NCBI GenBank assembly: GCA_044236265.1
Contig: JBIIGV010000233.1
Coordinates: 5,889 to 69,888 of the forward strand
Length of the DNA stretch: 64,000 bases
Reading direction: 5' to 3'
Source of the DNA: Oligoflexales bacterium
GTDB lineage: Bacteria > Bdellovibrionota_B > Oligoflexia > Oligoflexales > RGVZ01
Shown here: positions 1-64,000 of the stretch, piece after piece
Position numbering within the stretch: position 1 is the first letter of the stretch
Layout of the letters: every line of letters begins with the position of its first letter
Notes under the pieces: model-generated
Seen by the model: only the letters and a program-made list of their open reading frames with translations
What the model was told of the DNA's origin: nothing
The model's database searches: none
Translations under genes and position numbers: made by a program

Positions 1-471
1 AACGCGCTGACACTCGCCTCCGCTTAACGCCCCCGGTAAATGGTCTAATCGAGCGGAGAGTCCGACCTCCGCCAAGGCCTGGCGTGCTTTGACGCGAGCA
101 TCTTCTTTTCCAGCAATCTCTAAAGGTAGAGAGACATTTTCAAGGGCCGTAAGCGAGGGCATTAGATGGAACTGCTGGAAGATGATTCCCAAGGATCGTC
201 CGCGCCAACGTGCTAACTCCAAATCGCTCAAACTGGCTATGTTAGTAGACCCAATAACTAAAGTTCCAGATGAAGGGCGATCGAGGGTTCCGAGAAGCGA
301 AAGTAACGTGGATTTACCGCTGCCACTCGGGCCGATAATCGCCAGAGATTGGCCACGACGAAGATCAAGATCAACACCTTTTAAGACATCAATGGGGCCT
401 GCAGGCGTCGTCCATGTTTTCGTGAGTTTTTCTGCTTTTAGGACGATGTCTTGAGAGTTGGAGCTAATCAT
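1..471 (-). CDS. ABC transporter ATP-binding protein (YbbA/LolD-like); the C-terminus runs off the window start
   Basis: Reverse-strand translation from the ATG at 471-469 gives MISSNSQDIVLKAEKLTK...IIGPSGSGKSTLL (Walker A)...LPGALSGGECQRV (ABC signature), reaching position 1 in frame (157 codons, no stop). It is absent from the ORF track because it has no stop in the window. The + ORF 89..454 is its antisense shadow. Confidence 0.85.
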   Translation of the reverse strand, partial: MISSNSQDIVLKAEKLTKTWTTPAGPIDVLKGVDLDLRRGQSLAIIGPSGSGKSTLLSLLGTLDRPSSGTLVIGSTNIASLSDLELARWRGRSLGIIFQQFHLMPSLTALENVSLPLEIAGKEDARVKARQALAEVGLSARLDHLPGALSGGECQRV

Positions 472-1070
472 AAGAGACTTTCCAGAAATTTGGCGACGTG
501 ATCGGCAATGATTTTGTGTCCCGAGACGTTGGGATGAATTCCATCTGGTAAATTTAACTCAGCTTTTGCTGCGACGCCGTCAAGCAGAAATGGCAATAAT
601 GGAAGTTTCAGTTGCTTGGCAAGAGTTGGATAAATTGAGTCAAATGATTTTGCATAGGCAGCACCTAAACTTGGTGGGACTTTCATACCAGCTAAAATTA
701 CTTTTTTTGCTCCAAGTTCTGTTGCAATCTGGGCCGTCTTCTCAAGGTTTTTACGGGCAGAGGTGACGTCTTGTCCCCTTAGTCCATCATTAGCGCCCAG
801 AGCTAGAAAAATCCAATCTGGTTTGAGCTGAGATTTCATGTGCCATCTTACGCGGGATGGTCCGCTGGCTGTGGTGGATCCACTAACGCCTGCATTAATA
901 AGCGTGACGTTGTGCTTTTTTGCCTTGAGGGCCTTTTCTGCGACGGCGGGCCATGCGGACTCCTTCGGGACACCATAGCCTTCTGTTAATGAGTCGCCAA
1001 GGCAAAGAATGGTTGTCCCATGCGCTGGGAGCCCAAGACTTAGAATGACAACTAAAAAAAAGTATCTCAA
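468..1070 (-). CDS. tesA: Secreted SGNH/GDSL hydrolase (thioesterase I / arylesterase, TesA-like)
   Basis: Signal peptide MRYFFLVVILSLGLPAHG. SGNH blocks are ILCLGDSLTEGYG (block I, Ser), LALGANDGL (block III) and PDGIHPNVSGH (block V, Asp/His). The start is TTG at 1070. Its TGA stop overlaps the ATG of the downstream ABC ATPase (ATGA at 471-468). Confidence 0.8.
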   Translation of the reverse strand: MRYFFLVVILSLGLPAHGTTILCLGDSLTEGYGVPKESAWPAVAEKALKAKKHNVTLINAGVSGSTTASGPSRVRWHMKSQLKPDWIFLALGANDGLRGQDVTSARKNLEKTAQIATELGAKKVILAGMKVPPSLGAAYAKSFDSIYPTLAKQLKLPLLPFLLDGVAAKAELNLPDGIHPNVSGHKIIADHVAKFLESLL

Positions 1071-1072
1071 AG

Positions 1073-1978
1073 TTATTCCCAGACCGACTCTGCAAGCAGT
1101 TTTGTGTCAGAGTACAAATCGTAAATATCCTGTGAGGCGGTATGACGCTTGAAAAGCATTTCTGTTTCGCCATCTCCGTCGAAGTCACCGGCATCCACTA
1201 ACATCATATCTGAGCCAAGATAATGTATCTCTTTACTCGGTAGAATGCGAAATGTTTCTGTCTTGCGCGACTTAGGTATTGTTTGTATCGACACAATCAA
1301 ACCATGTTTGACAGAGGCCCAGGTGCGATGAATACGAACGTCTTTTTCATTAAATTGGTAGAAGTCTGCCTCGCTTTCCGGGCTCGCCATTTTTTTATTC
1401 AGTTCATCAATCATTTGTTTAAGATGAGATCTTGATTTATCGGCGGTGGCTTGACGCCATTTATAAGGGTCAACGCAGGAGCTGCTAAGCGATGATTTAA
1501 GCAAGATCGGTTTATAAACGGGTGTGGCTAGCCATCCCGCGTAGTCAGCTGATCTTTTTGTGCGCCAGGGTGCACGATCCTCGGGTCGCAGGAGGTAGGG
1601 TGGTTTTGCGCCAGCTTCATTCTCTTTCTCCAGCATGGCCGTTAACTGACCTTCGGCTCGTCCGCCAAAACAGACGTCCCAGGAAAAAGCTTTCGGAAGA
1701 GCTACGACAGGATTGCTATCTTGAAGTCTTGGGGCGGCCTGCCAAGGTTTCTTGTCGATACGCACAAAAAGAGGTCGCACCCGGGCTTCATACTGTGTGT
1801 CATTTTTGACTTCAGATTTTTCTTGTCCAGAGCCTACTGATTTTTTTTCATCAGCGGGCGCAGTTGTTTGATTTGGCGTCATCGGCCAATCTTCCAAAAC
1901 ACCGACCCAATTTGTCCATGCGAACGATGGACTGGCAATTAATATTGAGAAGATAGATAAGTAGCGCAACAGGAGCAT
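1073..1978 (-). CDS. Hypothetical secreted protein with an FG-GAP/EF-hand-like DAGDFDGDGETE motif
   Basis: The long ORF is 1073..1996. I prefer the ATG at 1978, which has GGAGA about 9 nt upstream and gives the signal peptide MLLLRYLSIFSILIASPSFA. The stop lies 2 nt from the tesA-like start, so it is probably the same operon. No family recognised. Confidence 0.55.
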   Translation of the reverse strand: MLLLRYLSIFSILIASPSFAWTNWVGVLEDWPMTPNQTTAPADEKKSVGSGQEKSEVKNDTQYEARVRPLFVRIDKKPWQAAPRLQDSNPVVALPKAFSWDVCFGGRAEGQLTAMLEKENEAGAKPPYLLRPEDRAPWRTKRSADYAGWLATPVYKPILLKSSLSSSCVDPYKWRQATADKSRSHLKQMIDELNKKMASPESEADFYQFNEKDVRIHRTWASVKHGLIVSIQTIPKSRKTETFRILPSKEIHYLGSDMMLVDAGDFDGDGETEMLFKRHTASQDIYDLYSDTKLLAESVWE

Positions 1979-2031
1979 GGATTCTTTCTCCCACAACGGT
2001 TTAAGACATATGAGTGCTCACTCAAATGATA

Positions 2032-3339
2032 TCATGCGACGCGTTTGGAGCGGGAGTCGCGGCGCAGGTTTAGAGGTAGAATTTTTGCAGCCGCTTCGAT
2101 AGACGGACGAACGGTCATAAGTGTTGCAATTCCTGACTTTACTCGCAGATCTTTAAAACGGAACAAATGATGACGGCGTAGATACCAAAGAAGGCCAAAT
2201 CCTGTCAAAAGTCTAAGAACGCCCGAAAATGCGAATAGAGTATGATAGCTATCTGTTAGTCGGAGAATGTAGCCCCCAGCGATTCCTCCTGCAACGCTTC
2301 CCAAACTACTTAAAGCTAAATAAACGCCGAGCTTCTGTGTAATACTGCGGGGATACATATTCTGAACAAGCAAAATACTGATCAAATCAAAGCCCGCCCA
2401 ACTGAGTCCTGAAAGAATCTGCAGAAAGCTCAACCAAGGTGTACTTTCGTTAATAGCCCATAGAACCGGAACGGTACCGATTGCGAAGGTGGCGATAGCC
2501 AGGCCTTCAAATTTTCGATTGTCGTCCAGAAGGCGTGCCCAGTTAGTCAGGCAGAGAGCCTTTGTAATCAACGGGAGTGCGGTCAAAAATGAGTAGATCG
2601 TAAATCCTAAATCGATCTCCCGAAGCATGTATGTGGAGTAAAAAGGTGACGAGAGGTTGACGGCGCATCGAAACAGCATCATGACTAAACTTAATTTAAT
2701 AATTGAAACAACGGCCTCATCGGGCGGCACAGTAGCGGAGTGACTTAGGTTTAAGTGTGTTTTCTCTGCCGTTAGATAAATGAGAGACATCGAGATAAAT
2801 CTTGTTCCAGCTGCAACAAGCAGGAACATGGCCATAACATTATTTGTTAGTCCTGTTTCCAAAATCCTCGCCGACGAGAGATTACAAACGAGAGTCAAAA
2901 TTGTCATAAGCATGGCGCGGCGACTGAAAAATCGATTGTGAAGAGAGGCATCAACGTTGTGCGCTAAAATTTCCTGAGTCGGGCTAGAAGAAGTCATTCC
3001 TCCAACCCAGTACATGCACTGACCGATAAACATCCAGGTACTATGACCGCCTCTGATTGCGAGAGAGTGGGCCATGATTACGAGCCCAGCAATTTGCACA
3101 GCCATCGCGCAAAGAGCGAGGCGCTTTGCGTCGGAACAAAACTTTCTAACATTGGTGAGGGCTGCCTGTGACAGTGCTCCTAAAGCCGCTGGCACAGTAA
3201 TAAATACAGCCAAGGTGACGGGATCCATATCTTGGCTGCCATAGTAGATCGCCAGCAGCACTTCGCTAAAGCCAATAGTCACACCGAGGCATAGTGCTTC
3301 GATATACCAAGCGGTGTTTTTTGATCGTGTGGACTGCAT
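2032..3339 (-). CDS. Major-facilitator-superfamily-like polytopic membrane transporter
   Basis: 435-aa ORF that is hydrophobic throughout, with about 12 predicted helices in two halves separated by a charged loop (NRFFSRRAM). It starts at an ATG with an adjacent AGGGG. Substrate unknown. Confidence 0.65.
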   Translation of the reverse strand: MQSTRSKNTAWYIEALCLGVTIGFSEVLLAIYYGSQDMDPVTLAVFITVPAALGALSQAALTNVRKFCSDAKRLALCAMAVQIAGLVIMAHSLAIRGGHSTWMFIGQCMYWVGGMTSSSPTQEILAHNVDASLHNRFFSRRAMLMTILTLVCNLSSARILETGLTNNVMAMFLLVAAGTRFISMSLIYLTAEKTHLNLSHSATVPPDEAVVSIIKLSLVMMLFRCAVNLSSPFYSTYMLREIDLGFTIYSFLTALPLITKALCLTNWARLLDDNRKFEGLAIATFAIGTVPVLWAINESTPWLSFLQILSGLSWAGFDLISILLVQNMYPRSITQKLGVYLALSSLGSVAGGIAGGYILRLTDSYHTLFAFSGVLRLLTGFGLLWYLRRHHLFRFKDLRVKSGIATLMTVRPSIEAAAKILPLNLRRDSRSKRVA

Positions 3340-3423
3340 CCCCTAAGGATATCACGCCGGCGTCTTTGGTTGTGGCCGGCGTCGATGCAAAGCGCTGAAA
3401 TTTCGAACAAAATATGGCTAATT

Positions 3424-4047
3424 TTATGGTCGTCTAATCGATGATTTAATCATTTTTGCAAGCATATCGATTGTACGATCATTAAAGTGATCCCAATGCA
3501 CGACAAGGTCAGCTTGATGCTTGGTTGGAGCTACGAATTGATCATGCATGGGCTTAACGGTTGAAAGATATTGTTTGATAACGCCCTCATTGGTTCGACC
3601 ACGTTCATCGACATCGCGACGAAGTCTGCGAATGAATCGAACGTCGTCACTCACATCAACAAAAATGGCGCAATTCAGGTGTTTTCTTATTTCGGGGGAG
3701 TAAAGGGCGAAAATCCCGTCAACTATGATCACATCTACAGGATCAAGTCTGGCGACTTTGGAGCTACGCGTGTGGCTGGCAAATTCGTAGGTTGGGCGAT
3801 CAATCGCTTTACCCATTGCAAGCTGCTCAACGTGGGACGCTAAAAGCTCCATTTCAAGGGCATCGGGATGGTCAAAATTGACCCTCTCACGGGCGGCTGG
3901 CTCCAAATGGGCCAAGTCCCGGTAGTAATGGTCTAGCTGAAAAATTGTGATGGCAAGGTCTGTGCACCGTTCTTGGATTTTGCGGGCTATGGTGGTCTTT
4001 CCCGATCCTGATCCACCTGCAATGCCTATCATCAGTGGGGTTTGCAT
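3424..4047 (-). CDS. udk: Uridine kinase
   Basis: IGIAGGSGSGKTT P-loop, DHYY and NFDHPDA motifs, 207 aa. GGAGG lies 9 nt upstream of the ATG. It is divergent from the mmsA operon. Confidence 0.9.
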   Translation of the reverse strand: MQTPLMIGIAGGSGSGKTTIARKIQERCTDLAITIFQLDHYYRDLAHLEPAARERVNFDHPDALEMELLASHVEQLAMGKAIDRPTYEFASHTRSSKVARLDPVDVIIVDGIFALYSPEIRKHLNCAIFVDVSDDVRFIRRLRRDVDERGRTNEGVIKQYLSTVKPMHDQFVAPTKHQADLVVHWDHFNDRTIDMLAKMIKSSIRRP

Positions 4048-4100
4048 GTTCTTGGACCTCCAAACCGGGGTGGATAATGCCTTCTAAGCAAGCCGAATAA

Positions 4101-4131
4101 TTGACAAAGGAGCTTGCATTTTCGCTAAAAA
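4101..4131 (+). promoter_or_regulatory. Candidate sigma70-type promoter for the mmsA operon
   Basis: TTGACA at 4101-4106 and an A/T-rich TAAAAA at 4126-4131. The spacer is 19 nt, which is longer than optimal. It sits in the 127-bp divergent udk/mmsA intergenic region. Confidence 0.25.
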
Positions 4132-4174
4132 ATCACCAAAATGTCAATAATTTCGATGTAAAAGGTGTGAAAAC

Positions 4175-5647
4175 ATGCTGGTAGAACGTCTTAAGACTGT
4201 TCGCGACTGCGACAATTTCGTTAATGGAGTCTTTGTAAAAGCAAAGCAGTATTCCGATGTTGTGTCTCCTTGGACCGGTGAGATCATCGGAAGGGTTGCC
4301 ATGTCGGGGCGTGAGGATGTCCAAGCTGCAGTAACAGCAGCGACCAAGGTCTTTCCAATCTGGCGTGCTACGCCAATCAAAGAGCGCACCACGAAGTTGT
4401 TTAAATTTCGCGAGCTTGTTTTGGAGAAATTAGATTTTCTTGCCAATGTCGCAGCACTAGAAGCCGGCAAGACCGTTGCTGAAGCCAAGGCAGGAATTTT
4501 GAAGGGGCTTGAGGTCTCCGAGTTTGCGCTGAGTTTGCAGAACATGGATTCCGGTGGAGCCATGGAAGTCAGTCGCGGTGTTACCTGTGAATACAGGCGT
4601 GAGCCATTGGGCGTTGTAACGGGAATCGCGCCATTCAATTTTCCAGCGATGGTCCCAATGTGGATGTACCCAATCGCTGTGACCCTCGGAAACTGCTTTA
4701 TTCTGAAGCCCTCCGAAAAAGTTCCGCTGACATCGCAGTGGATGGCTGAACTGATGCATGCCGCTGGATTTCCAGCTGGTGTCTTTCAACTTGTGAATGG
4801 TGGACGTGATGCTGTTGAGGGTCTCATCGATCATCCTGACGTCAAGGCCGTAGGATTTGTCGGCTCGACGCCGGTGGCGAAAGCTCTTTATGCTAGAGCG
4901 ACATCTCATGGTAAGCGAGCCTTGTGTTTGGGTGGTGCTAAAAATCATCTTCTCGTGGTTCCAGACGCTGACGAAAAAATAACTGTTCGGGGAGTCGTAG
5001 ACTCCTTCACAGGTTGTGCAGGACAGCGTTGTATGGCTGCCAGTCTAATGCTTGCCGTTGGATCCGTGGATCATATCATCAATAAGATTGCACAGACTGC
5101 GTCAAGTCTTGAGCTCGGGCCGCAAATGGGAGCCATCATCGATAAATCCGCGCTTGAGAGAATTCGCACGGCCATTGCGGATGCTGAAAAGCATGGAGCG
5201 AAAATTTTGGTCGATGGGCGCAAGGCCAACCCTCCGAAGGGCTTTGAAAAAGGATGCTGGATCGGTCCGACGATCATTGATCGAGCAACCCCAGACATGA
5301 ATTGTGCTCAGATGGAGATTTTTGGGCCCGTGATCACCATTGTTCGCGTAAATAACTTGAGTGAAGCCATGGCGCTTGAAGCCAAAAGCCCGTTTGGTAA
5401 TGCCACAAGCGTGTTTACCACCAGCGGCGCAGTGGCAAGATTTGTTGCAGACCATGCAACCAACGGCATGATTGGCGTCAATATTGGAGTTCCAGTTCCT
5501 CGAGAGCCATTTTCTTTCGGTGGAAGCAAAGAGAGTAAATTCGGAACCTGCGATATTACCGGCGAGAGTGCGCTGGAGTTTTGGTCCCAGAGGAAAAAAA
5601 TAACCATGAAATGGGCTGAGCAGTCCGATGCAACGTGGATGAGCTAG
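4175..5647 (+). CDS. mmsA: CoA-acylating methylmalonate/malonate-semialdehyde dehydrogenase
   Basis: 490 aa. Family-typical strings are PFNFPAMVPMWMYPIAVTLGNCFILKPSEKVP, the catalytic Cys context GCAGQRCMAAS, and the C-terminal IGVNIGVPVPREPFSFGG. Confidence 0.9.
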   Translation: MLVERLKTVRDCDNFVNGVFVKAKQYSDVVSPWTGEIIGRVAMSGREDVQAAVTAATKVFPIWRATPIKERTTKLFKFRELVLEKLDFLANVAALEAGKTVAEAKAGILKGLEVSEFALSLQNMDSGGAMEVSRGVTCEYRREPLGVVTGIAPFNFPAMVPMWMYPIAVTLGNCFILKPSEKVPLTSQWMAELMHAAGFPAGVFQLVNGGRDAVEGLIDHPDVKAVGFVGSTPVAKALYARATSHGKRALCLGGAKNHLLVVPDADEKITVRGVVDSFTGCAGQRCMAASLMLAVGSVDHIINKIAQTASSLELGPQMGAIIDKSALERIRTAIADAEKHGAKILVDGRKANPPKGFEKGCWIGPTIIDRATPDMNCAQMEIFGPVITIVRVNNLSEAMALEAKSPFGNATSVFTTSGAVARFVADHATNGMIGVNIGVPVPREPFSFGGSKESKFGTCDITGESALEFWSQRKKITMKWAEQSDATWMS

Positions 5648-5705
5648 CAGTGACTAAAAGCGCGTCTACGCATTCATGGTTCGGATGGAAATGAAGGAGG
5701 CTGTC

Positions 5706-6965
5706 ATGCCGGATAAGAAAAAAGTTAAACACATAAAGTTAACGAGTCACCCAGGGCTTCCTGGTGCCGAGGTTGCAAAACCGATTCGCTGGGGGGCAAA
5801 GACTCCAGGAGAGCGTGGTCCCGTGATCGCTTCGGTCACAAATCCTGCGCATCGTAATGTTATTGGAACGCACAGCGGAAGTTACACCGTGTACAGAGCT
5901 TTGGCTGTTGCTGCTGGCGCGCTCAACGCCGAACATCGTCCAGATCTTACCAACACAACGCCAGCCGAATCATTGGGCCCGCACCCTCAGTGGCTGGATC
6001 CCGAAAAAATTGTGTCGATTGATCCCTGGGGTGCAGATATTGCTACGGCATTCGCCGATGACTTGAAAAGTGGTTACGACATTCGTCCTACGATCGCGGT
6101 TACAAAAGCGCACATCAATATGCCAGAGCTTCAAGCTGCGATTCAGGCAGGACGCTTGAAGGCTGACGGTAAAATCCTCAGCGCAAATGGTGATTGTGTC
6201 GTCACCAAAGCTGCAATCGAGCCTGTGTGGTGGTTGCCTGGCATCGCAAAGCGATTTGGAATCGAAGAGCCAGAGCTGAGACGGATTCTCTTTGAACAAA
6301 CTGGTGGAATGTATCCAGAGTTGGTCACAAGACCAGATCTTGAGGTCTTCCTTCCGCCGATTGGTAGCATGTCTGTGTACTTCTTCGGTGACATTACCAA
6401 GATTGGTAAAGAAAACGTTGAACACGCTTGTCGTGTGCACGACGAGTGCAATGGTTCAGATGTTTTCGGTAGTGACATCTGTACATGTCGTCCCTATTTG
6501 GCGCACGGAATTGAAGTAGCAATCGAAACAGCACAACGCGGCGGCGTTGGCATTATCGTTTACTGTCGAAAAGAAGGACGCGCTTTGGGCGAAGTGACCA
6601 AGTTTCTTGTCTATAACGCCCGTAAGCGCCAAGAAGGTGGCGACACGGCTGAAAAATACTTTGAGCGAACCGAGTGCGTGGCTGGAGTCCAGGACATGCG
6701 CTTTCAGCAATTGATGCCTGATGTTCTTCATTGGCTAGGGATAAAGAAGATCGATCATTTTGTTTCGATGTCGAATATGAAGTTTGATGCCCTGGCGACC
6801 AGCGGAATAAAAATTATCAATCGGGTACAGATTCCTGAAGAGCTGGTCCCGGCTGATGCCAAAGTGGAAATGGACGCGAAAAAGGCAGCTGGATACTTCA
6901 CGGCAACGGGAGTTCCGACAAATGAGGAACTTAAAAAGGCCAAGGGTCGAGGCTTAACTGAGTGA
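5706..6965 (+). CDS. GTP cyclohydrolase II-like protein (URC1-type long form)
   Basis: The C-terminal half carries the RibA-type zinc motif RVHDECNGSDVFGSDICTCRPYL and GRALGEVTKFLVYN. The roughly 200-aa N-terminal extension is typical of the URC1 subgroup rather than riboflavin RibA. I prefer the ATG at 5706, which has AAGGAGG 5 nt upstream; the track ORF starts at 5676. Confidence 0.8.
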   Translation: MPDKKKVKHIKLTSHPGLPGAEVAKPIRWGAKTPGERGPVIASVTNPAHRNVIGTHSGSYTVYRALAVAAGALNAEHRPDLTNTTPAESLGPHPQWLDPEKIVSIDPWGADIATAFADDLKSGYDIRPTIAVTKAHINMPELQAAIQAGRLKADGKILSANGDCVVTKAAIEPVWWLPGIAKRFGIEEPELRRILFEQTGGMYPELVTRPDLEVFLPPIGSMSVYFFGDITKIGKENVEHACRVHDECNGSDVFGSDICTCRPYLAHGIEVAIETAQRGGVGIIVYCRKEGRALGEVTKFLVYNARKRQEGGDTAEKYFERTECVAGVQDMRFQQLMPDVLHWLGIKKIDHFVSMSNMKFDALATSGIKIINRVQIPEELVPADAKVEMDAKKAAGYFTATGVPTNEELKKAKGRGLTE

Positions 6966-6987
6966 AAGCTCTAGAAGGGGCGCTGTG

Positions 6988-8220
6988 ATGTCTGACAATG
7001 CCGACATTTTATTTATGCGCTCGCCGCGAACTATTCGCGAGCGAAGTCGACAGCTTTATGAAGTCGGACTTCAGGCTAAGTTGCCACACTTTCGCGTTCG
7101 CCCAGAAAAAATTGCAGACGTTGCAAAATTTGTTATCGATGTGACCAGGGAGAATTATCCGGACGGTAATATTCCATACCATAGTCGTTGGAGTCACTTT
7201 CAGGTAGGTGGAATCGATCGCATTTCCTGGCTTCGAAAACATGCCCCGGAGGGGCGCCGCGATCAATTGTCCATGGCGCGGATGTTTTATGATTTAGTTG
7301 TACCGAGTATTCTGCTGGATGCGGGTGCTGGTATGAAATGGGCTTATAAGGACTCTTACGGCAAAGAATTTCGCAAAAGCGAGGGTTTGGCGGTCGCAAG
7401 TTTTGATATGTTTGCCCAAGGATTGTTTTCCAGTGATCCTCGGTGTGCTATGCAAAGTGACGCCACAGGTCTTGAGCGACTTCAGGCTGATGTTCTAGCC
7501 AATGGTATGCAAGTTTCTTCAGATAATCCCCTGGTTGGGCTTGAAGGTCGTTTGCTGCTGCTTCGAAACCTCGGCAAAGCTTTGCGTAATCCTAAGTTCT
7601 TCTCTGGCAAAGCAGCGGGTACCATTGGTTCATTGGTGGACTATATACTCAATCAATTTGGTGCTGAGACGGTTAGCGCAACTGATGTGCTCTCAACCGT
7701 GCTTGAAGCCTTTGGGCCAATTTGGCCAGGCAGAATTGAAATCGCAGGTGAAAACCTTGGAGACGTTTGGAAACACTCCCTGGCTGGTGGCGATGGGGTC
7801 ACGAAGAATTTAGTTCCATTCCATAAACTCAGCCAGTGGATGACTTACTCTCTGCTTGAACCTTTGGAGTGGGCGGGTGTTCGCATCACCAAGGTTGAGG
7901 AAATGACGGGACTACCCGAGTACAGAAATGGTGGTCTGTTTCTTGACTGCGGTGTTTTGGAAACAATCCGTCCGGACGCTTTGTCGAGAGAATATAGTCC
8001 CGGTGATGAATTTATTGTTGAATGGCGCGCCTTGACCGTGGCTCTCCTGGATGTGGTCGGTGCTGAGGTTCGTAAAGAACTCGGGAAAACACCGGCAGAA
8101 CTTCCGCTTGCTAAAGTACTTCAAGGCGGAACTTGGGCTGCCGGTCGAAAGATTGCGGCCAAGTTGCGATCCGATGGCGGATCACCAATAAAAATTAAAA
8201 GTGACGGAACGGTCTTTTAG
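6988..8220 (+). CDS. DUF1688 / URC4-like protein
   Basis: About 410-aa soluble protein lying between the URC1-like gene and upp. Size and context match the URC4 (DUF1688) family, and the [11 protein letters not shown] motif region resembles what I remember of that family. The assignment rests mostly on context and needs an HMM search. GTG 6985 and ATG 6988 are both possible starts. Confidence 0.55.
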
Positions 8221-8246
8221 GACCTGATTTTGAGAGGAACAAAAGT

Positions 8247-8882
8247 ATGACTACTAGGCAAATTCATGTGATCAATCATCCGATGGTACAACATAAGCTG
8301 ACCATTATGCGTGAGAAGGGTACAAAGACAGGCGAATTTAGATCGCTCTTACGTGAAATCAGTATGCTTCTCGGTTATGAAGTGATGCGCGATGTTCCAA
8401 TGACCACGCGTCGTATTGAAACACCAGTTGCACAAATGGATGCCCCTGTCATGGCTGGCAAAGACCTTGCGTTCATTTCGATCATGCGCGCAGGCCAGGG
8501 GATTTTAGATGGAATGCTCCGTCTCGTCCCCACAGCAACTGTAGGGCACATTGGATTGTACCGGGACCCAAAGACTCTTGTTGCTGTTGAGTATTACTTT
8601 AAGGTTCCAAAAGATATTCAGGACCGAGATGCGATAGTTTTAGATCCAATGTTGGCGACAGGTCATTCTGCGGTGGCAGCTCTCGATCGTCTCAAGGAAG
8701 CAAAACCAAGAAGTATCAAATTTGTTTCGCTACTGTGCGCGCCTGAGGGTGTTGAGTATTTTCATGAGTATCATCCGGATGTTCCGATCTATACGGCTTC
8801 GGTCGATCAAAAGCTGAATGAAAAAGGATACATCATTCCTGGCCTGGGCGATGCTGGGGATCGTTTGTTCGGTACAGCCTGA
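8247..8882 (+). CDS. upp: Uracil phosphoribosyltransferase
   Basis: 211 aa. PRPP-binding loop [15 protein letters not shown] and the C-terminal [16 protein letters not shown] signature. Confidence 0.92.
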
Positions 8883-8917
8883 GCTTTGGTTGTTTTTTAA
8901 TGATTCACCAGCTTCGG

Positions 8918-11191
8918 TTAATTTGAGATGGCGGGTATCTTGTTGCTACCGCAGCCCCAATTATTGCCACCAGGACCAGAAACACTTATCGAGTAAATGG
9001 TCGCCCTTTTTGTTGGGCAGGATGTAACGGCTGACCACACATTCCCTGAGCGAGACCACTTCGACGGCGCATATGGACTCACCCTCGGTGCGCCGATCAT
9101 TTCACCGGTAATTGAAATTGATAGGTTACAATAGCCACGGGTTGAAGCTCTTTTAGCGGTCGCGCTACAGCCTCTGGTTGGAGTCTGTGCAAGAGGCGGT
9201 ACGGCGCTGCTTTGACAATTGCTTTTTGAGCCTCCGGGTCCCTCTACGGTTGCTGTAAAAGTTGTCGTTGAAGTGGTAGGACACCCTCCAGTTCCTGTCC
9301 AATTATTTGTATTCCAACTTCCCGTGGCCAAAGGCGAAACTAAAAGTGGCTTACTGGTATCGATAATTCCAGATCCTGTCAGAGATAGGCTGCATGAGGT
9401 CGTCGTGGCCTGGCGAGATGCTGTCAATGAGCAAGATGGTGGAGTTAACTTCGGTGCTGTCGCTGAGCATGTTGAACTTCCGTCGTTTCCATAGACTGTT
9501 GCGGTTAATAGAGTGTCTGACGTCTGGCTACAGGCTACGTTGTTACTGGCTGGACTGCTGCCATCCCAAGTTACCGAGCTCCCGAGGATGCTAAAACTCG
9601 ATATGGTTCCAGCCAATGACGTTCTTGTTAAAGTATAGGTACAATTGGCACTGGTTCCTATGCGCGAAAAACTTAGACTGCAATCCGGCGCTGTGGTTGT
9701 CTTTGGCACTTCATTGCTAAAGCACTCTTGCCCTTTTCCATCATCAGACTCTAGAGCTGCAGCAAAACGAGTGATATTCGCTTTGGCGCAATAAGTAGAT
9801 CCAGTCCAAGTTGTCCCTGACTGAACCAAATTTGTCGGTGCGGAAGGTGATATTGTGGCGCTCTTGGCGTTTTTGCCAGCGATCTGAGTGATGGTCAATT
9901 CACAGGTGTCAGTTTGATCCTTCCTTTTTGCAGTCATCGTGCAACTTGGAAGAGTCACAACGGGAGCGATCACCCCAGTTTCGCAAGGGCGACCGGTGCC
10001 GCCTTGCCCTGTGAGTGTTGCATTAAATACTGTTGATGAACTTGTGGCGCAAGCTGCGTTACCTGTCCACACGTTGCCGGACTTTGTCCAGGATGATGGC
10101 CCAACTGGTGTTATGGACGGATTACCGTTTATAGGATCAGCAGAGCCTGTGACTGTTAACGAGCACCCTCCGGTATTTCCGATGCGGCTAGCGGTAATGG
10201 AACACGATGGTACCGCGATCGGCGCAGCGGGTGGGGGAGCTGTGATGATTTTATGTGAGTCGCCAAAACTCTGAATTGCAGATTGAATTTGCGGAGCCAG
10301 TACGCTCATTCGCGGTCCCTGACCTGGGCCTGAATAAGTAACAAGTCCAAATAAGATAGGCATGATTCCATTAGCGGTATTCATGAGTAGAATTGAGGGA
10401 GAACTCGAATCGCCGGAGATCATGTTTTCGTAGTAAAGCTGATAGGCGCTTCCCGGTGGGTTATATTTTGGATCAATAGTAATACCTTGAGGGCCGAAAG
10501 GACTAGCTTGGACGATGAGCGCCTTATTCTCTTGATCAATTCTGAGCAGGGGGCTGTATTGTGCCGCGTAGGTAGCTGCATTGGGATCCAATATTTTCAT
10601 CGGTGTGATGCTGCCAGGTAGGTCGCTGTCAAGGCGAACAACAGCGACGTCGGGATCGAATGTGGACGATAAATATTTCACTTCGATTATTTTTCGAGAA
10701 ATAACTCGATTATCCAGAGTTAAAAAGCTAAGCGTTTGGCCAACCTGACCGTGAAATCCATAATGTTTGGTGTAGATCACATGTCTAGAGGTGATAGCTG
10801 TACCTCGTGGCACATTCTGAGTTACGGCCGTAAGATTGATCCCTGCGATCCAGCTGGCTGGGTTGTATGCTTCTTTTGAACGCCAAATTTTTGCAACCGA
10901 TGGGTCTTTTCCGCAAATTCTTTGCAGTACAGCTCGACTCATTGATTCTCGCCAAGCTCTGTCGGATGTTGTCCCAAAAGTTGAAATTTGCGAGACACAC
11001 GGCGTTGTATTTGCTGTGAGCTGCAGTTCCTGGCCCTCCTCGCCAAATGGTGCTCTGGTTGGATTAGGGTCCTTGAGCATCTCGCCTGGGAAAGAATTAT
11101 ATTTTTCTGAGCCAGAATTAGTTTCTCTAGATTTACAGCTGATTGAATGCGCAAAAGTAAAAGCTAGAATTGATATAAATCCTATACGCAT
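8918..11191 (-). CDS. Secreted chymotrypsin-fold (S1-like) serine peptidase with a C-terminal array of five 4-Cys repeats
   Basis: I prefer the ATG at 11191, giving MRIGFISILAFTFAHSISC. The candidate triad, in full-ORF numbering, is TSRH167, D211VAVVRL and GDS292SSP, with H-D spacing 44 and D-S spacing 81 as in S1 proteases. A Pro-rich hinge APPPAAPIAVP is followed by the repeats. Confidence 0.55.
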   Translation of the reverse strand: MRIGFISILAFTFAHSISCKSRETNSGSEKYNSFPGEMLKDPNPTRAPFGEEGQELQLTANTTPCVSQISTFGTTSDRAWRESMSRAVLQRICGKDPSVAKIWRSKEAYNPASWIAGINLTAVTQNVPRGTAITSRHVIYTKHYGFHGQVGQTLSFLTLDNRVISRKIIEVKYLSSTFDPDVAVVRLDSDLPGSITPMKILDPNAATYAAQYSPLLRIDQENKALIVQASPFGPQGITIDPKYNPPGSAYQLYYENMISGDSSSPSILLMNTANGIMPILFGLVTYSGPGQGPRMSVLAPQIQSAIQSFGDSHKIITAPPPAAPIAVPSCSITASRIGNTGGCSLTVTGSADPINGNPSITPVGPSSWTKSGNVWTGNAACATSSSTVFNATLTGQGGTGRPCETGVIAPVVTLPSCTMTAKRKDQTDTCELTITQIAGKNAKSATISPSAPTNLVQSGTTWTGSTYCAKANITRFAAALESDDGKGQECFSNEVPKTTTAPDCSLSFSRIGTSANCTYTLTRTSLAGTISSFSILGSSVTWDGSSPASNNVACSQTSDTLLTATVYGNDGSSTCSATAPKLTPPSCSLTASRQATTTSCSLSLTGSGIIDTSKPLLVSPLATGSWNTNNWTGTGGCPTTSTTTFTATVEGPGGSKSNCQSSAVPPLAQTPTRGCSATAKRASTRGYCNLSISITGEMIGAPRVSPYAPSKWSRSGNVWSAVTSCPTKRATIYSISVSGPGGNNWGCGSNKIPAISN
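8921..10210 (-). repeat. Five tandem 83-88-aa coding repeats, each with 4 conserved Cys
   Basis: First Cys of each unit falls at ORF residues 360, 446, 534, 617 and 705. The Cys sets are 360/373/411/433, 446/460/498/520, 534/547/584/605, 617/630/667/689 and 705/718/755/777. The shared pattern is PSCS(L/I)TASR..x..C.L(T/S)..G ... W(T/S)G...C ... G..G...C. Confidence 0.8.
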
Positions 11192-11381
11192 ATATCTTGG
11201 ATCCATCGATCGTCTCGCGATAAGTAAGTCATAAAAATTTGTCGTTAACTTGGTTTTAAGGATGCCATAGAAAAAGTCCAAAAAACAGGCGTATTTTGTA
11301 CCCGTGCGGCTTAGGCGGCCGCCTTTGTGACGCTCCTAGATATGACTGCGTGAACCCGTAGAGGCGTTTTTAATTTATGGG

Positions 11382-12155
11382 TCAAATGTGACGACGAACT
11401 TGGAGCATTTTTAGAAGAAAATAACATCCGAGCGCAGCCCATAGGTGTTTGAGTGCGTGACCACTCGTTAGCTCTCTGGTGCTTGCCCAAATTGCTTGGT
11501 CCATGTCTTCGCAAATTTTTGCAAGAACATAGCAGCCGATGGCAATCCCGATATACCCTGCGTGAGTGAAGCGTGCTGGGCATAGCCAAATAAGACAAGG
11601 TATGGCGAGGATCGGGTAGAACTGTACAAACGCGTAAGGGCGCAGGTCACCAGATCCTGAATCCTCCGTCATAATCCAATACACGACGCTCAGTAAGCCA
11701 AGGGCGATCAGTGGCCATAATACAAATTGGTAGGCCCTATTGCTAATGCGCTCACCAATGATGGATGCAAATAACGCGGAAAAACCGATTGTCATGGGTA
11801 AGCGATCCCAAAATAGTCCCCAGTTATCAGGGCGCCAATGGTAGTAGCCAGAGCCAAGAGCCGTCATAAGAACGCCGGAAAAAAATATGATCCAACCTGT
11901 CTTTTGTTCGCCAACTGCATATCCGTTTAACTTGGAGCTTGCAATGCTCATGATTCCCAATATTCCAACGATAGCAAATGGCACATTCGAAAGCACATTT
12001 TGCCAATTAGGCAGATGCATGAAAGGTAGTTCATCAGCAAAGCGGTGATAGGATGGGTCCTGCGCGATTGGATCCAAAGAGGCAATAATACTGGCCACAA
12101 TTAGTGCTGATACCATGAGGAAAGAAAGCCGTTGGCGCTCGGTCGTTAACTGCAT
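11382..12155 (-). CDS. Ceramidase-family-like integral membrane protein
   Basis: Seven-helix-type hydrophobic profile. Motifs DPSYHRFAD, GSGYYHWRPDNWGLFWDRLPMT and SGHALKHL match my recollection of bacterial alkaline-ceramidase-like (PF05875-type) proteins. The ATG at 12155 has GAGGG 8 nt upstream. Confidence 0.5.
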   Translation of the reverse strand: MQLTTERQRLSFLMVSALIVASIIASLDPIAQDPSYHRFADELPFMHLPNWQNVLSNVPFAIVGILGIMSIASSKLNGYAVGEQKTGWIIFFSGVLMTALGSGYYHWRPDNWGLFWDRLPMTIGFSALFASIIGERISNRAYQFVLWPLIALGLLSVVYWIMTEDSGSGDLRPYAFVQFYPILAIPCLIWLCPARFTHAGYIGIAIGCYVLAKICEDMDQAIWASTRELTSGHALKHLWAALGCYFLLKMLQVRRHI

Positions 12156-12227
12156 CACGCTGCCCTCAAAAATGAATCAAATCTTTCAGGTTGTTAGAAT
12201 CGGAACGCTTCTCTTAAACAGAGAAAA

Positions 12228-13769
12228 TTATTGTGTCGCAGTCCCTCTGATTGCGATTAAATCATCGCGCAGTTCTCCGAGGCTGTCACCCATGAGCATT
12301 CTAAAGTCATCAACGGTCTCAGGGGTCGGCCAAAGGTAGTCGGTAATGACGCGAAGGCCAATGTTCAAAAAGAAATTATCCTTGATCTCAGTCGAAGTGA
12401 TAGTGCGAATGATTGTTGATTGATGAACCGTTGAATTAACTTCCATGGATCCAAATGTTCCTCTGCCGCCATTTCCTTTAACCAGGCCAACCGTTAAGAT
12501 CTTCGAGTACTCTCGAAGATTGCCGGGCATCATAACGTCCAGAAATCCAGGGGGCATTAGCCCAAAAAGAGCGCCGCTAAAGCTAGGAATTGGCATGCCA
12601 GTAAGTTTCCAGTCAAAGCGAGCCACCGTCCCATCGCGGTAAGACATACTGAATTTTGTTTCCTTGGAGTTCATTCTTAAACCCAGTACGGACAGATCTA
12701 CGGCAGAATTTAGCTCACCATCAAAGGTTTTAAGTTCTGATGGAATCAACGCTTTACTAAAAACTGGTTCGCCGCTCTCGTCTTCAGGCAGGAAGGCGCC
12801 ACCAGCGGTTAAAAAACTCATGCTGATTTCATGCGAGGCGCTATTGTAGCCAAAATTTATAATTTTCAAGCCATCACTCGTGAGCAATTCAGTCGAAGAT
12901 TTAACAACCACAAACCTCATGATGCGTTCCAGGTAGGCTCCTAAGTTTGCGTAGGATTCTTGTATGCGATCGATATTCAAGCTTGCCCGGATGGTGAACT
13001 TGAGCCACTGATTTGAGCCAGATGATTTTGTCTCTGCTTTGACAGTGACTTTAGAAACATCGTTCATAAAAGCGGAAAATTTTGGTACGACACTGCCCAT
13101 TTCGTTGAGGATAGTTCGTCCTAATCCTTCATTGTTTGTGAAGTAAGGTAATTGCTTGGGCGTAAGTTTTGCAAGATTGCTCGGATCAATGACTTTTAAT
13201 TGGCGTGACGTGAGTGCCATTTGTGCTTTGTGGTTCAGCTCATCAGTTTGTAAAAAGCCCAGCCATGACATCCGGTATCCTGGACCGTATTTTTCCTTTT
13301 TGCCGTCATTGTACAAAATGCCAAATTGTAGGCCACCATCGAGAAATTTTTGTGGCGATAGGCCATTTGGAGGCGACTTTACATAGTCAACCACATAAGA
13401 GTCGCCTGCTGTTTTACCTGTGAAGGAGAAAAATCTTGTGCCGTCGCTTTGGACGTGCGCGATGGGAGTTGAGGTAAATAGTTGTAGCGAGAGACTTTGC
13501 AGCGCATCCGACGTAAACCGCAGGGCATTTGACGCAGCGGGAGTGAGTTTGAGTGAATTGGCGATCTGCCATTGAGCTGAGATCCATTTCTCAAATGGTT
13601 GCAACTCATGGCAGGCAGCCGTGTCACCGCATAACGCCTGGCGTGCCGTGTATGCAGGAGTGTCAGCGCCTTTGCTAACTTGTGCTTGATGAGCAATCAG
13701 CAATACTAGTGTTGCTTGCAGTAAATGGCTTAAATTTTTGCTAAATTTTGGGGTTATTTGTCTCACCAT
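12228..13769 (-). CDS. Hypothetical secreted protein (513 aa)
   Basis: Long ORF with an ATG start and an N-terminal hydrophobic stretch LLQATLVLLIAHQAQV. No recognisable family. Confidence 0.55.
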   Translation of the reverse strand: MVRQITPKFSKNLSHLLQATLVLLIAHQAQVSKGADTPAYTARQALCGDTAACHELQPFEKWISAQWQIANSLKLTPAASNALRFTSDALQSLSLQLFTSTPIAHVQSDGTRFFSFTGKTAGDSYVVDYVKSPPNGLSPQKFLDGGLQFGILYNDGKKEKYGPGYRMSWLGFLQTDELNHKAQMALTSRQLKVIDPSNLAKLTPKQLPYFTNNEGLGRTILNEMGSVVPKFSAFMNDVSKVTVKAETKSSGSNQWLKFTIRASLNIDRIQESYANLGAYLERIMRFVVVKSSTELLTSDGLKIINFGYNSASHEISMSFLTAGGAFLPEDESGEPVFSKALIPSELKTFDGELNSAVDLSVLGLRMNSKETKFSMSYRDGTVARFDWKLTGMPIPSFSGALFGLMPPGFLDVMMPGNLREYSKILTVGLVKGNGGRGTFGSMEVNSTVHQSTIIRTITSTEIKDNFFLNIGLRVITDYLWPTPETVDDFRMLMGDSLGELRDDLIAIRGTATQ

Positions 13770-13907
13770 CCTGCCTTCACAAGCTGAAATTTTTGAAGCG
13801 ACAGATCATAGTTGAGGTTGTCATAATTAATTTTGTCGTTACGTTAATGATAGCAGCTCTATGACCAAGCCGTAAAATTGCGCTCGAAGCGATTAGGGGT
13901 ATCGGTT

Positions 13908-13949
13908 AAAAAACAAAAAGCCCCGGGGCTTTAAGCTCCGGGGCTTTTT
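13908..13949 (-). terminator. Rho-independent terminator downstream of the 65-aa gene
   Basis: A 12-bp stem pairs 13915-13926 with 13938-13949, with GC core GCCCCGG/CCGGGGC and an 11-nt loop. On the minus strand it is followed by TTTTTGTTTTTT. Confidence 0.8.
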
Positions 13950-13985
13950 CGCGGACTTTATAGGTCCACAATTGATCGCCGTAAA

Positions 13986-14183
13986 TTAGCGAGGAACGCA
14001 GCTTCCACGCCATGTGCAATGTGGCTGAGCCTCGCAGGTCGCTGGCTTGGTGTAGCCACCGCATGTGTTGAAGCTCATCTCAAAAGAGCCAAGATCCGTA
14101 GCAACTGCTGAGGACTGGAATGTTGAGCCCATCATGAACGCACTAGCCAATACTGCGGCTGCCAATACAAAAGCTTTTTTCAT
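13986..14183 (-). CDS. Small secreted 4-Cys peptide (65-aa precursor)
   Basis: Strong SD (GGAGGAAAAAATG), signal peptide MKKAFVLAAAVLASAFMMG, and a roughly 40-aa mature part with C41, C50, C56 and C62 (precursor numbering). It has its own terminator. Confidence 0.6.
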   Translation of the reverse strand: MKKAFVLAAAVLASAFMMGSTFQSSAVATDLGSFEMSFNTCGGYTKPATCEAQPHCTWRGSCVPR

Positions 14184-14508
14184 TTTTTCCTCCGTTGGAA
14201 AACTTGGTTGGTGTTTGCCTTAGCGCCCAGCATTCAAGATAAGCCAACCCGTTTGAACGTCTGGGTTAATAATGAGCATGGTAACTAAGGCTGCCTGTGG
14301 GTAGAAACTAGTATGTCAAACTGACCAACGCAAGATTTTTTAACTCTAATGATTTTAGCACCTTGGCAAGACAGGTGTGAGTGAGTTCTGGCCTCTCAAC
14401 CCGATGAACGTTGATTGTTTCGATAATCGTGATTGCCTGTGAGGTGGAGGTGCTGGTAAGAAGCGGCCTCTAAATAAGCAAGATGTCCTATGTTTTTGCA
14501 GGTTCGGC

Positions 14509-14766
14509 ATGAAATCACTAGTGTCTATCATCGTCTTGAGTGTGGTCTCTGGTGTGTTTGCATCGCGTGTCACGGCGCATGACGAAAATAAAGCTGAGCT
14601 GTGGTCATGCAGGGGCTACTGTTTTATGGGCGGTGATACGCCAACCAATCCTTGGATCCCAGTTAGTTCTACTGGTGCTTCGGAGGAAGAAGCTAGGGAT
14701 AATATCGACTGCGGATCATTCATCGAGGTTGAAATCACTTGCCGAAAAGTGGAATACATTAGGTAG
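14509..14766 (+). CDS. Small secreted Cys-containing protein (85-aa precursor)
   Basis: Signal peptide MKSLVSIIVLSVVSGVFA and four Cys in the mature part. The SD is weak, but a strong terminator follows immediately. Confidence 0.5.
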   Translation: MKSLVSIIVLSVVSGVFASRVTAHDENKAELWSCRGYCFMGGDTPTNPWIPVSSTGASEEEARDNIDCGSFIEVEITCRKVEYIR

Positions 14767-14780
14767 TGCGATCATTAATT

Positions 14781-14820
14781 AAAAAACGATTGGCTGTATT
14801 GATGCAGCCAATCGTTTTTT
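14781..14820. terminator. Bidirectional rho-independent terminator between convergent genes
   Basis: AAAAAACGATTGGCTG - 8-nt loop - CAGCCAATCGTTTTTT. It is a perfect 10-bp stem (14787-14796 with 14805-14814) flanked by A6 and T6, so it can serve both the 14509..14766 (+) and 14838..15890 (-) genes. Confidence 0.85.
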
Positions 14821-14837
14821 GTCTTCAAAGGAACCGA

Positions 14838-15890
14838 TTAGGACCTTTTCTTCTCGATCATGACGATGGAGAACTTTTTTGATGATCCATTGAATGAGCA
14901 ATAACCAGTTTTAATATCGCGTTTTAGATCACTGATGTAGTGGTCAACTACTGCCGGTTTCGCTGTTGCACATGCTTCAATAGATTCATAGACGGTTTCA
15001 GGCTTGATGATGAGCATCTGAGAGGGTGTCTGTGACATGCTAACTAAAGCCGCACCAGTGCGTGCCAATGGGTCCTTTGCACAATAGACACCAAAGCTTC
15101 GCAAATCCGAGTCATTAAGAATTCTTTGAGTGTCCTCAACAAGCTGGGTACAGTCTGTGGGGTTTTGAAATTCAGATATCGTCATTTCTTCCAGGCGAAT
15201 GGTTTGGTCGCCGTAGTATCGTACTGCTAGGTTTTGGTGACTGAGAGCATTCTCAACTGTGAGCTGTGCGACTTCGAAACCAAACTTGGCAAATTCCCGG
15301 CTCATCATGTCCGTAAATGTTTCCCGCGTATGGCCGAGAATTGTTCCAAAAACATTGCTGGAAACAGCGTATGGACGGCGCTCCGGATTGCCAAAGCTTG
15401 TGACATTGATTTCCCATGAATCACTGCTGTACGAGGGAATCACACAGTAGGCGGAAAAAATATCAAGCTTCGTTTGGCGGGTGAAGATTTCTTTTTCAGA
15501 ATCAATCGTGGCAATGCACGCCTCTTTGGTCTTAAATTGTGGTCTGAAATAACTAAAAACTTCGTAAGTCGAAACAATCGGAAGCTGCTTTTCTGCGGTG
15601 TAGCTGATCTCAACATCCCATCGCGCAAGTGGTCCGTGGCTTCCGTTATCAACACATCTTGCATCCGTAACGTCGATTTGCAGGCCTAGTGTGTTCGCCA
15701 AGAAGGTTTTGAGACGCTGTCCCTCCGAGTAGGCGACATCGTCACAAAGAGTGCTGCTATCAGGGGTTAATCCATCGATTCTGAACAAAAAGTTACCTGC
15801 CACTGCCGCGGACGAAGAAATAGCCGCAAGCATAGTCGCAACTATGGCTTTTTTGCTGATGATCTTAAATGACGCTAAATTAAAACGCAT
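14838..15890 (-). CDS. Hypothetical secreted protein (350 aa)
   Basis: ATG with GGAG 5 nt upstream and signal peptide KKAIVATMLAAISSSAAVAG. No family recognised. Confidence 0.6.
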   Translation of the reverse strand: MRFNLASFKIISKKAIVATMLAAISSSAAVAGNFLFRIDGLTPDSSTLCDDVAYSEGQRLKTFLANTLGLQIDVTDARCVDNGSHGPLARWDVEISYTAEKQLPIVSTYEVFSYFRPQFKTKEACIATIDSEKEIFTRQTKLDIFSAYCVIPSYSSDSWEINVTSFGNPERRPYAVSSNVFGTILGHTRETFTDMMSREFAKFGFEVAQLTVENALSHQNLAVRYYGDQTIRLEEMTISEFQNPTDCTQLVEDTQRILNDSDLRSFGVYCAKDPLARTGAALVSMSQTPSQMLIIKPETVYESIEACATAKPAVVDHYISDLKRDIKTGYCSFNGSSKKFSIVMIEKKRS

Positions 15891-15917
15891 AAGAACTCCA
15901 TTTCTTGTGGTTAAGAT

Positions 15918-17039
15918 TCATTTACAGGATGACTGAATGCGATCTGAAAAAGACTGATCGAGTTTGACCACTCGATTATTTTCCTTATCGCAAGGTTCAA
16001 GGATTGGATTGCAGGCATTGGCAGCGCGTGCAAAAACCGTTGACGTTTTGTCGTCGATGACAATGCTCTTGATGCCAGAGAATTCATCAGCCCCCATGTT
16101 GATCTCGTCAGCAAACATCGGCAAGGATGCCTCACCATTCAAGTCAAAAACCTCAACTACATTTGATTCGTCATTGCCGACAACGACGCAATGCCCGGTG
16201 ATAACAAAAGATCGTGGATAGCCTTTAGTCTTGAATTCATGGCGGGTCTCTCCGGAGACTGTGTCGATTACCCTGACTTTGCTCTCCGATAATGCGCTGG
16301 TGACGATTTGTGATGTTCCAGGAAGTACTGCGATGCCGCGGTATTTTGCTGCTTTTGATTTTGTGATGACCCTGGTCGCTGAGGTCTTTGGATCCACTTC
16401 CACGATGCTGGATGCGTCCTGGCCCATCCCTTCACTCGAGACTAGCAGCAGTTTTCCATTGAGACTTGTGCCAGACACTGGCATGCGCACTCGCGCAGCA
16501 AGGTATTTGGAATCTGTGCCTGTCGAGGAAAAGATTGTTTGGGCTGGAAGACCAGCCGCCGGATCACTTGTATCGTTTGGATTGCCGCCCATATCGGTGA
16601 AGAAGTGGCGACCATTCACGGTGGAAACCCAAAAGGTAATAAAACCGCCGAGGGCGATTTCTTTAGTTGTCTTTTTGATTTTTCCATTTTCGAGACGCGC
16701 CAATGTATACTGCGTCAGACGAGATTCTGGGCTGATCCCGGTGATGATGATGGAGCCGTTACCTGCCACTTTCATGGAATTAAGACTATGCGATAGCGTG
16801 ACTCTATCAATCAGGGTGCCATTAGGTTGGTAAGCTTCGAGTCTATAATTTGCGTTAAACTGCAGGCGAGACTGACCAATCCACAAGACGTCTCCGTCTG
16901 CCACCATGGAGTCATAAGGCTCTCCTCGATCTAGTAAAGTCACAGTTTCTGCTGCGTTAGCCCACGTGGACGTTACAATCAGCGCAGCAAAAAATGAATT
17001 TAAAAAGCTTATCCTCAGCATCATCGTGGTCCTCTTCAT
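15918..17039 (-). CDS. Hypothetical secreted protein, possibly beta-propeller-like
   Basis: I prefer the ATG at 17039, which has AAGGAG about 8 nt upstream and gives MKRTTMMLRISFLNSFFAALIVTSTWANA. Repeated strand-like segments (VVVGNDESNVVEVFD, KVRVIDTVSG) suggest a propeller; this is a weak call. The + ORF 16231..16833 is its shadow. Confidence 0.55.
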   Translation of the reverse strand: MKRTTMMLRISFLNSFFAALIVTSTWANAAETVTLLDRGEPYDSMVADGDVLWIGQSRLQFNANYRLEAYQPNGTLIDRVTLSHSLNSMKVAGNGSIIITGISPESRLTQYTLARLENGKIKKTTKEIALGGFITFWVSTVNGRHFFTDMGGNPNDTSDPAAGLPAQTIFSSTGTDSKYLAARVRMPVSGTSLNGKLLLVSSEGMGQDASSIVEVDPKTSATRVITKSKAAKYRGIAVLPGTSQIVTSALSESKVRVIDTVSGETRHEFKTKGYPRSFVITGHCVVVGNDESNVVEVFDLNGEASLPMFADEINMGADEFSGIKSIVIDDKTSTVFARAANACNPILEPCDKENNRVVKLDQSFSDRIQSSCK

Positions 17040-17196
17040 AATGTTGTATCTCCTTGTGAGTATGGTTGAGCTAACACGCCGGCGCAACGGCTAATTTTTG
17101 GGTCAAACCGCCATCATCAGGTTTAAAATATGAGCTTTAGCTGGCATTGCAAGAATGTTCGTCATGTTGGCTATTTTCACTGAGCGCAGGAATCAA

Positions 17197-17224
17197 TTGA
17201 TTTGCGCTTTTTGCGGGCTATACT
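17197..17224 (+). promoter_or_regulatory. Candidate sigma70 promoter placing the transcription start at or next to the ATG of the next gene
   Basis: TTGATT (17197-17202), a 16-nt spacer, then TATACT (17219-17224). The ATG at 17231 lies 6 nt after the -10 element, and no SD is present. Confidence 0.35.
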
Positions 17225-17230
17225 TTAGCT

Positions 17231-18748
17231 ATGCTTAATTCCTATGCATTGCTTTTTGTTGATTGTCAGTCCACGGGGGCAAGCCCTCAAACAAGCTCAT
17301 TGCTGGAGCTTGCCGTCAATGGGCAGTCCTGGGTTTTACGTCAGGACGAGGCAGTTAGTCCCAAAATACTGCGTCTAATTGGCATATCGTCCGAGGAGAT
17401 CGCAATCGGCAAGTCGGCTGACGAGGTGTTCGCTGACTTTACACAGTTGATCGACGATGCACGGGAAGGTTTTGGCGAGAAGATTTTTGCGGTCGCTCAT
17501 TTTGCCAGGCTCGAGCAGTCTTATTTGGACCGCCTTTGGCAAAATTTTGCCCAAACAAATTTTCCACTACCTTTGATTTGTACACACAAGTTGGCAAAAA
17601 TACTTCACCCGCGTCTTCCCAACTATGGGCTAAGAGCACTTGGTGGTTGGTTTGGCAAACCTTTAGACGATGGTAAACGTGCCGCCCATCACGTTGACGC
17701 TACGCGTTGCATTTGGAATGCGCTCTCAGTCGAACTTGATCGGCGGGGCATCGGAACACTGGATGATCTAATAAAATTCATGGAGCAGAAGCCAGCTCGC
17801 GCCAGTGGTCGTCGCGAGTTTTTGATTACTCGCGAGAGGCGTTTGGGGCTTCCCTCTGATCCAGGTGTTTATCGTTATCTGGATCGTAATGGAAAAATCC
17901 TTTATGTGGGTAAGGCTACATCGCTAAAATCACGTGTTAACAGTTACTTCACCGGTGGATGTCGTGGAGATCATCGTAAACTTGAAATGCTGGCGCAGGC
18001 AGTCGAGGTTGAGGTCACCACCACTGAAGCTCCTCTCTTTGCGGGTCTCCTGGAATATGACGAGATTCGTAGGTTAAAGCCACCTTACAATATCGCCTTC
18101 AAGGGCCGTGGGCGCGATCACTTGCAGGCTCTGCAGATCCTTATGGTTCCTCCGACTCAGATTGTCATGTTTGAATATGCAAATATCATGAAGGAGTATT
18201 TTTATGATCTTGAGGATCAAAATATTCTCGTTGATGGATTAAAGTTGTGGCGTCACAAAAGAGGTGTATCGGTAGAGGATACGCTATCAGAGAGAAGCCT
18301 CCTAAATCTTGGAATGCCCCTTCTAAAAAACTGGATTGCTGAAGAACGACAAAGACGAAATTGTCGTGAGATAGACGTGGACGATGCCACGGATTCAGAG
18401 GAAGAATACATTGACGGCGTCGATGACGAAGATAATTTTGTATGGACTGCTGAAGTTGTGGTAGCCGTTTGTGAGAGAATCGTCAGACGGGCGACACGGA
18501 ATTATATCCGGTCCAAATGGTTGCGCCGGATTGCTGGAGCGACAATACAATTGAAATTTACAGCAGGACGGAAACAGAAACATAACACTGCAGATCGAGA
18601 GGCCACGATTTTTCCGTCAGAACGATATCCTGAGGTAGATCTTCGTCGGGTTGGCGTGTTGGTGCACGAGCTTCGTCGTATGGAATCCAAAGGCGACAAG
18701 TGGCAGATTATCAGTCCGTGGCCCATGACGATTCCCTTTTGGATTTAG
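17231..18748 (+). CDS. DnaQ-like (DEDD-fold) exonuclease domain fused to a GIY-YIG (UvrC/Cho-type) endonuclease domain, plus an acidic/basic C-terminal region
   Basis: The N-terminus has FVDCQSTG (ExoI-like), AHFARLEQSYL (ExoII-like) and AAHHVDATRC (ExoIII-like). The GIY-YIG domain is PGVYRYLDRNGKILYVGKATSLKSRVNSYF ... LLEYDEIRRLKPPYN. Confidence 0.75.
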   Translation: MLNSYALLFVDCQSTGASPQTSSLLELAVNGQSWVLRQDEAVSPKILRLIGISSEEIAIGKSADEVFADFTQLIDDAREGFGEKIFAVAHFARLEQSYLDRLWQNFAQTNFPLPLICTHKLAKILHPRLPNYGLRALGGWFGKPLDDGKRAAHHVDATRCIWNALSVELDRRGIGTLDDLIKFMEQKPARASGRREFLITRERRLGLPSDPGVYRYLDRNGKILYVGKATSLKSRVNSYFTGGCRGDHRKLEMLAQAVEVEVTTTEAPLFAGLLEYDEIRRLKPPYNIAFKGRGRDHLQALQILMVPPTQIVMFEYANIMKEYFYDLEDQNILVDGLKLWRHKRGVSVEDTLSERSLLNLGMPLLKNWIAEERQRRNCREIDVDDATDSEEEYIDGVDDEDNFVWTAEVVVAVCERIVRRATRNYIRSKWLRRIAGATIQLKFTAGRKQKHNTADREATIFPSERYPEVDLRRVGVLVHELRRMESKGDKWQIISPWPMTIPFWI

Positions 18749-21105
18749 GTGAGATCGTGGCAAAGCTCAAGATTGCAGTGACAGATTTCGCGCAAAAAAA
18801 TCAGTTGTCTGGTGATATTGATGAATCACAGGCTACAGGTCAGGTTTCTCCAGAATTGGGAATGGAGATTCACCGTGAGATTCAGGATCGCCGCGCGTCC
18901 GAGTTTTTGGACTACCAACGTGAACATCAAGTCAAAGGCTGTCTCACAACATCCAGGGATCTAGAGATTGATCTATCCGGACGCATAGACGGCATGTGGT
19001 CAGAGGGAGACTCTCTCCTTGTTGAGGATGTTAAAAGTACGCTTAATCTACGTAAGCTCCGGCGAAATCTTTTGGAGGATCCGGAGCATGATTATATCTT
19101 GCAGGTTAAAACCTATGGTTGGCTGCTTTGGAAACAGCGCGGCATCGTGCCAAGACTTAGACTTTTACTCGTGTCCGCAGGGAGCCGCGAGGAAGAAGTC
19201 TTTCCCGTGGAGTTTGACCCGGAAAAATTTTCTGAATGGGTAGAGCTGCGCCAAGAGTTTTTGGAAAAACTATGGGTCGAGGTTCGTCAATTCAAGATGC
19301 GGCGCAAAGAGATGGTAAAAGATCTGAAATTTCCCTTTGCGCGTAAACGCTCAGGTCAGTCTGAATTAATCAAAGAGGTTGAATCGGCATGTAAATCAAA
19401 GTTACAACTCATTATTCAGGCGCCGACAGGACTTGGTAAGACTGCCGGAGTGCTTTTTCCGTTGCTTAAGTCGGGTCTTCGCCGTGGTGACAAAGTTTTC
19501 TATGTAACTCCTAAAAATAGTCAGCTTCGAGAGGCGGAAAAATTTCTTAAATCTGTATCTGCTGATGGTAGTGGTCCGTTAGGTTTGGTTCTGACGGCCA
19601 AGCCCAAGATTTGCATGAATACAGAGGTTCGCTGCACGCCGGATGCCTGTCCGTTCGCTAAAGGTCACTACGATAAAGTTAATGAACATAGACTTATTGA
19701 CGCTTTGAGGCATGAACCGATGATTACCGGTGACTTGCTTCGGGATTACGCAGCCCGTTATCAAGTCTGTCCTTATGAATTAAGCAGGCTGCTTTTGCCA
19801 TGGGTGGATCTCGTCGCGGGAGATTATCATTATGCGCTTTCGCCACAGGCAAACCTGAGAGAGATTGCAAAGCTACCGCTGGTTGATGATCCCAAACCTT
19901 TACTTGCGATTGATGAGGCGCACAATCTCGCTGAGCGTGCGCTGGATTGGTATAGTCATCCTGTGGGTCCAGTTCCCGATGCGGTCTTAGCCATTAGTCC
20001 AAAAAAATTACGGCGACGGATGGCAAAAGCTAATGAGTGGCTACTGTCTTGTCTGTCAGGCGCTCCTGCCGGTTCTGTTCTTCGCACGCTTGATCGCAAA
20101 GCTCTGATAGAGGTTGTTAATCTTTGGTCGGCAGAAATGCCCTTGGTTCTGGAGTCTGCGACAGGTGATGATGACATTAAGCCGATCATCGAAAACTGGT
20201 TTAGTTGGCTAAGCCTTAGTGAGCTGTGTCAGTGTCCCGATGAGCTTTTTTTCGCCACAAGAAGCCAAGATGGGCTCGGGTTGACGCTCCATTGTGTCAA
20301 TGCCGGTCCTCTTATGCGGGAAACGTTGAGTAAATATCATTCCATAGTCGCATTCTCTGCCACGATGAAGCCATTTTCCTATCATCAAACCATGGTCGGC
20401 TTTACAGAGGATCGCACCATCACAAAGGAATTTACTTCACCTTTTCCCCGAGAACACAGGAAAATTATTGCGATTCCGCAAATTTCGACGGCTTGGCGCG
20501 ACCGGCCGCGAAGTTTGAATAGAATCGTTGAAGTTGTCGAGCGAGTGATTGCCATGAAACGCGGCAACTACATCGCTTTTTTTCCGAGCTTTGAACTCTT
20601 GAGACAGGCGTTACCTTTGGTCAGTGCTGAAGGCTTTGAAGTAATCGAGCAGCCTGCCGGTGCATCCATAAGCTGGGTGCAGGATGTTTTGCGTAAGCTA
20701 CGTAAACGTCGCAATATTTTACTTTTTGCTGTGCAGGGCGGAGTCCTTTCCGAAGGTATCGATTTGCCTGGTGATCAGTTGATAGGTGCCTTCATTATCG
20801 GTCCAGCGTTATCGATGATTACCACTGAGCGAGAGGAGCGTCGAAAACGTCTCAGTGCAGACGGTACAGATGGATATGCTCTAACTTATGGTTACCCAGC
20901 CATGGCCAAAAGTATTCAGTCCGCAGGGCGAGTCATCAGATCGTCAAAAGATCGAGGACTCATCATCCTCATGGATCCCCGATTCCTAAAGCCGCCATAC
21001 TCCGACGCTATACCATCCGATTGGATTGGCGAGGGCGGGTCGGCCGAAACATTGATAAGTCGTTCAATTTTGTCAGATATTGCAAGCTTTTGGTCAGAGT
21101 CCTAA
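18700..21105 (+). CDS. PD-(D/E)xK nuclease-like N-terminal domain fused to an XPD/Rad3/DinG-family Fe-S DNA helicase
   Basis: Nuclease-like motifs GRIDGMW ... LLVEDVKS ... QVKTYGW. The helicase has IIQAPTGLGKT (Walker A), a four-Cys cluster KICMNTEVRCTPDACPF...QVCPYE, DEAHNL (DEAH box) and QSAGRVIRS (motif VI). The start is uncertain: GTG 18700 overlaps the upstream gene by 49 nt, and GTG 18757 is an alternative. Confidence 0.8.
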   Translation: MADYQSVAHDDSLLDLGEIVAKLKIAVTDFAQKNQLSGDIDESQATGQVSPELGMEIHREIQDRRASEFLDYQREHQVKGCLTTSRDLEIDLSGRIDGMWSEGDSLLVEDVKSTLNLRKLRRNLLEDPEHDYILQVKTYGWLLWKQRGIVPRLRLLLVSAGSREEEVFPVEFDPEKFSEWVELRQEFLEKLWVEVRQFKMRRKEMVKDLKFPFARKRSGQSELIKEVESACKSKLQLIIQAPTGLGKTAGVLFPLLKSGLRRGDKVFYVTPKNSQLREAEKFLKSVSADGSGPLGLVLTAKPKICMNTEVRCTPDACPFAKGHYDKVNEHRLIDALRHEPMITGDLLRDYAARYQVCPYELSRLLLPWVDLVAGDYHYALSPQANLREIAKLPLVDDPKPLLAIDEAHNLAERALDWYSHPVGPVPDAVLAISPKKLRRRMAKANEWLLSCLSGAPAGSVLRTLDRKALIEVVNLWSAEMPLVLESATGDDDIKPIIENWFSWLSLSELCQCPDELFFATRSQDGLGLTLHCVNAGPLMRETLSKYHSIVAFSATMKPFSYHQTMVGFTEDRTITKEFTSPFPREHRKIIAIPQISTAWRDRPRSLNRIVEVVERVIAMKRGNYIAFFPSFELLRQALPLVSAEGFEVIEQPAGASISWVQDVLRKLRKRRNILLFAVQGGVLSEGIDLPGDQLIGAFIIGPALSMITTEREERRKRLSADGTDGYALTYGYPAMAKSIQSAGRVIRSSKDRGLIILMDPRFLKPPYSDAIPSDWIGEGGSAETLISRSILSDIASFWSES

Positions 21106-21217
21106 TTCGGACTTATATAGCGACATTGCGAAAGCGAGAACTCATCTGTCTATAATAGAGAGAGTTGATGGTTTTTATTTAGGTATTAAGTCGGCTTACG
21201 TCCAGAGGTAGTCATTT

Positions 21218-22372
21218 ATGATGAGTTTCAAATTATCGTCAGAGCAACAAGCAATTATTGATATGGCGCGAGAGTTTGCTCACAAAGAAATGATGCCAAA
21301 AGCGGCGCATTTCGATGAGACGATGGACTATCCTTGGGACATCATTAAAAAAGCTCACGCAAACGGTTTGCTGAATCTTGGTCTGAAAGAAGAGCATGGT
21401 GGACTCGGGGTTGGATCGCTTGTGCAAAGCATGGTTGTCGAAGAGCTCGCATATGGCTGCTCTGGGATGTCGACTGCAATTACAGCCAATGATTTAGCAC
21501 TCGGTCCATTATTGGTGGCCGCCAATCAGGAACAAATCGAAGAATTTGTGAAGCCGATGGTTAACGAGGCTAAAATGGCGGCCTACTGTGTAACGGAGCC
21601 AGGAGCCGGAAGTGACGTTGCTGGAATTAGGACGAGCTGCAAAAAAGACGGCGATAACTATATTTTAAATGGCGAAAAAATGTGGATCACGAATGGTTCC
21701 GTTGCGTCTTGGTATTTTGTTTTGGCAACCATGGACTCCTCACTTGGTCACAAAGGAATGTGCGGTTTTGTTGTGCCGTCAAATTTGCCCGGTATCACTG
21801 TTGGCAAGAAAGAGGTCAACCTGGGACAGCGTTGCTCTGACACCCGAGGCATTGTCTTTAAAGATGTGAAGGTTCCGAAGAAATATTTGCTTGGCAAAGA
21901 GGGCGAGGGATTTAAGTACGCTATGAAAGCGTTTGACCATTCGCGCCCATTCGTTGCGGCAGTTGGGGTTGGTATTGCCCAATGCGCGATGGATCATGCC
22001 GTCAAATATTCTTTGGAACGCAAAACTTTTGGAAAGCCGATTGCAGAGCACCAAGCAGTGGCATTTATGATTTCTGATATGGCAACTGAAATAGAGGCAT
22101 CGCGACTACTCTACCAAAAAGCGGCTTGGATGGCTGATGCAGGAATCAAAAACACCAAGTGGTGCTCCATGGCAAAATGTATGGGTGGAGACATTGCTGT
22201 CAAAGTATCGCAGGATGCTGTCCAGATCTTTGGTGGTTATGGCTATAACTCCGAATATCCGGTTGAGAAGTTATACCGTGACTCAAAAATTTGTCAGATC
22301 TATGAAGGCACTCAGCAAATCCAAAGAGTCATTATCAGTAGAGCTGTTTTTGCTGAGTACTCCCAAAGTTAA
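21218..22372 (+). CDS. Acyl-CoA dehydrogenase (short/medium-chain type)
   Basis: 384 aa, with YCVTEPGAGSDVAGIRT and QIFGGYGYNSEYPVEKLYRDSKICQIYEGTQQIQ (catalytic Glu region). AGAGGTAG SD. Confidence 0.9.
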   Translation: MMSFKLSSEQQAIIDMAREFAHKEMMPKAAHFDETMDYPWDIIKKAHANGLLNLGLKEEHGGLGVGSLVQSMVVEELAYGCSGMSTAITANDLALGPLLVAANQEQIEEFVKPMVNEAKMAAYCVTEPGAGSDVAGIRTSCKKDGDNYILNGEKMWITNGSVASWYFVLATMDSSLGHKGMCGFVVPSNLPGITVGKKEVNLGQRCSDTRGIVFKDVKVPKKYLLGKEGEGFKYAMKAFDHSRPFVAAVGVGIAQCAMDHAVKYSLERKTFGKPIAEHQAVAFMISDMATEIEASRLLYQKAAWMADAGIKNTKWCSMAKCMGGDIAVKVSQDAVQIFGGYGYNSEYPVEKLYRDSKICQIYEGTQQIQRVIISRAVFAEYSQS

Positions 22373-22520
22373 AATTTGGTCACTCTGAAACAAATAATGA
22401 ATTTAGCAATCATCTCAGCATAGCTTGATCGATGCGGTTAAGCTGTGCGCGTAACCTCCGATAACTACTAGGTTAAATTAAAACTGACTAGATGGTCACC
22501 TAGGGGCGGAGGATCAGCTT

Positions 22521-23546
22521 GTGATTCTGCGGATGATAGCCAGTGTTGCTTGTATGCTGTTTGGCATTAGCTTTTTTACTGCGTGTGGTGGCAAGGCTGG
22601 TGATCGAGTTGGCCAAAGAATGGCGCCTTCATTATCTGGTGATGCAGATTCCGAGATGGGCGAAAGTGATGATGCAACATCTGAGCCACCTGTCGATGCC
22701 GTGCTTCCGGGCGAAGAAGACATGGAATACCACAATCTTTTGAGAGCCTGTGGCGGAATCAATCCTGAGACTCCTGAAGCTTTGATTCTCGATCAGACGC
22801 TGAAAGCATATGCCACAAGGCAGCAAGGGACAGAGTCTATTGGTGGAATTCCCGTGCGCTATCAGGTCGACTTTGATGGCGAGCTGATCATCAAGTCATC
22901 TATCAATAAAAACGATTTGAATCGAACGCTTAGCCTAATTGAAGCAACTCCACAACTTGCAGCTAGAAAAGCACGTGAGCGCTTGGCTGCTCAAAGTGGT
23001 GAGTTGGCGACGGACTATGTTCCGTATTCCGAGCGGTCTGCGCTCTCTGACGTCGATGCTGCCTGGGATGGTGTGATCTGTACAATTCAACCTGCTCTTA
23101 AGACGGTCAATACCGTTGGTCGGCGCGTCGTTGTCACCTACAATAAACCGCTGCCCATACATGTTTCTCCGATTGCGGTGCGCGAGCGCTATGAATTGGA
23201 ACACACCGGCCAGCGTCGCTGGGAGCTGGAGGCCACGATTGTTGAGTCTGAGCGTCCTGATTTGCCGGTTGGCAGCGTAGTTCCTGGTTTTGTGGTAATC
23301 GAACCAGTCTCTCCAGAGCAAGTGGTCACTTTACCTGACGCATCGTCGATTGTGGTACGAGGGGATTTTGGCATTCGCATCCAAATTCGATTCGGTAGTG
23401 ATCAGATGACAAATATGATGGGATTAACTCCAGATTCAACCTATCTGATTGATCACACCAGGCGGATATTTCGTTCAATCACCGCTGATGTAAAAGATGG
23501 TTCGACTCCTGTCGTGACGTTCGCGGCTCAGGAGGCCGAACTGTGA
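22521..23546 (+). CDS. Hypothetical lipoprotein
   Basis: GTG start 8 nt after GGAGG. The signal plus lipobox is MILRMIASVACMLFGISFFTAC-GG. No family recognised. Confidence 0.6.
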   Translation: MILRMIASVACMLFGISFFTACGGKAGDRVGQRMAPSLSGDADSEMGESDDATSEPPVDAVLPGEEDMEYHNLLRACGGINPETPEALILDQTLKAYATRQQGTESIGGIPVRYQVDFDGELIIKSSINKNDLNRTLSLIEATPQLAARKARERLAAQSGELATDYVPYSERSALSDVDAAWDGVICTIQPALKTVNTVGRRVVVTYNKPLPIHVSPIAVRERYELEHTGQRRWELEATIVESERPDLPVGSVVPGFVVIEPVSPEQVVTLPDASSIVVRGDFGIRIQIRFGSDQMTNMMGLTPDSTYLIDHTRRIFRSITADVKDGSTPVVTFAAQEAEL

Positions 23547-24457
23547 AATATCTTAGCTTGATGCCAATTATCTTCGTCTGCGTATCGTGCGGTGCTAATC
23601 CGCCAGCAAAAAAGCCCTTGGCGAATGAATTTGAGTCAGATGCCAGTGCCGCGAATGTGGATGGCAAGTCTCCTTATGCGCTCGCATGCTCAGAGGCTGT
23701 CAGACGTGATGCTTACGGCCAAACTCTTGATGAGGCATTCAATATTTTGTGTGCCGGTGATTTGAAACCAAGTGGCACGTTTGTGAAAACACTAGCTGGA
23801 GATCCCTGGGACGGCTCGTCAGGCCTAAAGATTTTCAAGATTGGAAACGCTGAGCACGACACGGCAGCAAGAACGACAAAACTAACGGGCGGCGGCACAA
23901 TTCTAATTCCGATCGAGGCTGAAAAGTTTGCGGAGATGTCTCTTCTATATGCTGCGAATCCAGATTTGGCGGAGGAGCACGGAATTCGTCTTGTCGATGG
24001 ATTGAGGTCAGAACGGAAACTCGATGAAAATCTTGGGTCGATGGATGGCGTTCTCATGGGTAGAGTTACGTCGCGCTTATTGATCGAAAAAGAAATCAAT
24101 CATCAGAGAATCACGATTGAATATGACGCATCTCGCTCATCAGCCAGGTTCTCCCGAGATGTTTTTGTAACAGCGACAAAACTCATACGCCCGATCCAGG
24201 GCATCAAAGACATGTACAGCGTCAGTCTTTCTTACCCATGGGAGGGTGCAGTCGCCGTCACGACATTGATTATGACAAAGACCGACAATAAAAATCAGCC
24301 TGGTGTCGCTGCCGAAGCATTAATGAAAACATTTAAAGAGGGGATTCAGAACCTGCGCGCTAACGCAGTTGTCATGGGGCTGCGAGAATCAGAGTTATGG
24401 CTTCATGCCCCCGATGCGTGGGATGATCTATTGAACGGGGTTGCAAATGTGGATTGA
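23543..24457 (+). CDS. Hypothetical lipoprotein
   Basis: GTG start 7 nt after GGAGG, overlapping the upstream stop (GTGA). The lipobox is MKYLSLMPIIFVCVSC-GA. Confidence 0.6.
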   Translation: MKYLSLMPIIFVCVSCGANPPAKKPLANEFESDASAANVDGKSPYALACSEAVRRDAYGQTLDEAFNILCAGDLKPSGTFVKTLAGDPWDGSSGLKIFKIGNAEHDTAARTTKLTGGGTILIPIEAEKFAEMSLLYAANPDLAEEHGIRLVDGLRSERKLDENLGSMDGVLMGRVTSRLLIEKEINHQRITIEYDASRSSARFSRDVFVTATKLIRPIQGIKDMYSVSLSYPWEGAVAVTTLIMTKTDNKNQPGVAAEALMKTFKEGIQNLRANAVVMGLRESELWLHAPDAWDDLLNGVANVD

Positions 24458-25712
24458 AAAACAATTGAAGTTACATTCAGCCGCATTGATCTATTCTTTG
24501 TTGAACCCCTCAGTTGCAAGTGCTTATCCGTTTCTTTACACAGGAATTCATCAGATTGCTAACTCCGGTTTATCGGCTCTCGGTAGTTCGGATGCCACAG
24601 CAACTGCAGCAAATCCTGCGAATCTTTCGGACGCCCAAGCGACGAGTTCCTACGCAGATATGGCGATTGTATCCATGCAATACATATATGCACATACAAA
24701 CTACGATCCAGTTTATCTGAAGACCGTTGCCCCTCCAGTCAATCTTGGACTTAACGTGAAGACTGACTCAGGTCTCAGTTTCGGTCTTCTTGTGAGTCCT
24801 CGTACTGCTCCTGGCGCTAAACCTATCCGTGTGAATTCTGTGCCGACATTTACTGGTGCGGGATACGCCTTATTTAATCTAGATATTGAGCAAAGCGGAT
24901 TTATGGGTGGACTTGGTGCAGGTTACAAGCTTCCTGGAACAGGTTGGTCTGTCGGATTAACACTTCTTTATGGAGAGGATGCTCAGGAGATCTCCGCCTA
25001 TGCATCAGAAGGTGATCAAAGTTTGCCGGGCATGGATATGAAGTATTCTGGGCGTAGTATCCAGGGACTAATGGGAATCGCCTACGCAGGTGGTCGATCA
25101 TCTCTAGGTATGACTTTTAGGAGTCCTGCTGCCAGGCGTTATGATGGCGATATCGCAAGTGCATTGACAGATAACGTTTATGACCACTACAACGGCGTTT
25201 CTTATCATCCTGCACAGCTGACTGGAGCCGTGCAAGTTGGTAGAGGTGTGATGGATTATATGATGCAGGTAAATCGTGACTTTTGGTCGCTCGGACGCAA
25301 CGTCGCAAATCGCGGTTTACCTTATGGATCTCCAGAAACTGACTTCAAGGATAGTTTTGGGGTGTCCTTCGCTGCAAAGCTTCGCCAAAGCGACTCAACG
25401 TCGCTGTCGGCGTCCTGCGGGTATTATTCAGCTAACACGGGAGACGGAAGTGCCATCGATCACGGCTCAACGGCTCTCGATGACACCGCTATTCCGGTTC
25501 AAACTGGGATGGAGTTCGGTCAAATGGAGGCCATTCCCCGGGCTGTGCTGGGTGCTGGAATGATAAGAACCCTCGGAGACAACAGAGGATCTTGGGTTTT
25601 TTCCGGTAATTACCAAACGGGTACTAGGACCATTCCCGTGGGCCACAAGGGTGAAGGTTGGTACCATATCGACGTTTTCACGGTGGCGAGCGGGCTAAAT
25701 GTGAAATTTTGA
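24447..25712 (+). CDS. Outer-membrane beta-barrel protein, FadL/OmpP1/TodX-like
   Basis: The ATG at 24447 overlaps the upstream gene by 11 nt. Signal ...SLLNPSVASA, an N-terminal hatch-like ALGSSDATATAANPANL, alternating-hydrophobic strands, and a C-terminus GLNVKF with a terminal Phe beta-signal. Confidence 0.55.
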   Translation: MWIEKQLKLHSAALIYSLLNPSVASAYPFLYTGIHQIANSGLSALGSSDATATAANPANLSDAQATSSYADMAIVSMQYIYAHTNYDPVYLKTVAPPVNLGLNVKTDSGLSFGLLVSPRTAPGAKPIRVNSVPTFTGAGYALFNLDIEQSGFMGGLGAGYKLPGTGWSVGLTLLYGEDAQEISAYASEGDQSLPGMDMKYSGRSIQGLMGIAYAGGRSSLGMTFRSPAARRYDGDIASALTDNVYDHYNGVSYHPAQLTGAVQVGRGVMDYMMQVNRDFWSLGRNVANRGLPYGSPETDFKDSFGVSFAAKLRQSDSTSLSASCGYYSANTGDGSAIDHGSTALDDTAIPVQTGMEFGQMEAIPRAVLGAGMIRTLGDNRGSWVFSGNYQTGTRTIPVGHKGEGWYHIDVFTVASGLNVKF

Positions 25713-25981
25713 ATTTGGAACGATTTCCACTAACCGAAAATTCTTATTTTCTTCCGCATGGTTTGCACCGCTTTTTATTAAAATTCAGATGGGTAGATCT
25801 GGAATATTTGCAGAGCCATTATGCGCTCTAAAGTCCTATTTTGACTTTTAAAATCAGGTACTTTTGCGCTAGTGGGAAAGGCCTGCGATTCTTGATGGGC
25901 CCATATTTCCTTGTTAAAATTAAGATATCGAAATCTCTAAGAATTGCGAATTTGGTTTTGTATCTCAAACTCGAGAGTTGA

Positions 25982-27691
25982 ATGCGAAGCAAAGCACGAC
26001 AAATTTTATCGTCGTTTAGGCAGCGGCTGCTCTTTTTGTGCATTTGCATATTCAGCACGATATTCATTAGCGCAAACGGTGATCCAATCGATGCGCAAAC
26101 TACTGACAACTCCGTCGCCTCTCGCATTTACTACGTCACAATACCCATTGATCGTAGCGTCGGTCCATATCTCAGACAGCTTAAATTACTGATTCCAGAC
26201 GTTCCTGCGCCTTATAACGATTCGAAGTTGTACGATGGTGACACGTGGGATCAACTCGTTGATAAATTATTAACGAAGAAAGATTCTAACGTGCGAGATC
26301 GTCGTACTCCGACGCAAGTGGTTGTTCCACTTCCAGCAGGATGTTTTGATTCTTCGATGAGTATGGAGAAGCGTGAACAGTGTTTGCAAAATCCTGCTGC
26401 ATTTGCAAAAGGCTATTTGACCCTTCGCCTCTATGACGTCAAGGACGGCGATTCACTTCCTGACGTTTTGTCTCGTCACGGCGTTTACCCGACTCGGGAA
26501 GGTTCCTCTTACTATAATCAGCAGCGATGGAGTGACGTTGTACAAAACTTCAACCCGCGCATTAATCAGTGGAATAATCTCAATGCAGGTTCAGTCTTTA
26601 TTCTTCCGCTCTTAAATGAGAGCGAATCCCGGGCAAGAGATGCTGCCAAGACTGTGGCTTCTGCTCCTGTCGTTGAATCTGAGCCAGCAATCTCGAATGC
26701 TTCTGATGTTAAGGACGCAGGCGAGCAGTTGCCTGTTGACGGGCAAGCGGTACCGCTTGATGTTGTTTCCCCGGTCACTGAGGTCGCGCCAACAGCGGCC
26801 ACACCGCCTGCACCAATTCCGCAGCCAGTTGTACCAGTTCCTGTGAAGCCGGCTCAACCGGTAGTCGCTGAAACGCCGGCTCCGCCGCGGCAGCCATCTC
26901 CTGCACCGAAGCCAGTGCAGATTGTTGCCGAGCCTCAAGCGCCAGAGGAAGAGGTTGTCTATGTAGACGAGCTTCCTCCTCCTAAAAAGATTGTATACGC
27001 ACGCGAACCACAGTCCGATCTATCGTTTAGTGTAGCCAGGAATGTTCTCTCTTCTGTTCGCATTCCAATGATGGCCCGTCAGAATCATTTGAATTTGAGC
27101 TATACTCGCTCGGATCCAGGTAATTCTGATTGGTGGATCAATGTCTATCAGTCTCCGATTGTCAAAGGTAAATCAGATTCGCCTTATTTGATCGAGACCG
27201 ACGACTCTAGTGAACGTTTTAAATTCAGTAATCTTGAGTTGGGCACGAAGTTCTACATGTCAGCTCCAGTTCCAACCTGGAGTATCTACGCCGGGTTGTA
27301 CGCAAGATGGATGGCCCTCGATCTACGCTATTGGATTAGTAACAACAGTGATGAAACAGCCTATCTCGTAAATCGCAAAGCCTTTAGAAATGTTGGGGCT
27401 GGTGTAACTGCTGGGGTAGATCATTCACGAGGCAATGTCCGCTATCGTTTCAATGTTGCCAAAGACCTTTACGAATTTGTCGATCAGGCGGTGCATATTG
27501 ATCGAACGAATGCGCGCTTTTCTGCATCGTTCCGATTCCCGAAAGTTAAGGAACGTGGAAAGACGCAGCGACATGTGGATCTCTTCACAGAGTCTGAGAC
27601 GCTAAATGTGAATGTAATCAGTGATTCGGCAATGCTTCAGGTGACAATGAAGCGCTTGTCGGTGGGTGTTGGTGCTGGTTTGGTGTGGTGA
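25982..27691 (+). CDS. Secreted three-part protein: LysM-like segment, Pro-rich spacer, C-terminal beta-barrel-like domain
   Basis: Signal LLFLCICIFSTIFISANG. A weak LysM-like segment is LYDVKDGDSLPDVL...NLNAGSVFILP. The Pro-rich region at about 26771-26990 reads APTAATPPAPIPQPVVPVPVKPAQPVVAETPAPPRQPSPAPKP. The last roughly 230 aa have alternating strands and end ...VGAGLVW with a terminal aromatic residue. Confidence 0.55.
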   Translation: MRSKARQILSSFRQRLLFLCICIFSTIFISANGDPIDAQTTDNSVASRIYYVTIPIDRSVGPYLRQLKLLIPDVPAPYNDSKLYDGDTWDQLVDKLLTKKDSNVRDRRTPTQVVVPLPAGCFDSSMSMEKREQCLQNPAAFAKGYLTLRLYDVKDGDSLPDVLSRHGVYPTREGSSYYNQQRWSDVVQNFNPRINQWNNLNAGSVFILPLLNESESRARDAAKTVASAPVVESEPAISNASDVKDAGEQLPVDGQAVPLDVVSPVTEVAPTAATPPAPIPQPVVPVPVKPAQPVVAETPAPPRQPSPAPKPVQIVAEPQAPEEEVVYVDELPPPKKIVYAREPQSDLSFSVARNVLSSVRIPMMARQNHLNLSYTRSDPGNSDWWINVYQSPIVKGKSDSPYLIETDDSSERFKFSNLELGTKFYMSAPVPTWSIYAGLYARWMALDLRYWISNNSDETAYLVNRKAFRNVGAGVTAGVDHSRGNVRYRFNVAKDLYEFVDQAVHIDRTNARFSASFRFPKVKERGKTQRHVDLFTESETLNVNVISDSAMLQVTMKRLSVGVGAGLVW

Positions 27692-27748
27692 TTTGGGCTG
27701 GGGGCGGACCAACTGTGATTAAGGGCGCAAGTTGGTGAAATTCATAAC

Positions 27749-27775
27749 TATAATAGGAAATGCTTAAGCATTCCT
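27749..27775 (+). promoter_or_regulatory. Consensus -10 box followed directly by a 21-bp near-perfect palindrome, upstream of the giant gene
   Basis: TATAAT at 27749-27754. The palindrome is AGGAAATGC-TTAA-GCATTCCT at 27755-27775. No good -35 element is present (TTGGTG lies only 11 nt upstream). Confidence 0.3.
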
Positions 27776-27830
27776 GTAGTTTGCCGAATCCCTCCTAGTA
27801 CGGGCGTGAGAACTAATTCGGGTAGTGCTA

Positions 27831-30800
27831 ATGTTTCTCAAACGACTGAAATTTATGGCGCAGTTCAAAGCTGGTCAAGCTTTGCTATCTATTGTCATAT
27901 TCAGTTTCCTACTCTCCTGTGAATCCAACTTTTCGGGTAAAGTCCTTAACTCCAATAGAAAAAATAATCCATTTGCTACGGCAAATCTGTTGGAGGGTCA
28001 GGTTGCGTTTAAAACAACAAAGTTGTCGACAAAAGCACGCGGAACTCGCCTTTCTGGAGAAGCCTGTACCGATCAAGCAACGGTCTACTTGACACACTTT
28101 GCCACATATCAAGACAGCTTAGTTATTGAGGTTCGCAAACGCATTCTATCGGTTAAGGCCGATAGCGATGGGCGCTTTAAATTTACGAACTTGAAAGAAC
28201 AGGGCGTAAATCTTCAGTCAAAAAATGATATTTATAAGGTGGAAGCAGAGCGTTGCAGCGACTACTACTCAAGGGTCGTGACAGGAGCGCAGGAGCAAAA
28301 CCTAAGTGCAGCTGGTACCGCATTTGACTTCACACTCGACAAAACTGTTATCAAAGCAAGTCTTGGATCAGACGACTTTTACGCCAAACTGGAGGATTTG
28401 GATAAACTGTACAGTCTTGCTGACACTCGCAACTCGGTCGAAGGTGTATTGGAAACACTTCGCACGAGTCGTGAAACACAAAAATCATATAGCAATATTT
28501 TTGGTGCTGAAGATGTCACTCTTCAGAATATCGAACCCCGAATTGTAATTGAGTCCGTACCCCTTAAAATTCCCGCAACTATTCTGACCCGTTTTGAAGT
28601 TTTAGCTGTTTACTATTCCGCCGAATTCAATGTCGATTATCGGTGGAAGTTAGACGGCGAAGTTGTCAGCACTGACCCTGGGTTTAGTTGGCGCCCGACG
28701 TCGACCCAGCTCGGTCTGCACACTATCGAGTTGAGTGTTGGGGTGCGAAGCCAGTTTAACCTGGACGCATACCTTAACTCTAAGATCATGAATTACTCGA
28801 TCAATGTTGTTGAAGCAACCTCCGATCCACGAACGCCCGTCGTGTCGAGTTTTGCTTTGGCTAACGCCGCGGCTGGTGGATTTATCAATAATGCTCATGC
28901 TTCGGACGCAGAAGCTGTCGCAAGTTTGGTTGCCACCAATTATGATCAAGCCTCATATGCAATTGTCGCCCCGAACGTCACTTGCAATGAGTCTACGTCA
29001 TTCCCGCTTGCTTCGATCCCGACTTTTGGAAGCTTTACAGTAGATGGAAGTTACAAAGTCTGTGCAAAGGTTTCGCGAAGTGATGGGGGCACTGTTTACG
29101 TAGCAACTCAAACGTTGCAACGGGATGTTGTGATACCATCCGTGAGCTTTGTCGATGTGTTGCCCAAGGCTGGATCGACGAACCCGAAGCCGACAATCAA
29201 AGGAACGGCATCCGAGGCATCTTTAGTCTCTCTGTACTACGATGCAAGTTGTTCTTCTGCGAAGTCTTCAGCAACGGCAAACACAGTTTTTGCGTCACCA
29301 GGAATGACCGTTGCATCTGATGTTAATTTAAACAATACGACGACAATCTATGCGCAGGCGGTTGATCCGGCTGGAAACCCATCGCCGTGCTCTTTGATGT
29401 TGACGTACACCCACGACGACGTAACGCCCATTGTTAAAAATATCAAAGCTAATGTGGCCGATAATGGCTACAAGGCTGGCGATGTTATCCCGATTGAAGT
29501 GGAATTCTCTGAGCCAGTAAAAGTAACTGGCGTGCCGACTTTGACTCTTGAAACAGGATCGTCTGATGTTGTGGTTAATTACACATCTGGATCTGACACC
29601 AAGTTTCTGATTTTCAACTTTACGGTCGGATCAAACCAGACAGCTGCGGACCTCGACTACATTTCAGCGACGGCTCTGTCTGCTTCCGGTGGTAGTATTC
29701 AGGATCAAGTTCAAACTGATGCAGTCCTAACATTGCCAGCCCCTGGGGCAGCTGGCAGTTTGTCGGCAAATAGTAACATTCTGATTGATACGACCATACC
29801 AGTAGTCACATATGCGTCGATCTCTCCTTCGTCCCCAGGTACAAGTCTGACACCAGCCGTATCGATGTCTCTAAGTGAAAACGCGACCGTGACCTTATAC
29901 GGTAACAGTAGCTGTTCGGATGCAATTTCATCGGCTACGGCCCTGTCGGGAACCGGTTTACAAGTTATTACGACGAATACGCTCGCAGCTAACGCTGCGA
30001 CAACGATCTTTGCCCGCGCCGTTGATGGTGTGACAAATCAGTCTGTTTGTCACAGTATGATTGTCTATACGCATGACAATATTGCGCCAACCGTCGCGTC
30101 TTTTGCGAGATCATCTGGCCAAAATTCATTCACTAATTCCGTACCAATAAATTTTGGCGTTCAATTTTCTGAAGTGATCGACCCATCAACATTCACGGCA
30201 AGTGATATTTCTAACACGGGTACTGCGACCGATATCGTTTGGACTGTTACGGACTCTGGTGATCACCGCAACTTTGTTGTAGCTGCGACGCAATCTGGAA
30301 ACGGTACATTAAAGCCATCTTTTGCAGCGACTGCGGTGAGTGATCCGGCAGGGAATGCAATTCAGTCCATTTCGACGTCATCTAATGACGTGGCATATTC
30401 TATCGCCCTATTCACTGTAACGTTGAATCAAACAGCTGGGCAGGTTGATCCTGCAAACTCGTTGCCGATATCGTTCACAGCCGTGTTCTCTGATGAGGTG
30501 GGTACAGGTCAGTTTGTCGCTCAAGATATTGTTCAGCAGGGCACTGCTTCAGGAATCACCTGGAATTTGGCAACTACGGATAATATCACATGGACGATCA
30601 CAGCGACTGCGATAACGGGTCAGGGAACCGTCGTTCCTCATATTCCTCAAGATGCAGTTTTAGACCGCTACGGAAACAAAAATGGTGCGTCAACTCACAC
30701 AGATAACTCCGTGGTTTATGACATTACGGCTCCGACGATCACATTTACAAATCTTACTCCAGCAAACCCTTCTTCGGAGCTGCGTCCAACGCTCAAAGGT

Positions 30801-33800
30801 ACGGTGTCTGAAGCGTCGATTGTAACCTTGTACTTTGATAGTAGCTGTTCGGCAGCCAAATCCGATGCTGTTGCGAACACAGTGCTGCCTATGCCTGGTC
30901 TTGCACCAAATATTGATGTAGCTGCCGATACAATGACGCCGATTTATGCGCGCGCCATCGATCCCGCAGGCAATATTTCGGTTTGTACGTTAATGGTCAA
31001 TTACAACCACGACGGCACGCCTCCGTTCGTGGTGTCAGTTGGCTCGACTAAAGCTGATGGCTTCTATAAAGCTGGCACGGTCATCCCGATCGCCGTCAAT
31101 TTCTCTGAAAATGTATTTGTGGTTGGTACTCCGCAAATAACGCTCGAAACTGGCTCTACAGATCGAGTTGTAAATTATTCAAGTGGATCAGGCACTCCGA
31201 CATTAGTCTTCAACTACACGGTTCAGGCTGGTGATACGGCAGCCGACCTTGATTATCTGGATACCTCAGCCTTCGCACTAAATGGCAGCACCATTAAAGA
31301 CTGGGTTGATAACGATGCTGTCATGACTCTTCCATCCACCGGCAGCGCGACCAGTATCGCTGGCCAAAAATCAATCGTCATCGATACAGCCGTACCCGCT
31401 GTCTCGTTCGTGTCAATCTCACCTGTATCTCCAGGAATGAGTCGAACTCCCTCGGTGACCGTCAATGTGTCAGAAAATGCGAGTGGGATCGCCTTATTCA
31501 GTAACCCAACGTGTGGATCTGCAATCTCGGCGAGCATAGCGGGATCATCCGGCAACAATACTGTGGTGACGAATACGCTGACCGCTGATGCTCTGACTCC
31601 AATTTACGCTCAAGTGACAGACCTCGCCGGTAACGTTTCCTCCTGTGCGAATATGACCGGCTACCAGCATGACGGTACGCCTGCCGTTGTCACGTCCGTG
31701 TCTTCATCTTTGGCGAACGGAACATATGGTGTCGGCCAAGTGATTCCAATCGAAGTCAGCTTCTCGGAAGTCGTTTATGTCAACGGGACACCGTTTTTGA
31801 CGCTCGAAACTGGCGCTACGGATGCCGTCGCCAACTACGCATCTGGTTCCGGTACCAACAAGCTGACTTTTAACTACACTGTCGTGGCCGGCGAAAACAC
31901 TCTTGATTTGGAACTGACGTCACTGAGTGCGATAAATCTTAATTCCGGCACAATCAAGGATCTCGCTGGCAATGACTCAACCGTGACGGTAACGCCACTG
32001 GCTGGCGGTAGTAGCTTATCTGGACAAAAGGCTATCGTCGTGGATACGACAGGGCCGACGCTAACATATGCCTCAGTCTCTCCGGTGCCTCCGGCTACTT
32101 CAAGAACACCCGCGGTGACCATGAGTCTTTCTGAGCCTGCTGCCGTGACTCTGTACAGTGACAGCGATTGTTCTGCCGCGATATCGTCGTCAGTGAGTTT
32201 TGCTGCTGGCGTAGGTCGAACAATCACGACCAACACACTGACAGCTAATGCGACGACGCCGATTTTTGCAAAAGGTATAGATGCTGTAAACAACGCATCA
32301 GCTTGTACAAGTATGATTGTGTACACGCACGATGATACGCCGCCAGTTGTGATGTCCTTTGCTCGTGCATCGAGTCAGATTGCCCAGACGAACTCTGTTC
32401 CAATTAATTTCACGCTGACATTCTCTGAGCCTATTAATCCCTCGAGTTTGACGGCGGGAGATATCTCCAATATTGGAAACGCGACAGGAGTTACATGGTC
32501 GATCTCTAATTCAGGCGACAATGCAACTTTCACGGTATCTGCAATCGCAGCAAGTAACGGAACCCTCCAGCCAAGATTGGCTGCGGCGAGCATTGCTGAT
32601 CATGCCGGCAATACAAACGTAGCCGGTGCGGACTCGCCAAACAATGTCGGTTATTTTGTAGCGGTGTTGACGGTGACGATGAATCAGGCTGCTGGACAAG
32701 GGGATCCAGTCAACGGTTTACCAATTAGTTACAACGTTGTATTCTCTGGAGCAGTAGGTGCGAATAGTTTTACGACTGGTGATATCGTTCAGAACGGCAC
32801 AGCTGGGGGAATTACTTGGACACTGTCGACCACTGACAATATTAGTTGGCTCCTACGGGCTACTGCGATAGCGACTCCGGGTACAGTCATCCCGTCGATT
32901 GCAGCAAGCTCTGTCATCGATGAATTCCAGAACCAGAATGCGGCTTCAACATCGACCGACAATACAGTCGTCTACGATATTACGCCGCCGACGTTAAGCT
33001 TTTCATCTTTGACGCCATCCAATCCTTCGCAGTCAATGACGCCGACGATTATCGGTACAGCGTCTGAGCCGTCGACGGTGACGCTATACTACGACTCCGG
33101 ATGTTCTGTCGCTAAGTCAGCCACGGTTCCGAACACCTCGTTTGCAAGTCCTGGTATCACGCCGACAGGTAATGTGGCTGCTGATACTGCCACCGTGATT
33201 TACGGTATGGCTACCGATACGGCAGGGAACATTTCTGCTTGTACGAGTCTTGTCTCTTATGTTCACGATGGTACCGGGCCAAGCGTGACGAGTGTCACGT
33301 CTACATTAGCTGACGGTCCTTATAAGGCAGGTCAAGTTGTCCCTGTCTTCGTGAACTTCAATGAAAATGTAAACCTCGCTGGTACTCTGCAATTGGCACT
33401 AGAGACTGGTGCGATTGATGCAGTTCTAAACTATGTGTCTGGAAGTGGTACGAGCTCCCTAAGATTTAACTACACAGTGGTTGCTGGAGATACCTCGCTA
33501 GATCTTGACTATGTCAGTTCAGCTTCTCTGGCTCTTTTAACAGGTACCCTTCGCGACGCTGTCGGAAACGATGCAGTCCTCACGTTACCTGCTCCTGGAG
33601 CGTCTGGAAGTATGGGTGCAAATAAAGCGCTCATCATCGACACGACGGCGCCAACGATGACTTTCTCAAATACGTTGCCGGTTTCGCCTGGTAACACTCA
33701 AACCCCACAGGTGACGTTCACTATTTCAGAGAACGTACCTACCGTAAGGCTGTTTACAGATAATGCTTGTTCGGTGGGTGCCGCTCCTGCAAGTACTGGA

Positions 33801-36800
33801 TTAATGGGCAGTAACACGGTCACGACGAGTGCGTTGCCAGCTAATACTGGTACTAGCCTATACGTGCGCTCCACAGATGCCGCAGGAAACGTGTCGAGTT
33901 GTACGCTTCTGACTACTTACACCCATGACGGCATCCCAGCGACCGTGACAAACGTATCTTCCTCATCAACGAACGGTACTTACGGGGTTGGTAATACCGT
34001 TGCGATTGTGGTGACGTTCTCTGAAATCGTAAATGTGACTGGCGCTCCTCAGTTGACCTTGGAAACAGGCGCAATCGACGGTGTCGCGAATTACGTCTCC
34101 GGCAGTGGAACAACGGCGCTAACATTTAATTATGTGGTTTCAGCTGGCGAGTCGTCCCTTGATCTGGATTATGGAAGCACGACGGCTTTGGGTTTGAATG
34201 GTGGAACCATTCGCGATCGGGCCGTGAATAACGCCGATCTGACCCTGCCTGCTGTGGGTGGTGCCAGTGCAATTGCAGCACAAAAAGGTATCATCATCGA
34301 TACGACGGCACCGACTATTACATATTCGAGCATTTCTCCTGTGCCACCATCAGCTAGCATGTCCGCTTTCGTGACCCTGCAGGTCTCAGAGGCGTCAACA
34401 GTAACTCTCTATAGTAATCCTGGGTGTTCTGCCGCTATCTCGAGCGCTAAGGCTATGATCTCTGGCGGCGATCAAATGATCTCAACTGTCAATCTTCCTA
34501 CAAACACATCGACGACCATCTATGCGCGTGCCGTAGATCCTGTTAATAACGTCTCTGAGTGCACGAACATGGTTGTCTATACGCACGATAACATTGCGCC
34601 TCAAGTAGATTCCTTTACACGGGCAGCGACTCAGGCATCATACACGAACTCCCTGCCAATGAACTTCACACTGACGTTCTCTGAGCCGATTATTCCTGAG
34701 ACACTAACTGGCAGCGATTTTGTGAATATGGGAACAGCAACCGCAGTAACCTGGGGTGTAGCTGATTCTGGTGATCACCGAACATTTACAGTTTCTGCAA
34801 CGGCTTCTGGCAATGGGACTCTGAGACCTCGTTTGGCCAGTGGCGCTATCACTGACCTTGCAGGTATTGGTAACCCGCTCAACGCAACGTCTGACAATAG
34901 TGTGAATTATTCGATTGCTGCGTTTACTGTCACCGTGAATCAGGCTCCTGGCCAGGGCGATCCGGTGAACTCGCTGCCTATTAATTTTAGAGTCGTATTC
35001 TCCGGAGCCGTTGGTTCAAATAGCTTTACCGCGTCCGATGTTGTTCAAAACGGATCGGCAGAGGGTGTGACCTGGAATCTTTCTACAACCGATAACATCA
35101 CATGGACCGTTTCGGCGACCGCTGTGAATATTCAGGGCACCGTGATTCCATTTATCTCTCCAAATACAGTTTTGGATGAATTTGGGAATAATAACGCGGC
35201 ATCAACAAGTACTGATAGCAGTGTCGTTTACGATATCGCTGCACCAGTCCTAACGTTTGCGTCGGTGACGCCGTCAAATCCTGCTGCAACGCGTACGCCG
35301 ACAGTTTTGGGGACCTCGTCTGAACCGTCAACTGTCACCCTCTACTACGATTCCGATTGTAGTACCGCCAAATCTTCGGCTGCATCTAACACAGTCTTCG
35401 CGAGTCCAGGTATCGCTCTTACCTCGAATGTTGACGCTGACGTAACGACAACAATTTATGGTCGTGCTGTTGACGTGGCAGGAAACGTTTCTATCTGTAC
35501 GAGTCTTGTCGGCTACCAGCATGATGGAACAAGTCCGACGGTAACGAACGTGACATCCACACTCGCCAACGGACCCTATAAAGCTGGCCAGCTTATTCCT
35601 ATTCAGGTCACCTTCTCGGAGCCTGTCTTTGTTACGGGCGCTATGCAGCTGACTCTGGAGACAGGATTGTCCGATGCGGTGGTGGCGTATACCGTGGGGA
35701 GTGGAACAAGTACTTTGACCTTCAACTACACCGTTGCTGCTGGTAATACGGCTGCCGATTTGGATTATGTGGGAACCTCAGCGTTGGCACTGATTTCGGG
35801 AACCATCAAAGATAGCGTCGGTAATGATGCTAATCTCGCCCTGCCAAGTCCTGGGTCGTCTGGAAGCTTGGGTGCCAATAAGAGTCTTTGGATTGACACC
35901 ACAGCGCCGGTCTTGGCATTCACCTCGATCAATCCTGTGTCTCCTGGTATCAGCCAAAATCCACAGGTCACATTCACAGTGTCTGAGTTGGTGCCGACTC
36001 TAAGGCTTTATACGGACGCGATCTGTAGTGCCGCCATTTCAGGTTGGAACACGGGTAGTGCCGGCGCGAACACGATCGCGACAAGTACATTGGCCGGCAA
36101 TGTTGCAACCAGCATCTTTGCTCAGGGAACTGACCCAGCAGGTAACACATCAAATTGTACGAGCCTGACGACTTATCTTAACGACGGCTTGGCGCCAACG
36201 GTGACAGGCGTCACGTCAACTGCGGCGGATGGAACTTACGGCGGCGGCCAAGTTGTACCAATCAAGGTTGATCTTAGCGAAGTTGTTTTTGTGACGGGAA
36301 CTCCCCAGTTGACTCTTGAAACCGGTGCCTCCGACGCGGTGGTCAACTATTCATCGGGTAGCGGAACCACGTCTTTGATCTTCAACTACACAATCGTTCC
36401 TGGTCACGACTCCGTTGACTTGAACTATGCGTCGATGTCTGCGCTTGTTGCGAATGGTGGTAGCATTAAGGACCTTGCCGGTAATGATGCTAACCTTGCA
36501 TTAGCGGCCCTTGATGCTGCGTCGAGTTTGGCGAGTCAGAAGGCTATCGTGATCGACACGACGGTCCCGGTGATGTCTTATGTTTCAATCTCTCCGGTTC
36601 CGCCGGCGCAAAGCCAGACACCAACTGTAACGTTTAGCTTGTCTGAGCCTTCAACCGTAACGCTGTACCGTGAGTCGGGATGTTCGACGGCGATTTCCAG
36701 TGCGATTCCACTAGCTGCCGGACCTGCTCAATCAATCACGACGAACACGTTGACATCAAACGCAGCGACAACGATTTTTGCCAAGGCCATTGATACGGTT

Positions 36801-39800
36801 ACCAACCCGTCGGAGTGTACCCAATTAGTTGTTTACTCTCACGACAACACATCGCCTGCGGTCTCGTCTTTTGCTCGCAATGCAACACAGCCAGCAATGA
36901 CCAACTCGTTGCCGATCAACTTTACGATCACATTCTCTGAACCAATCAATCCGTCGTCGTTCGTCTCAACTGATTTATCCAATGGCGGAACCGCGACAGG
37001 TGTTACCTGGTTTATTAATAATACCGGAGACAATCAGTCATTTACGGTTTCCGTCACAAACTCAGGAAACGGTACCATTATTCCGCGGCTTGCGAGCGGG
37101 TCAATTGCAGATATCGCCGGCAATACGAATTCAGGTATCACGTCTGCGTCGAATAGCGTCAACTATTCAGTTGCGCCATATACAGTGTCCGTTAATCAAG
37201 CGCCAACCCAGATTGATCCTGTCAATACACTTCCGGTTAACTTTAGAGTTGTTTTCTCGAGTGCAGTTGGAAATAACACATTCACGCCTGCAGACATTGT
37301 CCAAAACGGTACGGCAACAGGTATAACTTGGAGTCTTTCGACCACAGACAATATCACCTGGACGGTAGCTGCGACTGCGATTTCGGGCGGATCCGGCACT
37401 GTCATTCCGTCGATCGCTGAAAATACTGTTACTGATGAGTTTGGAAATATCAACGGTGCATCCACATCGACTGACAACACTGTTATCTACGATGTGACGC
37501 CACCAGTGGTCACTTATTCGTCCTTGGCTCCAGCCAATCCATCGTCTGAGTTGAGGCCGTCTTTCCTTGGAAGTGTGTCCGAGATATCGACGGTAACACT
37601 TTACTATGATGGATCTTGTGCAAACGCTCGCTCAGCAACGGTTCCAAATACTCAATTTGCATCGCCTGGCATCACAGTTAACTCGAATGTTACGGCGAAT
37701 AACTCGACAATAATTTATGCGAAGGCCGTTGATACAGCGAACAATGAGTCAGCCTGTACAAGTCTTGTGTCCTATTTACACGATAGTATTGGCCCGTCTG
37801 TGGTTAGTGTCAGTGCAAACATTGCTGATGGTAGCTATAAGGCAGGAATGGTCCTTCCGATCACAGTGACGTTCACTGAAAATGTGTATGTGAATGGAAC
37901 TCTGCAGATCACTCTTGAAACGGGAACCTTCGATGCGGTCGTAAACAATTCATCTGGTAGTGGCACAGATACATTAGTGTTCAACTATGTTGTTGCTCCG
38001 GGCGAGGTGACGCCTGACCTTGAATATAGCGGGTCGGCGGCGTTAGCTCTTATTTCAGGGACTATTAAAGACGCTGTTGGTAACAATGCAGTATTGACGT
38101 TGCCGGCAACGGGAGCATCCGGAAGTCTTGGCCTCAACAAGTCTATTATCATTGATACAACGGCGCCGACGCTAACGTATACAAACATTTTCCCAGCTTC
38201 ACCTGGCAACACCCAAACACCGCAAGTCTCTTTGGATTTGACTGAGCCAGTAACCGTCCTTCGACTATACAGTGATGCAAGCTGTACTGCTGCGATATCG
38301 CCTGCGTCGACAGGGACTATTGGTCCAAATACGGTCACCACAAATACCTTGACTGCGAATGCATCGACTACCATCTATGGTCAGGGAACAGATGCTGCTG
38401 GCAACGTCTCGCTTTGTACGCTTCTGACCTCTTACCAGCACGACGGTATTTCACCAACGGTAACCTCGGTTAGTTCGAGTTCAGCCAATGGTTCTTACGG
38501 TGTTGGGCAAACTGTCGCAGTGACAGTGGTGTTCTCCGAGCCAGTGCTTGTTTCCGGAACGCCACAAATTACGCTTGAGACCGGATCTAGTGATGCTGTG
38601 GTTAATATGACCACTGGCACCGGAACCAACACGCTGACCTTTAACTATACTGTTCGCGCTGGTGACACGACTGGCGACCTTGATTATCTGTCAAATGCTG
38701 CACTGGCATTGAATGGTGGAATCATTAAGGATCCCGCAGAGAATCTCGCGGTATTAGCGCTTCCAAACACAGGAGGCGCTACCAGTATTGCGGGTCAAAA
38801 GAATATCGTGATCGATACCACCGCCCCAGTCATAACTTATCAATCCGTATCCCCGTCGTCGCCAGCCATGAGCCAGACACCCACGTTGACAGTGACCATG
38901 TCTGAGACGGCCACTGTGACTTTGTACAGTAACGGTTCATGTTCATCAGCTGTTTCGACTCCGACGGTTTTAAATGGCGGCGTGGGCCGAACGATTTCTA
39001 CCAACGCCCTCCCAGCTAATACCACGACGACGCTTTACGCGAAGGCTGTCGACCCAGTTAATAACGTGTCTAGCTGTTCGGTGATGGTGGTTTACACACA
39101 CGATATCACGAGCCCAACAGTCAGTTCATTTACGAGATCGGCTGGGCAGCTTGCCTCTACAAACTCCGTGCCGGTCAATTTCACTTTGACGTTCTCAGAG
39201 CCAATTAATCCAAATAGCTTCACTGCAGCTGATATCAGTAATTTCGGTACGTCCACGGGCGTCCTCTGGACGGTCACCAATACAGGGGACAATACGTCAT
39301 TTATTGTAGCTGCCACTGTCGCCAGCAATGGAACGTTGCAGCCTCGACTGGCAAGCGGTGGAGTTACGGATGTGGCCGGCAACTCAAACTTTGGTAACGT
39401 GAACTCCAGCAATACGGTTAATTATTTTGTTGCTGCCTACACTGTAATGGTCAACCAAAATGATGGACAAGCTGAGAGTACAAATGCGCTGCCAATCAAT
39501 TTCACCGTCGTATTCTCCGGTGCTGTCGGCAATAACACCTTTGATACATCGGACATTGTGCAAAATGGTACGGCATCTGGTATCACATGGTCGCTATCAA
39601 GTAGCGATGGAATCACTTGGAATCTTTCTGCGACTTCGATTCTTGGAGACGGAACAGTTATTCCGTCAGTTGCAGCCAACACTGTTGTGGACGAATTTGG
39701 AAACAACAACGGCGCTTCAACGTCATCCGATAACTCGGTGAATTACGATGTCACCCTTCCAATCGTTGCGTTCTCGTCGGTCAGCCCATCTAATCCGGCT

Positions 39801-42800
39801 GCAACTCTGAAGCCTACGATTCGCGGTACTGTGACAGAGTCCTCGACAGTGGCTCTTTACTATGATTCAGGATGTTCGACTGCAAAATCTTCGGCAATGT
39901 CCAATACGGTATTTGCAAGTCCTGGTATTACGGTGACTGGTAACGTCAATGCAAATACCACGACAGCGATTTATGCTAAAGCCGTAGACGCCGTTGGCAA
40001 CGTCTCAAGTTGTACTTATCTTACGACCTATAATCACGACGGCATTGGCCCAGTAGTCACGGGTGTCAATGCGACCATGAGTGATGCAAACTACAAGGCT
40101 GGTCAGACGATTCCGATTACGGTGACTTTCAATGAGTTGGTTTTTGTTACGGGTACGCCTCAGATAACTCTCGAAACCGGTTCAGCTGACGCGATCGTAA
40201 ACTATACGTCTGGTTCGGGTACGAATACCTTAACGTTCAACTATATCGTCTTTGCTGGTGATACATCTGCTGACCTGGATTACATCAGTACCACGGCGTT
40301 GACCTTTAACGCTGGTACTATCAAGGACGGTGTAGGCAACAGTGCGACTCTGACATTAGCTGCGCCTGGAAGTTCGGGAAGCTTGGGTGCTAATCGGGCT
40401 ATCATTATTGATACAACTGCGCCCGTGATCACTTATAACAGTATTGCGCCGACATCACCAGGAATCAGTCTAGCTCCACAACTGACGTTGACGTTGTCTG
40501 AGGCTGTAACAGCGTTCCGCTTCTACTCAGACCCAGTCTGTAGCTCTCCGATATCTTCGTCCGCTTCAATGGGTTCAGGTTCTAATACCCGCGCTACGGA
40601 CACTCTTGCTGCAAACGTGGTAACGACCATCTATGGGCAAAGTGTCGACCAAGCTGGCAACACATCGCTGTGTACCATGCTGACCAGCTATCGCCACGAC
40701 GATGTCGGTCCGACTGTTTCAAGTGTCACATCAACAGCCAATAATGCGACTTATGGTGTTGGTGCGGTGATCCCTGTAACGGTCACATTTACGGAACCAG
40801 TTTTTGTCACCGGAACGCCGCAGATAACGTTGGAAACTGGCGTAACTGATGCAGTTGTGAATTATTCATCAGGATCCGGTACATCGACCTTACGATTTAA
40901 CTATACTGTTGCATTGGGACAGAATACGGGTGACCTGGAGTATGTGGGTACATCGTCCCTGTCTCTCAACAGTGGCTCAATTCTCGATACGGCCGGAAAC
41001 GCCGTCGATCTGGCTCTTCCAGCCCTCGGCAGTGCTGGAAGCATTGCAGGTCAGAAAAATATTGTGGTCGATACGACCGCGCCAACATTGACGTATGAGA
41101 GCATTGCGCCGGTTTCGCCTGGTATGAGCCAGATGCCGATTGTGACGGTGGCTCTCTCAGAGCCAGCAAACGTGACTTTATATAGTGATCACACATGTTC
41201 GGCAGCTATTTCTGGTTCGACATCGCTCAGTTCTGGATCCGGTCAGGCAATTACAACTTTTACATTGACAAGCAACACGACGACCGACATCTACGGTAAA
41301 GCCGTCGACCCTGTGTCGAACGCATCATCATGTCTGAACTTAGTGGTCTATACGCACGATAACGTCGCGCCATCGGTGGCGTCATTTGTTAGAGCTGCTG
41401 GCCAGCCATCGTTCACCAACTCAATTCCTATCAATTTCACGATGACGTTGAATGAGCCAGTCGACGTATCAACAATTACTGCGAGTGATATCAGTAATAC
41501 CGGTACAGCCACAGGAATCACCTGGTCAGTTACATCTGTGTCGAATACTGTCTTCACGGTTTCGGCGACGTCCAGTGGAACAGGGACTTTAATTCCAAGA
41601 CTTGCAAACGGAAGCTTCCAGGACGTCGCAGGAAATGTGAGCATCAGTCAGTTCACGGCCAGTGAATCCGTTAATTACACGGCTTCGCCGTTCACAGTGA
41701 CGATCAATCAGGCATCCAGCCAGGGTGATCCATCTGCTACGGATCCGGTTAACTTTACGGTGGTCTTCTCTCGTGCGGTTGGTTCAGGAAGCTTTACGGC
41801 TGCTGATATCGTTCAGAACGGATCTCTGGGTTCCATCACTTGGACGTTAACCACGTCAGATGATATCACTTGGAATCTTGCTGCGAGCGGTATGGCAGCT
41901 ACTGGGACTTTGATACCATCTATTGCCTCCGGAACGGTTGTTGACCTATATGGCAATAGCAACGCGGCTTCAACCTCGACTGATAATACGGTTAATTTTG
42001 ACATCACGCCGCCAACACTGGCGTTTGCATCGTTGAGCCCATCAAATCCAGCGGCGACCCTAAGGCCAACCATCAGGGGTACGGCGTCTAAGGCTTCAAC
42101 AGTGACGCTTTACTATGATGTCTCTTGTTCGACAGCTAAGTCTGCTGGCGCATCTAATACGTCGTTTGCAACGCCGGGTATTACGCCAACCGCCAACGTG
42201 AATAGCAACACGACGACAATAATTTACGCAAAAGCTGTGGACAGCCTTGGCAATGCTTCGTCCTGTACAAGCCTTGTGACTTATTCACATGACGGCGTTT
42301 CACCAACAGTGACCGGTGTGAGTTCAACGCTTGCTAACGGTCCCTATAAGGCTGGCCAGTTAATACCGATTACGATTTCGTTTACCGAGGTGGTCACTGT
42401 AACCGGTACACCATCTCTTACGCTTGAGACAGGTGCCGCTGACTCTGTCGTGAATTACTCCTCCGGATCTGGAACCAATACATTGACCTTCAATTATACG
42501 GTCTTCAACGGTGATACCGCCGCAGACCTGGACTACGTTAGTTCGGCGGCTCTGGCCCTTAATAATGGTTCTATCAAGGATCCTGTTGGTAATGATGCAA
42601 CCCTAACGCTTCCAGCGCCGGGGGCTCTAAACAGCCTTGGATCGAATAAAAATCTTGTGATCGATACAACCGCGCCAGCGTTGACCTACACGTCGATTCT
42701 GCCCGTACCTCCTAGCTCCAGCAGTACGCCACAAGTCAGCTTGTCTAGCAATGAGGCAGCAACCAATCTACAGCTTTATTCCAATTCTTCATGCTCGACC

Positions 42801-45800
42801 GCAATTTCGTCTCCCGCTTCTGGAACCGTCGGCGGAAACGTTATTTCCTCAACCGGTGTCAATCTCAATGCTCCTACAACGGTCTACGCCCAAGCAACAG
42901 ATTCTGCTGGTAACATCTCGACCTGTACCCTCATGACCACTTACGTCCATGATGATGTGCCGCCAACTATTACGTCGGTTAGTTCGAGCTCAGGAAACGG
43001 CACTTACAGAGTCGGCCAGTCTTTGGCAATTACGGCCACGTTCTCGGATCCCGTCACCGTTTCTGGCGTACCGCAGTTAGCGATGGAAACTGGTGCTGTT
43101 GATACGGTCGCAAATTATTCGTCTGGGTCAGGATCAAGCACTCTCACATTTACGTATACGATCGCACTAAACGATACGTCATCAGATCTGGATTATGCGG
43201 GAACAAGTGCTCTGGCGTTAAATGGTGGCTCGATTATCGATGCTGCTGGCAACAATGCAGCATTAACGCTGCCTGCGCCCGCTGGTACCGGAAGTTTGGG
43301 GGCACAGAAGGCTTTGGTGATCCAGACGGCGCCTCCAGTATTGTCTTACACATCGATTGCCCCAACCTCTCCTGGAACCAGCCGTCAGCCTGTAGTCACA
43401 TTAAGTGTTAACGAAGCTGCAACGGTTACGTTATACAGTGATTCTGGCTGCGGGACAGCGATTTCGACGGGTACAGCGATTTCCACGGGAGCAGGTCAGA
43501 CAATCACTGCTTACACACTTCCATCAAATACAGGCACCTCGATATACGGCAAAGCGGTAGCGGCTTACGGTAACACGTCAGCTTGTACTAACTTGGTTGT
43601 CTATACGCACGATAATATCGCCCCAACCGTGACGTCTTTTGTGAAGGCAGCCGGCCAGAACTCATTCACAAACTCGATTCCTCTGAACTTCACATTGACC
43701 TTTAGTGAACCTATCAATGCGTCTAGCTTCACGGTTAATGATTTGATGAATATTGGCACCGCTACCGGCGTGTCATGGGAGATTGTGCCCGTTAGCTCTA
43801 CAGTCTACACGGTGTCCGTAACATCGGCTGGTAACGGCAGTGTCACGCCGCAGTTGGTTTCTGGCACTGTGACCGATCCAGCCGGCAACGCGACCGCAAA
43901 CAACTATGATTCCGCCGACACGGTAAACTATACGGCCGCTGCATTCACGGTTTCGGTGAACCAAGCTTCTGGTCAGGCTGATCCAGTCAATGTCCTGCCG
44001 GTTTCGTATACGGTGGTATTCTCAGGTGCTGTTGGTTCGTCCAGTTTTGATGTGTCGGATGTGACCCAGGCTGGTACAGCGTCAGGTGTGACTTGGGGCC
44101 TTAGCACCGCAGACAACATCACATGGACGTTGACGGCAACAGCTGCTTCGTCATCTGGAACGATCATTCCTTCCATAGCAGCAGACCGGGTTGTAGATGC
44201 TTTCGGTAACAATAATTCTGCTGCAACATCCACGGATAAGACCGTGACCTATGACATCACGAGTCCTACAGTCACATTTGCTTCATTAAGTCCTGCTAAT
44301 CCATCGTCTAGCTTGACACCAACCATTCGTGGAACTGTGTCTGAGGCGTCTACTGTGACGCTATATTATGATGTGAATTGCTCGACTGGTAAATCGGCAG
44401 CGACCGCAAGCACGGCTTTCGCAAGTCCTGGTATCGTCGTGAACGCGAACGTGAATAGCAACACATCAACGGCGATTTATGCAAAAGCTGTCGATAATGT
44501 TGGAAACGAATCTTCCTGTACGTCGCTTGTTAGCTACACCCATGACGGCGTATCGCCAACGATTACCAATGTGACCTCTGGTCTAGCTGATGGAACCTAT
44601 AAAGCGGGTCAGGTCGTCCCTGTGTCCCTCACATTCTCTGAAGCTGTCACGGTAACCGGCACTCCAAAAATTAGTCTTGAGACAGGAGCCACTGACGCGG
44701 TGGTTGCGTACAGCTCCGGTTCAGGAACCAACACGCTAACATTCAATTACACGGTCTTCTCCGGTGATGTGTCTGCAGATCTTGATTACATCAGCACCAC
44801 AGCGTTGGCTCTTGATGGTGGAACGATCAGAGATCATGTGGGTAACAATGCGGTTGTGACTTTGCCGGCACCCGGAACCTCCGGAAGTTTAGCGGCGAAT
44901 AAGGCACTTGTAGTTGATACGGCTCCGCCGAGTGTTACGTTCACAAGTATCTCGCCAGTGTCTCCAGGAAGCTCGCGTACGCCTCAGTTGGTAGTCAATA
45001 CATCCGAGGCGATGTCTGACATCCAGATTTACACGGATGCAAGTTGTACGACCTCGGTCTCGAGCTCTCAGTCGGCAGGCGTAGGATCTAAGTCCATCAC
45101 AACGTCACCCTTGCCTGCAAACGCGCAGTCCTCTCTTTATGCTTATGGATTGGATATAGCCGGAAACCCTTCTGCTTGTACGCTCATGACCAGTTATCTC
45201 CACGATGACCTTGGCGCTACGATTGCATTTGTCACATCGACAAGTTCAAACGGTACCTATGGTGTCGGCAATCAAATTGTGATTACGGTTCGCTTCTCGG
45301 AAGCAGTTTATGTGACCGGAGTTCCGCAATTAACACTTGAGACTGGTGCTTCTGATGCCGTGGTGAACTATGCCTCTGGTTCTGGCACAAACACCCTTTC
45401 ATTCAACTATAATGTCTTGTCTGGCCAATCATCGGTTGATCTTGATTATCAATCGACGACGTCGCTCAGTCTGAATAGCGGTACGATCAAGGACGTCTCA
45501 GGTAACAATGCGACTCTAACACTTCCAACTCCTGGTGACTCCAATAGCTTGGCTGGTCAAAAGGATATTGTGATTGATAATACGGCTCCAACGATCACTT
45601 ACACATCCATCTCGCCGCCATCGCCTGGCATAAGTCAGACTCCAACAGTGACGATGGACTTGTCAGAGAGCGCAACGGTTACTCTGTATAGCGATAACAC
45701 TTGCACGGCCGCCATCTCTAACGCGACGCTCTTAAGCGGTGGGGCTGGCCAGACGGTCACAACGATTTCTTTAACTCCAAATGCTACAACCACGATCTAC

Positions 45801-48800
45801 GCGAAGGGTCTCGACGCCGTTAGCAACGCGTCAACCTGTACAAACTTGGTGTCCTATGTCCACGATAATACGCCGCCACTTGCGAGCACGTTCGCGCGGG
45901 CCTCTGGTCAACCAGCACTCACTAATTCGCTGCCAATTAACTTCACAGTTGCCTTCAATGAGCCAATCGCAGCCTCCTCATTCACCTCGGCTGATATCAG
46001 TAACGGCGGAACTGCGACGGGAACGACTTGGACGGTGACCGCTGTCAGCTCGAACACTTACACAATTGCTGCAACGACGGCTAATAACGGAACCCTGATT
46101 CCACGTATTGCTCTCGGTGGTGTAACAGATATCGCGGGCAACGCGACGACATCCATGAATAATAGCTCTGAGACGGTGAACTATTCGACGGCCGCACTTT
46201 CTGTGGTTATCAATCAGGCAGCTGGGCAAGCTGACCCAGTTGCGTCTGGGCCAATTACCTTTACGGTTCAGTTCTCTAACCCGGTAAATCCTGGGACCTT
46301 CACTGCGGCAGATATTGTTCAAAATGGTACGGCGACTGGAATCAGCTGGGCATTAACGACAACTGATGACACCACATGGAACCTGACAGCTTCCGGTATG
46401 GCGGGTTCTGGAACCGTTATTCCAAGTATTGCGGATACGACCGTTGTTGACGTCTTCGGCAATAACAATGCGGCTTCAACCTCAACCGATAATACTGTCA
46501 CTTACGACATTACGGCTCCGTCCTTGACGTTCTCGTCTCTGTCTCCTTCAAATCCCGGTTCTACCTTGACTCCAAGTGTGCGGGGTACGGCGTCTAAAGC
46601 GTCCACAGTTACGTTGTACTTCGATAGTCTTTGTTCAACCTCTAAGTCAGCTGCGACGGCGAGCACAGCATTTTCCTCGCCTGGTATCACACTGACCGGT
46701 CTTGTGAATTCAAATACGACCACGACAATTTATGCAATGGCAGTTGACGCCTTGGGTAATGCCTCTGGTTGTACACAGATGGTTGTTTACACCCACGACG
46801 GAGCGCCGCCAACCGTGACATCGATCAGCTCGACTTTAGCTGATGGTTACTATATGGCAGGTCAATTGATCCCAATTACAGTGACGTTCTCAGAAAATGT
46901 TACTGTGACCGGTACTCCTAATTTGGCGCTAGAGACCGGCTCGACGGACGCCACGATCAACTATACGTCGGGAAGTGGTTCAAATGTTCTGACATTCAAC
47001 TACACAGTAGCTGCAGGTGATACATCCTCGGACCTTGATTTTGTTGGATCCTCTTCGCTCGTTCTTAATGGTGGAACGATTCGCGATGTCATTGGTAACA
47101 ATGCAATCCTGACGCTTCCGGCACCTGGAACCGCAGGAAGTCTTGCTGCCAACAAAGCACTTGTAGTTGATACAGCAGCACCTTCGCTGACCTACACGTC
47201 CATCAATCCAGTTTCACCGAATTCAAGTCAAACACCACAGGTAACGCTTGTGCTCTCCGAAGCTGCTCAGAACGTTCAGCTTTATTCAAATCCTGTCTGT
47301 AACAATGCGATATCGTCCTCCAGTGTAGGTTCAGTCGGGACCAATGTGATCACGACGACCACTCTCCTCAGTAATGCGACGACATCGATCTTTGCCAAAA
47401 TGACGGACTTAGCTGGAAATGATTCATTCTGCGTATCGATGACGAACTATGCGAACGACATGACGGCACCAGGTGTTTCGTCCGTCACTTCGACCTCAAC
47501 CAACGGCACCTACGTTGTGGGTCAAACGATTCCGGTTTCGATTACCTTCTCAGAGAACGTTTATGTAACCGGCACACCGCAGCTCACCATGGAGACGGGA
47601 GCCACTGATACTGTTGCAGACTATGCTTCTGGATCTGGAACGAATACGCTCGTCTTTAATTATGTCATCGCTTTAAATGACGCGTCTCTTGATCTTGATT
47701 ATCATTCGGCCGGTGCCTTGGGTGCCAATGGCGGAACGATTAAAGATCTTGCTGGTAACAACGCTGTTCTTACGTTGGCATCCCCGGGGGCTGCTAGTAG
47801 CTTGGGCGCCAACAAAGCGATTGTGATTCAAACGACTCTGCCGACCATTAGCAGTGCTTCAATTAGTCCTGCGTCTCCAGGTAGCACTCGTACGCCAACG
47901 GTTTCGATGACTCTATCAGACGCATCGACGGTCACTCTGTATAGCAACTCTGACTGTTCAACAGCGATCTCGGCAGCAAAATCTCTGGTCGCTGGTTCAG
48001 GTCAAACAGTGACGACTTACACGCTAGCGTCCAATGTTGCGACACAGATTTATGGAAAGGCTGTAGCTGCCTTTGGTAACACGTCGGTCTGTACATCTTT
48101 AATTAGTTACACACACGATGATGTGGCGCCATTCGTGAGCAGCTTTGTGCGCGCTAGCGGTCAAAATGCATTCACAAATTCCACTCCAGTGAACTTCACT
48201 CTCACCCTGAGCGAATCGATCAACGTAAGCACGCTGACCGCGGTAGATATTTCCAATGCCGGTACTGCGACGAATGTGGTTTGGTCTGTAGCATCAGTTA
48301 GCAGCTCAGTCTTTACAATCTCCGCTAACTCGTCTGACAACGGAACAATTATTCCTCGCCTGGCCGCCAATGCTGTGGCAGATCCAGCTGGAAACACGAA
48401 TGTTGCTCAGGCAAGCGCAACTGATACAGTGTCATACACGGCAGCAACCTACACCGTGACCCTCAACCAGGCCACGGGACAATCTGATCCGATCAATGCA
48501 CTGCCAGTAAACTTCACAGTTGTATTCTCAAGTGCCGTTGGTTCTTCGAGTTTTGATGTCTCTGATATCACTCAGACAGGTACAGCTAGTGGAATTACTT
48601 GGACTCTTGCGAGCGCTGACCAGATTACGTGGACGCTTTCTGTAACAGCTGTAACGACTCCGGGTTCTATCGTTCCAATGATAGCGTCGAACCGAGTGGT
48701 AGACGAGTTTGGTAACCAGAATGGACAGTCTGCCTCTACCGATAATTCCGTTGTCTATGACACGGCCGCACCTGTGGTCACGTTCTCGTCGGTTACACCA

Positions 48801-51800
48801 GCTAATCCGTCTTCAAGTTTGAATCCTCGCTTCTTTGGCTCTGTATCAGAAGCCTCAGTGGTAACCCTTTACTATGACGTAAGCTGTACGACGGCCAAGT
48901 CCTCGGCGACAGCGAATACGGTATTTGCGAGCCCAGGCATTCTTGTAACCGGTGCGGTGAATGCGAACACGACGACCACAGTGTTTGCAAAGGCGGTCGA
49001 TACTGCAGGAAACGCATCGGTTTGTACCAATATCGTAACGTATACTCATGACGGAATTGGGCCGACTGTCACTGATGTGACCACAGGCCTGGCGAACGGT
49101 AGTTATAAAGCTGGTCAGGCTGTGCCGATCAGTGTCACCTTCTCCGAGGTGGTGACTGTAACCGGTACACCAAATCTAACCCTTGAAACTGGTGCAACAG
49201 ATGCTGTTCTTGCTTACAGCAGTGGATCTGGCTCGAATACAATCACATTCAACTACACAGTATTCGCTGGTGATACATCTGCTGACCTGGACTACGTCGC
49301 AACAACCTCGCTTGTGGCCAATGGCGGAACGATCAAAGACGCGGTAGGTAATGACGCGACTTTGACCTTACCGGCTCCGGGTGCAGCAGGTAGCCTCGGT
49401 GGAAATAAAGGGGTCATTATCGATACGACAGCGCCGTCCGTATCGTATACATCCATCTCACCAGTATCCCCTGGAGCGACCCGCACACCTCAGGTCACGA
49501 TTAGTCTTTCTGAGGCGGCATCTTCTGTTGAATTGTTCTCAGATGCAGGCTGCTCTGCCTCAGTTTCGGCTGCAGCAGCTGCGGCGGCGGGAAGCAATAC
49601 AATTACGACAACGAACTTGACTGCAAACGGTAGCACATCGCTTTTCGCGAAGATGACTGACATTGCGGGTAATGCTTCAAGCTGTTCGTTAATGACCAGT
49701 TATACCCACGACGGTAATGATCCGACGGTTACGGTTGTCAGCTCGACTAAGGCTGATGGAACTTACGGAACAGGAACCTTGATCCCAATCACCGTGACAT
49801 TCTCAGAGAATGTTTATGTGACAGGCACTCCACGTATCACCCTTGAGACGGGTGCTACGGACGCTCTTGTTGACTACACCTCAGGATCTGGCACAACCAC
49901 CTTGACCTTCAACTACACTGTGGGAGCGGGCGAGGCGAGTGCTGACCTTGACTACGAATCGACCGGAGCGCTAGTCCTCAATAGCGGTACGATCAAAGAT
50001 CTCTCTGGCAACAACGCGAACTTGGCACTTCCTGCTCTAGCAAGTGCAAGTAGCCTTGCCGGTCAGAAGGCGATTGTCCTCGACCAAACAGCACCAACGA
50101 TTACCTTTACGTCGATTAACCCAGTCAGCCCCGGCATGAGCCAGACTCCGACCTTGACCCTAAGCTTGTCTGAGGCAGCAACGGTCACTCTATATACAGA
50201 TAGCGGCTGTTCGGCTGCGGTATCGTCAGCGACCTCGCTGGCTTCTGGTGCAGGTCAGACAATCGCGACAAATAGCCTCAATGCTAACGTTTCGACCTCT
50301 CTGTGGGCGAAGGGTGTAGACCTTGTTGGTAACGTGGGAAGCTGCTCTAGCATGGTCACCTATATCCATGACAGTGCAGCACCGACGGTCAGCACATTTG
50401 CCCGCGCTGGTGGCTCGCCAACGAATTCGTTGCCAGTCAACTTCACACTGACCTTCAATGAACCAATCAATCCTGCCAGCCTGACCTCGGCTGACTTTAC
50501 AAATGCTGGTACGGCAACAGGAGTCGCTTGGTCTGTAACCAACTCTGGCGATAGCACAACCTTTACGGTAGCAGCGACGGTATCGGGTAACGGTACACTG
50601 CAGCCTCGCCTTGCTAGTGGTGGCATGACTGATGTGGCAGGCAATGCCAATGCTTCTGCAGTAACCGCCAGCAACAGTGTTTCCTACTCTGTGGCAGCGT
50701 TCTCGGTGGCAATCAACCAGGCAGCTGGCCAGTCTGATCCAGTGAGAACCTTGCCGATTACATTTACGGCGGTCTTCTCTGATGCGGTGAACCCAACAAC
50801 GTTTGATGCCAGTGATATCGTCCAAAACGGTACGGCGGGTGGTATCACCTGGAACTTGAGCTCGACGGATAATATCACGTGGACAATCACAGCGTCTGGT
50901 CTTGGTGCTTCTGGCAGTGTGATTCCATCGATTGCATCGAGTACGGTCAAAGATACATTTGGTAATGACAATGCGGCTTCGGCTTCAACTGATAACACGG
51001 TGTCCTATGACATCACTGTGCCGACCTTCTCGTCGATTACAGTCAGTCCAGCAAATCCTGCAGCGACTTTAACCCCAACCGTTCTTGGTGTCGTGTCCAA
51101 GGCCTCGACTGTGACTCTATACTACGACTCAAGCTGTACGACGGCTAAGGCGACCCCAGCCGCTAACACCGTGTTTGCAACGCCAGGCATCACAGTCACC
51201 GGTAACGTTAATCCAAATACGACGACCGTAATCTACGGTCAGGCTGTCGACGCTTTGGGTAACACATCACTGTGTACAAACCTTGTAACTTACACCCACG
51301 ACGGAGCCGCACCAACAGTCAGTGGCGTCAGTGCTAACTTGGCTAATGGTCCATATAAGGCTGGTCAGGTGGTTCCAGTTGAAGTGACCTTCAGTGAAAA
51401 TGTCACAGTGACCGGCGTACCACAGATCACTCTTGAAACGGGAGCAACCGATGCGGTGGTCACTTATACAAGTGGCTCAGGTACAAATAAACTGACCTTC
51501 AACTACACAGTCTTTGCTGGTGACACGTCAGCCGACCTTGATTACGTAGCGACGACGTCCCTAGCTCTTAACGGCGGCACGATTAAAGATAGCGTGGGTA
51601 ACAACGCGACCTTGACCCTGCCAGCTCCGGGCGCAAGCGGTAGCCTTGGCGCGAGCAAAGATCTTGTGATCGACACGACATCTCCGACTTTGGCTTACAC
51701 ATCGATCACTCCAGTATCTCCTGGTACGACCCGTACGCCTCAGGTGGCCTTGACCATCTCTGAGGGCGTCACCAATATCCAGCTTTATTCGAATGCTCTT

Positions 51801-54800
51801 TGTAATGCAGCAGTATCTAGTGCTGCCGCAGGTACATCGGGTGCTAACACCATCACGACCAATAACCTGACGGCTGATAATTCGACGTTGATCTTTGCTC
51901 AGGCTACAGATGCAGCGGGTAACGCTTCGGCTTGTACATCGATGACAAGCTACACCCATGATGGCACGGCACCAACGATCACGGGCGTAAGCTCGACCTC
52001 GGCTAACGGCACCTACCGCGTCGGTCAGACCATTCCAGTAACGGTAACCTTTGCAGAAAATGTCTACGTCACTGGAACTCCATCCTTACTCATGGAAACA
52101 GGCTCCACGGATACGGCTGCAAGCTATGTCTCTGGATCTGGTACAAGCACTCTGACCTTCAACTACGTGGTGGCGTTAACTGACCAGTCATCTGATCTTG
52201 ATTATCAGAGTGCTGCAGCACTGACGGTCGCTGGCGCAACGATCCAAGATCTTGCTGGCAACAACGCGACCTTAACTTTGGCTGCACCAGGTGCAACCAA
52301 TAGTCTTGCTGATCAGAAGGCAATCGTCATCCAAACGACCAAGCCAACGATTGCTTACACATCAATTAGCCCAGCCTCACCAGGCACAAGCCGTACTCCA
52401 ACGGTCTCGATGACTCTGTCTGAGGCGGCAACGGTCACGCTGTACACCGACAACACATGCAATACAGCCAAGTCTGCAGCAACAGCATTGTCTGCGGGTG
52501 CTGGCCAGACGGTGACAAGCTACACACTGACAGCGAACGCTGCGACAGATCTCTACGCCCAGGCGGTGGGTGCATTCGGCAATACGTCACTTTGTACGAT
52601 GCTCGTCTCCTACACCCATGACAGCATTGCACCGACAGTGACGTCATTTGTCAGAGCAAGTGGTCAGGCAGCGTTTACCAACTCTGTTCCTGTGAACTTC
52701 ACTATGACCTTCAGCGAAGCCATTGATCCGGCATTGTTCACCGCAAATGATATTAGTAACTCTGGTACTGCTAATGGTGTAACCTGGACGGTCACCAACT
52801 CTGGTAATAACACGACCTTCACAATCGCAGCGACCAGCTCAGGCAATGGTACATTGATTCCTCGCCTTGGAGTGACAGGAATTGCTGACCCTGCAGGCAA
52901 TACGAACGGCAGCCCTTACGATACAACGCAAAACGTCAGTTACACGGCAGCCACATTCACAGTCACAGTCAATCAGGCGTCTGGCCAGGCAGATCCAGTG
53001 AAGACGCTGCCTGCCCAATACACCGTCGTATTCTCAAGTGCAGTTGGCAACTCAAGCTTTGATGTCATTGACGTCAGCAATAGTGGTACCGCAACCGGTG
53101 TTGTCTGGGGACTTGCGACGTCTGATAACATCACCTGGACACTGACGGCAACGTCTGCGTCTTCTGATGGAACGATCATCCCAGTTATTGCGCAGAACAC
53201 GGTTCAAGATGAGTTCGGAAACCAAAACGGCGCTGCAACAGCCACCGATCGCTCGATTACATTTGACAGCGCTGCTCCGACATTCTCCGGACCATACACT
53301 GTCAGCCCAGCCAATCCTTCGAGCAGTCTAACTCCAACCATTCGTGGTGTAACGTCAGAGGCTTCGACGGTAACGATGTACTACGATTCAGGTTGTATTA
53401 CGCCTAAGTCTGCTGGCACAGCAAACACAGCCTTTGTCACCCCAGGCATTACGGTTAACTCAAATGTTAATGCTAACGGTACAACGACGATCTACGCCAA
53501 AGCGCAGGACACAGCCGGAAACGAGTCCAGCTGTACAACGATTGTGGCTACTTATACGCACGATAGCATGGGTCCATCTGTTACAAACGTGACCTCCAGC
53601 CAATCAAATGGAAGCTACAAGGTCACAGCGGCGCAGATTATTCCAATTAGCTTGACCTTCTCAGAGGCTGTCAACGTGACGGGTACGCCGACCTTGACCC
53701 TTGAGACTGGAGCAACGGACGCTATTGCAACTTATGCAAGTGGATCCGGAACATCCACTCTGGTCTTCAACTATACGGTCTTCGCAGGCGATACAAGTAG
53801 TGACCTCGACTATGCTGGAACGGCGGCTCTGGCCCTCAGCGGTGGAACGATGACTGATGCTGTTGGTAATAATGCAACATTGACTCTTCCTGCTCCTGGT
53901 GCTGCTGGAAGTCTTGGTGCGAACAAGGCTCTGATTATCGATACGACCTTGCCGACCGTAGCGTTTACGTCGATTTCACCTGTATCTCCGGGCGCAAGCT
54001 TGTCACCACAAGTGACCATCAATAGCTCGGAAGCTGGCAGCATGGAGCTCTTCTCGACCAGCAACTGTAACTCGTCGATTTCGACTGCCATCACGGGCTC
54101 GGTTGGAGCCAACACGATTGCCACGAATAGCCTTGCACCCAATGCTTCGACCTCTATCTTTGCAAAAGTCACTGATGCTGCTGGTAATGCATCGAGCTGT
54201 ACATCGATGACCACCTATCTCCACGACGGCGTCGATCCAACCGTTACTTCAGTTAGTTCGACTGCAGCAAACGGTAGTTATGGAACCGGTCAGACCATGG
54301 CTATCACGGTTTCATTCTCTGAGGTGGTTTACGTCACGGGTACACCAAATCTGACCCTTGAGACTGGTGCAACCGATGCTGTCATCAATTATGCTTCAGG
54401 ATCTGGTACGAATACGTTGACCTTCAACTACACAGTTGCTTCAACTCATAACTCTCTAGATCTTGATTATGAGTCCACCACGGCACTTCTACTGAATGGT
54501 GGAACGATTAAGGATGTGTCTCTCAATAACGCCGTATTAACCCTGCCAACAGTTGGCGGTGTTAACAGTATTGCAGGTCAGAAGGCGATCGTTATCGACA
54601 ACGTGGTTCCGACGATCACCTACACATCGATGACTCCAGCGTCTCCTGCGATGGGTCTAACACCAACCTTGACCATGTCCTTGTCTGAGGCGGCGACGGT
54701 CACTCTCCATAGCGACCACACATGTACGGCGCCAATTTCTGTAGATACAGCGCTGTCTTCTGGTGCTGGCCAGACGATTACGACTCAGGCGTTGACAGCA

Positions 54801-57800
54801 AATGCTACAACCTCGATTTACGCTAAGGCAATTGATGTTGTGAATAATCCGTCGGTCTGTACGTCGTTAACGACCTATACTAATGACAGCCTAGCACCGA
54901 CAGTCGTCTCCTTTGCGCGTGCGGCTGGGCAGGGTAGCGTTACGAATTCCGTGCCGGTGAACTTTACCATCACCTTCTCCGAGGACATGAGCGCTGCAAG
55001 CTTTACGGGTGCTGATATTAGCAATACGGGAACGGCAACTGGTGTTACTTGGGCTGTCACTCAGGTTAGCAGCACAGTCTTCACGGTAGCTGCATCGAGT
55101 GCAAATAATGGTACTCTCATTCCACGCCTGGCAAATGCAAGTGTCACTGATGTTGTCGGCAATGCGACAACTGCACAAGCTGATGCGACCAATAGTGTGA
55201 ACTTGGTCAATGGTGGATTGACAGTGACCGTCAACCAAGCCTCGGGCCAGGCTGATCCAACCAATGGCAGCACAATCAACTACACGGTTGTCTTCTCGAG
55301 AGCAATCGACCCAACAACCTTCGCGTCAGACGACATATTCCAAAACGGCACGGCGACTGGTTTAACATGGACGATCACCACATCGGACAATATAACCTTC
55401 AATCTTGCTGCAAGCGGTATGAGTGCAACGAGTACGGTGATTCCATCGATTTCTTCGACTCGGGTCAAAGATACCTTTGGTAACGATAATGCTGCATCAA
55501 CGTCGACCGATAATACAGTCAACTACGATGTCACTGCCCCAACACTAACCTTTGCATCTATTTCACCTTCAAGTCCTGCATCCACATTAATGCCGATGGT
55601 TTCAGGTACAGCGTCGAAGCCATCGACGGTCACGCTCTATTATGATTCCGGTTGTTCGACGGCTAAGTCCTCTGCGGAGTCCAATACGGTATTTGCGTTG
55701 CCAGGTATTGCCCTGACAGCCAATGTCAGCAGTAATACAGCAACATCAATTTACGGTAAGGCTGTCGACGCATTGGGCAACGCATCAAGCTGTTCGGCAT
55801 TGACGACCTACACTCATGATGGAATCAGTCCAACAGTCACGAACGTCACAGCTGTCCACGCCGATGGCACATTCAAGGCTGGTGAGCTGATTCCAATCAA
55901 GGTTACCTTCTCTGAAGCGGTTACCGTTACTGGAACTCCGCGCTTAACCCTTGAAACAGGCTCTGTCGATGCAGTAGTGAATTATACGAGCGGTTCGGGT
56001 ACGGCTGAGCTGACCTTCAACTATACAGTCTTCGCTGGTGACACAACCTCAGACCTTGACTATATCAGCACGTCAGCTCTCGCGCTTAACGGTGGAACCA
56101 TTGTTGATCATGTGGGCAATGCGGCTAGTGTGACGTTGCCAGCCGTCGGCGGTGTCGCAAGTATTGCTGGTCAGAAGTCCCTAGTTATAGACACGACGGC
56201 GCCGACGGTGGCGTTCACGTCCATCACGCCGGTTTCACCATCTAATAATCTAACACCAGCAGTCGCTCTAACATTGTCGGAGACAGCGTCAGATGTTCGT
56301 CTCTACAGTGACTCTGGCTGTAGTAGTGCTCTCTCGAATGCAGCCAATGCAGCCGCCGGTCCATACACCATCACGACAACGACTTTGACGGCGAATCAAA
56401 CCAACAATATTTACGCTCGTACAACCGATGTGGCGGGTAACCAGTCTGCCTGTACTTTGATGACAAACTACGCACACGATGGCGTGGCGCCTACCGTGAC
56501 GTCGGTAAGCGCATCATCAGCGAACGGAACCTACCACGTTGGCCAAACCGTTGCGGTGACGGTCGCATTCAGCGAAGTCGTTACAGTCTCCGGAACGCCA
56601 CAGTTAACACTTGAAACAGGTGCAAGCGATGCGGTGATCGATTACGTATCGGGATCAGGAAGCAATACGCTCACCTTCAATTACACAGTTGCACTCAGTC
56701 ATGCGTCACCCGACCTTGATTACACATCGACCGCGTCTTTGGCGGCTAACGGAGGATCTGTTCAGGATGGATCTGGAAACAATGCGACGTTGACGTTACC
56801 TGGTGTCGGTGGGCCGAACAGTATCGCGGGCCAAAAAGCGATTGTGATCCAAACGTCAAAACCAACGATCGCGTTCACATCTATTACGCCTAGCTCACCG
56901 GGAACCAGCCAGACTCCGACTGTGACGATGTCGCTATCGGATGCATCAACGGTCACGCTTTACAGCGATGGTGGTTGCTCGACAGCGATTTCTGCTCCAA
57001 CGGCGCTATCAGCTGGAGCAGGTCAATCGGTTATTACGCAGACATTGGCTGCAAATGGTCAAACTCAGATCCACGCTCAGGCAGTGGCAGCGTTCAGCAA
57101 TACATCACTGTGTACGAGTTTGGTTAGCTACACCCATGACAACGTGGCTCCAAGTGTGACATCTTTTGCGCGCGCAGGTGGTCAGGTTGAGTTCACAAAC
57201 TCTGTTCCTGCTAACTTCAGTATTACATTCAGCGAGGCGATCAATCCTGCGTCCCTTACTGCGGCTGATATCACAAACGCTGGTACTGCTGCGGGAGTTA
57301 CCTGGACAGTCACCAACTCCGGTAATAACACGACCTTCACAGTGGCGGCCTCGACTGCAGGTAACGGCACGATTCAGCCACGCCTCGCTATTGGGGCAGT
57401 GACCGATCCAGCGGGCAATGCAAGTGGTAGCCAGGTCGATGCGTCCAACAGCGTTAGCTACACTCAAGCAACATTCACCGTCACATTGAACCAGGCTTCT
57501 GGCCAGGCAGATCCAGTTAAAACCTTGCCAGTGCTCTACACGGTTGTATTCTCTAGCCCTGTAGGTGCTTCGAGCTTTACGGATGCTGATATCCAAAATC
57601 AAGGTTCTGGTACGACGGTCACCCAGTGGCAGCTTGAAACCGCCGATAATGTCACATGGACTTTGAAAGCGATGGCTGTCACCGGCAATGGAACGATCAT
57701 GCCAGTGATCACAGCAAATAGCGTTCAGGATGCCTTCGGAAACTTAAACGGTGCGTCGACCTCTACCGATCGCACTGTGACCTACGATACGACGGCGCCG

Positions 57801-60800
57801 ACACTGACATATGTCGCATTGACTCCAGCTAACCCGTCGACGTCGCTGATGCCGACCATCTTGGGAACAGCTTCAGAGACATCGACAGTGACTCTCTATT
57901 ACGACGGAGGATGTAGCACTCCTAAGTCGGTTGCTACAGCGAATACTCAGTTTGCAACTCCAGGAATTGCCGTTACCGGTAACGTCAATAGTAACGCTTC
58001 AACCGTCATCTACGCACAGGCAGTGGACACGGCAGGAAATCTCTCAAGTTGTACAAGCCTTGTGACCTATAACCATGACGGCGTTGGTCCGACCGTAACG
58101 AATGTGACGTCTACGGCAAGCGACGGCAACTACAAGGTCACGAATGCCCAAACAATTCCAGTGACGGTGACCTTCTCAGAAGTGGTCACAGTTACAGGAA
58201 CTCCAACCCTGACTTTGGAAACAGGAGCTACTGACGCGGTCGTTAGTTACAGCACGGGTTCAGGCACGAATACACTCACATTCACTTATACGGTCTTTGC
58301 TGGTGATACGGCTGCTGATCTCGACTATGTGTCAGCCTCGTCTCTAGTATTCAATGGCGGAACTGTTAAAGACGGCGTTGGCAACAATGCGACTTTGACA
58401 TTGCCAAGTCCAGGTGCTGCCGGAAGTTTGGGCGCAAACAAAGCGATTATCATTGATACAACGGCTCCAACTATTGGCTTTGCAGTGATTTCTCCGACGT
58501 CGCCGGCGACCTCTCAGACGCCAACTGTAACAGTCACTCTCTCGGAGGGATTGTCTGCTGTACAGTTGTTCTCTGACTCAAGCTGTACAGCGTCAGCCTC
58601 CGTATCGTCAAACGGATCTGCAGGAAACAAAAATATCGTCACGACCACGCTGAATGCGAATGCGACAACATCGCTCTACGCTAAAGGGACCGACATTGCT
58701 GGAAACGTCTCTATCTGCGCAAGCTTAACAAGCTATACCCATGATAACGCTGGTCCAACAGTTGTATCTGTAACATCATCCCTGGCCAATGGTACCTACG
58801 GACTGGGTCAGGTCGTCCCAGTGGCCATCACATTCTCAGAAGTTGTGTCTGTCACTGGAACGCCAACGCTGACTCTGGAAACAGGAGCTGTTGACGGTGT
58901 TGCAAGCTATGTTTCAGGATCAGGCACCAACACCCTCAACTTTAGCTACACCGTGGGTGCTGTCGACGGGACTGCAGACTTGAACTACGCGTCTACGACG
59001 GCCTTGGCTCTTGCTGGTGGTTCAATTTTGGATGCGTCAACGAACCCAGCCGATTTGACTCTACCAGCCTTGGCAAATGCAAGTAGCTTAGGCGGTCAAA
59101 AGGCTATTGTTCTTGATCTCACAGCTCCTACAATCACCTACGCTAGCATTGCGCCGACATCTCCGGGCACAACTGCAACACCGACAATCACGATGACTTT
59201 ATCCGAAGCAGCAACTGTGACTCTCTACAGTAACTCAGGGTGTTCGGCTTCTATTTCTGATGCGAAGGCACTTGTCAGTGGTGTGGGTCAGACCATCACT
59301 ACGAATGCTCTGACCGCAAATACGGAAATTTCCATCTATGCTAAAGGAATTGACACCGTTAATAACGCTTCAGGTTGCGCGTCTCTGACCACTTATACCT
59401 ATGATAGTGTGGCTCCTGCGGTTAGCTCCTTCGCAGTCGCTGGTGGTCAGGTAGCGGTAACGAACTCGGTGCCGATCAACTTCACATTGACCTTCTCTGA
59501 GGCCATTAACCCTTCCAGCTTTACGGCAGCAGACATTTCGAACGCTGGCACCGCAACGGGTGTTGATTGGTCGGTGACGAACTCTGGTGATAATACATCC
59601 TTTACAGTTTCGGCGACGTTGGCTGGTAATGGAACCATTCAGCCACGACTTGCAACCGCAAGTGTTGCCGATCCTGCAGGAAACCTTAATGCTGCAGTCA
59701 GCACTGCCACCGGCAGTGTCAGCTACTCTCAAGCAGCATTCACGGTTGCAATTAACCAGGCCTCAGGTCAGTCCGATCCAGTTCGTACAGGTCCGATCAC
59801 CTTTACAGCAGTCTTCTCGTCTGCCGTTGGTTCCTCAACATTTAGTGCGGGCGATGTAGCTCAGTCGGGTACGGCAGCTAATGTGACATTTGCTGTAACG
59901 AGCCTGGATGACATCACATGGACAATTACCGCTAGTGGCATGAGTGGTTCCGGTACGGTTGTTCCGACCATCGCTTCGAACCGAGTCAAAGACCTCTTCG
60001 GAAATGACAACGCTGCGTCCACCTCAACAGATAACACTGTCAGTTACGATGTTACGACGCCGACCCTTACATTCGCGTCTGTCGGTAGTGGAAACCCAGG
60101 CTCAAGCTTGACCCCAACCATTCTTGGTACAGTGTCGAAGGCGTCCACAGTCACCTTGTACTTCGACTCTGGCTGTTCAACTGCTAAATCAGCGCCTACA
60201 GCTAACACAGCATTCGCAAGCCCAGGTATTACGCTAACCGGAAACGTTAACGCTAACACCTCAACGACCATCTATGGCAAAGCTGTTGACTCCCTCGGTA
60301 ACGAAACCTGCTCACTCTTGACGACCTATAATCATGACGGTGCTGGTCCAAGTGTTGTGAGTGTTGCCGTGAACAAGGCTAATGGCAGCTATAAGACTGG
60401 GGAAGTGATTCCTGTGCAGATCACGTTCTCTGAGGCAGTCACGGTCACCGGAGCGCCACAAATTACCCTTGAAACCGGAGCAACCGATGCGGTCGTGGAT
60501 TATACATCCGCGGCAAGTAGTACAGTCTTGAATTTCAACTACACAGTCTCTCCAGGGGACACCACAGCAGATCTTGATTACGCCTCAACCACAGCGTTGG
60601 CGTTGAATTCTGGCACGATCCGCGATGCGGTTGGAAATAACGCGACCTTGACCCTTCCAGCTGTCGGTGGCGCAGCCAGCATTGGCGGAAATTATGCAAT
60701 TGTCATTGATACAACAGCACCGTCTGTGACCTATAACTCGATCACCCCTGCGTCTCCTGCAAGTAATCTCAATCCGCAAGTTGCTCTGACCCTTTCAGAG

Positions 60801-63800
60801 GCGGTTGCAAACGTTCAGCTTTACTCAAACTCTGGCTGTAGTGCTGCGGTGTCAACGGCTACGGCCGGAACTGCTGGCGCTAATACGATTACAACGTCCG
60901 CACTCAGTGCGAATACGACGACGAACCTATTTGCTCAAGCAAGCGATGCCGCTGGTAACCAATCGGCATGTACCTCGATGACAGCCTATCTTCATGACGG
61001 AGTGGCTCCTACGGTGCAATCTGTAACTGCTACGGCAGCCAACGGCACATACCGCGTCGGTCAGACGATTCCAGTCACGGTTACTTTCAGTGAGGCTGTG
61101 ACGGTCAGTGGAACTCCACAGTTGACCCTTGAAACAGGAGCGACCGATGCAGTCGTGAACTATGCTTCAGGATCTGGCACGGCCACTCTGACCTTCAACT
61201 ATGTTGTTGGTCTCAATGATAGTTCAGCAGATCTTGATTACACGTCGACGGCAGCTCTTGCTCTTAATAGCGGCACAATCGCCGACGCTGCTGCTAACAA
61301 TGCCACATTGACTCTGCCAACTGTTGGCGGCGCTGGAAGCTTGGGAGCTAATAAAGCACTTGTCATTCAGACCACTCCTCCAACGGTCACCTACAACTCG
61401 ATCTCTCCAAGTTCGCCAAACAGTAGTCAGACACCAACAGTAACCATGACTCTATCTGATGCGGCTACCGTGACTCTCTATAGCAATGGCGGATGTTCGA
61501 CGGCGATTTCGGCTGGCGCTGCTCTCTCTGCAGGATCTGGCCAAACAGTGACGACCTATACTTTGAGTCCAAACGTTACGACTCAGATTTTCGCCCAAGC
61601 GGTCGCCGCCTTCGGCAATACCTCTAGCTGTACAAGCCTCGTGTCCTACACCCATGATAATGTTGCGCCAACAGTGTCGAGCTTTGTCAGAGCGACGTCG
61701 CCTGTTCAGGCACAGTTTACAAACTCGGTACCCGTTAACTTCAAGATCACCTTTAGCGAGGCGATTAACTCAGGAAGCTTTACGGCATCGGATATTATCA
61801 ATACGGGAACTGCATCCGGCGTAACCTGGACGGTTTCAAATAGCGGAGACAATATTAACTTTACAGTTGCGGCGTCGGCTTCTGGAAACGGAACCTTGAT
61901 TCCTCGACTGGCGGCGAATGCTGTCACGGATTCTGCAGGTAATAATAACGGTAGCCAGTACGATGCGACCGAGTCCGTAAGTTACACAGCAGCTCTATAC
62001 ACTGTGACTGTAAACCAGGCGTCGGGTCAGGCTGATCCAGTCAATAGCTTGCCAGTGAACTATACTGTCGTCTTCTCAAGTGCAGTAGGTAGCAGCTCGT
62101 TTGCTGTCGGCGATGTAACCAACATTGGATCGGCCTCCGGTGTGACATGGACGCTAACAGACAGTGGCGACGGCATCACCTGGAACCTGTCTGCGACGGC
62201 AACGGGTGCTGGAACTATTATTCCATCGATAGCAGCCAACACAGTTAAAGATGCATTCGGCAACGACAATGCCGCAGCCACAACAACGGATCGCACGGTC
62301 ACTTACGACAATGTTGTCCCGACATTCTCTTCGATCTCGGTCAGCCCAGCAGCAACATCGTCTAGCTTGACACCGACGATCCTCGGTACCGTCTCTGAAT
62401 CCTCGACGGTGACGTTATACTTCGATTCCGGCTGTACAACGCCGAAATCAGCAGCTGCAGCCAATACAGTCCTTGCCTCCCCCGGTGTCCAAGTTACGTC
62501 GAACGTTAACAGCAACACGACGACCACGATTTACGGTAAAGCGATTGATGCGGCTGGCAACGCATCTGCTTGTGCGACACTGGCGACCTATACTCACGAT
62601 GGTGTTGGGCCAACAGTCACCAATGTTTCTTCGACGGCGGCTGATGGCACCTATAAAGTCACAGCTGCTCAGACGATTCCAGTCACGATTACCTTCTCTG
62701 AGAATGTTGTTGTAACCGGAACCCCAACCATCACACTTGAGACTGGCTCTACGGACGCTGTGGTCAGCTTTAGCAGTGCATCTGGCAACACGATGACCTT
62801 CACGTACACGGTCTTCGCGGGTGATACGGCTACAGATCTTGATTACGTCGGTACCGGATCGCTTGTTTTGGCTGGCGGTACGATTAAAGACACTTACGGT
62901 AACAACGCAACTCTGACATTGCCAAGTCCGGGTGCTGCTAGCAGCCTCGCTGCGAACAAGGCCATCGTTATTGACACGGCGGCTCCAATGATTAGCTATA
63001 CATCTATTGCTCCAGTTTCGCCAGGTAGCTCTCTAACTCCACAAATCAGCATCAGCCTTTCAGAGGCTGTCTCGAGTGTCCAGCTCTTCTCTGATGGAAG
63101 CTGCTCAAGTTCTGCGTCAAGTGCATCCACGGGTTCTGCGGGTGCTAAGACGATTACCACAAGTGCACTGACCGCCAATGCGACCACGGCACTCTACGCT
63201 CAGGCAACGGACATTGTTGGAAACATCTCGAGCTGTTCGCTTATGACAAGTTATCGTCACGATGGTGCTGCGCCGACCGTATTGTCGGTCAGCTCGTCTT
63301 TGGCAAATGGTACTTACGGTTTGGGACAGGTGATCCCGGTTACCGTAACCTTCTCTGAGGTCGTCACCGTCACTGGTACTCCACAACTGACCCTTGAAAC
63401 TGGCGCAACTGATGCAGTCGTTAATTATGTGTCTGGTTCTGGCACGGCGGCTCTGACCTTCAACTACACGGTAGCAGTAGGTCATGGGTCAAGTGACCTC
63501 GATTACACAACCAATACCGCGCTTGCATTCAATGGCAGTACGATTGTAGATGGATCCGGAAATGCCGCGGTCCTGACGCTACCGGCCCCTGGTACTGGAT
63601 CAAGTTTAGCGGGTCAAAAAGCAATTGTGATCGACCTGGTCGCTCCAACGATTGCTTACAGCTCGATATCTCCTGCATCACCAGGCATGTCGCAGACGCC
63701 AACACTCACCATAACCTTGAGTGAGGCAGCAACGGTGACGCTCTACAGCAACAACTCATGTACAGCATCGATCTCGGCAGCGACGTCGCTCGCGAGTGGC

Positions 63801-64000
63801 TCGAGAACGATCACCACGAGCAACCTGACATCAGATACGGCGATATCGATCTACGCTATGGCAGTGGATGCTGTTAATAACGCCTCTGGTTGCGAAATCA
63901 TGACGTCATATACCTATGACAGTATTGCACCAGCAATCAGTAGCTTCTCAGTCAAGGTTCCACAGGTTGCTGTGACAAACTCTGTACCAGTGAACTTTAC
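27831..64000 (+). CDS. Giant repetitive surface lipoprotein (Ig/cadherin-like adhesin-type), 5' complete and 3' end beyond the window; at least 12,056 codons
   Basis: An in-frame TGA lies at 27807-27809 and the ATG at 27831. I translated 27831 to about 35230 by hand without meeting a stop. Fifteen junction codons between 30717 and 62304, and the final codons (63960 onward, PQVAVTNSVPVNF), are all in the same frame (coordinate mod 3 = 0). The ORF track lists no + strand ORF in this frame after 27691, which is expected only if the frame never meets a stop. The N-terminus MFLKRLKFMAQFKAGQALLSIVIFSFLLSC-ES is a signal peptide plus lipobox, with the Cys30 codon at 27918-27920. Confidence 0.9.
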   Translation, partial: MFLKRLKFMAQFKAGQALLSIVIFSFLLSCESNFSGKVLNSNRKNNPFATANLLEGQVAFKTTKLSTKARGTRLSGEACTDQATVYLTHFATYQDSLVIEVRKRILSVKADSDGRFKFTNLKEQGVNLQSKNDIYKVEAERCSDYYSRVVTGAQEQNLSAAGTAFDFTLDKTVIKASLGSDDFYAKLEDLDKLYSLADTRNSVEGVLETLRTSRETQKSYSNIFGAEDVTLQNIEPRIVIESVPLKIPATILTRFEVLAVYYSAEFNVDYRWKLDGEVVSTDPGFSWRPTSTQLGLHTIELSVGVRSQFNLDAYLNSKIMNYSINVVEATSDPRTPVVSSFALANAAAGGFINNAHASDAEAVASLVATNYDQASYAIVAPNVTCNESTSFPLASIPTFGSFTVDGSYKVCAKVSRSDGGTVYVATQTLQRDVVIPSVSFVDVLPKAGSTNPKPTIKGTASEASLVSLYYDASCSSAKSSATANTVFASPGMTVASDVNLNNTTTIYAQAVDPAGNPSPCSLMLTYTHDDVTPIVKNIKANVADNGYKAGDVIPIEVEFSEPVKVTGVPTLTLETGSSDVVVNYTSGSDTKFLIFNFTVGSNQTAADLDYISATALSASGGSIQDQVQTDAVLTLPAPGAAGSLSANSNILIDTTIPVVTYASISPSSPGTSLTPAVSMSLSENATVTLYGNSSCSDAISSATALSGTGLQVITTNTLAANAATTIFARAVDGVTNQSVCHSMIVYTHDNIAPTVASFARSSGQNSFTNSVPINFGVQFSEVIDPSTFTASDISNTGTATDIVWTVTDSGDHRNFVVAATQSGNGTLKPSFAATAVSDPAGNAIQSISTSSNDVAYSIALFTVTLNQTAGQVDPANSLPISFTAVFSDEVGTGQFVAQDIVQQGTASGITWNLATTDNITWTITATAITGQGTVVPHIPQDAVLDRYGNKNGASTHTDNSVVYDITAPTITFTNLTPANPSSELRPTLKGTVSEASIVTLYFDSSCSAAKSDAVANTVLPMPGLAPNIDVAADTMTPIYARAIDPAGNISVCTLMVNYNHDGTPPFVVSVGSTKADGFYKAGTVIPIAVNFSENVFVVGTPQITLETGSTDRVVNYSSGSGTPTLVFNYTVQAGDTAADLDYLDTSAFALNGSTIKDWVDNDAVMTLPSTGSATSIAGQKSIVIDTAVPAVSFVSISPVSPGMSRTPSVTVNVSENASGIALFSNPTCGSAISASIAGSSGNNTVVTNTLTADALTPIYAQVTDLAGNVSSCANMTGYQHDGTPAVVTSVSSSLANGTYGVGQVIPIEVSFSEVVYVNGTPFLTLETGATDAVANYASGSGTNKLTFNYTVVAGENTLDLELTSLSAINLNSGTIKDLAGNDSTVTVTPLAGGSSLSGQKAIVVDTTGPTLTYASVSPVPPATSRTPAVTMSLSEPAAVTLYSDSDCSAAISSSVSFAAGVGRTITTNTLTANATTPIFAKGIDAVNNASACTSMIVYTHDDTPPVVMSFARASSQIAQTNSVPINFTLTFSEPINPSSLTAGDISNIGNATGVTWSISNSGDNATFTVSAIAASNGTLQPRLAAASIADHAGNTNVAGADSPNNVGYFVAVLTVTMNQAAGQGDPVNGLPISYNVVFSGAVGANSFTTGDIVQNGTAGGITWTLSTTDNISWLLRATAIATPGTVIPSIAASSVIDEFQNQNAASTSTDNTVVYDITPPTLSFSSLTPSNPSQSMTPTIIGTASEPSTVTLYYDSGCSVAKSATVPNTSFASPGITPTGNVAADTATVIYGMATDTAGNISACTSLVSYVHDGTGPSVTSVTSTLADGPYKAGQVVPVFVNFNENVNLAGTLQLALETGAIDAVLNYVSGSGTSSLRFNYTVVAGDTSLDLDYVSSASLALLTGTLRDAVGNDAVLTLPAPGASGSMGANKALIIDTTAPTMTFSNTLPVSPGNTQTPQVTFTISENVPTVRLFTDNACSVGAAPASTGLMGSNTVTTSALPANTGTSLYVRSTDAAGNVSSCTLLTTYTHDGIPATVTNVSSSSTNGTYGVGNTVAIVVTFSEIVNVTGAPQLTLETGAIDGVANYVSGSGTTALTFNYVVSAGESSLDLDYGSTTALGLNGGTIRDRAVNNADLTLPAVGGASAIAAQKGIIIDTTAPTITYSSISPVPPSASMSAFVTLQVSEASTVTLYSNPGCSAAISSAKAMISGGDQMISTVNLPTNTSTTIYARAVDPVNNVSECTNMVVYTHDNIAPQVDSFTRAATQASYTNSLPMNFTLTFSEPIIPETLTGSDFVNMGTATAVTWGVADSGDHRTFTVSATASGNGTLRPRLASGAITDLAGIGNPLNATSDNSVNYSIAAFTVTVNQAPGQGDPVNSLPINFRVVFSGAVGSNSFTASDVVQNGSAEGVTWNLSTTDNITWTVSATAVNIQGTVIPFISPNTVLDEFGNNNAASTSTDSSVVYDIAAPVLTFASVTPSNPAATRTPTVLGTSSEPSTVTLYYDSDCSTAKSSAASNTVFASPGIALTSNVDADVTTTIYGRAVDVAGNVSICTSLVGYQHDGTSPTVTNVTSTLANGPYKAGQLIPIQVTFSEPVFVTGAMQLTLETGLSDAVVAYTVGSGTSTLTFNYTVAAGNTAADLDYVGTSALALISGTIKDSVGNDANLALPSPGSSGSLGANKSLWIDTTAPVLAFTSINPVSPGISQNPQVTFTVSELVPTLRLYTDAICSAAISGWNTGSAGANTIATSTLAGNVATSIFAQGTDPAGNTSNCTSLTTYLNDGLAPTVTGVTSTAADGTYGGGQVVPIKVDLSEVVFVTGTPQLTLETGASDAVVNYSSGSGTTSLIFNYTIVPGHDSVDLNYASMSALVANGGSIKDLAGNDANLALAALDAASSLASQKAIVIDTTVPVMSYVSISPVPPAQSQTPTVTFSLSEPSTVTLYRESGCSTAISSAIPLAAGPAQSITTNTLTSNAATTIFAKAIDTVTNPSECTQLVVYSHDNTSPAVSSFARNATQPAMTNSLPINFTITFSEPINPSSFVSTDLSNGGTATGVTWFINNTGDNQSFTVSVTNSGNGTIIPRLASGSIADIAGNTNSGITSASNSVNYSVAPYTVSVNQAPTQIDPVNTLPVNFRVVFSSAVGNNTFTPADIVQNGTATGITWSLSTTDNITWTVAATAISGGSGTVIPSIAENTVTDEFGNINGASTSTDNTVIYDVTPPVVTYSSLAPANPSSELRPSFLGSVSEISTVTLYYDGSCANARSATVPNTQFASPGITVNSNVTANNSTIIYAKAVDTANNESACTSLVSYLHDSIGPSVVSVSANIADGSYKAGMVLPITVTFTENVYVNGTLQITLETGTFDAVVNNSSGSGTDTLVFNYVVAPGEVTPDLEYSGSAALALISGTIKDAVGNNAVLTLPATGASGSLGLNKSIIIDTTAPTLTYTNIFPASPGNTQTPQVSLDLTEPVTVLRLYSDASCTAAISPASTGTIGPNTVTTNTLTANASTTIYGQGTDAAGNVSLCTLLTSYQHDGISPTVTSVSSSSANGSYGVGQTVAVTVVFSEPVLVSGTPQITLETGSSDAVVNMTTGTGTNTLTFNYTVRAGDTTGDLDYLSNAALALNGGIIKDPAENLAVLALPNTGGATSIAGQKNIVIDTTAPVITYQSVSPSSPAMSQTPTLTVTMSETATVTLYSNGSCSSAVSTPTVLNGGVGRTISTNALPANTTTTLYAKAVDPVNNVSSCSVMVVYTHDITSPTVSSFTRSAGQLASTNSVPVNFTLTFSEPINPNSFTAADISNFGTSTGVLWTVTNTGDNTSFIVAATVASNGTLQPRLASGGVTDVAGNSNFGNVNSSNTVNYFVAAYTVMVNQNDGQAESTNALPINFTVVFSGAVGNNTFDTSDIVQNGTASGITWSLSSSDGITWNLSATSILGDGTVIPSVAANTVVDEFGNNNGASTSSDNSVNYDVTLPIVAFSSVSPSNPAATLKPTIRGTVTESSTVALYYDSGCSTAKSSAMSNTVFASPGITVTGNVNANTTTAIYAKAVDAVGNVSSCTYLTTYNHDGIGPVVTGVNATMSDANYKAGQTIPITVTFNELVFVTGTPQITLETGSADAIVNYTSGSGTNTLTFNYIVFAGDTSADLDYISTTALTFNAGTIKDGVGNSATLTLAAPGSSGSLGANRAIIIDTTAPVITYNSIAPTSPGISLAPQLTLTLSEAVTAFRFYSDPVCSSPISSSASMGSGSNTRATDTLAANVVTTIYGQSVDQAGNTSLCTMLTSYRHDDVGPTVSSVTSTANNATYGVGAVIPVTVTFTEPVFVTGTPQITLETGVTDAVVNYSSGSGTSTLRFNYTVALGQNTGDLEYVGTSSLSLNSGSILDTAGNAVDLALPALGSAGSIAGQKNIVVDTTAPTLTYESIAPVSPGMSQMPIVTVALSEPANVTLYSDHTCSAAISGSTSLSSGSGQAITTFTLTSNTTTDIYGKAVDPVSNASSCLNLVVYTHDNVAPSVASFVRAAGQPSFTNSIPINFTMTLNEPVDVSTITASDISNTGTATGITWSVTSVSNTVFTVSATSSGTGTLIPRLANGSFQDVAGNVSISQFTASESVNYTASPFTVTINQASSQGDPSATDPVNFTVVFSRAVGSGSFTAADIVQNGSLGSITWTLTTSDDITWNLAASGMAATGTLIPSIASGTVVDLYGNSNAASTSTDNTVNFDITPPTLAFASLSPSNPAATLRPTIRGTASKASTVTLYYDVSCSTAKSAGASNTSFATPGITPTANVNSNTTTIIYAKAVDSLGNASSCTSLVTYSHDGVSPTVTGVSSTLANGPYKAGQLIPITISFTEVVTVTGTPSLTLETGAADSVVNYSSGSGTNTLTFNYTVFNGDTAADLDYVSSAALALNNGSIKDPVGNDATLTLPAPGALNSLGSNKNLVIDTTAPALTYTSILPVPPSSSSTPQVSLSSNEAATNLQLYSNSSCSTAISSPASGTVGGNVISSTGVNLNAPTTVYAQATDSAGNISTCTLMTTYVHDDVPPTITSVSSSSGNGTYRVGQSLAITATFSDPVTVSGVPQLAMETGAVDTVANYSSGSGSSTLTFTYTIALNDTSSDLDYAGTSALALNGGSIIDAAGNNAALTLPAPAGTGSLGAQKALVIQTAPPVLSYTSIAPTSPGTSRQPVVTLSVNEAATVTLYSDSGCGTAISTGTAISTGAGQTITAYTLPSNTGTSIYGKAVAAYGNTSACTNLVVYTHDNIAPTVTSFVKAAGQNSFTNSIPLNFTLTFSEPINASSFTVNDLMNIGTATGVSWEIVPVSSTVYTVSVTSAGNGSVTPQLVSGTVTDPAGNATANNYDSADTVNYTAAAFTVSVNQASGQADPVNVLPVSYTVVFSGAVGSSSFDVSDVTQAGTASGVTWGLSTADNITWTLTATAASSSGTIIPSIAADRVVDAFGNNNSAATSTDKTVTYDITSPTVTFASLSPANPSSSLTPTIRGTVSEASTVTLYYDVNCSTGKSAATASTAFASPGIVVNANVNSNTSTAIYAKAVDNVGNESSCTSLVSYTHDGVSPTITNVTSGLADGTYKAGQVVPVSLTFSEAVTVTGTPKISLETGATDAVVAYSSGSGTNTLTFNYTVFSGDVSADLDYISTTALALDGGTIRDHVGNNAVVTLPAPGTSGSLAANKALVVDTAPPSVTFTSISPVSPGSSRTPQLVVNTSEAMSDIQIYTDASCTTSVSSSQSAGVGSKSITTSPLPANAQSSLYAYGLDIAGNPSACTLMTSYLHDDLGATIAFVTSTSSNGTYGVGNQIVITVRFSEAVYVTGVPQLTLETGASDAVVNYASGSGTNTLSFNYNVLSGQSSVDLDYQSTTSLSLNSGTIKDVSGNNATLTLPTPGDSNSLAGQKDIVIDNTAPTITYTSISPPSPGISQTPTVTMDLSESATVTLYSDNTCTAAISNATLLSGGAGQTVTTISLTPNATTTIYAKGLDAVSNASTCTNLVSYVHDNTPPLASTFARASGQPALTNSLPINFTVAFNEPIAASSFTSADISNGGTATGTTWTVTAVSSNTYTIAATTANNGTLIPRIALGGVTDIAGNATTSMNNSSETVNYSTAALSVVINQAAGQADPVASGPITFTVQFSNPVNPGTFTAADIVQNGTATGISWALTTTDDTTWNLTASGMAGSGTVIPSIADTTVVDVFGNNNAASTSTDNTVTYDITAPSLTFSSLSPSNPGSTLTPSVRGTASKASTVTLYFDSLCSTSKSAATASTAFSSPGITLTGLVNSNTTTTIYAMAVDALGNASGCTQMVVYTHDGAPPTVTSISSTLADGYYMAGQLIPITVTFSENVTVTGTPNLALETGSTDATINYTSGSGSNVLTFNYTVAAGDTSSDLDFVGSSSLVLNGGTIRDVIGNNAILTLPAPGTAGSLAANKALVVDTAAPSLTYTSINPVSPNSSQTPQVTLVLSEAAQNVQLYSNPVCNNAISSSSVGSVGTNVITTTTLLSNATTSIFAKMTDLAGNDSFCVSMTNYANDMTAPGVSSVTSTSTNGTYVVGQTIPVSITFSENVYVTGTPQLTMETGATDTVADYASGSGTNTLVFNYVIALNDASLDLDYHSAGALGANGGTIKDLAGNNAVLTLASPGAASSLGANKAIVIQTTLPTISSASISPASPGSTRTPTVSMTLSDASTVTLYSNSDCSTAISAAKSLVAGSGQTVTTYTLASNVATQIYGKAVAAFGNTSVCTSLISYTHDDVAPFVSSFVRASGQNAFTNSTPVNFTLTLSESINVSTLTAVDISNAGTATNVVWSVASVSSSVFTISANSSDNGTIIPRLAANAVADPAGNTNVAQASATDTVSYTAATYTVTLNQATGQSDPINALPVNFTVVFSSAVGSSSFDVSDITQTGTASGITWTLASADQITWTLSVTAVTTPGSIVPMIASNRVVDEFGNQNGQSASTDNSVVYDTAAPVVTFSSVTPANPSSSLNPRFFGSVSEASVVTLYYDVSCTTAKSSATANTVFASPGILVTGAVNANTTTTVFAKAVDTAGNASVCTNIVTYTHDGIGPTVTDVTTGLANGSYKAGQAVPISVTFSEVVTVTGTPNLTLETGATDAVLAYSSGSGSNTITFNYTVFAGDTSADLDYVATTSLVANGGTIKDAVGNDATLTLPAPGAAGSLGGNKGVIIDTTAPSVSYTSISPVSPGATRTPQVTISLSEAASSVELFSDAGCSASVSAAAAAAAGSNTITTTNLTANGSTSLFAKMTDIAGNASSCSLMTSYTHDGNDPTVTVVSSTKADGTYGTGTLIPITVTFSENVYVTGTPRITLETGATDALVDYTSGSGTTTLTFNYTVGAGEASADLDYESTGALVLNSGTIKDLSGNNANLALPALASASSLAGQKAIVLDQTAPTITFTSINPVSPGMSQTPTLTLSLSEAATVTLYTDSGCSAAVSSATSLASGAGQTIATNSLNANVSTSLWAKGVDLVGNVGSCSSMVTYIHDSAAPTVSTFARAGGSPTNSLPVNFTLTFNEPINPASLTSADFTNAGTATGVAWSVTNSGDSTTFTVAATVSGNGTLQPRLASGGMTDVAGNANASAVTASNSVSYSVAAFSVAINQAAGQSDPVRTLPITFTAVFSDAVNPTTFDASDIVQNGTAGGITWNLSSTDNITWTITASGLGASGSVIPSIASSTVKDTFGNDNAASASTDNTVSYDITVPTFSSITVSPANPAATLTPTVLGVVSKASTVTLYYDSSCTTAKATPAANTVFATPGITVTGNVNPNTTTVIYGQAVDALGNTSLCTNLVTYTHDGAAPTVSGVSANLANGPYKAGQVVPVEVTFSENVTVTGVPQITLETGATDAVVTYTSGSGTNKLTFNYTVFAGDTSADLDYVATTSLALNGGTIKDSVGNNATLTLPAPGASGSLGASKDLVIDTTSPTLAYTSITPVSPGTTRTPQVALTISEGVTNIQLYSNALCNAAVSSAAAGTSGANTITTNNLTADNSTLIFAQATDAAGNASACTSMTSYTHDGTAPTITGVSSTSANGTYRVGQTIPVTVTFAENVYVTGTPSLLMETGSTDTAASYVSGSGTSTLTFNYVVALTDQSSDLDYQSAAALTVAGATIQDLAGNNATLTLAAPGATNSLADQKAIVIQTTKPTIAYTSISPASPGTSRTPTVSMTLSEAATVTLYTDNTCNTAKSAATALSAGAGQTVTSYTLTANAATDLYAQAVGAFGNTSLCTMLVSYTHDSIAPTVTSFVRASGQAAFTNSVPVNFTMTFSEAIDPALFTANDISNSGTANGVTWTVTNSGNNTTFTIAATSSGNGTLIPRLGVTGIADPAGNTNGSPYDTTQNVSYTAATFTVTVNQASGQADPVKTLPAQYTVVFSSAVGNSSFDVIDVSNSGTATGVVWGLATSDNITWTLTATSASSDGTIIPVIAQNTVQDEFGNQNGAATATDRSITFDSAAPTFSGPYTVSPANPSSSLTPTIRGVTSEASTVTMYYDSGCITPKSAGTANTAFVTPGITVNSNVNANGTTTIYAKAQDTAGNESSCTTIVATYTHDSMGPSVTNVTSSQSNGSYKVTAAQIIPISLTFSEAVNVTGTPTLTLETGATDAIATYASGSGTSTLVFNYTVFAGDTSSDLDYAGTAALALSGGTMTDAVGNNATLTLPAPGAAGSLGANKALIIDTTLPTVAFTSISPVSPGASLSPQVTINSSEAGSMELFSTSNCNSSISTAITGSVGANTIATNSLAPNASTSIFAKVTDAAGNASSCTSMTTYLHDGVDPTVTSVSSTAANGSYGTGQTMAITVSFSEVVYVTGTPNLTLETGATDAVINYASGSGTNTLTFNYTVASTHNSLDLDYESTTALLLNGGTIKDVSLNNAVLTLPTVGGVNSIAGQKAIVIDNVVPTITYTSMTPASPAMGLTPTLTMSLSEAATVTLHSDHTCTAPISVDTALSSGAGQTITTQALTANATTSIYAKAIDVVNNPSVCTSLTTYTNDSLAPTVVSFARAAGQGSVTNSVPVNFTITFSEDMSAASFTGADISNTGTATGVTWAVTQVSSTVFTVAASSANNGTLIPRLANASVTDVVGNATTAQADATNSVNLVNGGLTVTVNQASGQADPTNGSTINYTVVFSRAIDPTTFASDDIFQNGTATGLTWTITTSDNITFNLAASGMSATSTVIPSISSTRVKDTFGNDNAASTSTDNTVNYDVTAPTLTFASISPSSPASTLMPMVSGTASKPSTVTLYYDSGCSTAKSSAESNTVFALPGIALTANVSSNTATSIYGKAVDALGNASSCSALTTYTHDGISPTVTNVTAVHADGTFKAGELIPIKVTFSEAVTVTGTPRLTLETGSVDAVVNYTSGSGTAELTFNYTVFAGDTTSDLDYISTSALALNGGTIVDHVGNAASVTLPAVGGVASIAGQKSLVIDTTAPTVAFTSITPVSPSNNLTPAVALTLSETASDVRLYSDSGCSSALSNAANAAAGPYTITTTTLTANQTNNIYARTTDVAGNQSACTLMTNYAHDGVAPTVTSVSASSANGTYHVGQTVAVTVAFSEVVTVSGTPQLTLETGASDAVIDYVSGSGSNTLTFNYTVALSHASPDLDYTSTASLAANGGSVQDGSGNNATLTLPGVGGPNSIAGQKAIVIQTSKPTIAFTSITPSSPGTSQTPTVTMSLSDASTVTLYSDGGCSTAISAPTALSAGAGQSVITQTLAANGQTQIHAQAVAAFSNTSLCTSLVSYTHDNVAPSVTSFARAGGQVEFTNSVPANFSITFSEAINPASLTAADITNAGTAAGVTWTVTNSGNNTTFTVAASTAGNGTIQPRLAIGAVTDPAGNASGSQVDASNSVSYTQATFTVTLNQASGQADPVKTLPVLYTVVFSSPVGASSFTDADIQNQGSGTTVTQWQLETADNVTWTLKAMAVTGNGTIMPVITANSVQDAFGNLNGASTSTDRTVTYDTTAPTLTYVALTPANPSTSLMPTILGTASETSTVTLYYDGGCSTPKSVATANTQFATPGIAVTGNVNSNASTVIYAQAVDTAGNLSSCTSLVTYNHDGVGPTVTNVTSTASDGNYKVTNAQTIPVTVTFSEVVTVTGTPTLTLETGATDAVVSYSTGSGTNTLTFTYTVFAGDTAADLDYVSASSLVFNGGTVKDGVGNNATLTLPSPGAAGSLGANKAIIIDTTAPTIGFAVISPTSPATSQTPTVTVTLSEGLSAVQLFSDSSCTASASVSSNGSAGNKNIVTTTLNANATTSLYAKGTDIAGNVSICASLTSYTHDNAGPTVVSVTSSLANGTYGLGQVVPVAITFSEVVSVTGTPTLTLETGAVDGVASYVSGSGTNTLNFSYTVGAVDGTADLNYASTTALALAGGSILDASTNPADLTLPALANASSLGGQKAIVLDLTAPTITYASIAPTSPGTTATPTITMTLSEAATVTLYSNSGCSASISDAKALVSGVGQTITTNALTANTEISIYAKGIDTVNNASGCASLTTYTYDSVAPAVSSFAVAGGQVAVTNSVPINFTLTFSEAINPSSFTAADISNAGTATGVDWSVTNSGDNTSFTVSATLAGNGTIQPRLATASVADPAGNLNAAVSTATGSVSYSQAAFTVAINQASGQSDPVRTGPITFTAVFSSAVGSSTFSAGDVAQSGTAANVTFAVTSLDDITWTITASGMSGSGTVVPTIASNRVKDLFGNDNAASTSTDNTVSYDVTTPTLTFASVGSGNPGSSLTPTILGTVSKASTVTLYFDSGCSTAKSAPTANTAFASPGITLTGNVNANTSTTIYGKAVDSLGNETCSLLTTYNHDGAGPSVVSVAVNKANGSYKTGEVIPVQITFSEAVTVTGAPQITLETGATDAVVDYTSAASSTVLNFNYTVSPGDTTADLDYASTTALALNSGTIRDAVGNNATLTLPAVGGAASIGGNYAIVIDTTAPSVTYNSITPASPASNLNPQVALTLSEAVANVQLYSNSGCSAAVSTATAGTAGANTITTSALSANTTTNLFAQASDAAGNQSACTSMTAYLHDGVAPTVQSVTATAANGTYRVGQTIPVTVTFSEAVTVSGTPQLTLETGATDAVVNYASGSGTATLTFNYVVGLNDSSADLDYTSTAALALNSGTIADAAANNATLTLPTVGGAGSLGANKALVIQTTPPTVTYNSISPSSPNSSQTPTVTMTLSDAATVTLYSNGGCSTAISAGAALSAGSGQTVTTYTLSPNVTTQIFAQAVAAFGNTSSCTSLVSYTHDNVAPTVSSFVRATSPVQAQFTNSVPVNFKITFSEAINSGSFTASDIINTGTASGVTWTVSNSGDNINFTVAASASGNGTLIPRLAANAVTDSAGNNNGSQYDATESVSYTAALYTVTVNQASGQADPVNSLPVNYTVVFSSAVGSSSFAVGDVTNIGSASGVTWTLTDSGDGITWNLSATATGAGTIIPSIAANTVKDAFGNDNAAATTTDRTVTYDNVVPTFSSISVSPAATSSSLTPTILGTVSESSTVTLYFDSGCTTPKSAAAANTVLASPGVQVTSNVNSNTTTTIYGKAIDAAGNASACATLATYTHDGVGPTVTNVSSTAADGTYKVTAAQTIPVTITFSENVVVTGTPTITLETGSTDAVVSFSSASGNTMTFTYTVFAGDTATDLDYVGTGSLVLAGGTIKDTYGNNATLTLPSPGAASSLAANKAIVIDTAAPMISYTSIAPVSPGSSLTPQISISLSEAVSSVQLFSDGSCSSSASSASTGSAGAKTITTSALTANATTALYAQATDIVGNISSCSLMTSYRHDGAAPTVLSVSSSLANGTYGLGQVIPVTVTFSEVVTVTGTPQLTLETGATDAVVNYVSGSGTAALTFNYTVAVGHGSSDLDYTTNTALAFNGSTIVDGSGNAAVLTLPAPGTGSSLAGQKAIVIDLVAPTIAYSSISPASPGMSQTPTLTITLSEAATVTLYSNNSCTASISAATSLASGSRTITTSNLTSDTAISIYAMAVDAVNNASGCEIMTSYTYDSIAPAISSFSVKVPQVAVTNSVPVNF
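29125..30716 (+). repeat. First, shorter repeat unit of the giant gene (5 modules: A-B-A-C-D, about 530 codons)
   Basis: Translation gives A (VIPSVSFVDVLPKAGSTNPKPTIKGTASEASLVSLYYDASCSS...PCSLMLTYTHDDVTP), B (...YKAGDVIPIEVEFSEPVKVTGVPTLTLETGSSDVVVNYTSGS...ILIDT), A, C (..FTNSVPINFGVQFSEVIDPSTF..WTVTDSGDHRNF..) and D (..FTVTLNQTAGQVDPANSLPISF...SVVYD). Confidence 0.85.
30717..32972 (+). repeat. Super-repeat 1 (752 codons, modules A-B-A-B-A-C-D)
   Basis: Starts YDITAPTITFTNLTPANPSSELRPTLKGT. Approximate module ends are A 31025, B 31388, A 31685, B 32051, A 32345, C 32660 and D 32972. C-module motif WSISNSGDNATF. Confidence 0.85.
32973..35228 (+). repeat. Super-repeat 2 (752 codons)
   Basis: Starts YDITPPTLSFSSLTPSNPSQSMTPTIIGT. 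I translated it fully by hand, and the order is A-B-A-B-A-C-D. C motif WGVADSGDHRTF. Confidence 0.85.
35229..37487 (+). repeat. Super-repeat 3 (753 codons)
   Basis: Starts YDIAAPVLTFASVTPSNPAATRTPTVLGT. C motif WFINNTGDNQSF. Confidence 0.8.
37488..39743 (+). repeat. Super-repeat 4 (752 codons)
   Basis: Starts YDVTPPVVTYSSLAPANPSSELRPSFLGS. C motif WTVTNTGDNTSF. Confidence 0.8.
39744..41996 (+). repeat. Super-repeat 5 (751 codons)
   Basis: Starts YDVTLPIVAFSSVSPSNPAATLKPTIRGT. C motif WSVTSVSNTVF (the V-type variant, one residue shorter). Confidence 0.8.
41997..44249 (+). repeat. Super-repeat 6 (751 codons)
   Basis: Starts FDITPPTLAFASLSPSNPAATLRPTIRGT. C motif WEIVPVSSTVYT (V-type). Confidence 0.8.
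44250..46502 (+). repeat. Super-repeat 7 (751 codons)
   Basis: Starts YDITSPTVTFASLSPANPSSSLTPTIRGT. C motif WTVTAVSSNTYT (V-type). Confidence 0.8.
46503..48755 (+). repeat. Super-repeat 8 (751 codons)
   Basis: Starts YDITAPSLTFSSLSPSNPGSTLTPSVRGT. C motif WSVASVSSSVFT (V-type). Confidence 0.8.
48756..51005 (+). repeat. Super-repeat 9 (750 codons)
   Basis: Starts YDTAAPVVTFSSVTPANPSSSLNPRFFGS. C motif WSVTNSGDSTTF. Confidence 0.8.
51006..53261 (+). repeat. Super-repeat 10 (752 codons)
   Basis: Starts YDITVPTFSSITVSPANPAATLTPTVLGV (the PTFSS junction variant). C motif WTVTNSGNNTTF. Confidence 0.8.
53262..55523 (+). repeat. Super-repeat 11 (754 codons)
   Basis: Starts FDSAAPTFSGPYTVSPANPSSSLTPTIRGV. 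C motif WAVTQVSSTVFT (V-type). Confidence 0.8.
55524..57782 (+). repeat. Super-repeat 12 (753 codons)
   Basis: Starts YDVTAPTLTFASISPSSPASTLMPMVSGT. C motif WTVTNSGNNTTF. Confidence 0.8.
57783..60044 (+). repeat. Super-repeat 13 (754 codons)
   Basis: Starts YDTTAPTLTYVALTPANPSTSLMPTILGT. C motif WSVTNSGDNTSF. Confidence 0.8.
60045..62303 (+). repeat. Super-repeat 14 (753 codons)
   Basis: Starts YDVTTPTLTFASVGSGNPGSSLTPTILGT. C motif WTVSNSGDNINF. Confidence 0.8.
62304..64000 (+). repeat. Super-repeat 15 (partial; A-B-A-B-A and the start of C, cut by the window end)
   Basis: Starts YDNVVPTFSSISVSPAATSSSLTPTILGT. Module ends are marked by IDTAAP at about 62975, YRHDGAAP at about 63270, IDLVAP at about 63640 and YTYDSIAP at about 63935. 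The window ends inside ...VTNSVPVNF of the C module. Confidence 0.8.

Follow-up and report, generated by a model that had tools for sequence, protein, structure and literature searches.

The 64,000-nucleotide stretch analysed here (the window), from a freshwater Oligoflexales bacterium whose assembly is 88.7% complete, carries, as a single operon, a bacterial equivalent of the URC route by which yeast degrades uracil and uridine. The set comprises five adjacent genes. The uridine/cytidine kinase gene udk (3424-4047, minus strand) is transcribed divergently from four plus-strand genes encoding a CoA-acylating (methyl)malonate-semialdehyde dehydrogenase (MMSDH, 4175-5647), a long GTP-cyclohydrolase-II paralogue of the URC1 type (5676-6965), the DUF1688 protein URC4/urg3 (6985/6988-8220) and, last in the operon, uracil phosphoribosyltransferase (upp, 8247-8882). 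We consider it highly probable that this locus is a URC-type pyrimidine catabolic operon that runs a five-step route and serves carbon and energy use. The initial annotation had already placed the five genes here and read them as a URC pathway; the ORFs and the family scores above cut-offs bear out the former, and the family assignments with five-gene conservation in related loci bear out the latter. This reading is right without being new: conservation of URC1 and URC4 in bacteria has been published, and the nearest named URC4 homologues at NCBI are called "URC4/urg3 family protein".

All five genes are intact, with neither frameshifts nor internal stops, and in a profile search each product exceeded a curated family cut-off. 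Udk reached 257 bits against NF004018 (cut-off 180 bits) and 230 bits against TIGR00235; Upp scored 278 bits against NF001097 (cut-off 114 bits) and 265 bits against TIGR01091. The plus-strand genes are separated by gaps of 28, 22 and 26 bp (MMSDH-URC1-URC4-upp). When ORFs were clustered across 80 related loci drawn from Bdellovibrionota, Myxococcota and Proteobacteria, these five families appeared in 53-75 loci each and every other family in at most 7. Since just these five families are conserved, the arrangement is not due to chance. Of the 55 loci with sufficient flank, 41 contain the full set of five, and the window shares the order URC1-URC4-upp with most of the 80 loci, with MMSDH immediately 5' of URC1 in 55 and upp 3' of URC4 in 62. 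No pathway-specific regulator was conserved near the cluster in these loci. In a phylum sample, DUF1688 was present in 79 of 131 genomes, against none of 14 control genomes.

The core of GTP-cyclohydrolase-II paralogue, DUF1688 protein, uracil phosphoribosyltransferase and uridine kinase is the same as in the yeast pathway, which in Lachancea kluyveri comprises URC1, URC4, URC6/UPRT, URK1, URC8 and URC3,5. Clustering, too, has a precedent in the urg1-urg2-urg3 genes of S. pombe, which lie together and are induced by uracil (PMC2174524). The yeast products are urea and a C3 unit (PMC7530994), and the same are predicted for the bacterial operon.

In the route that we propose, Upp would convert uracil and PRPP to UMP, and Udk would turn uridine (and cytidine) into the monophosphate. 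Housekeeping pyrH and ndk, both present elsewhere in the genome, would then carry UMP to UTP. The zinc-dependent URC1 would hydrolytically open the uracil ring of UTP with release of pyrophosphate, giving C4-C5-C6 as malonate semialdehyde together with N-ribosylurea 5'-phosphate. URC4, with its helix-hairpin-helix N-glycosylase fold, would presumably act after this step, cutting the N-glycosidic bond to yield urea and ribose-5-phosphate, and MMSDH would finally convert malonate semialdehyde to acetyl-CoA, CO2 and NADH. The reductive Pyd route and the Rut route do the same overall job and share malonate semialdehyde as a late intermediate, but they act on the free base, whereas URC acts on the nucleotide and regenerates ribose-5-phosphate. 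Neither Rut nor Pyd genes were linked to the cluster in the 80 loci.

The URC1-type protein consists of a GTP_CH_N domain (PF12471, residues 18-208, 282 bits) fused to a PF00925 domain (residues 241-385, 59 bits). It matched the URC1-type model NF005536 with 776 bits (cut-off 403) and remained below every RibA/RibBA cut-off, with 63 bits for NF001591 (cut-off 148) and 55 bits for TIGR00505 (cut-off 206), in agreement with its earlier placement in the URC1 subgroup rather than the riboflavin type. In a full-length alignment of 412 columns it is 66.5% identical (E = 4e-190) to PDB entries 7EEV/7EJ3 from another organism, which share its two-domain architecture and zinc-cysteine motif. Both the zinc motif (C258-x10-C269-x-C271) and the loop RKEGRALG at residue 298 are intact and identical to 7EEV in the alignment. 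We take 7EEV/7EJ3 to be structures of a bacterial UTP cyclohydrolase, probably those of the 2021 'UTP cyclohydrolase' study, in which, to judge from its title, UTP is reportedly the substrate for ring opening. An excerpt of PMC12507026 cites 'UTP cyclohydrolase' as a URC-pathway reference (Zhang et al., ACS Catal 2021;11:8895). Given the identity to these entries and the title of the study, ring opening most likely takes place on UTP rather than on UMP, where the initial annotation had put it. That annotation had also called the chemistry of URC1 poorly defined, a view that the solved bacterial structures overturn.

The same protein raises a question about riboflavin. A PF00925 domain with a C-x10-C-x-C zinc site is common to RibA and the C-terminal catalytic domain of URC1, and URC1 is the sole protein in the assembly in which the GTP-cyclohydrolase-II zinc site is intact. 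A separate ribA or ribBA elsewhere in the genome, as considered in the initial annotation, exists in name: there is a second PF00925 protein, but it is RibB fused to a degenerate, RibBX-type cyclohydrolase-like domain in which all three zinc cysteines are replaced by lysine. Five genomes of the same genus (94-97% complete) have the same two PF00925 proteins and no true RibA. Given the degenerate nature of the RibB fusion, the genus appears to be without a recognisable riboflavin GTP cyclohydrolase II, and yet ribD, ribE and ribH are present in the assembly. All this could mean that the cyclohydrolase of the cluster is, or doubles as, the riboflavin enzyme, and that the locus merely holds salvage genes beside a cofactor gene. 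We regard that explanation as extremely improbable in view of the model scores and the identity to 7EEV/7EJ3. Compared with RibA, moreover, the protein carries an additional, URC1-specific GTP_CH_N domain and belongs to a catabolic operon, where its gene always adjoins that for DUF1688 in the related loci. Four same-genus genomes lacking both URC1 and URC4 retain riboflavin synthase and the RibB fusion, so the rib genes are independent of URC1. Because URC1 has the only intact site in the genus and ribB, ribD, ribE and ribH are kept, there is a very slim chance that it is a dual UTP/GTP cyclohydrolase also supplying the first riboflavin step.

The URC4 product is a full-length match to PF07958 (486 bits, profile positions 2-420 of 420), and its assignment to DUF1688 thus stands. 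A better start for it is the ATG at 6988: a GAAGGGG Shine-Dalgarno sequence lies 7 nt before this codon, and the resulting product agrees with a 410-aa database protein. Our literature search found no published activity for URC4/DUF1688. An AlphaFold2 model of the protein (pLDDT 93.8, pTM 0.92), compared with the PDB by Foldseek, matched Qng1/DUF2419, the queuosine-5'-monophosphate N-glycosylase (E = 1.8e-9, probability 1.0, TM 0.61/0.75), and nothing else significantly; the two share the helix-hairpin-helix glycosylase fold. They also have in common the motifs F-x-K-x-x-Q and L-T-x-x-x-[D/E]-Y-[K/R], 31-32 residues apart, and an invariant aromatic residue at the C-terminus, which in the URC4 family ends in the invariant SDGTVF. 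Qng1 acts on a nucleoside 5'-monophosphate by means of D231, K199 and its C-terminal carboxylate (PMC9881137). In hhalign, which gave a probability of just 40% (E = 3e-4), URC4 K280 pairs with Qng1 K199, and E311-Y312 with D231-Y232; the Lys and Tyr are conserved, and the position of the catalytic Asp is occupied by an invariant Glu (E311). Membership of URC4 in the Q_salvage family PF10343 can be dismissed, as the window protein has no match to that profile at E <= 10; weak matches in 20 of 33 URC4 family members (best E = 8.9e-5) fit a relative at the superfamily level instead.

From fold and motifs we predict that URC4 is a Qng1-like nucleotide N-glycosylase. Its substrate would, like that of Qng1, be a 5'-monophosphate ribotide, and the predicted leaving group would be urea or ureidoacrylate instead of a 7-deazapurine. 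Other features leave room for a different role, in which URC4 is no glycosylase and acts earlier, for instance by hydrating or hydrolysing a ureidoacrylate ribotide to malonate semialdehyde, while the ribose-urea bond is broken spontaneously or by another enzyme. The products of URC1 are ones that we infer; URC4 exceeds Qng1 in length by about 90 residues and is invariant at many positions beyond the motif that they share, among them H65, R67, H70, D111, S131, E132 and D259; and the nucleophile position holds Glu instead of Asp. Such an early role nevertheless seems unlikely to us. The sole fold relatives are nucleotide N-glycosylases, the Lys that orients the ribose and the Tyr that stacks on it are retained, and no other gene conserved in the 80 loci could provide a glycosylase. 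The yeast model likewise assigns URC4 to the conversion of ribosylurea to urea, with 3-hydroxypropionate as the C3 product (PMC7530994).

It is in the fate of the C3 aldehyde that the bacterial glycosylase route would part from the yeast one. In yeast, the URC8 reductase yields 3-hydroxypropionate, whereas the first gene of the bacterial operon encodes a CoA-acylating dehydrogenase that probably forms acetyl-CoA. The operon MMSDH scored 490 bits with TIGR01722 (subfamily cut-off 448.5 bits) and 413 bits with PF00171, and no other protein of the assembly passes the MMSDH cut-off; the runner-up among its aldehyde dehydrogenases reaches 253 bits. The partner conserved in the 80 loci is MMSDH; short-chain dehydrogenases are not conserved there.

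The fate of the urea differs as well. Yeast URC needs urea amidolyase and allows uracil to serve as sole nitrogen source (PMC7530994). In the window we found neither urease nor urea amidolyase, as originally noted, and this extends to the whole assembly, where the urease alpha profile (PF00449) had no match and urea carboxylase/allophanate hydrolase (TIGR02712, TIGR02713) gave nothing above cut-off. Since the assembly is 88.7% complete, this absence alone is not proof; the argument is carried by near-complete relatives. Urease and allophanate hydrolase are absent from 71 of the 79 URC4-positive relatives in the phylum sample, including assemblies of 1-10 contigs that are 96-99% complete. The remaining 8 have one or the other enzyme, and together with the yeast precedent and the incomplete assembly they would suit an operon that scavenges nitrogen as in yeast, a missed or novel enzyme splitting urea to ammonia. 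We consider this improbable, as no urea-related gene is conserved beside the cluster in the 80 loci and the partner that is conserved is a carbon-harvesting dehydrogenase. Because the genome has no enzyme to split urea, we would not expect this bacterium to grow with uracil as its nitrogen source. Urea probably leads no further and is excreted, apparently with the loss of its nitrogen; acetyl-CoA and ribose-5-phosphate would be what the route yields. The operon thus apparently serves carbon rather than nitrogen use.

The two genes at the ends of the set, udk and upp, are each single-copy in the assembly (tblastn of the whole assembly) and would therefore also serve ordinary salvage. In 37 other loci, udk lies downstream of upp in the same direction; its divergent, upstream position is confined to the lineage of this bacterium (loci L003, L006, L007 and L011). 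The 127-bp region between udk and MMSDH contains a conserved 43-bp block (4114-4156, no strand assigned), TTGCATTTTCGC...CAAAATGTCAATAATTTCGA, which is near-identical in L006 and L007 even though URC4 is just 73% identical there and the flanks diverge. A pattern scan found promoter-like TTGACA-18-GAAAAT (10/12 matches) on its minus strand; on the plus strand, TTGCAT-17-CAAAAT was read by eye and falls below the scanner threshold. The two hexamer pairs overlap and face opposite ways, and the block may be a divergent promoter region. An Rfam search of window positions 1-12000 gave no match. Where upp meets a convergent gene downstream, the pattern scan also found a plus-strand hairpin (8874-8893) with a 6-pair stem followed by the T-run TTTTTAATGA. 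It is a weak terminator candidate and suggestive only, as such sites are no more frequent in the region than in shuffles.

In conclusion, both the pathway and its clustering in bacteria were already known, and the locus is an ordinary example that changes nothing fundamental. What it adds for URC4/DUF1688 is a concrete candidate job and candidate catalytic residues, namely K280, E311, Y312 and the free C-terminus. It also brings to light a gap in the riboflavin pathway of the genus, where recognisable RibA is missing; if URC1 is not dual, an unrecognised enzyme would perform the first step. Within Bdellovibrionota, the URC module is accompanied by an acetyl-CoA-forming dehydrogenase but not by any enzyme that splits urea. 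The presence of the one and the absence of the other point to pyrimidines as a source of carbon and ribose, with urea as waste. The operon's role would then be a gain of carbon and energy together with control of the pyrimidine pool, not nitrogen scavenging, in a Bdellovibrionota-type lifestyle, which for this Oligoflexales lineage we assume from the phylum to be probably predatory, with an RNA-rich diet. Such carbon-source logic would be the reverse of that in yeast and fits bacteria that feed on nucleic-acid-rich prey.

All five genes that the initial annotation placed at 3424-8882 are present and intact, and each exceeds the curated cut-off of its family. On the minus strand, udk (3424-4047; NF004018, 257 bits) diverges from four plus-strand genes. 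These encode a CoA-acylating (methyl)malonate-semialdehyde dehydrogenase (MMSDH; 4175-5647; TIGR01722, 490 bits against a cut-off of 448.5), a long GTP-cyclohydrolase-II paralogue of the URC1 type (5676-6965; PF12471 GTP_CH_N, 282 bits; PF00925, 59 bits; NF005536, 776 bits), URC4 (6988-8220) and upp (8247-8882; NF001097, 278 bits). The identity of the 6988-8220 product as a DUF1688 protein, read at first from the sequence alone, was confirmed by a PF07958 match of 486 bits covering the entire profile. The plus-strand genes are spaced by 22-28 bp and have Shine-Dalgarno sequences, a weak hairpin with a T-run lies downstream of upp, and base composition is even over the region. Since upp and udk are the sole copies in the assembly, they must serve ordinary salvage too. 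A comparable set is known from Schizosaccharomyces pombe, in which urg1 (GTP-cyclohydrolase-II family), urg2 (UPRT) and urg3 (DUF1688) are neighbouring genes induced by uracil (PMC2174524), and bacterial homologues are already named "URC4/urg3 family protein" by NCBI. Our data support the reading of the cluster as a URC-type uracil-catabolic unit, with corrections regarding its ring-opening substrate, the state of knowledge of URC1, the check for a separate RibA and the expected phenotype.

The nearest public record, 99% identical, is a metagenome-assembled genome of a freshwater member of the Oligoflexales (Bdellovibrionota). We scanned one genome per species with a back-translated pattern, which returned 516 loci encoding a DUF1688 relative, and compared the best 80 by tblastn with the window proteins and by unsupervised clustering of all ORFs. 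Only five ORF families were conserved among these 80 loci: URC4 (75), URC1 (62), upp (62), the dehydrogenase (55) and udk (53). Regulator, transporter or urea genes as additional conserved neighbours were rejected, as no further ORF family occurred in more than 7 of the 80. Where flanking sequence sufficed to count arrangements (55 loci), the order dehydrogenase-URC1-URC4-upp-udk on one strand prevailed (37 loci); udk inverted to a divergent upstream site characterizes the window's lineage (4 loci), and the remainder are reduced forms with URC1-URC4 only, URC4-upp only, or lacking udk or the dehydrogenase. Loci L068 and L049 (Bdellovibrio, Peredibacter) have the full set of five. Five Kaistia loci (L029, L032, L043, L048, L062) carry URC1 and URC4 only, 150-780 bp apart, their surroundings lacking upp, udk and the dehydrogenase, and four from Methylocystis/Hyphomicrobiales (L058, L076, L060, L079) have URC4-upp with no URC1 within 8 kb upstream. 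DUF1688 is present in 79 of 131 genomes of our phylum sample, including 58 of the 83 of high quality, and in none of 14 model-organism control genomes. One sampled genome (G052, contig C6:118912-120116) has its DUF1688 gene as two open frames of 271 and 157 aa, and the gene may be broken; in another (G005), the match was reported as two pieces inside a single 414-aa frame.

The spacer between udk and the dehydrogenase gene measures 127 bp and includes a 43-bp block (4114-4156) conserved in relatives whose proteins are 73-83% identical. A pattern scan and reading by eye revealed overlapping, face-to-face divergent promoter-like hexamers in this block, together with two ATTT(T)CG repeats, and the block may be a control site common to both transcription units. 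No regulator gene is conserved near it among the 80 compared loci. An Rfam search of window positions 1-12000 gave no match even at E <= 1, and we therefore rejected an RNA element, such as a riboswitch, in the operon leader. Just past udk lies an MFS transporter gene (2032-3339, minus strand; PF07690 only). It was rejected as a conserved partner, being kept only in the closest relatives (loci L003, L006 and L007) and without tight linkage, at about 2.3 kb from udk in L006 and L007; a role in nucleoside or uracil uptake is speculative. Downstream of the cluster, the 787-aa product of a convergent gene (8918-11281, minus strand) matches nothing in Pfam or NCBIfam, and the gene's adjacency to the URC cluster is not conserved in the compared loci.

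The initial annotation had assumed UMP as the substrate for ring opening and had regarded URC1 chemistry as poorly defined. The latter view is outdated, for the window's cyclohydrolase matches the solved bacterial structures 7EEV and 7EJ3 with 66.5% identity (E = 4e-190). We take these to be the structures of the UTP cyclohydrolase paper of Zhang 2021; if so, that relationship makes UTP, rather than UMP, most likely the substrate. UTP would also fit the reaction of GTP cyclohydrolase II, in which pyrophosphate is released, and the genome encodes pyrH and ndk to supply UTP synthesis.

The cluster might alternatively consist of salvage genes standing beside a riboflavin gene. The check for a separate ribA or ribBA was passed only nominally. 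A second PF00925 hit, the only other one in the genome, does exist, adjoining lumazine synthase (G000, the window's assembly, contig C185, L001:1474-2610, minus strand), and ribD, ribE and ribH are present. In this protein, however, RibB is fused to a cyclohydrolase-like half from which all three zinc cysteines and the EGRxxG loop are gone; its zinc region reads HRQKPFLDVFGRGLKNKL, as against HSECLTGDVFGSRRCDCG in Mycobacterium tuberculosis RibBA. Such a fusion with a degenerate half is presumably of the RibBX type. Five genomes of the same genus, 94-97% complete, repeat this pair of PF00925 hits and lack a true RibA, leaving the URC1-type enzyme as the sole intact member of the GTP-cyclohydrolase-II fold in the genus; in other families of the phylum a normal RibA is present, about 210 aa long and with scores of 180-235 bits. 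An archaeal-type GTP cyclohydrolase III was rejected as the missing RibA, as a search found none. By these sequence criteria, the first riboflavin step is without a recognisable enzyme in the genus (same-genus genomes G076-G088). We nevertheless do not think that the URC1-type enzyme is the riboflavin enzyme, because it falls below the cut-off of all RibA models and because four same-genus genomes lacking both URC1 and URC4 still carry riboflavin synthase and the RibB fusion. On the same family scores and the same four genomes, we rejected the salvage-plus-riboflavin reading of the cluster. A dual-specificity UTP/GTP cyclohydrolase has, in our estimate, a low probability. In six near-complete genomes of the phylum sample, assembled in 1-10 contigs (G118, G119, G122, G123, G125, G130), the URC1-type protein alone matches PF00925, RibA and the RibB fusion both being absent; these bacteria may lack riboflavin synthesis altogether.

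For URC4, neither single-sequence nor profile searches matched any solved structure, and the fold search alone revealed a link to solved structures. An AlphaFold2 model built from a 33-sequence alignment (pLDDT 93.8, pTM 0.92) had Qng1/DUF2419 proteins as its only significant PDB neighbours (best E = 1.8e-9, probability 1.0, TM 0.61/0.75), the next hit having E = 0.4. Weak PF10343 matches occur in 20 of the 33 URC4 family members (best E = 8.9e-5). Qng1 is a helix-hairpin-helix N-glycosylase that hydrolyses queuosine 5'-monophosphate, with D231 as nucleophile or stabiliser, K199 orienting the ribose, Y232 stacking on it and the protein's own C-terminal carboxylate completing the site (PMC9881137). 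As we found no Qng1 homologues within the phylum, Q_salvage genes for comparison came from Planctomycetota genomes, one being anchored to the StQng1 numbering. Profile-profile alignment (E = 3e-4, 268 columns, probability 40%) set F-H-K280-L-S-Q of URC4 opposite F-Y-K199-R-A-Q of Qng1, and L-T-G-L-P-E311-Y312-R opposite L-T-A-F-A-D231-Y232-K. URC4 shows no variation at K280, E311 and Y312, nor in its extreme C-terminus, SDGTVF, which echoes the invariant C-terminal Tyr of Qng1. Two points call for caution: the acid of URC4 is Glu where Qng1 has Asp, and URC4 has a large set of invariant residues beyond these pairs. The fold match, the pairing of K280 and E311-Y312, and the invariant C-terminus lead us to propose that URC4 is an N-glycosylase that would free ribose-5-phosphate from ring-opened uridylate, the most economical substrate being ribosylurea 5'-phosphate, which would yield urea. 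This proposal agrees with the genetic assignment in yeast, where URC4 converts ribosylurea to urea, which is then split by URC3,5 (PMC7530994).

The dehydrogenase, the sole MMSDH-class enzyme in the assembly, would by family function convert malonate semialdehyde to acetyl-CoA, CO2 and NADH. For urea, no urease alpha subunit, urea carboxylase or allophanate hydrolase was found in the assembly (88.7% complete). Among the 79 URC4-positive genomes of the phylum sample, urease occurs in 6 and allophanate hydrolase in 2. Both are absent from the other 71, among which are assemblies in 1-10 contigs that are 96-99% complete. From this absence, the bacterial module apparently retains carbon and ribose phosphate and gives up both nitrogens in the form of urea. 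The yeast URC pathway does the opposite, retaining nitrogen and excreting 3-hydroxypropionate. The expected phenotype is therefore use of uracil as a carbon rather than, as first suggested, a nitrogen source.

The points to carry forward are the proposed mechanism of URC4, urea as a probable dead end and the lack of a recognisable RibA. A module that keeps carbon and ribose would suit bacteria feeding on RNA-rich prey, a predatory lifestyle being our assumption for this lineage.

What the first reader, a model, noticed from the sequence alone, without database searches (positions are those of the whole stretch)
27831..64000. A single reading frame of more than 36 kb (at least 12,056 codons) that the ORF track does not list
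Frame 0 (coordinate mod 3 = 0) opens at the ATG at 27831, after an in-frame TGA at 27807, and is still open at position 64000. The track only reports ORFs that end in a stop, so the largest gene in the window is invisible there, while about 90 short shadow ORFs are listed over the same DNA. Even truncated, the product is around 1.2 MDa (12,056 residues at roughly 100 Da each, because the composition is rich in T/S/A/V/G/N). That places it among the largest bacterial proteins. It contains at least 108 complete beta-sandwich modules. If each is about 4 nm long, as is typical of Ig-like folds, the extended fibre would be roughly 0.4 micrometre, which is of cell-size order. Genes of this size are rare. 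The true length, C-terminal anchor or secretion signal, and function are unknown from this window.
Basis: partly seen in the sequence, partly recalled or inferred. Interest (0 to 1): 0.9.

Follow-up and report, generated by a model that had tools for sequence, protein, structure and literature searches.

The report
Giant lipid-anchored Ig-repeat surface fibre gene
The window holds the first 36 kb of a real, conserved gene of about 62 kb from an uncultured Bdellovibrionota-like bacterium; it encodes a roughly 2-MDa lipoprotein made of about 170 immunoglobulin-like domains with a propeller-shaped binding head, and is an extreme but recognisable kind of bacterial surface fibre or adhesin.

Summary
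The ATG at 27831 follows an in-frame TGA at 27807 and opens 12,056 codons with no stop up to position 64000. The product so far is 1,212.7 kDa. Chance probability is about 1e-237.

It is not an assembly artefact:
- the window has no exact repeat longer than 25 nt;
- the gene recurs in independent assemblies and in several species;
- dN is 0.13 against saturated synonymous sites.

The protein starts with a conserved lipoprotein signal (Cys30) and a roughly 400-aa N-terminal region. Then come exactly 108 Ig-like modules of three types in strict order (ABACCAB)n, giving a 752-aa super-repeat.

In a conspecific strain (99.1% nt) the gene is called at 20,621 aa. In close relatives it ends in about 13 RCC1 propeller blades plus one Ig domain. 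No RTX, LPXTG or T9SS signal is present.

A rare outer-membrane beta-barrel gene (25982-27691) has 11 hits, including the query itself, among 5.8 billion proteins. It sat directly upstream of the giant gene in all six contexts checked.

Best reading: a lipid-anchored surface fibre about 0.7 µm long with a distal binding head. It works like Leptospira Lig proteins or giant RTX adhesins but belongs to neither family. It is a new variant of a known kind, of moderate interest.

The parts
27831..64000 (+). 5' 36,170 nt (12,056 codons) of the giant gene; the frame is still open at the window end
   Evidence: There are 0 stops. The same gene is called at 19,351 aa or more, 7,282 aa or more, and 20,621 aa in conspecific contigs. 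Against species L096, dN is 0.13 with saturated synonymous sites.
27831..27920 (+). Lipoprotein (SPII-type) signal peptide MFLKRLKFMAQFKAGQALLSIVIFSFLLS|C; the Cys30 codon is at 27918-27920
   Evidence: It matches the PROSITE-style lipobox rule and is the only hydrophobic segment in 12,056 aa. Cys30 and the following [E/D]-S-[N/K]-F-S-G motif are invariant in 4 species.
27921..29135 (+). Non-repeat N-terminal region (aa 31-435). It holds a roughly 300-aa base domain and then one roughly 100-aa domain of a further type.
   Evidence: No Pfam, PDB or PHROG match. phmmer against 1.84 billion representatives gives two groups of hits. Query residues 20-320 (protein aa 50-350) align once, at the N-terminus of dozens of other large proteins. 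Query residues 300-405 (protein aa 330-435) align to a domain repeated up to 32 times in other proteins. All four hits that were read also begin with a lipobox.
29136..63923 (+). Uninterrupted array of 108 Ig-like modules in the order (A-B-A-C-C-A-B)n: 47 A (about 94 aa, 2 Cys each), 31 B (about 127 aa), 30 C (about 107 aa). This is 15.4 super-repeats of about 752 aa.
   Evidence: 94 Cys, which is 2 for each of the 47 A modules. The AlphaFold2 model of one unit is all-beta with pLDDT 84.5. Foldseek matches multi-Ig chains. The consensus B and C modules reach Pfam Big_5 just above its cut-off, and A gives only a weak Big_13 hit.
63924..64000 (+). Start of the next (109th) module, cut by the window end
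   Evidence: The last complete module ends at aa 12,031.
60876..63140 (+). Representative complete super-repeat (unit 15), used for the alignment, the structure model and the searches
25982..27691 (+). Partner gene, 569 aa: signal peptide, conserved N-terminal domain with 2 Cys, Pro-rich linker, and a C-terminal outer-membrane beta-barrel that ends in Trp
   Evidence: It has only 11 hits in 5.8 billion proteins, the query itself included. All six contexts checked place it directly upstream of a giant gene (P0208 lies on the contig of L012). In the AlphaFold2 model, residues 344-569 form 10 long antiparallel strands with pLDDT mostly 70-92. Foldseek's best match is OpcA, followed by other outer-membrane barrels.
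22521..25712 (+). Three upstream ORFs of 341, 304 and 423 aa. The first has a lipobox, the second has a Cys-containing signal-like N-terminus, and the third ends in Phe as outer-membrane barrels do. They are linked to the giant gene only within the genus, so they are probably not core parts.
   Evidence: No Pfam hit even at E<=1. They are present in L096-L099 but absent upstream of the gene in L016, L093 and L094. In L097 the inversion breakpoint lies between them and the partner gene.

Best explanation
This is the 5' part of a real gene of about 62 kb for a secreted, N-terminally lipid-anchored giant fibre protein of an uncultured, probably Bdellovibrionota/Oligoflexia-like, Gram-negative bacterium.

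Shown:
- a Sec/SPII signal peptide with an invariant lipobox cysteine;
- a conserved base region of about 400 aa;
- an uninterrupted chain of Ig-like beta-sandwich modules in a fixed seven-module super-repeat.

Shown in close relatives, and inferred for this strain:
- about 25 super-repeats (roughly 170-175 modules) in total;
- a distal end made of about 13 RCC1 blades, enough for two seven-bladed propellers, plus one terminal Ig domain.

Inferred mechanism:
- The precursor is exported by Sec.
- It is acylated on Cys30, and the two cysteines of every A module form disulfides outside the cytoplasm.
- The chain projects from the cell as a stalk of up to about 0.7 µm that presents the RCC1 head, so that it can bind a ligand on another cell or on a particle.
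- The co-inherited outer-membrane beta-barrel protein encoded 139 nt upstream is proposed to hold or pass the base of the fibre at the outer membrane.

Functionally it is an adhesin or 'fishing line'. Its role in predation or attachment is unproven.
For: The gene is real.
- 12,056 codons have no stop, with P about 1e-237.
- The window has no exact repeat longer than 25 nt and no megablast self-hit. Units are only 54-64% identical at the DNA level.
- Independent assemblies from JGI, ENA and Logan carry the same gene at 98.9-99.1% nt identity.
- Between strains, codon differences run 114 synonymous to 24 nonsynonymous.
- Against another species (L096) the proteins are collinear and 81.6% identical over 3,287 aa, with dN 0.13 and pS 0.77, which is saturated.

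Length.
- One conspecific contig,621 aa, and by arithmetic the call ends 68 nt inside the contig.
- Another,351 aa or more and runs exactly to its contig end.

Lipoprotein.
- The lipobox and Cys30 are conserved in 4 species.
- The N-terminal base domain recurs at the N-terminus of other large proteins, and all four that were read have lipoboxes.

Extracytoplasmic location.
- Every one of the 47 A modules has exactly 2 Cys.
- No further hydrophobic segment occurs.
- pI is 4.08.

Ig-like chain.
- AlphaFold2 gives an all-beta unit with pLDDT 84.5, and Foldseek matches titin and other multi-Ig chains.
- The same (ABACCAB)n order is found in six relatives.

RCC1 head.
- The C-termini read in L015, L017 and L097 carry it. 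L097's flanks are 93.5% nt identical to the window.
- Pfam RCC1 scores 6.8e-134 and the RCC1-like domain model 3.7e-137.
- A small lipoprotein, P0026, has the same plan of lipobox, B modules and RCC1.

Partner.
- It is rare and always adjacent, and it has an outer-membrane barrel fold.
- The partner and the giant gene lie together beyond an inversion breakpoint in L097.

Surface-like diversity.
- Strain divergence is 0.1-0.3% in the flanks but 2-7% across 24-32 kb.
Against: - There are no expression, lipidation or localisation data.
- The C-terminal 8,565 residues of this species were not read. The 20,621-aa figure is a gene call plus arithmetic. That call carries no Pfam record, although an RCC1 end should give one if it was searched.
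- The residue after the lipid-modified Cys is acidic (E or D) in all four species. In E. coli that would mean retention in the inner membrane (own knowledge), which makes surface display harder to explain.
- No known route for moving a 2-MDa protein across an outer membrane is encoded nearby. No T1SS, T2SS or T5SS genes lie in 27.8 kb upstream or in relatives' flanks.
- A barrel of about 10 strands is narrow for a conduit.
- The N-terminal half of the partner is modelled poorly.
- Taxonomy rests on helicase hits of only 38-39% identity to named Oligoflexia and Bdellovibrionota, plus one 49% hit of the repeat unit in an Oligoflexales MAG.
Confidence: 0.66

Rival explanations
1. The long frame is an assembly artefact (repeat expansion or a chimera) or a decaying pseudogene, not one functional gene.
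For: Every short-read contig that carries the gene breaks inside it. One scaffold has a 100-N gap in it.
Against: - There is no exact repeat longer than 25 nt and no megablast self-hit, so nothing could collapse or expand.
- There are 0 stops in 36 kb.
- The same collinear sequence appears in independent assemblies and in other species.
- dN/dS is far below 1.
- Module order is perfectly regular, without gaps.
Confidence: 0.02
2. It is an RTX-type giant adhesin in the manner of LapA, MpIBP or SiiE. Such a protein is exported C-terminus first by a type I secretion system and held in the outer membrane by an N-terminal retention module.
For: It is very large, acidic and built of tandem Ig-like domains with a distal ligand-binding region. 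That is the general plan of those adhesins (own knowledge).
Against: - The N-terminus is a cleavable lipoprotein signal, which T1SS substrates lack.
- The window has 0 RTX nonapeptide motifs, and the C-termini of L015, L017 and L097 have 0-1. There is no HemolysinCabind hit, and the chain ends in an Ig-like domain.
- No ABC transporter, membrane-fusion protein or TolC gene lies in the flanks.
Confidence: 0.04
3. It is an envelope-internal or inner-membrane-anchored structural protein, for example a periplasmic or sheath scaffold. Alternatively it is a cell-surface lattice or motility protein like the cyanobacterial SwmB, rather than a projecting adhesin.
For: - An acidic residue follows the lipidated Cys in all four species. 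That is the inner-membrane retention rule in E. coli (own knowledge).
- Some homologues of the B module are named SwmB-domain or 'beta strand repeat-containing' proteins.
- No export machinery is linked to the gene.
Against: - A chain of about 170 domains ending in a propeller head is a stalk-plus-head design.
- The Pfam SwmB model does not hit the two 1,500-aa stretches tested, and NCBIfam returned no match for the unit.
- Diversity concentrated at the locus fits exposure to the outside.
- Sorting rules for the residue after the Cys differ between bacteria (own knowledge).
Confidence: 0.15
4. The fibre is released from the cell by cleavage or shedding, and acts as an extracellular matrix or aggregation polymer rather than as a cell-bound adhesin.
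For: Leptospira LigA, a lipoprotein with an Ig-like array, is released in truncated form (PMC7821625). Nothing tested here bears on whether the fibre stays attached.
Against: The lipobox and the motif after it are strictly conserved, and an outer-membrane partner is co-inherited. Both argue that attachment matters.
Confidence: 0.1

Closest known systems
Leptospira Lig proteins (LigA, LigB, LigC)
   Same: Both have an N-terminal lipoprotein signal, a chain of tandem bacterial Ig-like domains and then a different C-terminal region. Lig proteins are surface-exposed adhesins (PMC7821625). This is the closest match for how the giant protein is probably anchored.
   Different: Lig proteins have 12-13 Big_2 domains and about 1,200-1,900 aa. 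Here there are at least 108 modules (about 170 in full) that are not Big_2, arranged in a seven-module super-repeat, with an RCC1 head and a dedicated barrel partner. No sequence relationship was found.
Giant RTX adhesins exported by type I secretion (LapA, MpIBP, SiiE, BapA)
   Same: Both are megadalton, acidic stalks of about 100 or more Ig-like domains that carry ligand-binding domains far from the cell. MpIBP is about 1.5 MDa and about 0.6 µm long (own knowledge).
   Different: Those proteins have no signal peptide, carry C-terminal RTX repeats and a T1SS signal, and have linked ABC/MFP/TolC genes. All three features were tested here and none was met.
Inverse autotransporters (intimin, invasin; type Ve secretion)
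   Same: The order of parts is the same if the partner gene and the giant gene are read together: signal peptide, periplasmic domain, outer-membrane beta-barrel, Ig-like passenger array, C-terminal binding head (family plan from own knowledge).
   Different: Here the barrel and the passenger are two separate proteins, and the passenger has its own lipoprotein signal. The partner has no Pfam hit at all, which includes the inverse-autotransporter barrel model. Intimin and invasin are not among the top 50 fold matches.
RCC1-type and other large or giant bacterial proteins surveyed by West-Roberts et al. 2023 (bioRxiv 10.1101/2023.11.21.568195)
   Same: It falls in their 'large' class (over 10,000 aa), is predicted to be extracellular and carries RCC1 propellers. 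They propose adhesion to other cells as the common role.
   Different: The Oscillospiraceae proteins are RCC1 along their whole length. The Omnitrophota giants have many transmembrane regions, SecA-like domains and neighbouring T2SS-like loci. This protein has one lipid anchor, an Ig-like stalk, RCC1 only at the tip, and a single barrel partner.
SwmB of marine Synechococcus
   Same: It is a cell-surface protein of more than 10,000 aa made of one kind of repeat. Some homologues of the B module carry the SwmB-domain name.
   Different: The Pfam SwmB model does not hit the two 1,500-aa stretches tested, and NCBIfam returned no match for the unit. SwmB has no lipobox, RCC1 head or barrel partner to my knowledge.

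Membership tests
Bacterial lipoproteins (SPII substrates) | N-terminal signal peptide with a positively charged n-region, a hydrophobic core and a lipobox [LVI][ASTVI][GAS]C with an invariant Cys | tested here: met
   MFLKRLKFMAQFK-AGQALLSIVIFSF-LLSC matches the PROSITE-style rule. The Cys is invariant in 4 species.
Bacterial lipoproteins (SPII substrates) | Actual acylation and cleavage by Lgt, LspA and Lnt | not testable with these tools
   This needs palmitate labelling or globomycin sensitivity.
Tandem bacterial Ig-like (Big) domain surface proteins | Repeated beta-sandwich domains of about 90-130 aa | tested here: met
   The AlphaFold2 model is all-beta with pLDDT 84.5. Foldseek matches multi-Ig chains. 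The consensus B and C modules reach Big_5 at 26.2 and 26.6 bits against a cut-off of 23.6, and A gives only Big_13 at 15.7 bits, below its cut-off.
RTX / T1SS giant adhesins (LapA, MpIBP, SiiE) | C-terminal RTX nonapeptide repeats and an uncleaved T1SS signal, with no N-terminal signal peptide | tested here: not met
   There are 0 RTX motifs in the window and 0-1 in relatives' C-termini. Pfam gives no HemolysinCabind hit. An SPII signal is present. The C-terminus of this exact strain was not read.
RTX / T1SS giant adhesins (LapA, MpIBP, SiiE) | Adjacent ABC transporter, membrane-fusion protein and TolC-like genes | tested here: not met
   None lie in 27.8 kb upstream or in relatives' flanks.
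Inverse autotransporters (type Ve) | Barrel and Ig-like passenger in one polypeptide, with the barrel matching the inverse-autotransporter barrel family | tested here: not met
   There are two separate genes 139 nt apart. The partner has no Pfam hit at E<=1. Its fold matches generic outer-membrane barrels, OpcA first.
SwmB-type repeat proteins | Match to the Pfam SwmB domain (PF13753) | tested here: not met
   No SwmB hit in two 1,500-aa stretches. NCBIfam also returned no match for the unit.
RCC1-like propeller proteins | Seven-fold RCC1 blade repeats | tested here: inconclusive
   The test is strongly met in the C-termini of relatives L015 and L097 (6.8e-134; 12 regex-matched blade motifs in L097). 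The corresponding part of this strain lies outside the window.
T9SS or LPXTG-anchored giant adhesins | C-terminal T9SS sorting domain, or an LPXTG motif with a hydrophobic tail | tested here: not met
   There is no LPXTG and no hydrophobic tail in relatives' C-termini. Pfam gives no T9SS domain.

The most novel reading that the evidence does not exclude
The partner gene and the giant gene form a previously undescribed two-protein export and anchoring system, a 'split inverse autotransporter'. A dedicated small outer-membrane barrel carries a periplasm-spanning linker and a periplasmic domain. It threads or clamps the base of a 2-MDa lipoprotein that stays acylated in the inner membrane, as its conserved acidic residue after the Cys would suggest. 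The fibre is then rooted through the whole envelope and needs no T1SS, T2SS or T5SS. This would be a new way of displaying lipoproteins and megadalton proteins on a Gram-negative surface.
Probability: 0.15. Interest if true: 0.85.

Novelty: new variant of a known kind. Interest (0 to 1): 0.55.

Why it matters
- Size. At about 20,600 aa and about 2.1 MDa (20,621 residues at 100.6 Da each), this would be one of the largest proteins predicted outside Omnitrophota. It is also unusually clean: one anchor, one stalk grammar and one head.
- Secretion. It shows that a giant adhesin-like fibre can be built on a lipoprotein signal instead of the usual type I secretion signals. That raises a concrete, testable question of how a megadalton lipoprotein reaches or crosses the outer membrane, and it names a candidate helper protein with only 11 hits, itself included, in 5.8 billion sequences.
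- Annotation. It is a reminder that ORF lists which require a stop codon hide the largest genes. Short-read metagenome assemblies also nearly always truncate them.
- Protein evolution. The array is old, since units are 54-64% identical in DNA yet orthologous across species. That makes it a good system for studying how very long repeat proteins stay stable.

Tried and rejected
- Pfam and NCBIfam scans of the N-terminus, of a full unit and of the four upstream ORFs gave nothing above the curated cut-offs.
- Sequence searches of PDB with the unit profile, the N-terminus, the partner and the 423-aa ORF gave nothing meaningful.
- PHROGs showed only that the B-type module also occurs in a phage protein family.
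- Tandem Repeats Finder sees nothing, because the period is longer than 500 nt and the copies are too diverged.
Its nearest hit was an Oligoflexales MAG at 49%.
- I could not read the 3' 26 kb of the gene in this species. Loci are limited to 10 kb around a looked-up gene, and no other gene lies beyond the giant gene on the 463-kb contig.
- A lookup with the 421-aa start variant of the third upstream ORF found nothing.
- P0026 and P0040, which carry RCC1, were checked as possible C-terminal fragments of this gene. They are different, smaller proteins.
- The promoter and terminator scan of 22.3-28 kb was not above chance.
- I considered a LysM-like periplasmic domain in the partner from reading its sequence. 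No model supports it and AlphaFold2 confidence there is low, so I do not claim it.
- I make no claim of predation, because taxonomy is only approximate.
Full report
**1. The observation**

Translating from the ATG at 27831 gives 12,056 codons with no stop up to position 64000. The nearest upstream in-frame stop is the TGA at 27807. Over the same DNA the other five frames contain 395-845 stops each. With the local base composition, the chance of 12,056 stop-free codons is about 1e-237.

The ORF tool omits this frame because it runs off the window. It lists 69 short ORFs of at least 60 aa over the same stretch. The translated part weighs 1,212.7 kDa, with a mean residue mass of 100.6 Da and a pI of 4.08.

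**2. It is not an artefact**

- The whole window has no exact repeat longer than 25 nt and no megablast self-hit.
- The super-repeats are only 54-64% identical in DNA and 50-68% identical in protein. An assembler therefore had nothing to expand or collapse.
- The same locus is present in independent JGI, ENA and Logan assemblies at 98.9-100% nt identity.
- Between conspecific strains, codon differences in the gene are 114 synonymous against 24 nonsynonymous. A second strain gives 65 against 15.
- Against a different species (L096) the protein is collinear and 81.6% identical over 3,287 residues. dN is 0.13 and synonymous sites are saturated.
- Orthologous units across species (72% nt) are more alike than paralogous units within the gene (mean 58% nt). 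The array therefore predates the species split and is kept by purifying selection.

**3. Anatomy within the window**

*Signal peptide.* Residues 1-30 form a lipoprotein signal peptide, with lipobox LLSC and Cys30. This is the only hydrophobic segment in the 12,056 residues. In four species the Cys and the following [E/D]-S-[N/K]-F-S-G...N-N-P motif are invariant.

*N-terminal region.* Residues 31-435 are not part of the repeat. They match no Pfam, NCBIfam, PHROG or PDB sequence. An exhaustive phmmer search of 1.84 billion representatives gave two groups of hits:
- Protein residues about 50-350 align once, always near the N-terminus, to dozens of other large proteins.
- Protein residues about 330-435 align to a domain that other proteins repeat up to 32 times.

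All four hits that I read also begin with a lipobox. This is a recurrent 'base' module of lipid-anchored multi-domain proteins.

*The array.* From residue 436 to 12,031 there are exactly 108 contiguous modules:
- 47 of type A, about 94 aa, each with exactly two Cys;
- 31 of type B, about 127 aa, with the motifs ETG...DLDY...D.AGN;
- 30 of type C, about 107 aa.

They stand in the strict order (A-B-A-C-C-A-B)n, which gives a super-repeat of about 752 aa.

*Fold.* An AlphaFold2 model of one unit, built on the 15-unit alignment, is all-beta with mean pLDDT 84.5. Foldseek against PDB returns chains of Ig-like domains such as titin I65-I70, mastigoneme and LILRB3. The consensus B and C modules just pass the Pfam Big_5 cut-off. 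A gives only a weak Big_13 hit. These are divergent bacterial Ig-like domains.

**4. What lies beyond the window**

*Length.* In a conspecific 463,464-bp ENA scaffold (99.1% nt identity to the window) the gene is called at 20,621 residues. From the reported coordinates the call ends at record position 69, which is 68 nt inside the contig. It therefore appears to end in a real stop. In a 257,870-bp JGI contig of the same species the call of 19,351 residues runs exactly to the contig end and is truncated. I could not read this DNA, so 20,621 aa is a gene call plus arithmetic, not a verified sequence.

*C-terminus in relatives.* I could read the C-terminus in three relatives: L015 and L017 (a related species) and L097 (flanks 93.5% nt identical to the window). 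In each, the regular array is followed by one or two aberrant modules. Next come about 13 RCC1 blades, with Pfam RCC1 at 6.8e-134 and the RCC1-like domain model at 3.7e-137. A final Ig-like domain of about 90 aa and a stop close the gene. There is no RTX repeat, LPXTG motif, hydrophobic tail or T9SS domain.

*Size estimate.* The (ABACCAB)n grammar is identical in six relatives. By proportion the full protein has about 25 super-repeats and about 170-175 modules. Its mass is about 2.1 MDa, taken as 20,621 residues at the 100.6 Da mean measured. At about 4 nm per Ig-like domain (own knowledge) the extended stalk would be about 0.7 µm. That length is an inference.

**5. The neighbourhood**

*The partner gene.* The 569-aa ORF at 25982-27691 lies 139 nt upstream of the giant gene. 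It has only 11 hits among 5.8 billion clustered proteins, the query itself included. In all six contexts checked it lies immediately upstream of a giant gene that runs into the contig end. These are:
- the window and its conspecifics;
- L096;
- L093, where a 100-N scaffold gap splits the gene call;
- L094/L095;
- L016;
- P0208, on the contig of L012.

*Partner structure.* It has a signal peptide and a conserved N-terminal domain with two invariant Cys. The linker is Pro-rich here and a long Ala/Glu/Lys-rich segment in distant relatives. A conserved C-terminal domain of about 225 aa ends in Trp. AlphaFold2 models that domain as 10 long antiparallel strands with pLDDT mostly 70-92. The N-terminal half is of low confidence. 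Foldseek matches outer-membrane barrels, with OpcA best, followed by FadL, OmpT, OmpG and autotransporter barrels.

*Other upstream ORFs.* The three ORFs at 22521-25712 are conserved only within the genus. In L097 the homology with the window stops 74 nt after the third of them, and the giant gene then appears in the opposite orientation. This suggests that the partner and the giant gene move as a unit.

*Secretion genes.* No T1SS, T2SS or T5SS genes lie in the flanks here or in relatives.

**6. The organism**

Proteins from the window are found in NCBI, JGI, ENA and Logan metagenome assemblies. The DinG-like helicase has unnamed relatives down to about 50% identity. Its best named relatives, at 38-39%, are Oligoflexia, Bdellovibrionota and Bdellovibrio. 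The only GTDB representative with a similar repeat unit is an Oligoflexales MAG, at 49%. The source is therefore probably a deep-branching, uncultured Bdellovibrionota-like bacterium, with moderate confidence. I make no claim about predation.

**7. How it most likely works**

Shown:
- a Sec/SPII-type lipoprotein signal;
- a conserved base region;
- a long chain of Ig-like modules carrying paired cysteines;
- an RCC1 head in relatives;
- a co-inherited outer-membrane barrel protein;
- strain-level diversity concentrated on this locus, at 2-7% against 0.1-0.3% in the flanks.

Inferred: the protein is exported and acylated at Cys30. It folds outside the cytoplasm and forms a stalk of about 0.7 µm that presents a propeller-shaped binding head. 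It would act as an adhesin or capture line, and the barrel partner would hold or pass its base at the outer membrane.

The weak point is the route across the outer membrane. The residue after the lipidated Cys is acidic in all species, which in E. coli signals inner-membrane retention (own knowledge). No known secretion system is linked, and a barrel of about 10 strands is narrow.

**8. Comparison with known systems**

- *Leptospira Lig proteins.* They share the plan of lipoprotein signal, Ig-like array and distinct C-terminal region, and they are surface adhesins (PMC7821625). The domains here are not Big_2, and the scale is more than ten times larger.
- *Giant RTX adhesins.* It also works like these, with a megadalton Ig-like stalk and a distal binding region. 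It fails each of their defining features that I tested: there is a signal peptide, no RTX repeats and no linked T1SS genes.
- *Inverse autotransporters.* Read together, the partner and the giant gene reproduce their order of parts, but as two proteins and without any match to that barrel family.
- *Size class.* By the terms of West-Roberts et al. it is a 'large' protein (over 10,000 aa), not a 'giant' one (30,000 aa or more). They report such proteins in many phyla, an RCC1-only class in Oscillospiraceae, and sizes up to 85,804 aa.
- *P0026.* This small lipoprotein has the same lipobox, B-module array and RCC1 plan. The design therefore recurs at ordinary size.

**9. Verdict**

It is a new variant of a known kind, namely giant repetitive surface fibres or adhesins. 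Four things are new:
- the lipoprotein anchoring at this scale;
- the fixed seven-module grammar;
- the RCC1 tip;
- the rare dedicated barrel partner.

Interest is moderate at 0.55, because very large repetitive surface proteins are well documented. The most novel reading not excluded is a two-gene export and anchoring system for a megadalton lipoprotein. I give that a probability of about 0.15.

Noticed in passing
window 42831-63140 (units 7-15): Units alternate between two classes. Identity between a unit and the next but one is 62.9%, against 57.2% between neighbours. This gives a higher-order period of two units (about 1,504 aa, 14 modules), and suggests that the distal array grew by duplicating two-unit blocks.
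   Followed up: partly
window 24000-32400: Divergence between conspecific strains is 0.1-0.3% at 12-23 kb. It rises to about 2% over the 423-aa and 569-aa genes and to 4-7% in the first super-repeats of the giant gene. Most of the changes are synonymous. This looks like a recombination or diversity hotspot at a surface locus.
   Followed up: partly
L097 17013-22406 (ENA ERZ27280207 k141_3562168, 411 kb): In a close relative (flanks 93.5% nt identical), homology with the window stops 74 nt after the 423-aa gene. The giant gene is then found inverted, with its RCC1 C-terminus facing that gene. The call is 10,267 aa and runs to the contig end. This is either a natural inversion of about 64 kb covering the partner and the giant gene, or a misjoin.
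   Followed up: partly
L001 and L002 ends (window about 28221-28237); L003, L004, L093-L096: Every short-read contig breaks inside the giant gene, although the window has no exact repeat longer than 25 nt. Two contigs break only about 390-400 nt after the start codon. Strain microdiversity is a more likely cause than repeats.
   Followed up: no
window 42831-45086 (B modules) and hits P0001-P0120: The B-type module of about 127 aa occurs at 55-68% identity in proteins attributed to very different phyla, including Ramlibacter, Planctomycetota, Cyanobacteriota, Gaiellaceae and a Lokiarchaeota MAG. It is combined there with dockerin, FG-GAP, lamin-tail or RCC1 domains, and it also hits a phage family, phrog_30287, at E=3e-30. 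That identity is unusually high for an Ig-like module spread so widely.
   Followed up: no
window 8918-17087 and 22521-27691: Eight sizeable ORFs of 304-787 aa have no significant Pfam hit even at E<=1; two of them give only very weak sub-threshold matches. The lineage is poorly covered by current family libraries.
   Followed up: no
window 17231-21105: A 505-aa ORF with a weak GIY-YIG nuclease match overlaps by 49 nt the start of the 801-aa DinG/XPD-like helicase gene. The pair is conserved in all relatives examined.
   Followed up: no
L016 1541-4468; P0206-P0208: In more distant relatives the partner protein is about 970 aa. Its N-terminal domain is duplicated, and the Pro-rich linker is replaced by an Ala/Glu/Lys-rich segment of about 300 aa that looks like a coiled coil. 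The linker varies in length and type while both end domains are conserved.
   Followed up: partly

Follow-up and report, generated by a model that had tools for sequence, protein, structure and literature searches.

The window analysed here, a stretch of 64,000 nt from an Oligoflexales contig (JBIIGV010000233.1, assembly GCA_044236265.1), raises the question of how a single bacterial gene comes to consist of long multi-domain units repeated in strict order, and whether that order is a record of ancient growth, a functional period or the product of recent expansion or faulty assembly. Giant bacterial surface proteins are usually composed of one module in many copies, often recent enough to collapse assemblies. 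Here the repeating unit is a heptad of four module types, A-B-A-B-A-C-D, wherein adjoining modules are never of the same type. On balance, we think that this stretch probably codes for the shaft of a giant lipid-anchored surface fibre, grown by duplication of whole units and then of two-unit blocks.

The host is an uncultured freshwater Oligoflexales bacterium, and the contigs related to the window derive from Oligoflexales MAGs (Bdellovibrionota). From nt 27810 onwards the frame stays open, with no stop, through the rest of the window (Table 1). Gene-caller products on same-species contigs are at least 7,282 aa and at least 19,351 aa long, both cut by contig ends; all contigs seen stop within the gene, and these sizes are lower bounds. 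The predicted mass of the lipoprotein exceeds 2 MDa. The string of Ig-like modules numbers at least 109 in the window and, in the longest contig from the same species, about 175; the shaft would measure ~0.7 um when extended, if each module contributes ~4 nm. By eye, the N-terminus (MAQFK-ALLSIVIFSFLLS-C) has the pattern of a lipoprotein signal with a lipobox and its invariant Cys, and a hydrophobic N-terminal segment followed by Cys is also present in five homologous fragments (P0010, P0020, P0040, P0041 and P0050). The giant protein is probably held at the membrane through this Cys, which would be lipidated. The AlphaFold model of the N-terminal 400 aa, built without an alignment, was unusable (pLDDT 34), and a GTDB genome scan returned no relative of this region. 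NCBIfam gave no match at E <= 0.01 for the units, the N-terminus or the four upstream genes; those four genes had no Pfam match either. Genes upstream include two for putative outer-membrane proteins of 569 aa and 423 aa. No system for secretion or anchoring could be recognised, and Pfam detected no genes of a T1SS (ABC transporter, MFP, TolC) in the 27 kb upstream.

Table 1. Features of the giant gene and its array (positions in the window).
Feature	Position	Strand	Basis or remark
Candidate starts of the giant gene	GTG 27825, ATG 27831, ATG 27855	+	
Giant gene, 5' part	27855..63998	+	12,063-codon open frame, leaves the window at its end
Putative signal peptide and lipobox (MAQFKAGQALLSIVIFSFLLS, then C)	27855..27920, Cys 27918-27920	+	read from sequence
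Non-repeat N-terminal region, ~400 aa	27921..29120	+	Pfam: sole match PKD_3, below threshold
Unit 0, pentad A-B-A-C-D, 532 aa, one B-A pair fewer	29121..30716	+	HMM annotation
Heptads U1-U4, proximal zone	30717..39743	+	clade, 92% bootstrap
Example heptad U1	30717..32972	+	module HMM coordinates
U1 module A1	30717-31010	+	module HMM
U1 module B1	31011-31382	+	module HMM
U1 module A2	31383-31670	+	module HMM
U1 module B2	31671-32042	+	module HMM
U1 module A3	32043-32330	+	module HMM
U1 module C	32331-32657	+	module HMM
U1 module D	32658-32972	+	module HMM
Heptads U5-U14, two heptad types alternating, period two units (~1,503 aa)	39744..62303	+	unit tree and autocorrelation
Heptad U15, cut by window end: A1 B1 A2 B2 A3 and 27 aa of C	62304..63998	+	HMM annotation

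The original prediction had divided the region, at (Y/F)D-x-x-x-P junctions, into 14 units of 750-754 codons. All 15 junction coordinates proved to be in frame, each falling on the Y/F of the motif, and the spacings were reproduced exactly, with lengths for U1 to U14 of 752, 752, 753, 752, 751, 751, 751, 751, 750, 752, 754, 753, 754 and 753 aa. The A-B-A-B-A-C-D order, likewise predicted for every unit, was recovered by position-specific HMMs in all 14; a pentad, A-B-A-C-D, precedes these heptads and a 15th unit, cut by the window end, follows them, and the modules measure 96-98 (A), 124 (B), 107-111 (C) and 105-106 aa (D). The limits first given for the array, 30717-62303, were however too narrow: the HMMs place its start at 29121, with unit 0, and it continues past the window end. 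A pentad of this composition is also the first unit in L014, P0010, P0020, P0040 and P0041. Alignment of the 14 heptads by MAFFT is nearly gap-free over 761 columns, and the autocorrelation of the protein reaches 0.251 at lag 751 and 0.22 at lag 220, over a background of 0.090 +/- 0.004 (z ~40 and ~33, respectively).

AlphaFold modelled unit U10 as seven beta-sandwich domains, all-beta, with a mean pLDDT of 90, and a Foldseek search with the heptad model matched strings of Ig-like domains (titin I65-70, the GhpA grappling hook, including fragments 9fly and 9flu, CEA and mastigoneme). A sequence search of the PDB with one unit gave no match. Pfam Big_5 (PF13205) was found on module C in two of three units scanned (29.5 and 50.6 bits, cut-off 23.6), with none in U8, and Big_12 scored below its cut-off on module B (22.5 bits versus 27). 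Exactly two Cys, constituting one conserved pair, occur in each of 47 A modules (47/47), and B, C and D modules contain zero. These Cys pairs, the low pI of the array (4.05), its abundance of T, S and A, and the lipobox together argue for an extracytoplasmic location; the giant lipoprotein may reside in the periplasm instead of at the cell surface.

The copies were initially thought, by eye, to match at two-thirds to three-quarters of nucleotides. They are more diverged than this, since pairwise DNA identity between units is 55-64% (protein identity 52-67%), and identity at third codon positions, 30-40%, approaches the random expectation of 26%. Synonymous sites are saturated between units (pS 0.71-0.82, with pN 0.23-0.34), and amino acids that are identical between units share the same codon in 37.4% of cases, where codon usage predicts 33.8%. 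The longest exact DNA repeat is 26 nt and only 19 repeated 20-mers occur in 35 kb; the array is invisible to DNA repeat finders, Tandem Repeats Finder reporting one 18-nt repeat only from 27.8-64 kb. Orthologous units in related contigs, on the other hand, show 86-91% amino acid identity, versus 53-60% for paralogues, at a dN/dS of ~0.04-0.07, and two strains whose arrays are 2.6% apart differ by 191 synonymous and 44 non-synonymous codon changes and by 0 indels. Saturation of pS, and the individual identity kept by orthologous units, bear out the earlier view of an old array as opposed to a recent slippage expansion. As to the accompanying claim of strong constraint on length and order, a constraint on the length of the unit is inseparable from that on each beta-sandwich domain. 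One might suspect that the array expanded recently, by slippage, or that assembly created it by collapsing or duplicating a repeat or by joining unrelated contigs into a chimera. Many contigs do stop within the gene, and other assemblies break or collapse there, as in L003, where exactly one permuted unit stands beside a run of N. Such an explanation is refuted by the DNA divergence and saturated pS of the units and by the collinearity of three independent assemblies (Logan, JGI and ENA) with the window at 98.5-99.4%, with 0 indels over 21.7 kb including 4.4 units; with the frame also open for 36 kb, we accord it virtually no probability.

A tree of the units revealed that adjoining units are not closest relatives, and that an additional period of two units is present instead. 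Units U6, U8, U10, U12 and U14 form a clade with 100% bootstrap support, and units 5-14 therefore alternate between two heptad types; the intervening U5, U7, U9, U11 and U13 group at ~52%. The same period appears as autocorrelation peaks at 1502 and 1506 aa, and the alternation of two heptad types is also found in L010 and L013. Units U1-U4 cluster with the proximal units of L014 (81%). There are, accordingly, three levels of ordering: four module types, a fixed heptad and, in the distal zone, alternating heptad variants. Nor is the array frozen: two-heptad blocks have been amplified separately in different lineages.

Modules that occupy equivalent positions in different units share 50-63% identity, adjacent module types ~31-37%. 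Across positions, A1, A2 and A3 are 41-47% identical and B1 and B2 56%, and such cross-position pairs do not differ in identity whether drawn from the same unit or from different ones. The excess of same-position over cross-position identity argues for amplification of whole units. From these patterns one may envisage an ancestral A-B-A-C-D unit, of which unit 0 would be the survivor, that gained a B-A pair to yield the heptad; the heptad would then have been amplified whole, followed by separate block amplifications in each lineage, with each unit afterwards diverging independently under strong purifying selection. With DNA identity this low and exact repeats this short, the units probably no longer undergo unequal homologous recombination. 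Their number and order would as a result stay stable, and this would account for the ability of short-read assemblers to resolve the array.

Related loci were sought with a four-row C-D alignment. The A-B-A-B-A-C-D order is shared by L010, L011, L013 and L014, heptad length stays within 750-756 aa in all 34 units taken from the window, L010, L013 and L014, and among the sequences searched the ordered heptad was seen in this Oligoflexales group only. Elsewhere, the B, C and D families form one-module arrays (B-B-B, C-C-C, D-D-D). Clear homologues of the 124-aa B module (E = 0 to 1e-130, 39-50% identity) make up SwmB-like and "beta strand repeat-containing" proteins, in which B forms homo-arrays with neighbours 47-93% identical (median 69%), whereas here it always stands between A modules; the contrast with one-module arrays drawn in the original prediction is therefore well founded. 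The best 150 matches of a C-D profile among 1.84 billion representative proteins were all D- or C-only arrays, with 0 heptads, a result that is no measure of heptad rarity, since ranking by summed score favours long homo-arrays. No one-to-one orthology was found between units 0-5 of L014 and units 0-5 of the window (all 49-58%), that lineage being too distant or not collinear. For the units of L010 no window orthologue exceeded 61%; L010 probably lies beyond unit 15, so that the sister-species comparison was one between related contigs.

The distal end of such a gene is provided by L012, from a sister species whose flanks are 93.5% identical. It comprises 13 RCC1 repeats (Pfam E = 5e-123), which suffice for two propellers, and an Ig-like domain; Pfam reported RCC1 families only at this C-terminus, with no RTX repeats and no T9SS sorting domain. 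The L012 locus is inverted relative to its flanks, so that orthology with the window gene is likely but unproven. In this likely orthologue, the RCC1 and Ig-like end would constitute a distal binding head, and the whole molecule would then be a long-reach tether or adhesin, presumably exposed on the cell surface.

That proposal draws on known fibres. GhpA of Aureispira and SprB, both from Bacteroidota (~5,900-6,500 aa), are giant surface fibres with tens of Ig-like repeats and, at the far end, a binding structure; their producers are aquatic bacteria that depend on contact with other cells, and the array protein and its host may be likened to them. The repeats of GhpA number 52 and are "slightly varying" copies of one kind, the protein ends in a T9SS sorting domain and it assembles into heptamers, in contrast to the four module types in a heptad, the N-terminal lipobox, the RCC1 end in relative L012 and the Bdellovibrionota host described here. 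The giant RTX adhesins (MpIBP, LapA, SiiE, BapA) share a long Ig-like extender that holds the ligand-binding region off the cell. Their extender consists of one module, often in near-identical copies, and they are exported by a T1SS and carry C-terminal RTX repeats. Neither RTX repeats in the L012 end nor T1SS genes upstream of the array gene accompany the present protein.

The period might alternatively be functional, and not a record of growth. The heptad (~30 nm) and double heptad would, by this proposal, be kept by alignment with a periodic partner, as a ruler or in-register assembly, which we consider rather unlikely. A similarly doubtful identity may be offered for the partner: the protein's own copies in a multi-stranded fibre, or a periodic envelope structure, engaged through position-specific contacts. 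The invariant order and narrow length range of the 34 units, on four contigs, speak for such a role, as does the fact that both heptad types are still recognisable across lineages; the titin D-zone likewise repeats a seven-domain unit six times, an 11-domain unit of titin fits the 43 nm myosin repeat (PMC10665226), and the GhpA stem is made of seven parallel strands of Ig-like repeats (bioRxiv 10.1101/2024.01.29.577165). Position-specific conserved residues are, however, few (six in A1, two in A2, one in A3, and none that separates B1 from B2), the unit is constant in length because each domain is, the number of units varies between lineages, and the partner is hypothetical. Were this reading true, each of the seven (or fourteen) positions would have lateral contacts of its own, and the super-repeat principle of titin and nebulin would have its first prokaryotic analogue in this array.

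Weak position-specific conservation would suit a structure-only role, as in SwmB-like proteins that coat or sheathe the cell or serve motility, wherein the repeats supply bulk and length and the heptad is a historical accident. Relatives of the B module indeed bear the source names "SwmB domain-containing protein", "S-layer family protein" and "TIGR02059 family". We nevertheless regard this as improbable: the NCBIfam search above, which matched nothing, included the TIGR models, and one N-terminal lipid anchor with a distal propeller head resembles a tether more than a lattice. The shaft of a lipid-anchored fibre is the reading that we prefer.

Our literature search, incomplete in coverage, returned no account of super-repeats like these in bacteria, nor any relevant giant Oligoflexales protein. 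The closest layout is that of the titin A-band, with six copies of [Ig-Fn-Fn-Ig-Fn-Fn-Fn] in the D-zone and 11 copies of an 11-domain unit in the C-zone. Titin, as here, repeats in tandem a fixed, ordered unit of beta-sandwich domains, seven of them in the D-zone, and nebulin is composed of seven-module super-repeats; in both, as in this array, domains at the same position are closer than neighbours within a unit, and zones succeed one another along the molecule. The present domains are, by contrast, unrelated in sequence, and their protein is bacterial, probably extracytoplasmic and lipid-anchored, with weak position-specific conservation. The array is hence a bacterial counterpart of the titin super-repeat layout, a likeness that is architectural only and entails no family membership.

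A bacterial gene can evidently keep a titin-like hierarchy of module, heptad, double heptad and zones through synonymous saturation, with the individuality of units retained across species. The array offers a test case for the growth of tandem domain arrays by multi-domain blocks as opposed to single domains, and for the question of why neighbouring domains stay dissimilar, which has been proposed to avoid misfolding (PMC4660218); it also tests whether low DNA identity stabilises long arrays. The little-known biology of Oligoflexia gains a protein of >19,000 aa that is a candidate long-reach tether. A repeating unit with more than one module type is described for the F and FG repeats of Embp/Ebh, a giant surface protein of staphylococci (PMC7587433). 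Those modules are alpha-helical bundles in a protein with a Gram-positive wall anchor, and they form a two-module unit, as against the seven modules here.

Original prediction had read the array as 14 consecutive seven-module super-repeats ordered A-B-A-B-A-C-D, in which A to D are four types of module. All 15 D-to-A junctions it placed proved to be in frame, every coordinate marking the Y/F codon of (Y/F)D-x-x-x-P, and its nucleotide spacings were matched exactly, the 14 units (U1-U14) measuring 750-754 aa and aligning nearly gap-free in 761 columns. With the D-x-x-x-P junctions as cut points, this alignment yielded a separate HMM for each position; the predicted order was read in the 14 heptads. 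Autocorrelation of the protein showed a peak of 0.251 at 751 aa and another of 0.22 at 220 aa over a background of 0.090 +/- 0.004. Module lengths are near-constant (A1 98, A2 and A3 96, B1 and B2 124, C 107-111, D 105-106 aa), and like module types never adjoin within a heptad. On four contigs, 34/34 complete heptads measure 750-756 aa; one unit of L011, a related locus, measures 769 aa.

Coordinates of the giant gene, its repeat units and adjoining features in the window
Feature	Position (nt)	Strand	Basis or remark
Four upstream genes	22521-27691		no Pfam/NCBIfam match
Open frame of giant gene	27810 to window end	+	12,063 codons, zero stops
Five-module unit A-B-A-C-D	29121-30716	+	HMM reading
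14 heptads A1-B1-A2-B2-A3-C-D, after the five-module unit	30717-62303	+	HMM reading
15th heptad, interrupted by window end		+	HMM reading
Antisense ORFs (150-199 aa) within giant gene	31874-32326, 50226-50825, 57105-57602	-	most likely spurious, from biased composition

Whether neighbouring units are the most similar, a question raised together with the prediction, was answered in the negative by a tree of the units, wherein U6/U8/U10/U12/U14 are united at 100% bootstrap, U1-U4 make up a second clade (92%), and U5/U7/U9/U11/U13 a weak group (~52%). This alternation implies that the distal zone comprises five copies of a two-heptad block (14 modules, ~1,503 aa), whose repetition accounts for two further autocorrelation maxima, 1502 and 1506 aa. 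Among related loci, L010 (eight consecutive heptads) alternates likewise, with 66% identity for L010_3/L010_5 and 70% for L010_4/L010_6 in zero-based numbering (u4/u6 and u5/u7 in one-based), as does L013 (nine), in which copies of one type are 75-80% and of the other 67-78% identical; L014 holds a pentad and then heptads. When units of the window and its relatives are placed in one tree, the proximal ones of the window and L014 fall together (81%), same-type units nonetheless sorting by lineage; two-heptad blocks therefore multiplied independently in different lineages, the L013 amplification being younger than that of the window. The array is old, yet not static.

Its age is evident from the divergence of the units, which share 52-67% of residues and 55-64% of nucleotides; the by-eye estimate of two-thirds to three-quarters for DNA was too high. 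Third codon positions are 30-40% identical (26% expected at random), pS by Nei-Gojobori is 0.71-0.82, at or past saturation, with pN 0.23-0.34, and identical amino acids use the same codon in 37.4% of cases versus 33.8% expected from codon usage alone. The saturated pS and low DNA identity uphold the view of an old, ordered array rather than recent slippage. Within its 35 kb the longest exact DNA repeat is 26 nt, just 19 20-mers recur, and TRF reported nothing relevant on the array. We infer that such low identity takes away the substrate for unequal homologous recombination, which would account for the array being stable and for its resolution by short-read assemblers. A second strain (L009) is collinear with the window across 21.7 kb with zero indels; codon differences in the giant gene number 191 synonymous and 44 non-synonymous. 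Orthologous units of related contigs show dN/dS of ~0.04-0.07 (L013_6/L010_0, dN 0.075, dS 1.94; L014_4/L013_5, dN 0.055, dS 0.79). The orthologous pairs L013_6/L010_0 and L013_7/L010_1 lie in the same order, with amino acid identities of 89% and 86% versus 53-59% for paralogues; units therefore stay individual between species.

Modules at the same position in different units are 50-63% identical, compared with 41-47% for A1/A2/A3 across positions, 56% for B1 and B2, 37% for C and D, and ~31%, the floor of the measure, for unrelated types. Cross-position identity is equal inside and between units (A1-A2, 41.2% versus 41.3%), and therefore the heptad predates its amplification and modules inside a unit have not been homogenised. 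The closest A pair, A2-A3, lends weak support to a putative step from pentad to heptad by duplication of a B-A pair. P0050, a homologous fragment from ENA (1,059 aa) with a lipobox, is a plain alternating B-A-B-A-B-A array; it may be akin to the ancestral form of the 220-aa A+B sub-period, which in turn could have given rise to the heptad.

ENA, Logan and JGI assemblies hold contigs 98.5-99.4% identical to the window, and GTDB genomes two loci, each under the title 'MAG: Oligoflexales bacterium' (phylum Bdellovibrionota). A single-heptad query matched 1,467 proteins at E <= 1e-10, and the majority of the 120 listed were pure B-B-B arrays from many phyla, with neighbouring modules 47-93% identical (median 69%); a C-D profile matched 6,068 representative proteins, the best 150 all being C-only or D-only arrays. 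Among the matches listed, the ordered heptad was confined to the Oligoflexales loci and 17 short fragments from metagenomes. A heptad without like neighbours fits the published idea that adjoining homologous domains are held divergent, avoiding misfolding (PMC4660218), although the homo-arrays elsewhere indicate that divergent neighbours are not obligatory for these folds. At L003 (GCA_964402975.1, contig CAYOEM010000001.1, 9640-12337) a 778-aa 'gene' adjoining a run of N comprises exactly one heptad in circular permutation, B2 A3 C D A1 B1 A2; collapse or scaffolding seems to have left a single unit of a giant gene, which cautions that MAGs under-count genes of this kind.

The likely start codon is ATG 27855, with GTG 27825 chosen in other assemblies by gene callers. 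From this ATG the N-terminus reads MAQFKAGQALLSIVIFSFLLSC, a short basic n-region and hydrophobic core followed by a lipobox-like LLS|C, and a hydrophobic segment followed by Cys also opens five homologous fragments. Counted over the whole frame, ~437 aa of non-repeat sequence precede the array, and on JGI contig Ga0480364_0000004 the product reaches the contig end at no less than 19,351 aa. Exactly two Cys occur in 47/47 A modules and none in B, C or D modules; this pattern, with the array pI of 4.05 and abundance of Thr, Ser and Ala, points to an extracytoplasmic protein. Over 28000-64000 G+C rises from ~0.47 to 0.50-0.53 and GC skew is negative, being positive in the upstream 27 kb; this probably reflects Thr/Ser/Ala-rich codon content, not replication. 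AlphaFold2 predicted seven all-beta domains for U10 (27-row alignment, mean pLDDT 90), and Foldseek matched Ig-like strings in the PDB (a CEA model, titin I65-I70, the Aureispira grappling-hook protein GhpA, mastigonemes), where no sequence-level match was found.

A probable counterpart of the distal end is seen in a sister species (L012), whose flanks are 93.5% identical to the window as far as nt 25786 and whose giant-gene 3' end (product at least 10,267 aa) lies beside the same neighbours in inverted orientation; ...A-B-A-B-B-C is followed there by 13 RCC1 repeats (Pfam E = 5e-123) and an Ig-like domain. Synteny (L012 14570-21155 against the window from 25786) ends just past the 423/435-aa gene, the giant-gene 3' end opposing on the other strand and the 569-aa gene of the window missing at the break. 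Either the whole giant-gene block was inverted or the assembly is misjoined.

The product would be lipid-anchored at its N-terminus, with a shaft of at least ~175 beta-sandwiches (~0.7 um by our estimate of ~4 nm each) and a double propeller as distal head, together suggesting a long-reach tether or adhesin. That the repeat periods are themselves functional, as in titin and nebulin or the seven-stranded GhpA stem, seems improbable, since conserved residues specific to a position are scarce (six in A1, two in A2, one in A3, zero separating B1 from B2). The likeness of this putative tether to titin lies in its super-repeat organisation, here three-level; giant Ig-like repeat surface proteins are a known class that includes it, and what is new is the titin-like three-level organisation as a whole, of which no bacterial description was found in the literature searched.

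No secretion system was recognised near the giant gene. The four genes directly upstream look like two lipoproteins (341 and 304 aa, with lipobox-like N-termini) and two outer-membrane beta-barrels, with signal peptides and aromatic final residues (423 aa, ...NVKF; 569 aa, ...GLVW, carrying a Pro-rich linker), and are candidate export or anchoring partners. Between L009 and the window, genes in 17231-24457 differ by 0-5 codons each, and divergence is ~2.3-2.6% from the 423-aa gene on, through the giant gene (24441-37691); the jump suggests a recombination boundary and a surface-protein locus with its own history. Elsewhere, 3424-8882 encodes a uridine kinase (PRK family, - strand), an aldehyde dehydrogenase, a GTP_CH_N plus GTP-cyclohydrolase-II-like protein, DUF1688 and uracil phosphoribosyltransferase, a set resembling the yeast URC uracil catabolism pathway (URC1, URC4, URC6, URK1). 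At 17231-21105, the gene for a 505-aa protein with a GIY-YIG nuclease domain shares 49 nt with the beginning of that for an 801-aa DinG-type helicase (DEAD_2, Helicase_C_2), which has a weak PD-(D/E)XK match at its N-terminus.

Follow-up and report, generated by a model that had tools for sequence, protein, structure and literature searches.

A predicted, conserved lipoprotein signal peptide heads a giant Ig-repeat protein of an uncultured Oligoflexales bacterium

The window analysed here, a stretch of 64,000 nucleotides, belongs to the metagenome-assembled genome of an uncultured freshwater Oligoflexales bacterium, which is distributed over 234 contigs and is 88.7% complete. Two neighbouring genes on the forward strand are the subject of this work. 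The first one (25982–27691) encodes a protein of 569 residues with a signal peptide, an N-terminal domain, a Pro-rich linker, and a C-terminal 10-strand outer-membrane β-barrel ending in GAGLVW. The second one, located 139 bp downstream, opens at the ATG at 27831–27833 and extends without any stop codon to the end of contig C202, which amounts to 15,156 codons and 45 kb; up to the end of the window, the frame comprises 12,058 codons when counted from a GTG at 27825. In addition to the barrel protein, the upstream neighbours of the giant gene encode lipoproteins, an acyl-CoA dehydrogenase, and a helicase. An Rfam search of the window returned no matches.

The candidate start codons of the giant gene (GTG at 27825, and ATG at 27831 and 27855) are bounded on their 5' side by an in-frame TGA (27807–27809, forward strand). 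The orthologues begin at a homologous M-F-L-K with a stop codon two codons upstream, which supports the ATG at 27831 as the translation start. No obvious Shine–Dalgarno-like sequence lies upstream of this ATG. The resulting protein begins with MFLKRLKFMAQFKAGQALLSIVIFSFLLSC, followed by ESNFSGK, and positions 27831–27920 of the forward strand are predicted to encode a type II (lipoprotein) signal peptide composed of an n-region (M1–Q16), an h-region (A17–S29), and the lipobox L27-L28-S29-C30, with Cys30 encoded by the TGT at 27918–27920 and Glu31 by the GAA at 27921–27923. An earlier note on this DNA had read both ATG codons, the cysteine, and the glutamate in exactly this way, and was also right in placing the ATG at 27855 upstream of the lipobox, as the PROSITE rule PS51257 matches from either ATG, with the cysteine at position 30 or 22.

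The assignment of the signal peptide relies on this PROSITE rule, on its decoy rate, and on comparative evidence. The giant N-terminus shows the basic n-region, the hydrophobic core of 13 residues, and the L-L-S-C motif that the rule describes. Its first seven residues contain K4, R5, and K7, while K13, further on, provides the basic residue when translation is assumed to start at M9. The hydrophobic core (A17–S29) has a mean Kyte–Doolittle value (window) of about 2.1–2.9, and Cys30 falls within the allowed range of positions 15–35. The lipobox belongs to the PROSITE set, with the Leu at −2 lying outside the narrow consensus [LVI][ASTVI][GAS]-C; LLSC is found in four of the lipoprotein candidates of this genome, the giant protein included. 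When applied to internal Met decoys of the same genome, the rule matched 20 of 11,215 sequences (0.18%), and a stricter version only three of the 11,215. No twin-arginine motif is present in the giant N-terminus.

Comparative evidence points in the same direction. Cys30 is invariant in eight orthologues sharing 44–83% identity, and their lipoboxes vary among LLSC, VTAC, VASC, LTSC, and LSSC, all of them made up of allowed residues, while the h-region diverges and includes a four-residue indel. Immediately after the cysteine, alignment of the eight orthologues reveals a conserved segment (E31-S-N-F-S-G-K-V-L-N-S-N-R-K-N-N-P-F-A-T, 27921–27980, forward strand), in which S32, F34, S35, G36, V38, N40, N42, N46, P47, and A49 are invariant, unlike the positions of the signal h-region. 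Beyond the orthologues, a phmmer search with residues 1–340 of the giant protein against 1.84 billion representatives yielded 202 matches. The N-terminal module is located at the protein's own N-terminus in 129 of them, 112 of which hold a lipobox; the remaining members mostly have visibly truncated N-termini. The Cys column is also invariant in a 19-sequence alignment of distant relatives with 20–26% identity. A word-indexed protein homology search (residues 1–340 of a 2,000-residue query) gave no matches.

The genome also encodes the machinery that such a signal would require. Three matches above cut-off were found for Lgt (PF01790) and two for LspA (PF01252), and LolA is likewise encoded. 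The profile of canonical Lnt (TIGR00546) remained below its cut-off in 13 of the 14 genomes of the genus, namely this one and 12 of the other 13, so that lipoproteins may either remain in the diacyl form or be finished by an unknown enzyme. As would be expected in a cell with two membranes, lipoboxes are present in BamD and in a Pal-like protein. The Sec/SPII lipoprotein signal proposed in the earlier note is thus upheld by the rule, the decoy rate, and the invariance of the cysteine in orthologues and distant relatives, together with the presence of Lgt and LspA. We consider it highly likely that 27831–27920 encodes a genuine, conserved lipoprotein signal and that the giant protein is lipid-anchored through Cys30, with the acylation of this residue suggested by the signal and the machinery genes. 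A micrometre-scale fibre would, on this conserved signal, most likely be held by a fatty-acid anchor at its very start.

It could be argued that the lipobox is not used. The N-terminus would then act as a standard Sec (SPI) signal, or remain uncleaved as a signal anchor, and the conserved cysteine would have a different role, such as forming a disulphide bond. The giant protein is poor in cysteines and yet contains regularly paired ones, which implies structural roles for this residue, and the missing canonical Lnt would fit the same explanation. However, in the 112 lipobox-bearing relatives the cysteine always follows the hydrophobic stretch immediately and is preceded by Ala, Gly, or Ser, while the rest of the signal varies, and Lgt and LspA are encoded in several copies. 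Signal peptidase I wants small residues at −1 and −3 according to the von Heijne rule, to which L-L-S-C, preceded as F-L-L-S, is a poor fit. Moreover, an h-region of around 13 residues is too short for a stable transmembrane helix. An unused lipobox is therefore regarded as quite improbable.

The mature giant protein (27921–64000 on the forward strand, continuing past the window to the end of C202) comprises an N-terminal module (residues ~80–330) followed by Ig-like super-repeats, with a total length of at least 15,156 residues. Pfam Big_5 was found in the protein; Big_12 and Big_13 domains were likewise detected, and Big_2 was not. An AlphaFold2 model of residues 1–460, built from eight sequences, places β-sandwiches at residues 233–345, while the first 232 residues are modelled with low confidence (pLDDT below 50). 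Two orthologues reach at least 14,156 and 13,791 residues and are broken off only by contig ends.

Repeats assemble badly, and this gene is cut at a contig end in a fragmented and incomplete genome, which raises the question of whether the long frame might result from chimeric assembly or be that of a pseudogene in decay, with the signal heading no real giant protein. Against this, 45 kb remain free of stop codons, and the same architecture, N-terminus, and partner gene occur in seven independent assemblies, to which the long frames of the two orthologues can be added. The super-repeats have diverged to 50–63% identity at the protein level between genomes, which is unlike a collapsed or duplicated assembly. 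An artefact is thus very improbable.

The C-terminal architecture is known from the orthologues, as the gene of this genome stops at the contig end. In two of them, the C-terminus consists of Big_12 and RCC1 repeats, the latter forming two RCC1-type β-propellers, and one Ig-like domain. The earlier note had seen no GGxGxD nonapeptides of the RTX type in the part that it translated, and this absence extends to all 15,156 residues, as well as to the C-terminal 1,858 and 2,009 residues of the two orthologues. A search of the C-terminal 1,100 residues of the orthologue from relative G084 against NCBIfam gave no match at all, and hence no sorting signal, and no T9SS sorting domain (TIGR04183 or PF18962, Por_Secre_tail) was found in the same region. 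Given the Cys30 lipid anchor, the N-terminal module with its Ig-like super-repeats, and the RCC1 propellers of the orthologues at the far end, the giant protein would be a stalk anchored at its base and carrying a binding head at its tip, as in fibrillar adhesins. The explanation as a whole, in which a working SPII signal produces an N-terminally lipid-anchored Ig-repeat fibre with a distal head, is considered likely.

The closest parallel to this layout is found in LigA and LigB from Leptospira, also a diderm, whose N-terminal lipobox signal leads directly into many consecutive bacterial Ig-like domains, with LigB also having a non-repeat part at its distal end; the anchor there, too, is an N-terminal lipid rather than a C-terminal signal. 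A further hint of this kind is the match of the giant protein to a Leptospira OmpL47-type domain of NCBIfam, which lies below its cut-off. Lig proteins have a length of ~1,200–1,900 residues, compared to at least 15,156 here. As further differences from Lig proteins, the Ig-like domains detected here are Big_5, Big_12, and Big_13, rather than Big_2, the distal head is an RCC1 propeller, and a dedicated barrel gene accompanies the giant gene; the likeness concerns the layout only (a lipobox and tandem Ig-like domains). The giant protein is an extreme-size case of a known kind of anchoring, that of Ig-repeat surface lipoproteins, and not a new mechanism.

The type I RTX adhesins LapA, SiiE, and MpIBP also come from Gram-negative hosts and resemble the giant protein in their design, being anchored close to the cell and reaching through a hundred or more Ig-like domains to ligand-binding domains at the tip. 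These proteins lack a cleavable N-terminal signal and hold RTX nonapeptides, a C-terminal secretion signal, and an N-terminal retention module lodged in a TolC-like pore, whereas the giant protein has an SPII signal, no GGxGxD motif, and no adjoining ABC, MFP, or TolC genes. If the anchor works as read, giant adhesin-like fibres do not have to depend on type I secretion.

The upstream barrel gene is the most concrete lead to the route to the surface implied by the earlier note, which did not link its finding to this gene. In the seven other loci examined, a barrel gene lies directly upstream of the giant gene in the same orientation, with a gap of 138–163 bp, and both genes form one cassette that is inverted between near-identical flanks in genomes G000 and G084. 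The AlphaFold2 model of the barrel protein has pLDDT values mostly of 60–92 (means of 10-residue blocks), with two loop blocks being lower, and its best match in the PDB is OpcA (1k24; E 1e-6, TM 0.54). The protein has no Pfam match, and no LysM was picked up even at E values up to 10. From the adjacency of the two genes, the barrel protein appears to be the strongest contender for this route, either helping the chain across or holding it at the outer membrane, a role that we propose tentatively.

Two known systems resemble this arrangement in part. In the Slam (type XI) systems from Neisseria, an outer-membrane barrel with a periplasmic N-terminal domain is also encoded beside the lipoprotein that it may serve. 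However, Slam has a 14-strand DUF560 barrel (PF04575) and its known substrates are small, while the partner described here is predicted to have 10 strands and matches no Pfam family; a search of the genome with the PF04575 profile gave no match, as was also the case for the control genomes. Inverse autotransporters of type Ve, such as intimin and invasin, likewise combine a periplasmic N-terminal domain of the peptidoglycan-binding type, a barrel, and Ig-like domains displayed outside. In type Ve, the LysM domain, the 12-strand barrel, and the Ig passenger are part of one polypeptide, whereas here they are replaced by two separate genes 139 bp apart, a barrel of 10 strands without LysM, and an Ig chain with its own lipoprotein signal. 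It is possible, although rather doubtful, that the barrel and the 20 conserved residues after the cysteine constitute a dedicated, previously undescribed device that moves or holds a megadalton lipoprotein at the outer membrane, as a functional counterpart of Slam (T11SS) with an unrelated barrel. By analogy with RcsF in OmpC/F, and with similarly modest probability, such a device could take the form of the post-Cys segment being threaded through the barrel. Between close relatives, the complete cassette is swapped and inverted.

The membrane in which the anchor ends up is a separate matter, and an outer-membrane or surface location of the giant protein is given about even chances. Asp at +2 retains lipoproteins in the inner membrane of Enterobacteriaceae, and the residue following Cys30 is acidic in all eight orthologues (Glu in three sequences, Asp in five), compared to only 20 of the 249 strict lipoprotein candidates of this genome. 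One of these 20 is an HlyD-family adaptor with C-D-D, and such adaptors are normally associated with the inner membrane, while the +2 residue is Ser in BamD and Thr in the Pal-like protein. The giant protein could accordingly be a true lipoprotein whose acidic +2 residue acts as a Lol-avoidance signal, so that the anchor would stay in the periplasmic leaflet of the inner membrane. The fibre would then either be confined to the periplasm or extend across peptidoglycan and outer membrane, for which the barrel might provide the passage; the long Pro-rich linker of the barrel protein could span the periplasm. To our knowledge, however, this +2 rule has been demonstrated for Enterobacteriaceae alone, with different positions being used elsewhere among bacteria. 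In addition, the second lipoprotein adaptor of this genome has Ser at +2, and the informative proteins are four only (BamD, the Pal-like protein, and the two adaptors), so that no sorting rule can be established for this organism. In more distant members of the family, the +2 residue is usually Ser, Gly, or Thr, and well over a hundred Ig-like domains would be hard to fit into the periplasm. Retention in the inner membrane is thus seen as a minority possibility, of roughly one chance in four.

The following pathway can be proposed. The nascent chain would be targeted to SecYEG, after which Lgt would add diacylglycerol to Cys30 and LspA would cleave between Ser29 and Cys30. The lipidated cysteine would then be residue 1 of a fibre with a length of at least 15,156 residues, in which no other membrane anchor can be recognised. 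LolA may carry this anchor to the outer membrane, with the fibre lying outside the cell and the 10-strand barrel protein helping the chain to cross the outer membrane or holding it there.

The passage of chains of 6,000–10,000 residues through Sec behind an N-terminal signal is known from Ebh of Staphylococcus aureus and SprB of Flavobacterium. Neither of them is a lipoprotein: Ebh, from a monoderm, is exported with an SPI/YSIRK signal and anchored to the membrane at its C-terminus, while SprB combines an SPI signal with a T9SS C-terminal domain. Signal peptides have also been described on huge proteins of up to about 20,000 residues (PMC11573180). The earlier note had pointed to the threading of more than 12,000 residues after Sec; the Sec export implied by its SPII reading stands, and there is thus precedent for such export of huge proteins. 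A literature search for giant lipoproteins retrieved only papers on serum lipoproteins, and two surveys of giant proteins, PMC11573180 among them, make no mention of lipoproteins. If the anchor is real, it would put to the test both the capacity of Sec to translocate at least 15,000 residues in one chain and the trafficking of lipoproteins by LolA with canonical Lnt apparently absent. We know of no other lipoprotein that comes close in size to this one, of more than 1.5 MDa in a two-membrane bacterium, provided that the anchor works as read. For surface exposure of lipoproteins beyond Neisseria, Bacteroidota, and spirochaetes, the locus offers a two-gene system, consisting of the barrel gene and the 5' part of the giant gene (a few hundred codons), that could be moved to a laboratory host.

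Several contigs were considered as carriers of the missing end of the giant gene and rejected. Contig C64 holds a 5'-open frame of 7,822 codons, which has a 77% identical counterpart in G084 as a complete gene of 8,582 codons, with its own lipobox and inside a 1.3-Mb contig; the last 165 residues encoded by C64 are also without counterpart in the genomes that carry orthologues of the giant gene. The tail of C88 contains a gene for an IS200/RAYT-like transposase, and the product of C199 is a small RCC1 lipoprotein. Contig C30 joins C28 into a smaller paralogue of the giant gene, with a Gly-rich tail. The lipoboxes of this paralogue (LTAC) and of the 8,582-codon gene of G084 (SAAC) add to that of the giant protein, and N-terminal lipid anchoring, as predicted from these motifs, appears to be the norm among very large proteins in this lineage.

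The giant gene, which encodes an Ig-like repeat protein, is preceded by an in-frame TGA (27807-27809) and has three candidate starts (GTG 27825, ATG 27831 and ATG 27855). Translation from ATG 27831 gives MFLKRLKFMAQFKAGQALLSIVIFSFLLSC followed by ESNFSGKV..., with Cys30 encoded by TGT (27918-27920, + strand) and Glu31 by GAA (27921-27923, + strand), and this re-reading places the frame and both residues where the earlier note had them. No stop interrupts the frame before the window ends (12,058 codons counted from GTG 27825), and on the contig of the source metagenome-derived genome G000 (G000:C202, where the window spans 5889-69888) it runs on to the contig end, for 15,156 codons counted from ATG 27831 and with neither a stop nor an ambiguous base, which bears out the more than 12,000 residues previously proposed. 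Thr, Ser and Ala are abundant in the protein, whose Cys residues (0.8%) come in regularly spaced pairs.

The reading of 27831-27920 as a lipoprotein (SPII) signal is supported. A scripted version of the PROSITE rule PS51257 makes the lipoprotein call from ATG 27831 and also from ATG 27855, where the Cys falls at position 22 instead of 30, so the choice between these starts leaves the call unchanged, as had been anticipated. Lys/Arg is found within the first seven residues, at least six uncharged residues precede the lipobox F-L-L-S-C, and the hydrophobic core (A17-S29, window hydropathy 2.1-2.9) comprises around 13 residues, fewer than a membrane-spanning helix needs. No twin-arginine motif could be read in the N-terminus, and export by Sec rather than Tat is therefore expected, while the residues around Cys30 fit poorly with the von Heijne rule of small residues at -1 and -3 for signal peptidase I. 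When 11,215 internal Met positions from long frames of the same genome were used as decoys, the rule selected 20 (0.18%) and a stricter version selected three. Among the candidate lipoproteins of G000, the lipobox most often has Ser at -1 and Leu at -3, and LLSC occurs four times, including the giant protein.

The strongest evidence for the predicted lipoprotein signal is comparative. Orthologous N-termini are present in four genomes of the same genus (44-45% identity) and in three metagenome contigs (45-83%), and Cys30 is invariant across the resulting eight-sequence alignment, within lipoboxes that vary as LLSC, VTAC, VASC, LTSC and LSSC. The h-region diverges freely and includes a four-residue indel, and only M1, A14 and A17 are otherwise invariant inside the signal, as expected where the function of a signal is maintained rather than its sequence. 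Every orthologue starts at a homologous M-F-L-K or M-F-F-E, and the more distant ones have a stop codon two codons upstream, supporting ATG 27831 as the start. The basic n-region, hydrophobic core and L-L-S-C of the initial proposal have withstood the PS51257 rule, the decoy rate and the conservation of Cys30.

The machinery required to use such a signal is also encoded. G000 (88.7% complete) holds two copies of LspA, three of Lgt, and LolA, and its BamD (C-S) and Pal-like protein (C-T) carry lipoboxes, as expected of a two-membrane bacterium. The related genomes derive from lake metagenomes. Canonical Lnt (TIGR00546) gives no match above cut-off in G000, reaches it in only one of the genus's 14 genomes and is missing from a 97%-complete, eight-contig member. 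Lipoproteins would then either stay diacylated or be processed by another enzyme. Weak matches to the Lnt model are limited to soluble nitrilase-like proteins of around 280 residues.

The C-terminus of the G000 copy is unassembled, and rival sorting signals were sought in the orthologues of two related genomes. Nothing but assembly gaps within the repeats breaks these two, which come as pieces of 3,063 and 11,093 codons in G084 (hence at least 14,156) and of 6,449 and 7,342 in G085 (at least 13,791). The last 1,100 residues comprise a Big_12 domain, at least 13 RCC1 repeats (matching WD40_RLD with an E-value of 1.6e-184) and one final Ig-like domain, and the RCC1 propellers sit at the far tip of the protein. 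NCBIfam, whose models cover T9SS, PEP-CTERM and similar tails, has no match on this C-terminus, which answers the check suggested in the earlier note, and no hydrophobic tail was seen in it. The absence of the RTX motif GGxGxD, noticed previously in part of the protein, extends to all 15,156 residues and to the C-terminal pieces of the orthologues. With no known type of C-terminal signal detected, no recognisable anchoring or sorting signal is left besides the N-terminal lipid. The SPII-type signal is conserved, the enzymes to use it are encoded and no rival signal was found.

A family of large lipoproteins is defined by the N-terminal module. When residues 1-340 were compared by phmmer with 1.84 billion representative proteins, 202 matched at E <= 0.001, and 129 of these align to residues ~100-310 as one stretch within their own N-terminal 300 residues. 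An [AGS]-C pair stands immediately after a hydrophobic run in 112 of these 129, and most of the other 17 clearly begin inside the module or narrowly miss the script threshold. When 19 relatives (20-26% identical to the query) are aligned, just nine columns are invariant, and one of them holds the lipobox Cys. Family representatives have a median length of 1,666 residues and a maximum of 3,786, making the giant protein, at least four times as long as that, the extreme of the family. The module is patchily distributed, being present in five of the 14 genomes of the genus and, beyond it, in only two others among the 131 in a phylum-wide search; against 129 representative clusters in metagenomes, these few genomes indicate that most members must live in other lineages.

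From these features, the giant chain would be exported by Sec, acylated at Cys30 by Lgt and cleaved between residues 29 and 30 by LspA, leaving a lipid-anchored base that would bear a stalk of Ig-like domains with the propellers at its tip. Glu or Asp occupies +2 in every orthologue, an acidic choice seen in only 8% of the strict lipoprotein candidates of G000 and in few distant relatives; a possible link of acidic +2 to inner-membrane retention was checked on only four proteins of known class. Conservation is far higher in the 20 residues after Cys30 than in the signal, and a by-eye reading of the wider family often finds a "[ST]-G-x-[VI]" strand soon after the Cys, suggesting that the base may sit near the membrane or a partner. 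On gene adjacency alone, the obvious candidate is the putative outer-membrane barrel protein encoded upstream. Of more interest is the route by which such a giant lipoprotein would reach or cross the outer membrane, and the possible part of this conserved barrel in it.

The barrel gene (25982-27691) stops 139 bp short of the giant gene. Its product has a signal peptide and a single N-terminal domain (distant homologues have two), followed by a Pro- or Ala-rich linker and a C-terminal domain whose last residues are GAGLVW. In residues 344-568, AF2 predicts ten long strands, with pLDDT mostly 60-92 as means of 10-residue blocks and lower in two loop-containing blocks, and Foldseek groups the domain with outer-membrane barrels, the top match being the 10-stranded OpcA (1k24, E 1e-6, TM 0.54). 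Pfam gives no match to the protein, even at E up to 10, and its 11 homologues among 5.8 billion proteins all come from this small clade. The barrel gene immediately precedes the giant gene in the same orientation, 138-163 bp away, at each of the seven other loci whose flanks are long enough.

Between G000 and G084, the flanks of these two genes share 93-96% DNA identity, whereas the barrel and the giant N-terminus share only 43-46% protein identity, and the giant repeats 51-60%. The pair is also inverted relative to an exonuclease-helicase-dehydrogenase flank. As both genes differ and invert jointly between similar flanks, they occur as one cassette in both genomes (window 25786-27831 and onward; G084:C8 and G084:C3). 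The cassette resembles a surface-protein island that is hypervariable and replaceable. The last ~830 bases of another G000 contig (C88), outside the window, carry an IS200/RAYT-like tyrosine transposase frame; it lies where likeness to the G084 cassette flank ends and may mark the cassette border.

Regarding known systems, the closest kind is the Ig-repeat surface lipoprotein, exemplified by LigA and LigB from Leptospira, which have the same layout at roughly a tenth of the size, a likeness of layout rather than demonstrated homology. RTX adhesins share the stalk-and-head design, but every tested defining feature of theirs fails, and those of Slam, inverse autotransporters and T9SS are likewise lacking at this locus. 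Lipoprotein signals are not mentioned in the giant-protein surveys consulted, and signal peptides are almost confined to huge proteins of <20,000 aa (PMC11573180). The giant protein is an extreme-size variant of an already known kind of anchoring.

Other contigs of G000 were considered as parts of the giant gene and rejected. The frame on C64 (7,822 codons) belongs to a different giant gene, whose G084 counterpart is 77% identical and complete (8,582 codons; G084:C1:1233701-1254000, in the middle of a 1.3-Mb contig). This second protein has its own lipobox (...GVMFVSAAC before SKG), a different repeat type, and a C-terminus made of a CHB_HEX_C domain followed by 165 residues without assignment; no counterpart of the barrel gene lies upstream. 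C28 and C30 together encode a smaller paralogue whose lipobox is LTAC before G; it shares the repeat type of the giant protein and has a long Gly-rich (GGxGG-type) C-terminal domain. The lipoboxes of both proteins suggest that very large surface proteins of this lineage generally start with lipoprotein signals.

Within the 139-bp gap, a 14-base perfect palindrome, AATGCTTAAGCATT (27755-27775), may serve as an operator or form an RNA hairpin; it is kept in a 79-83%-identical relative (L024) and replaced by a different hairpin in more distant orthologues. In the conserved flank, outside the cassette, three co-directional genes without Pfam matches (22521-25712) encode two lipoproteins (FFTAC before GGK and VCVSC before GAN) and a 423-residue protein ending in ...GLNVKF that resembles a FadL/PorV-type barrel.
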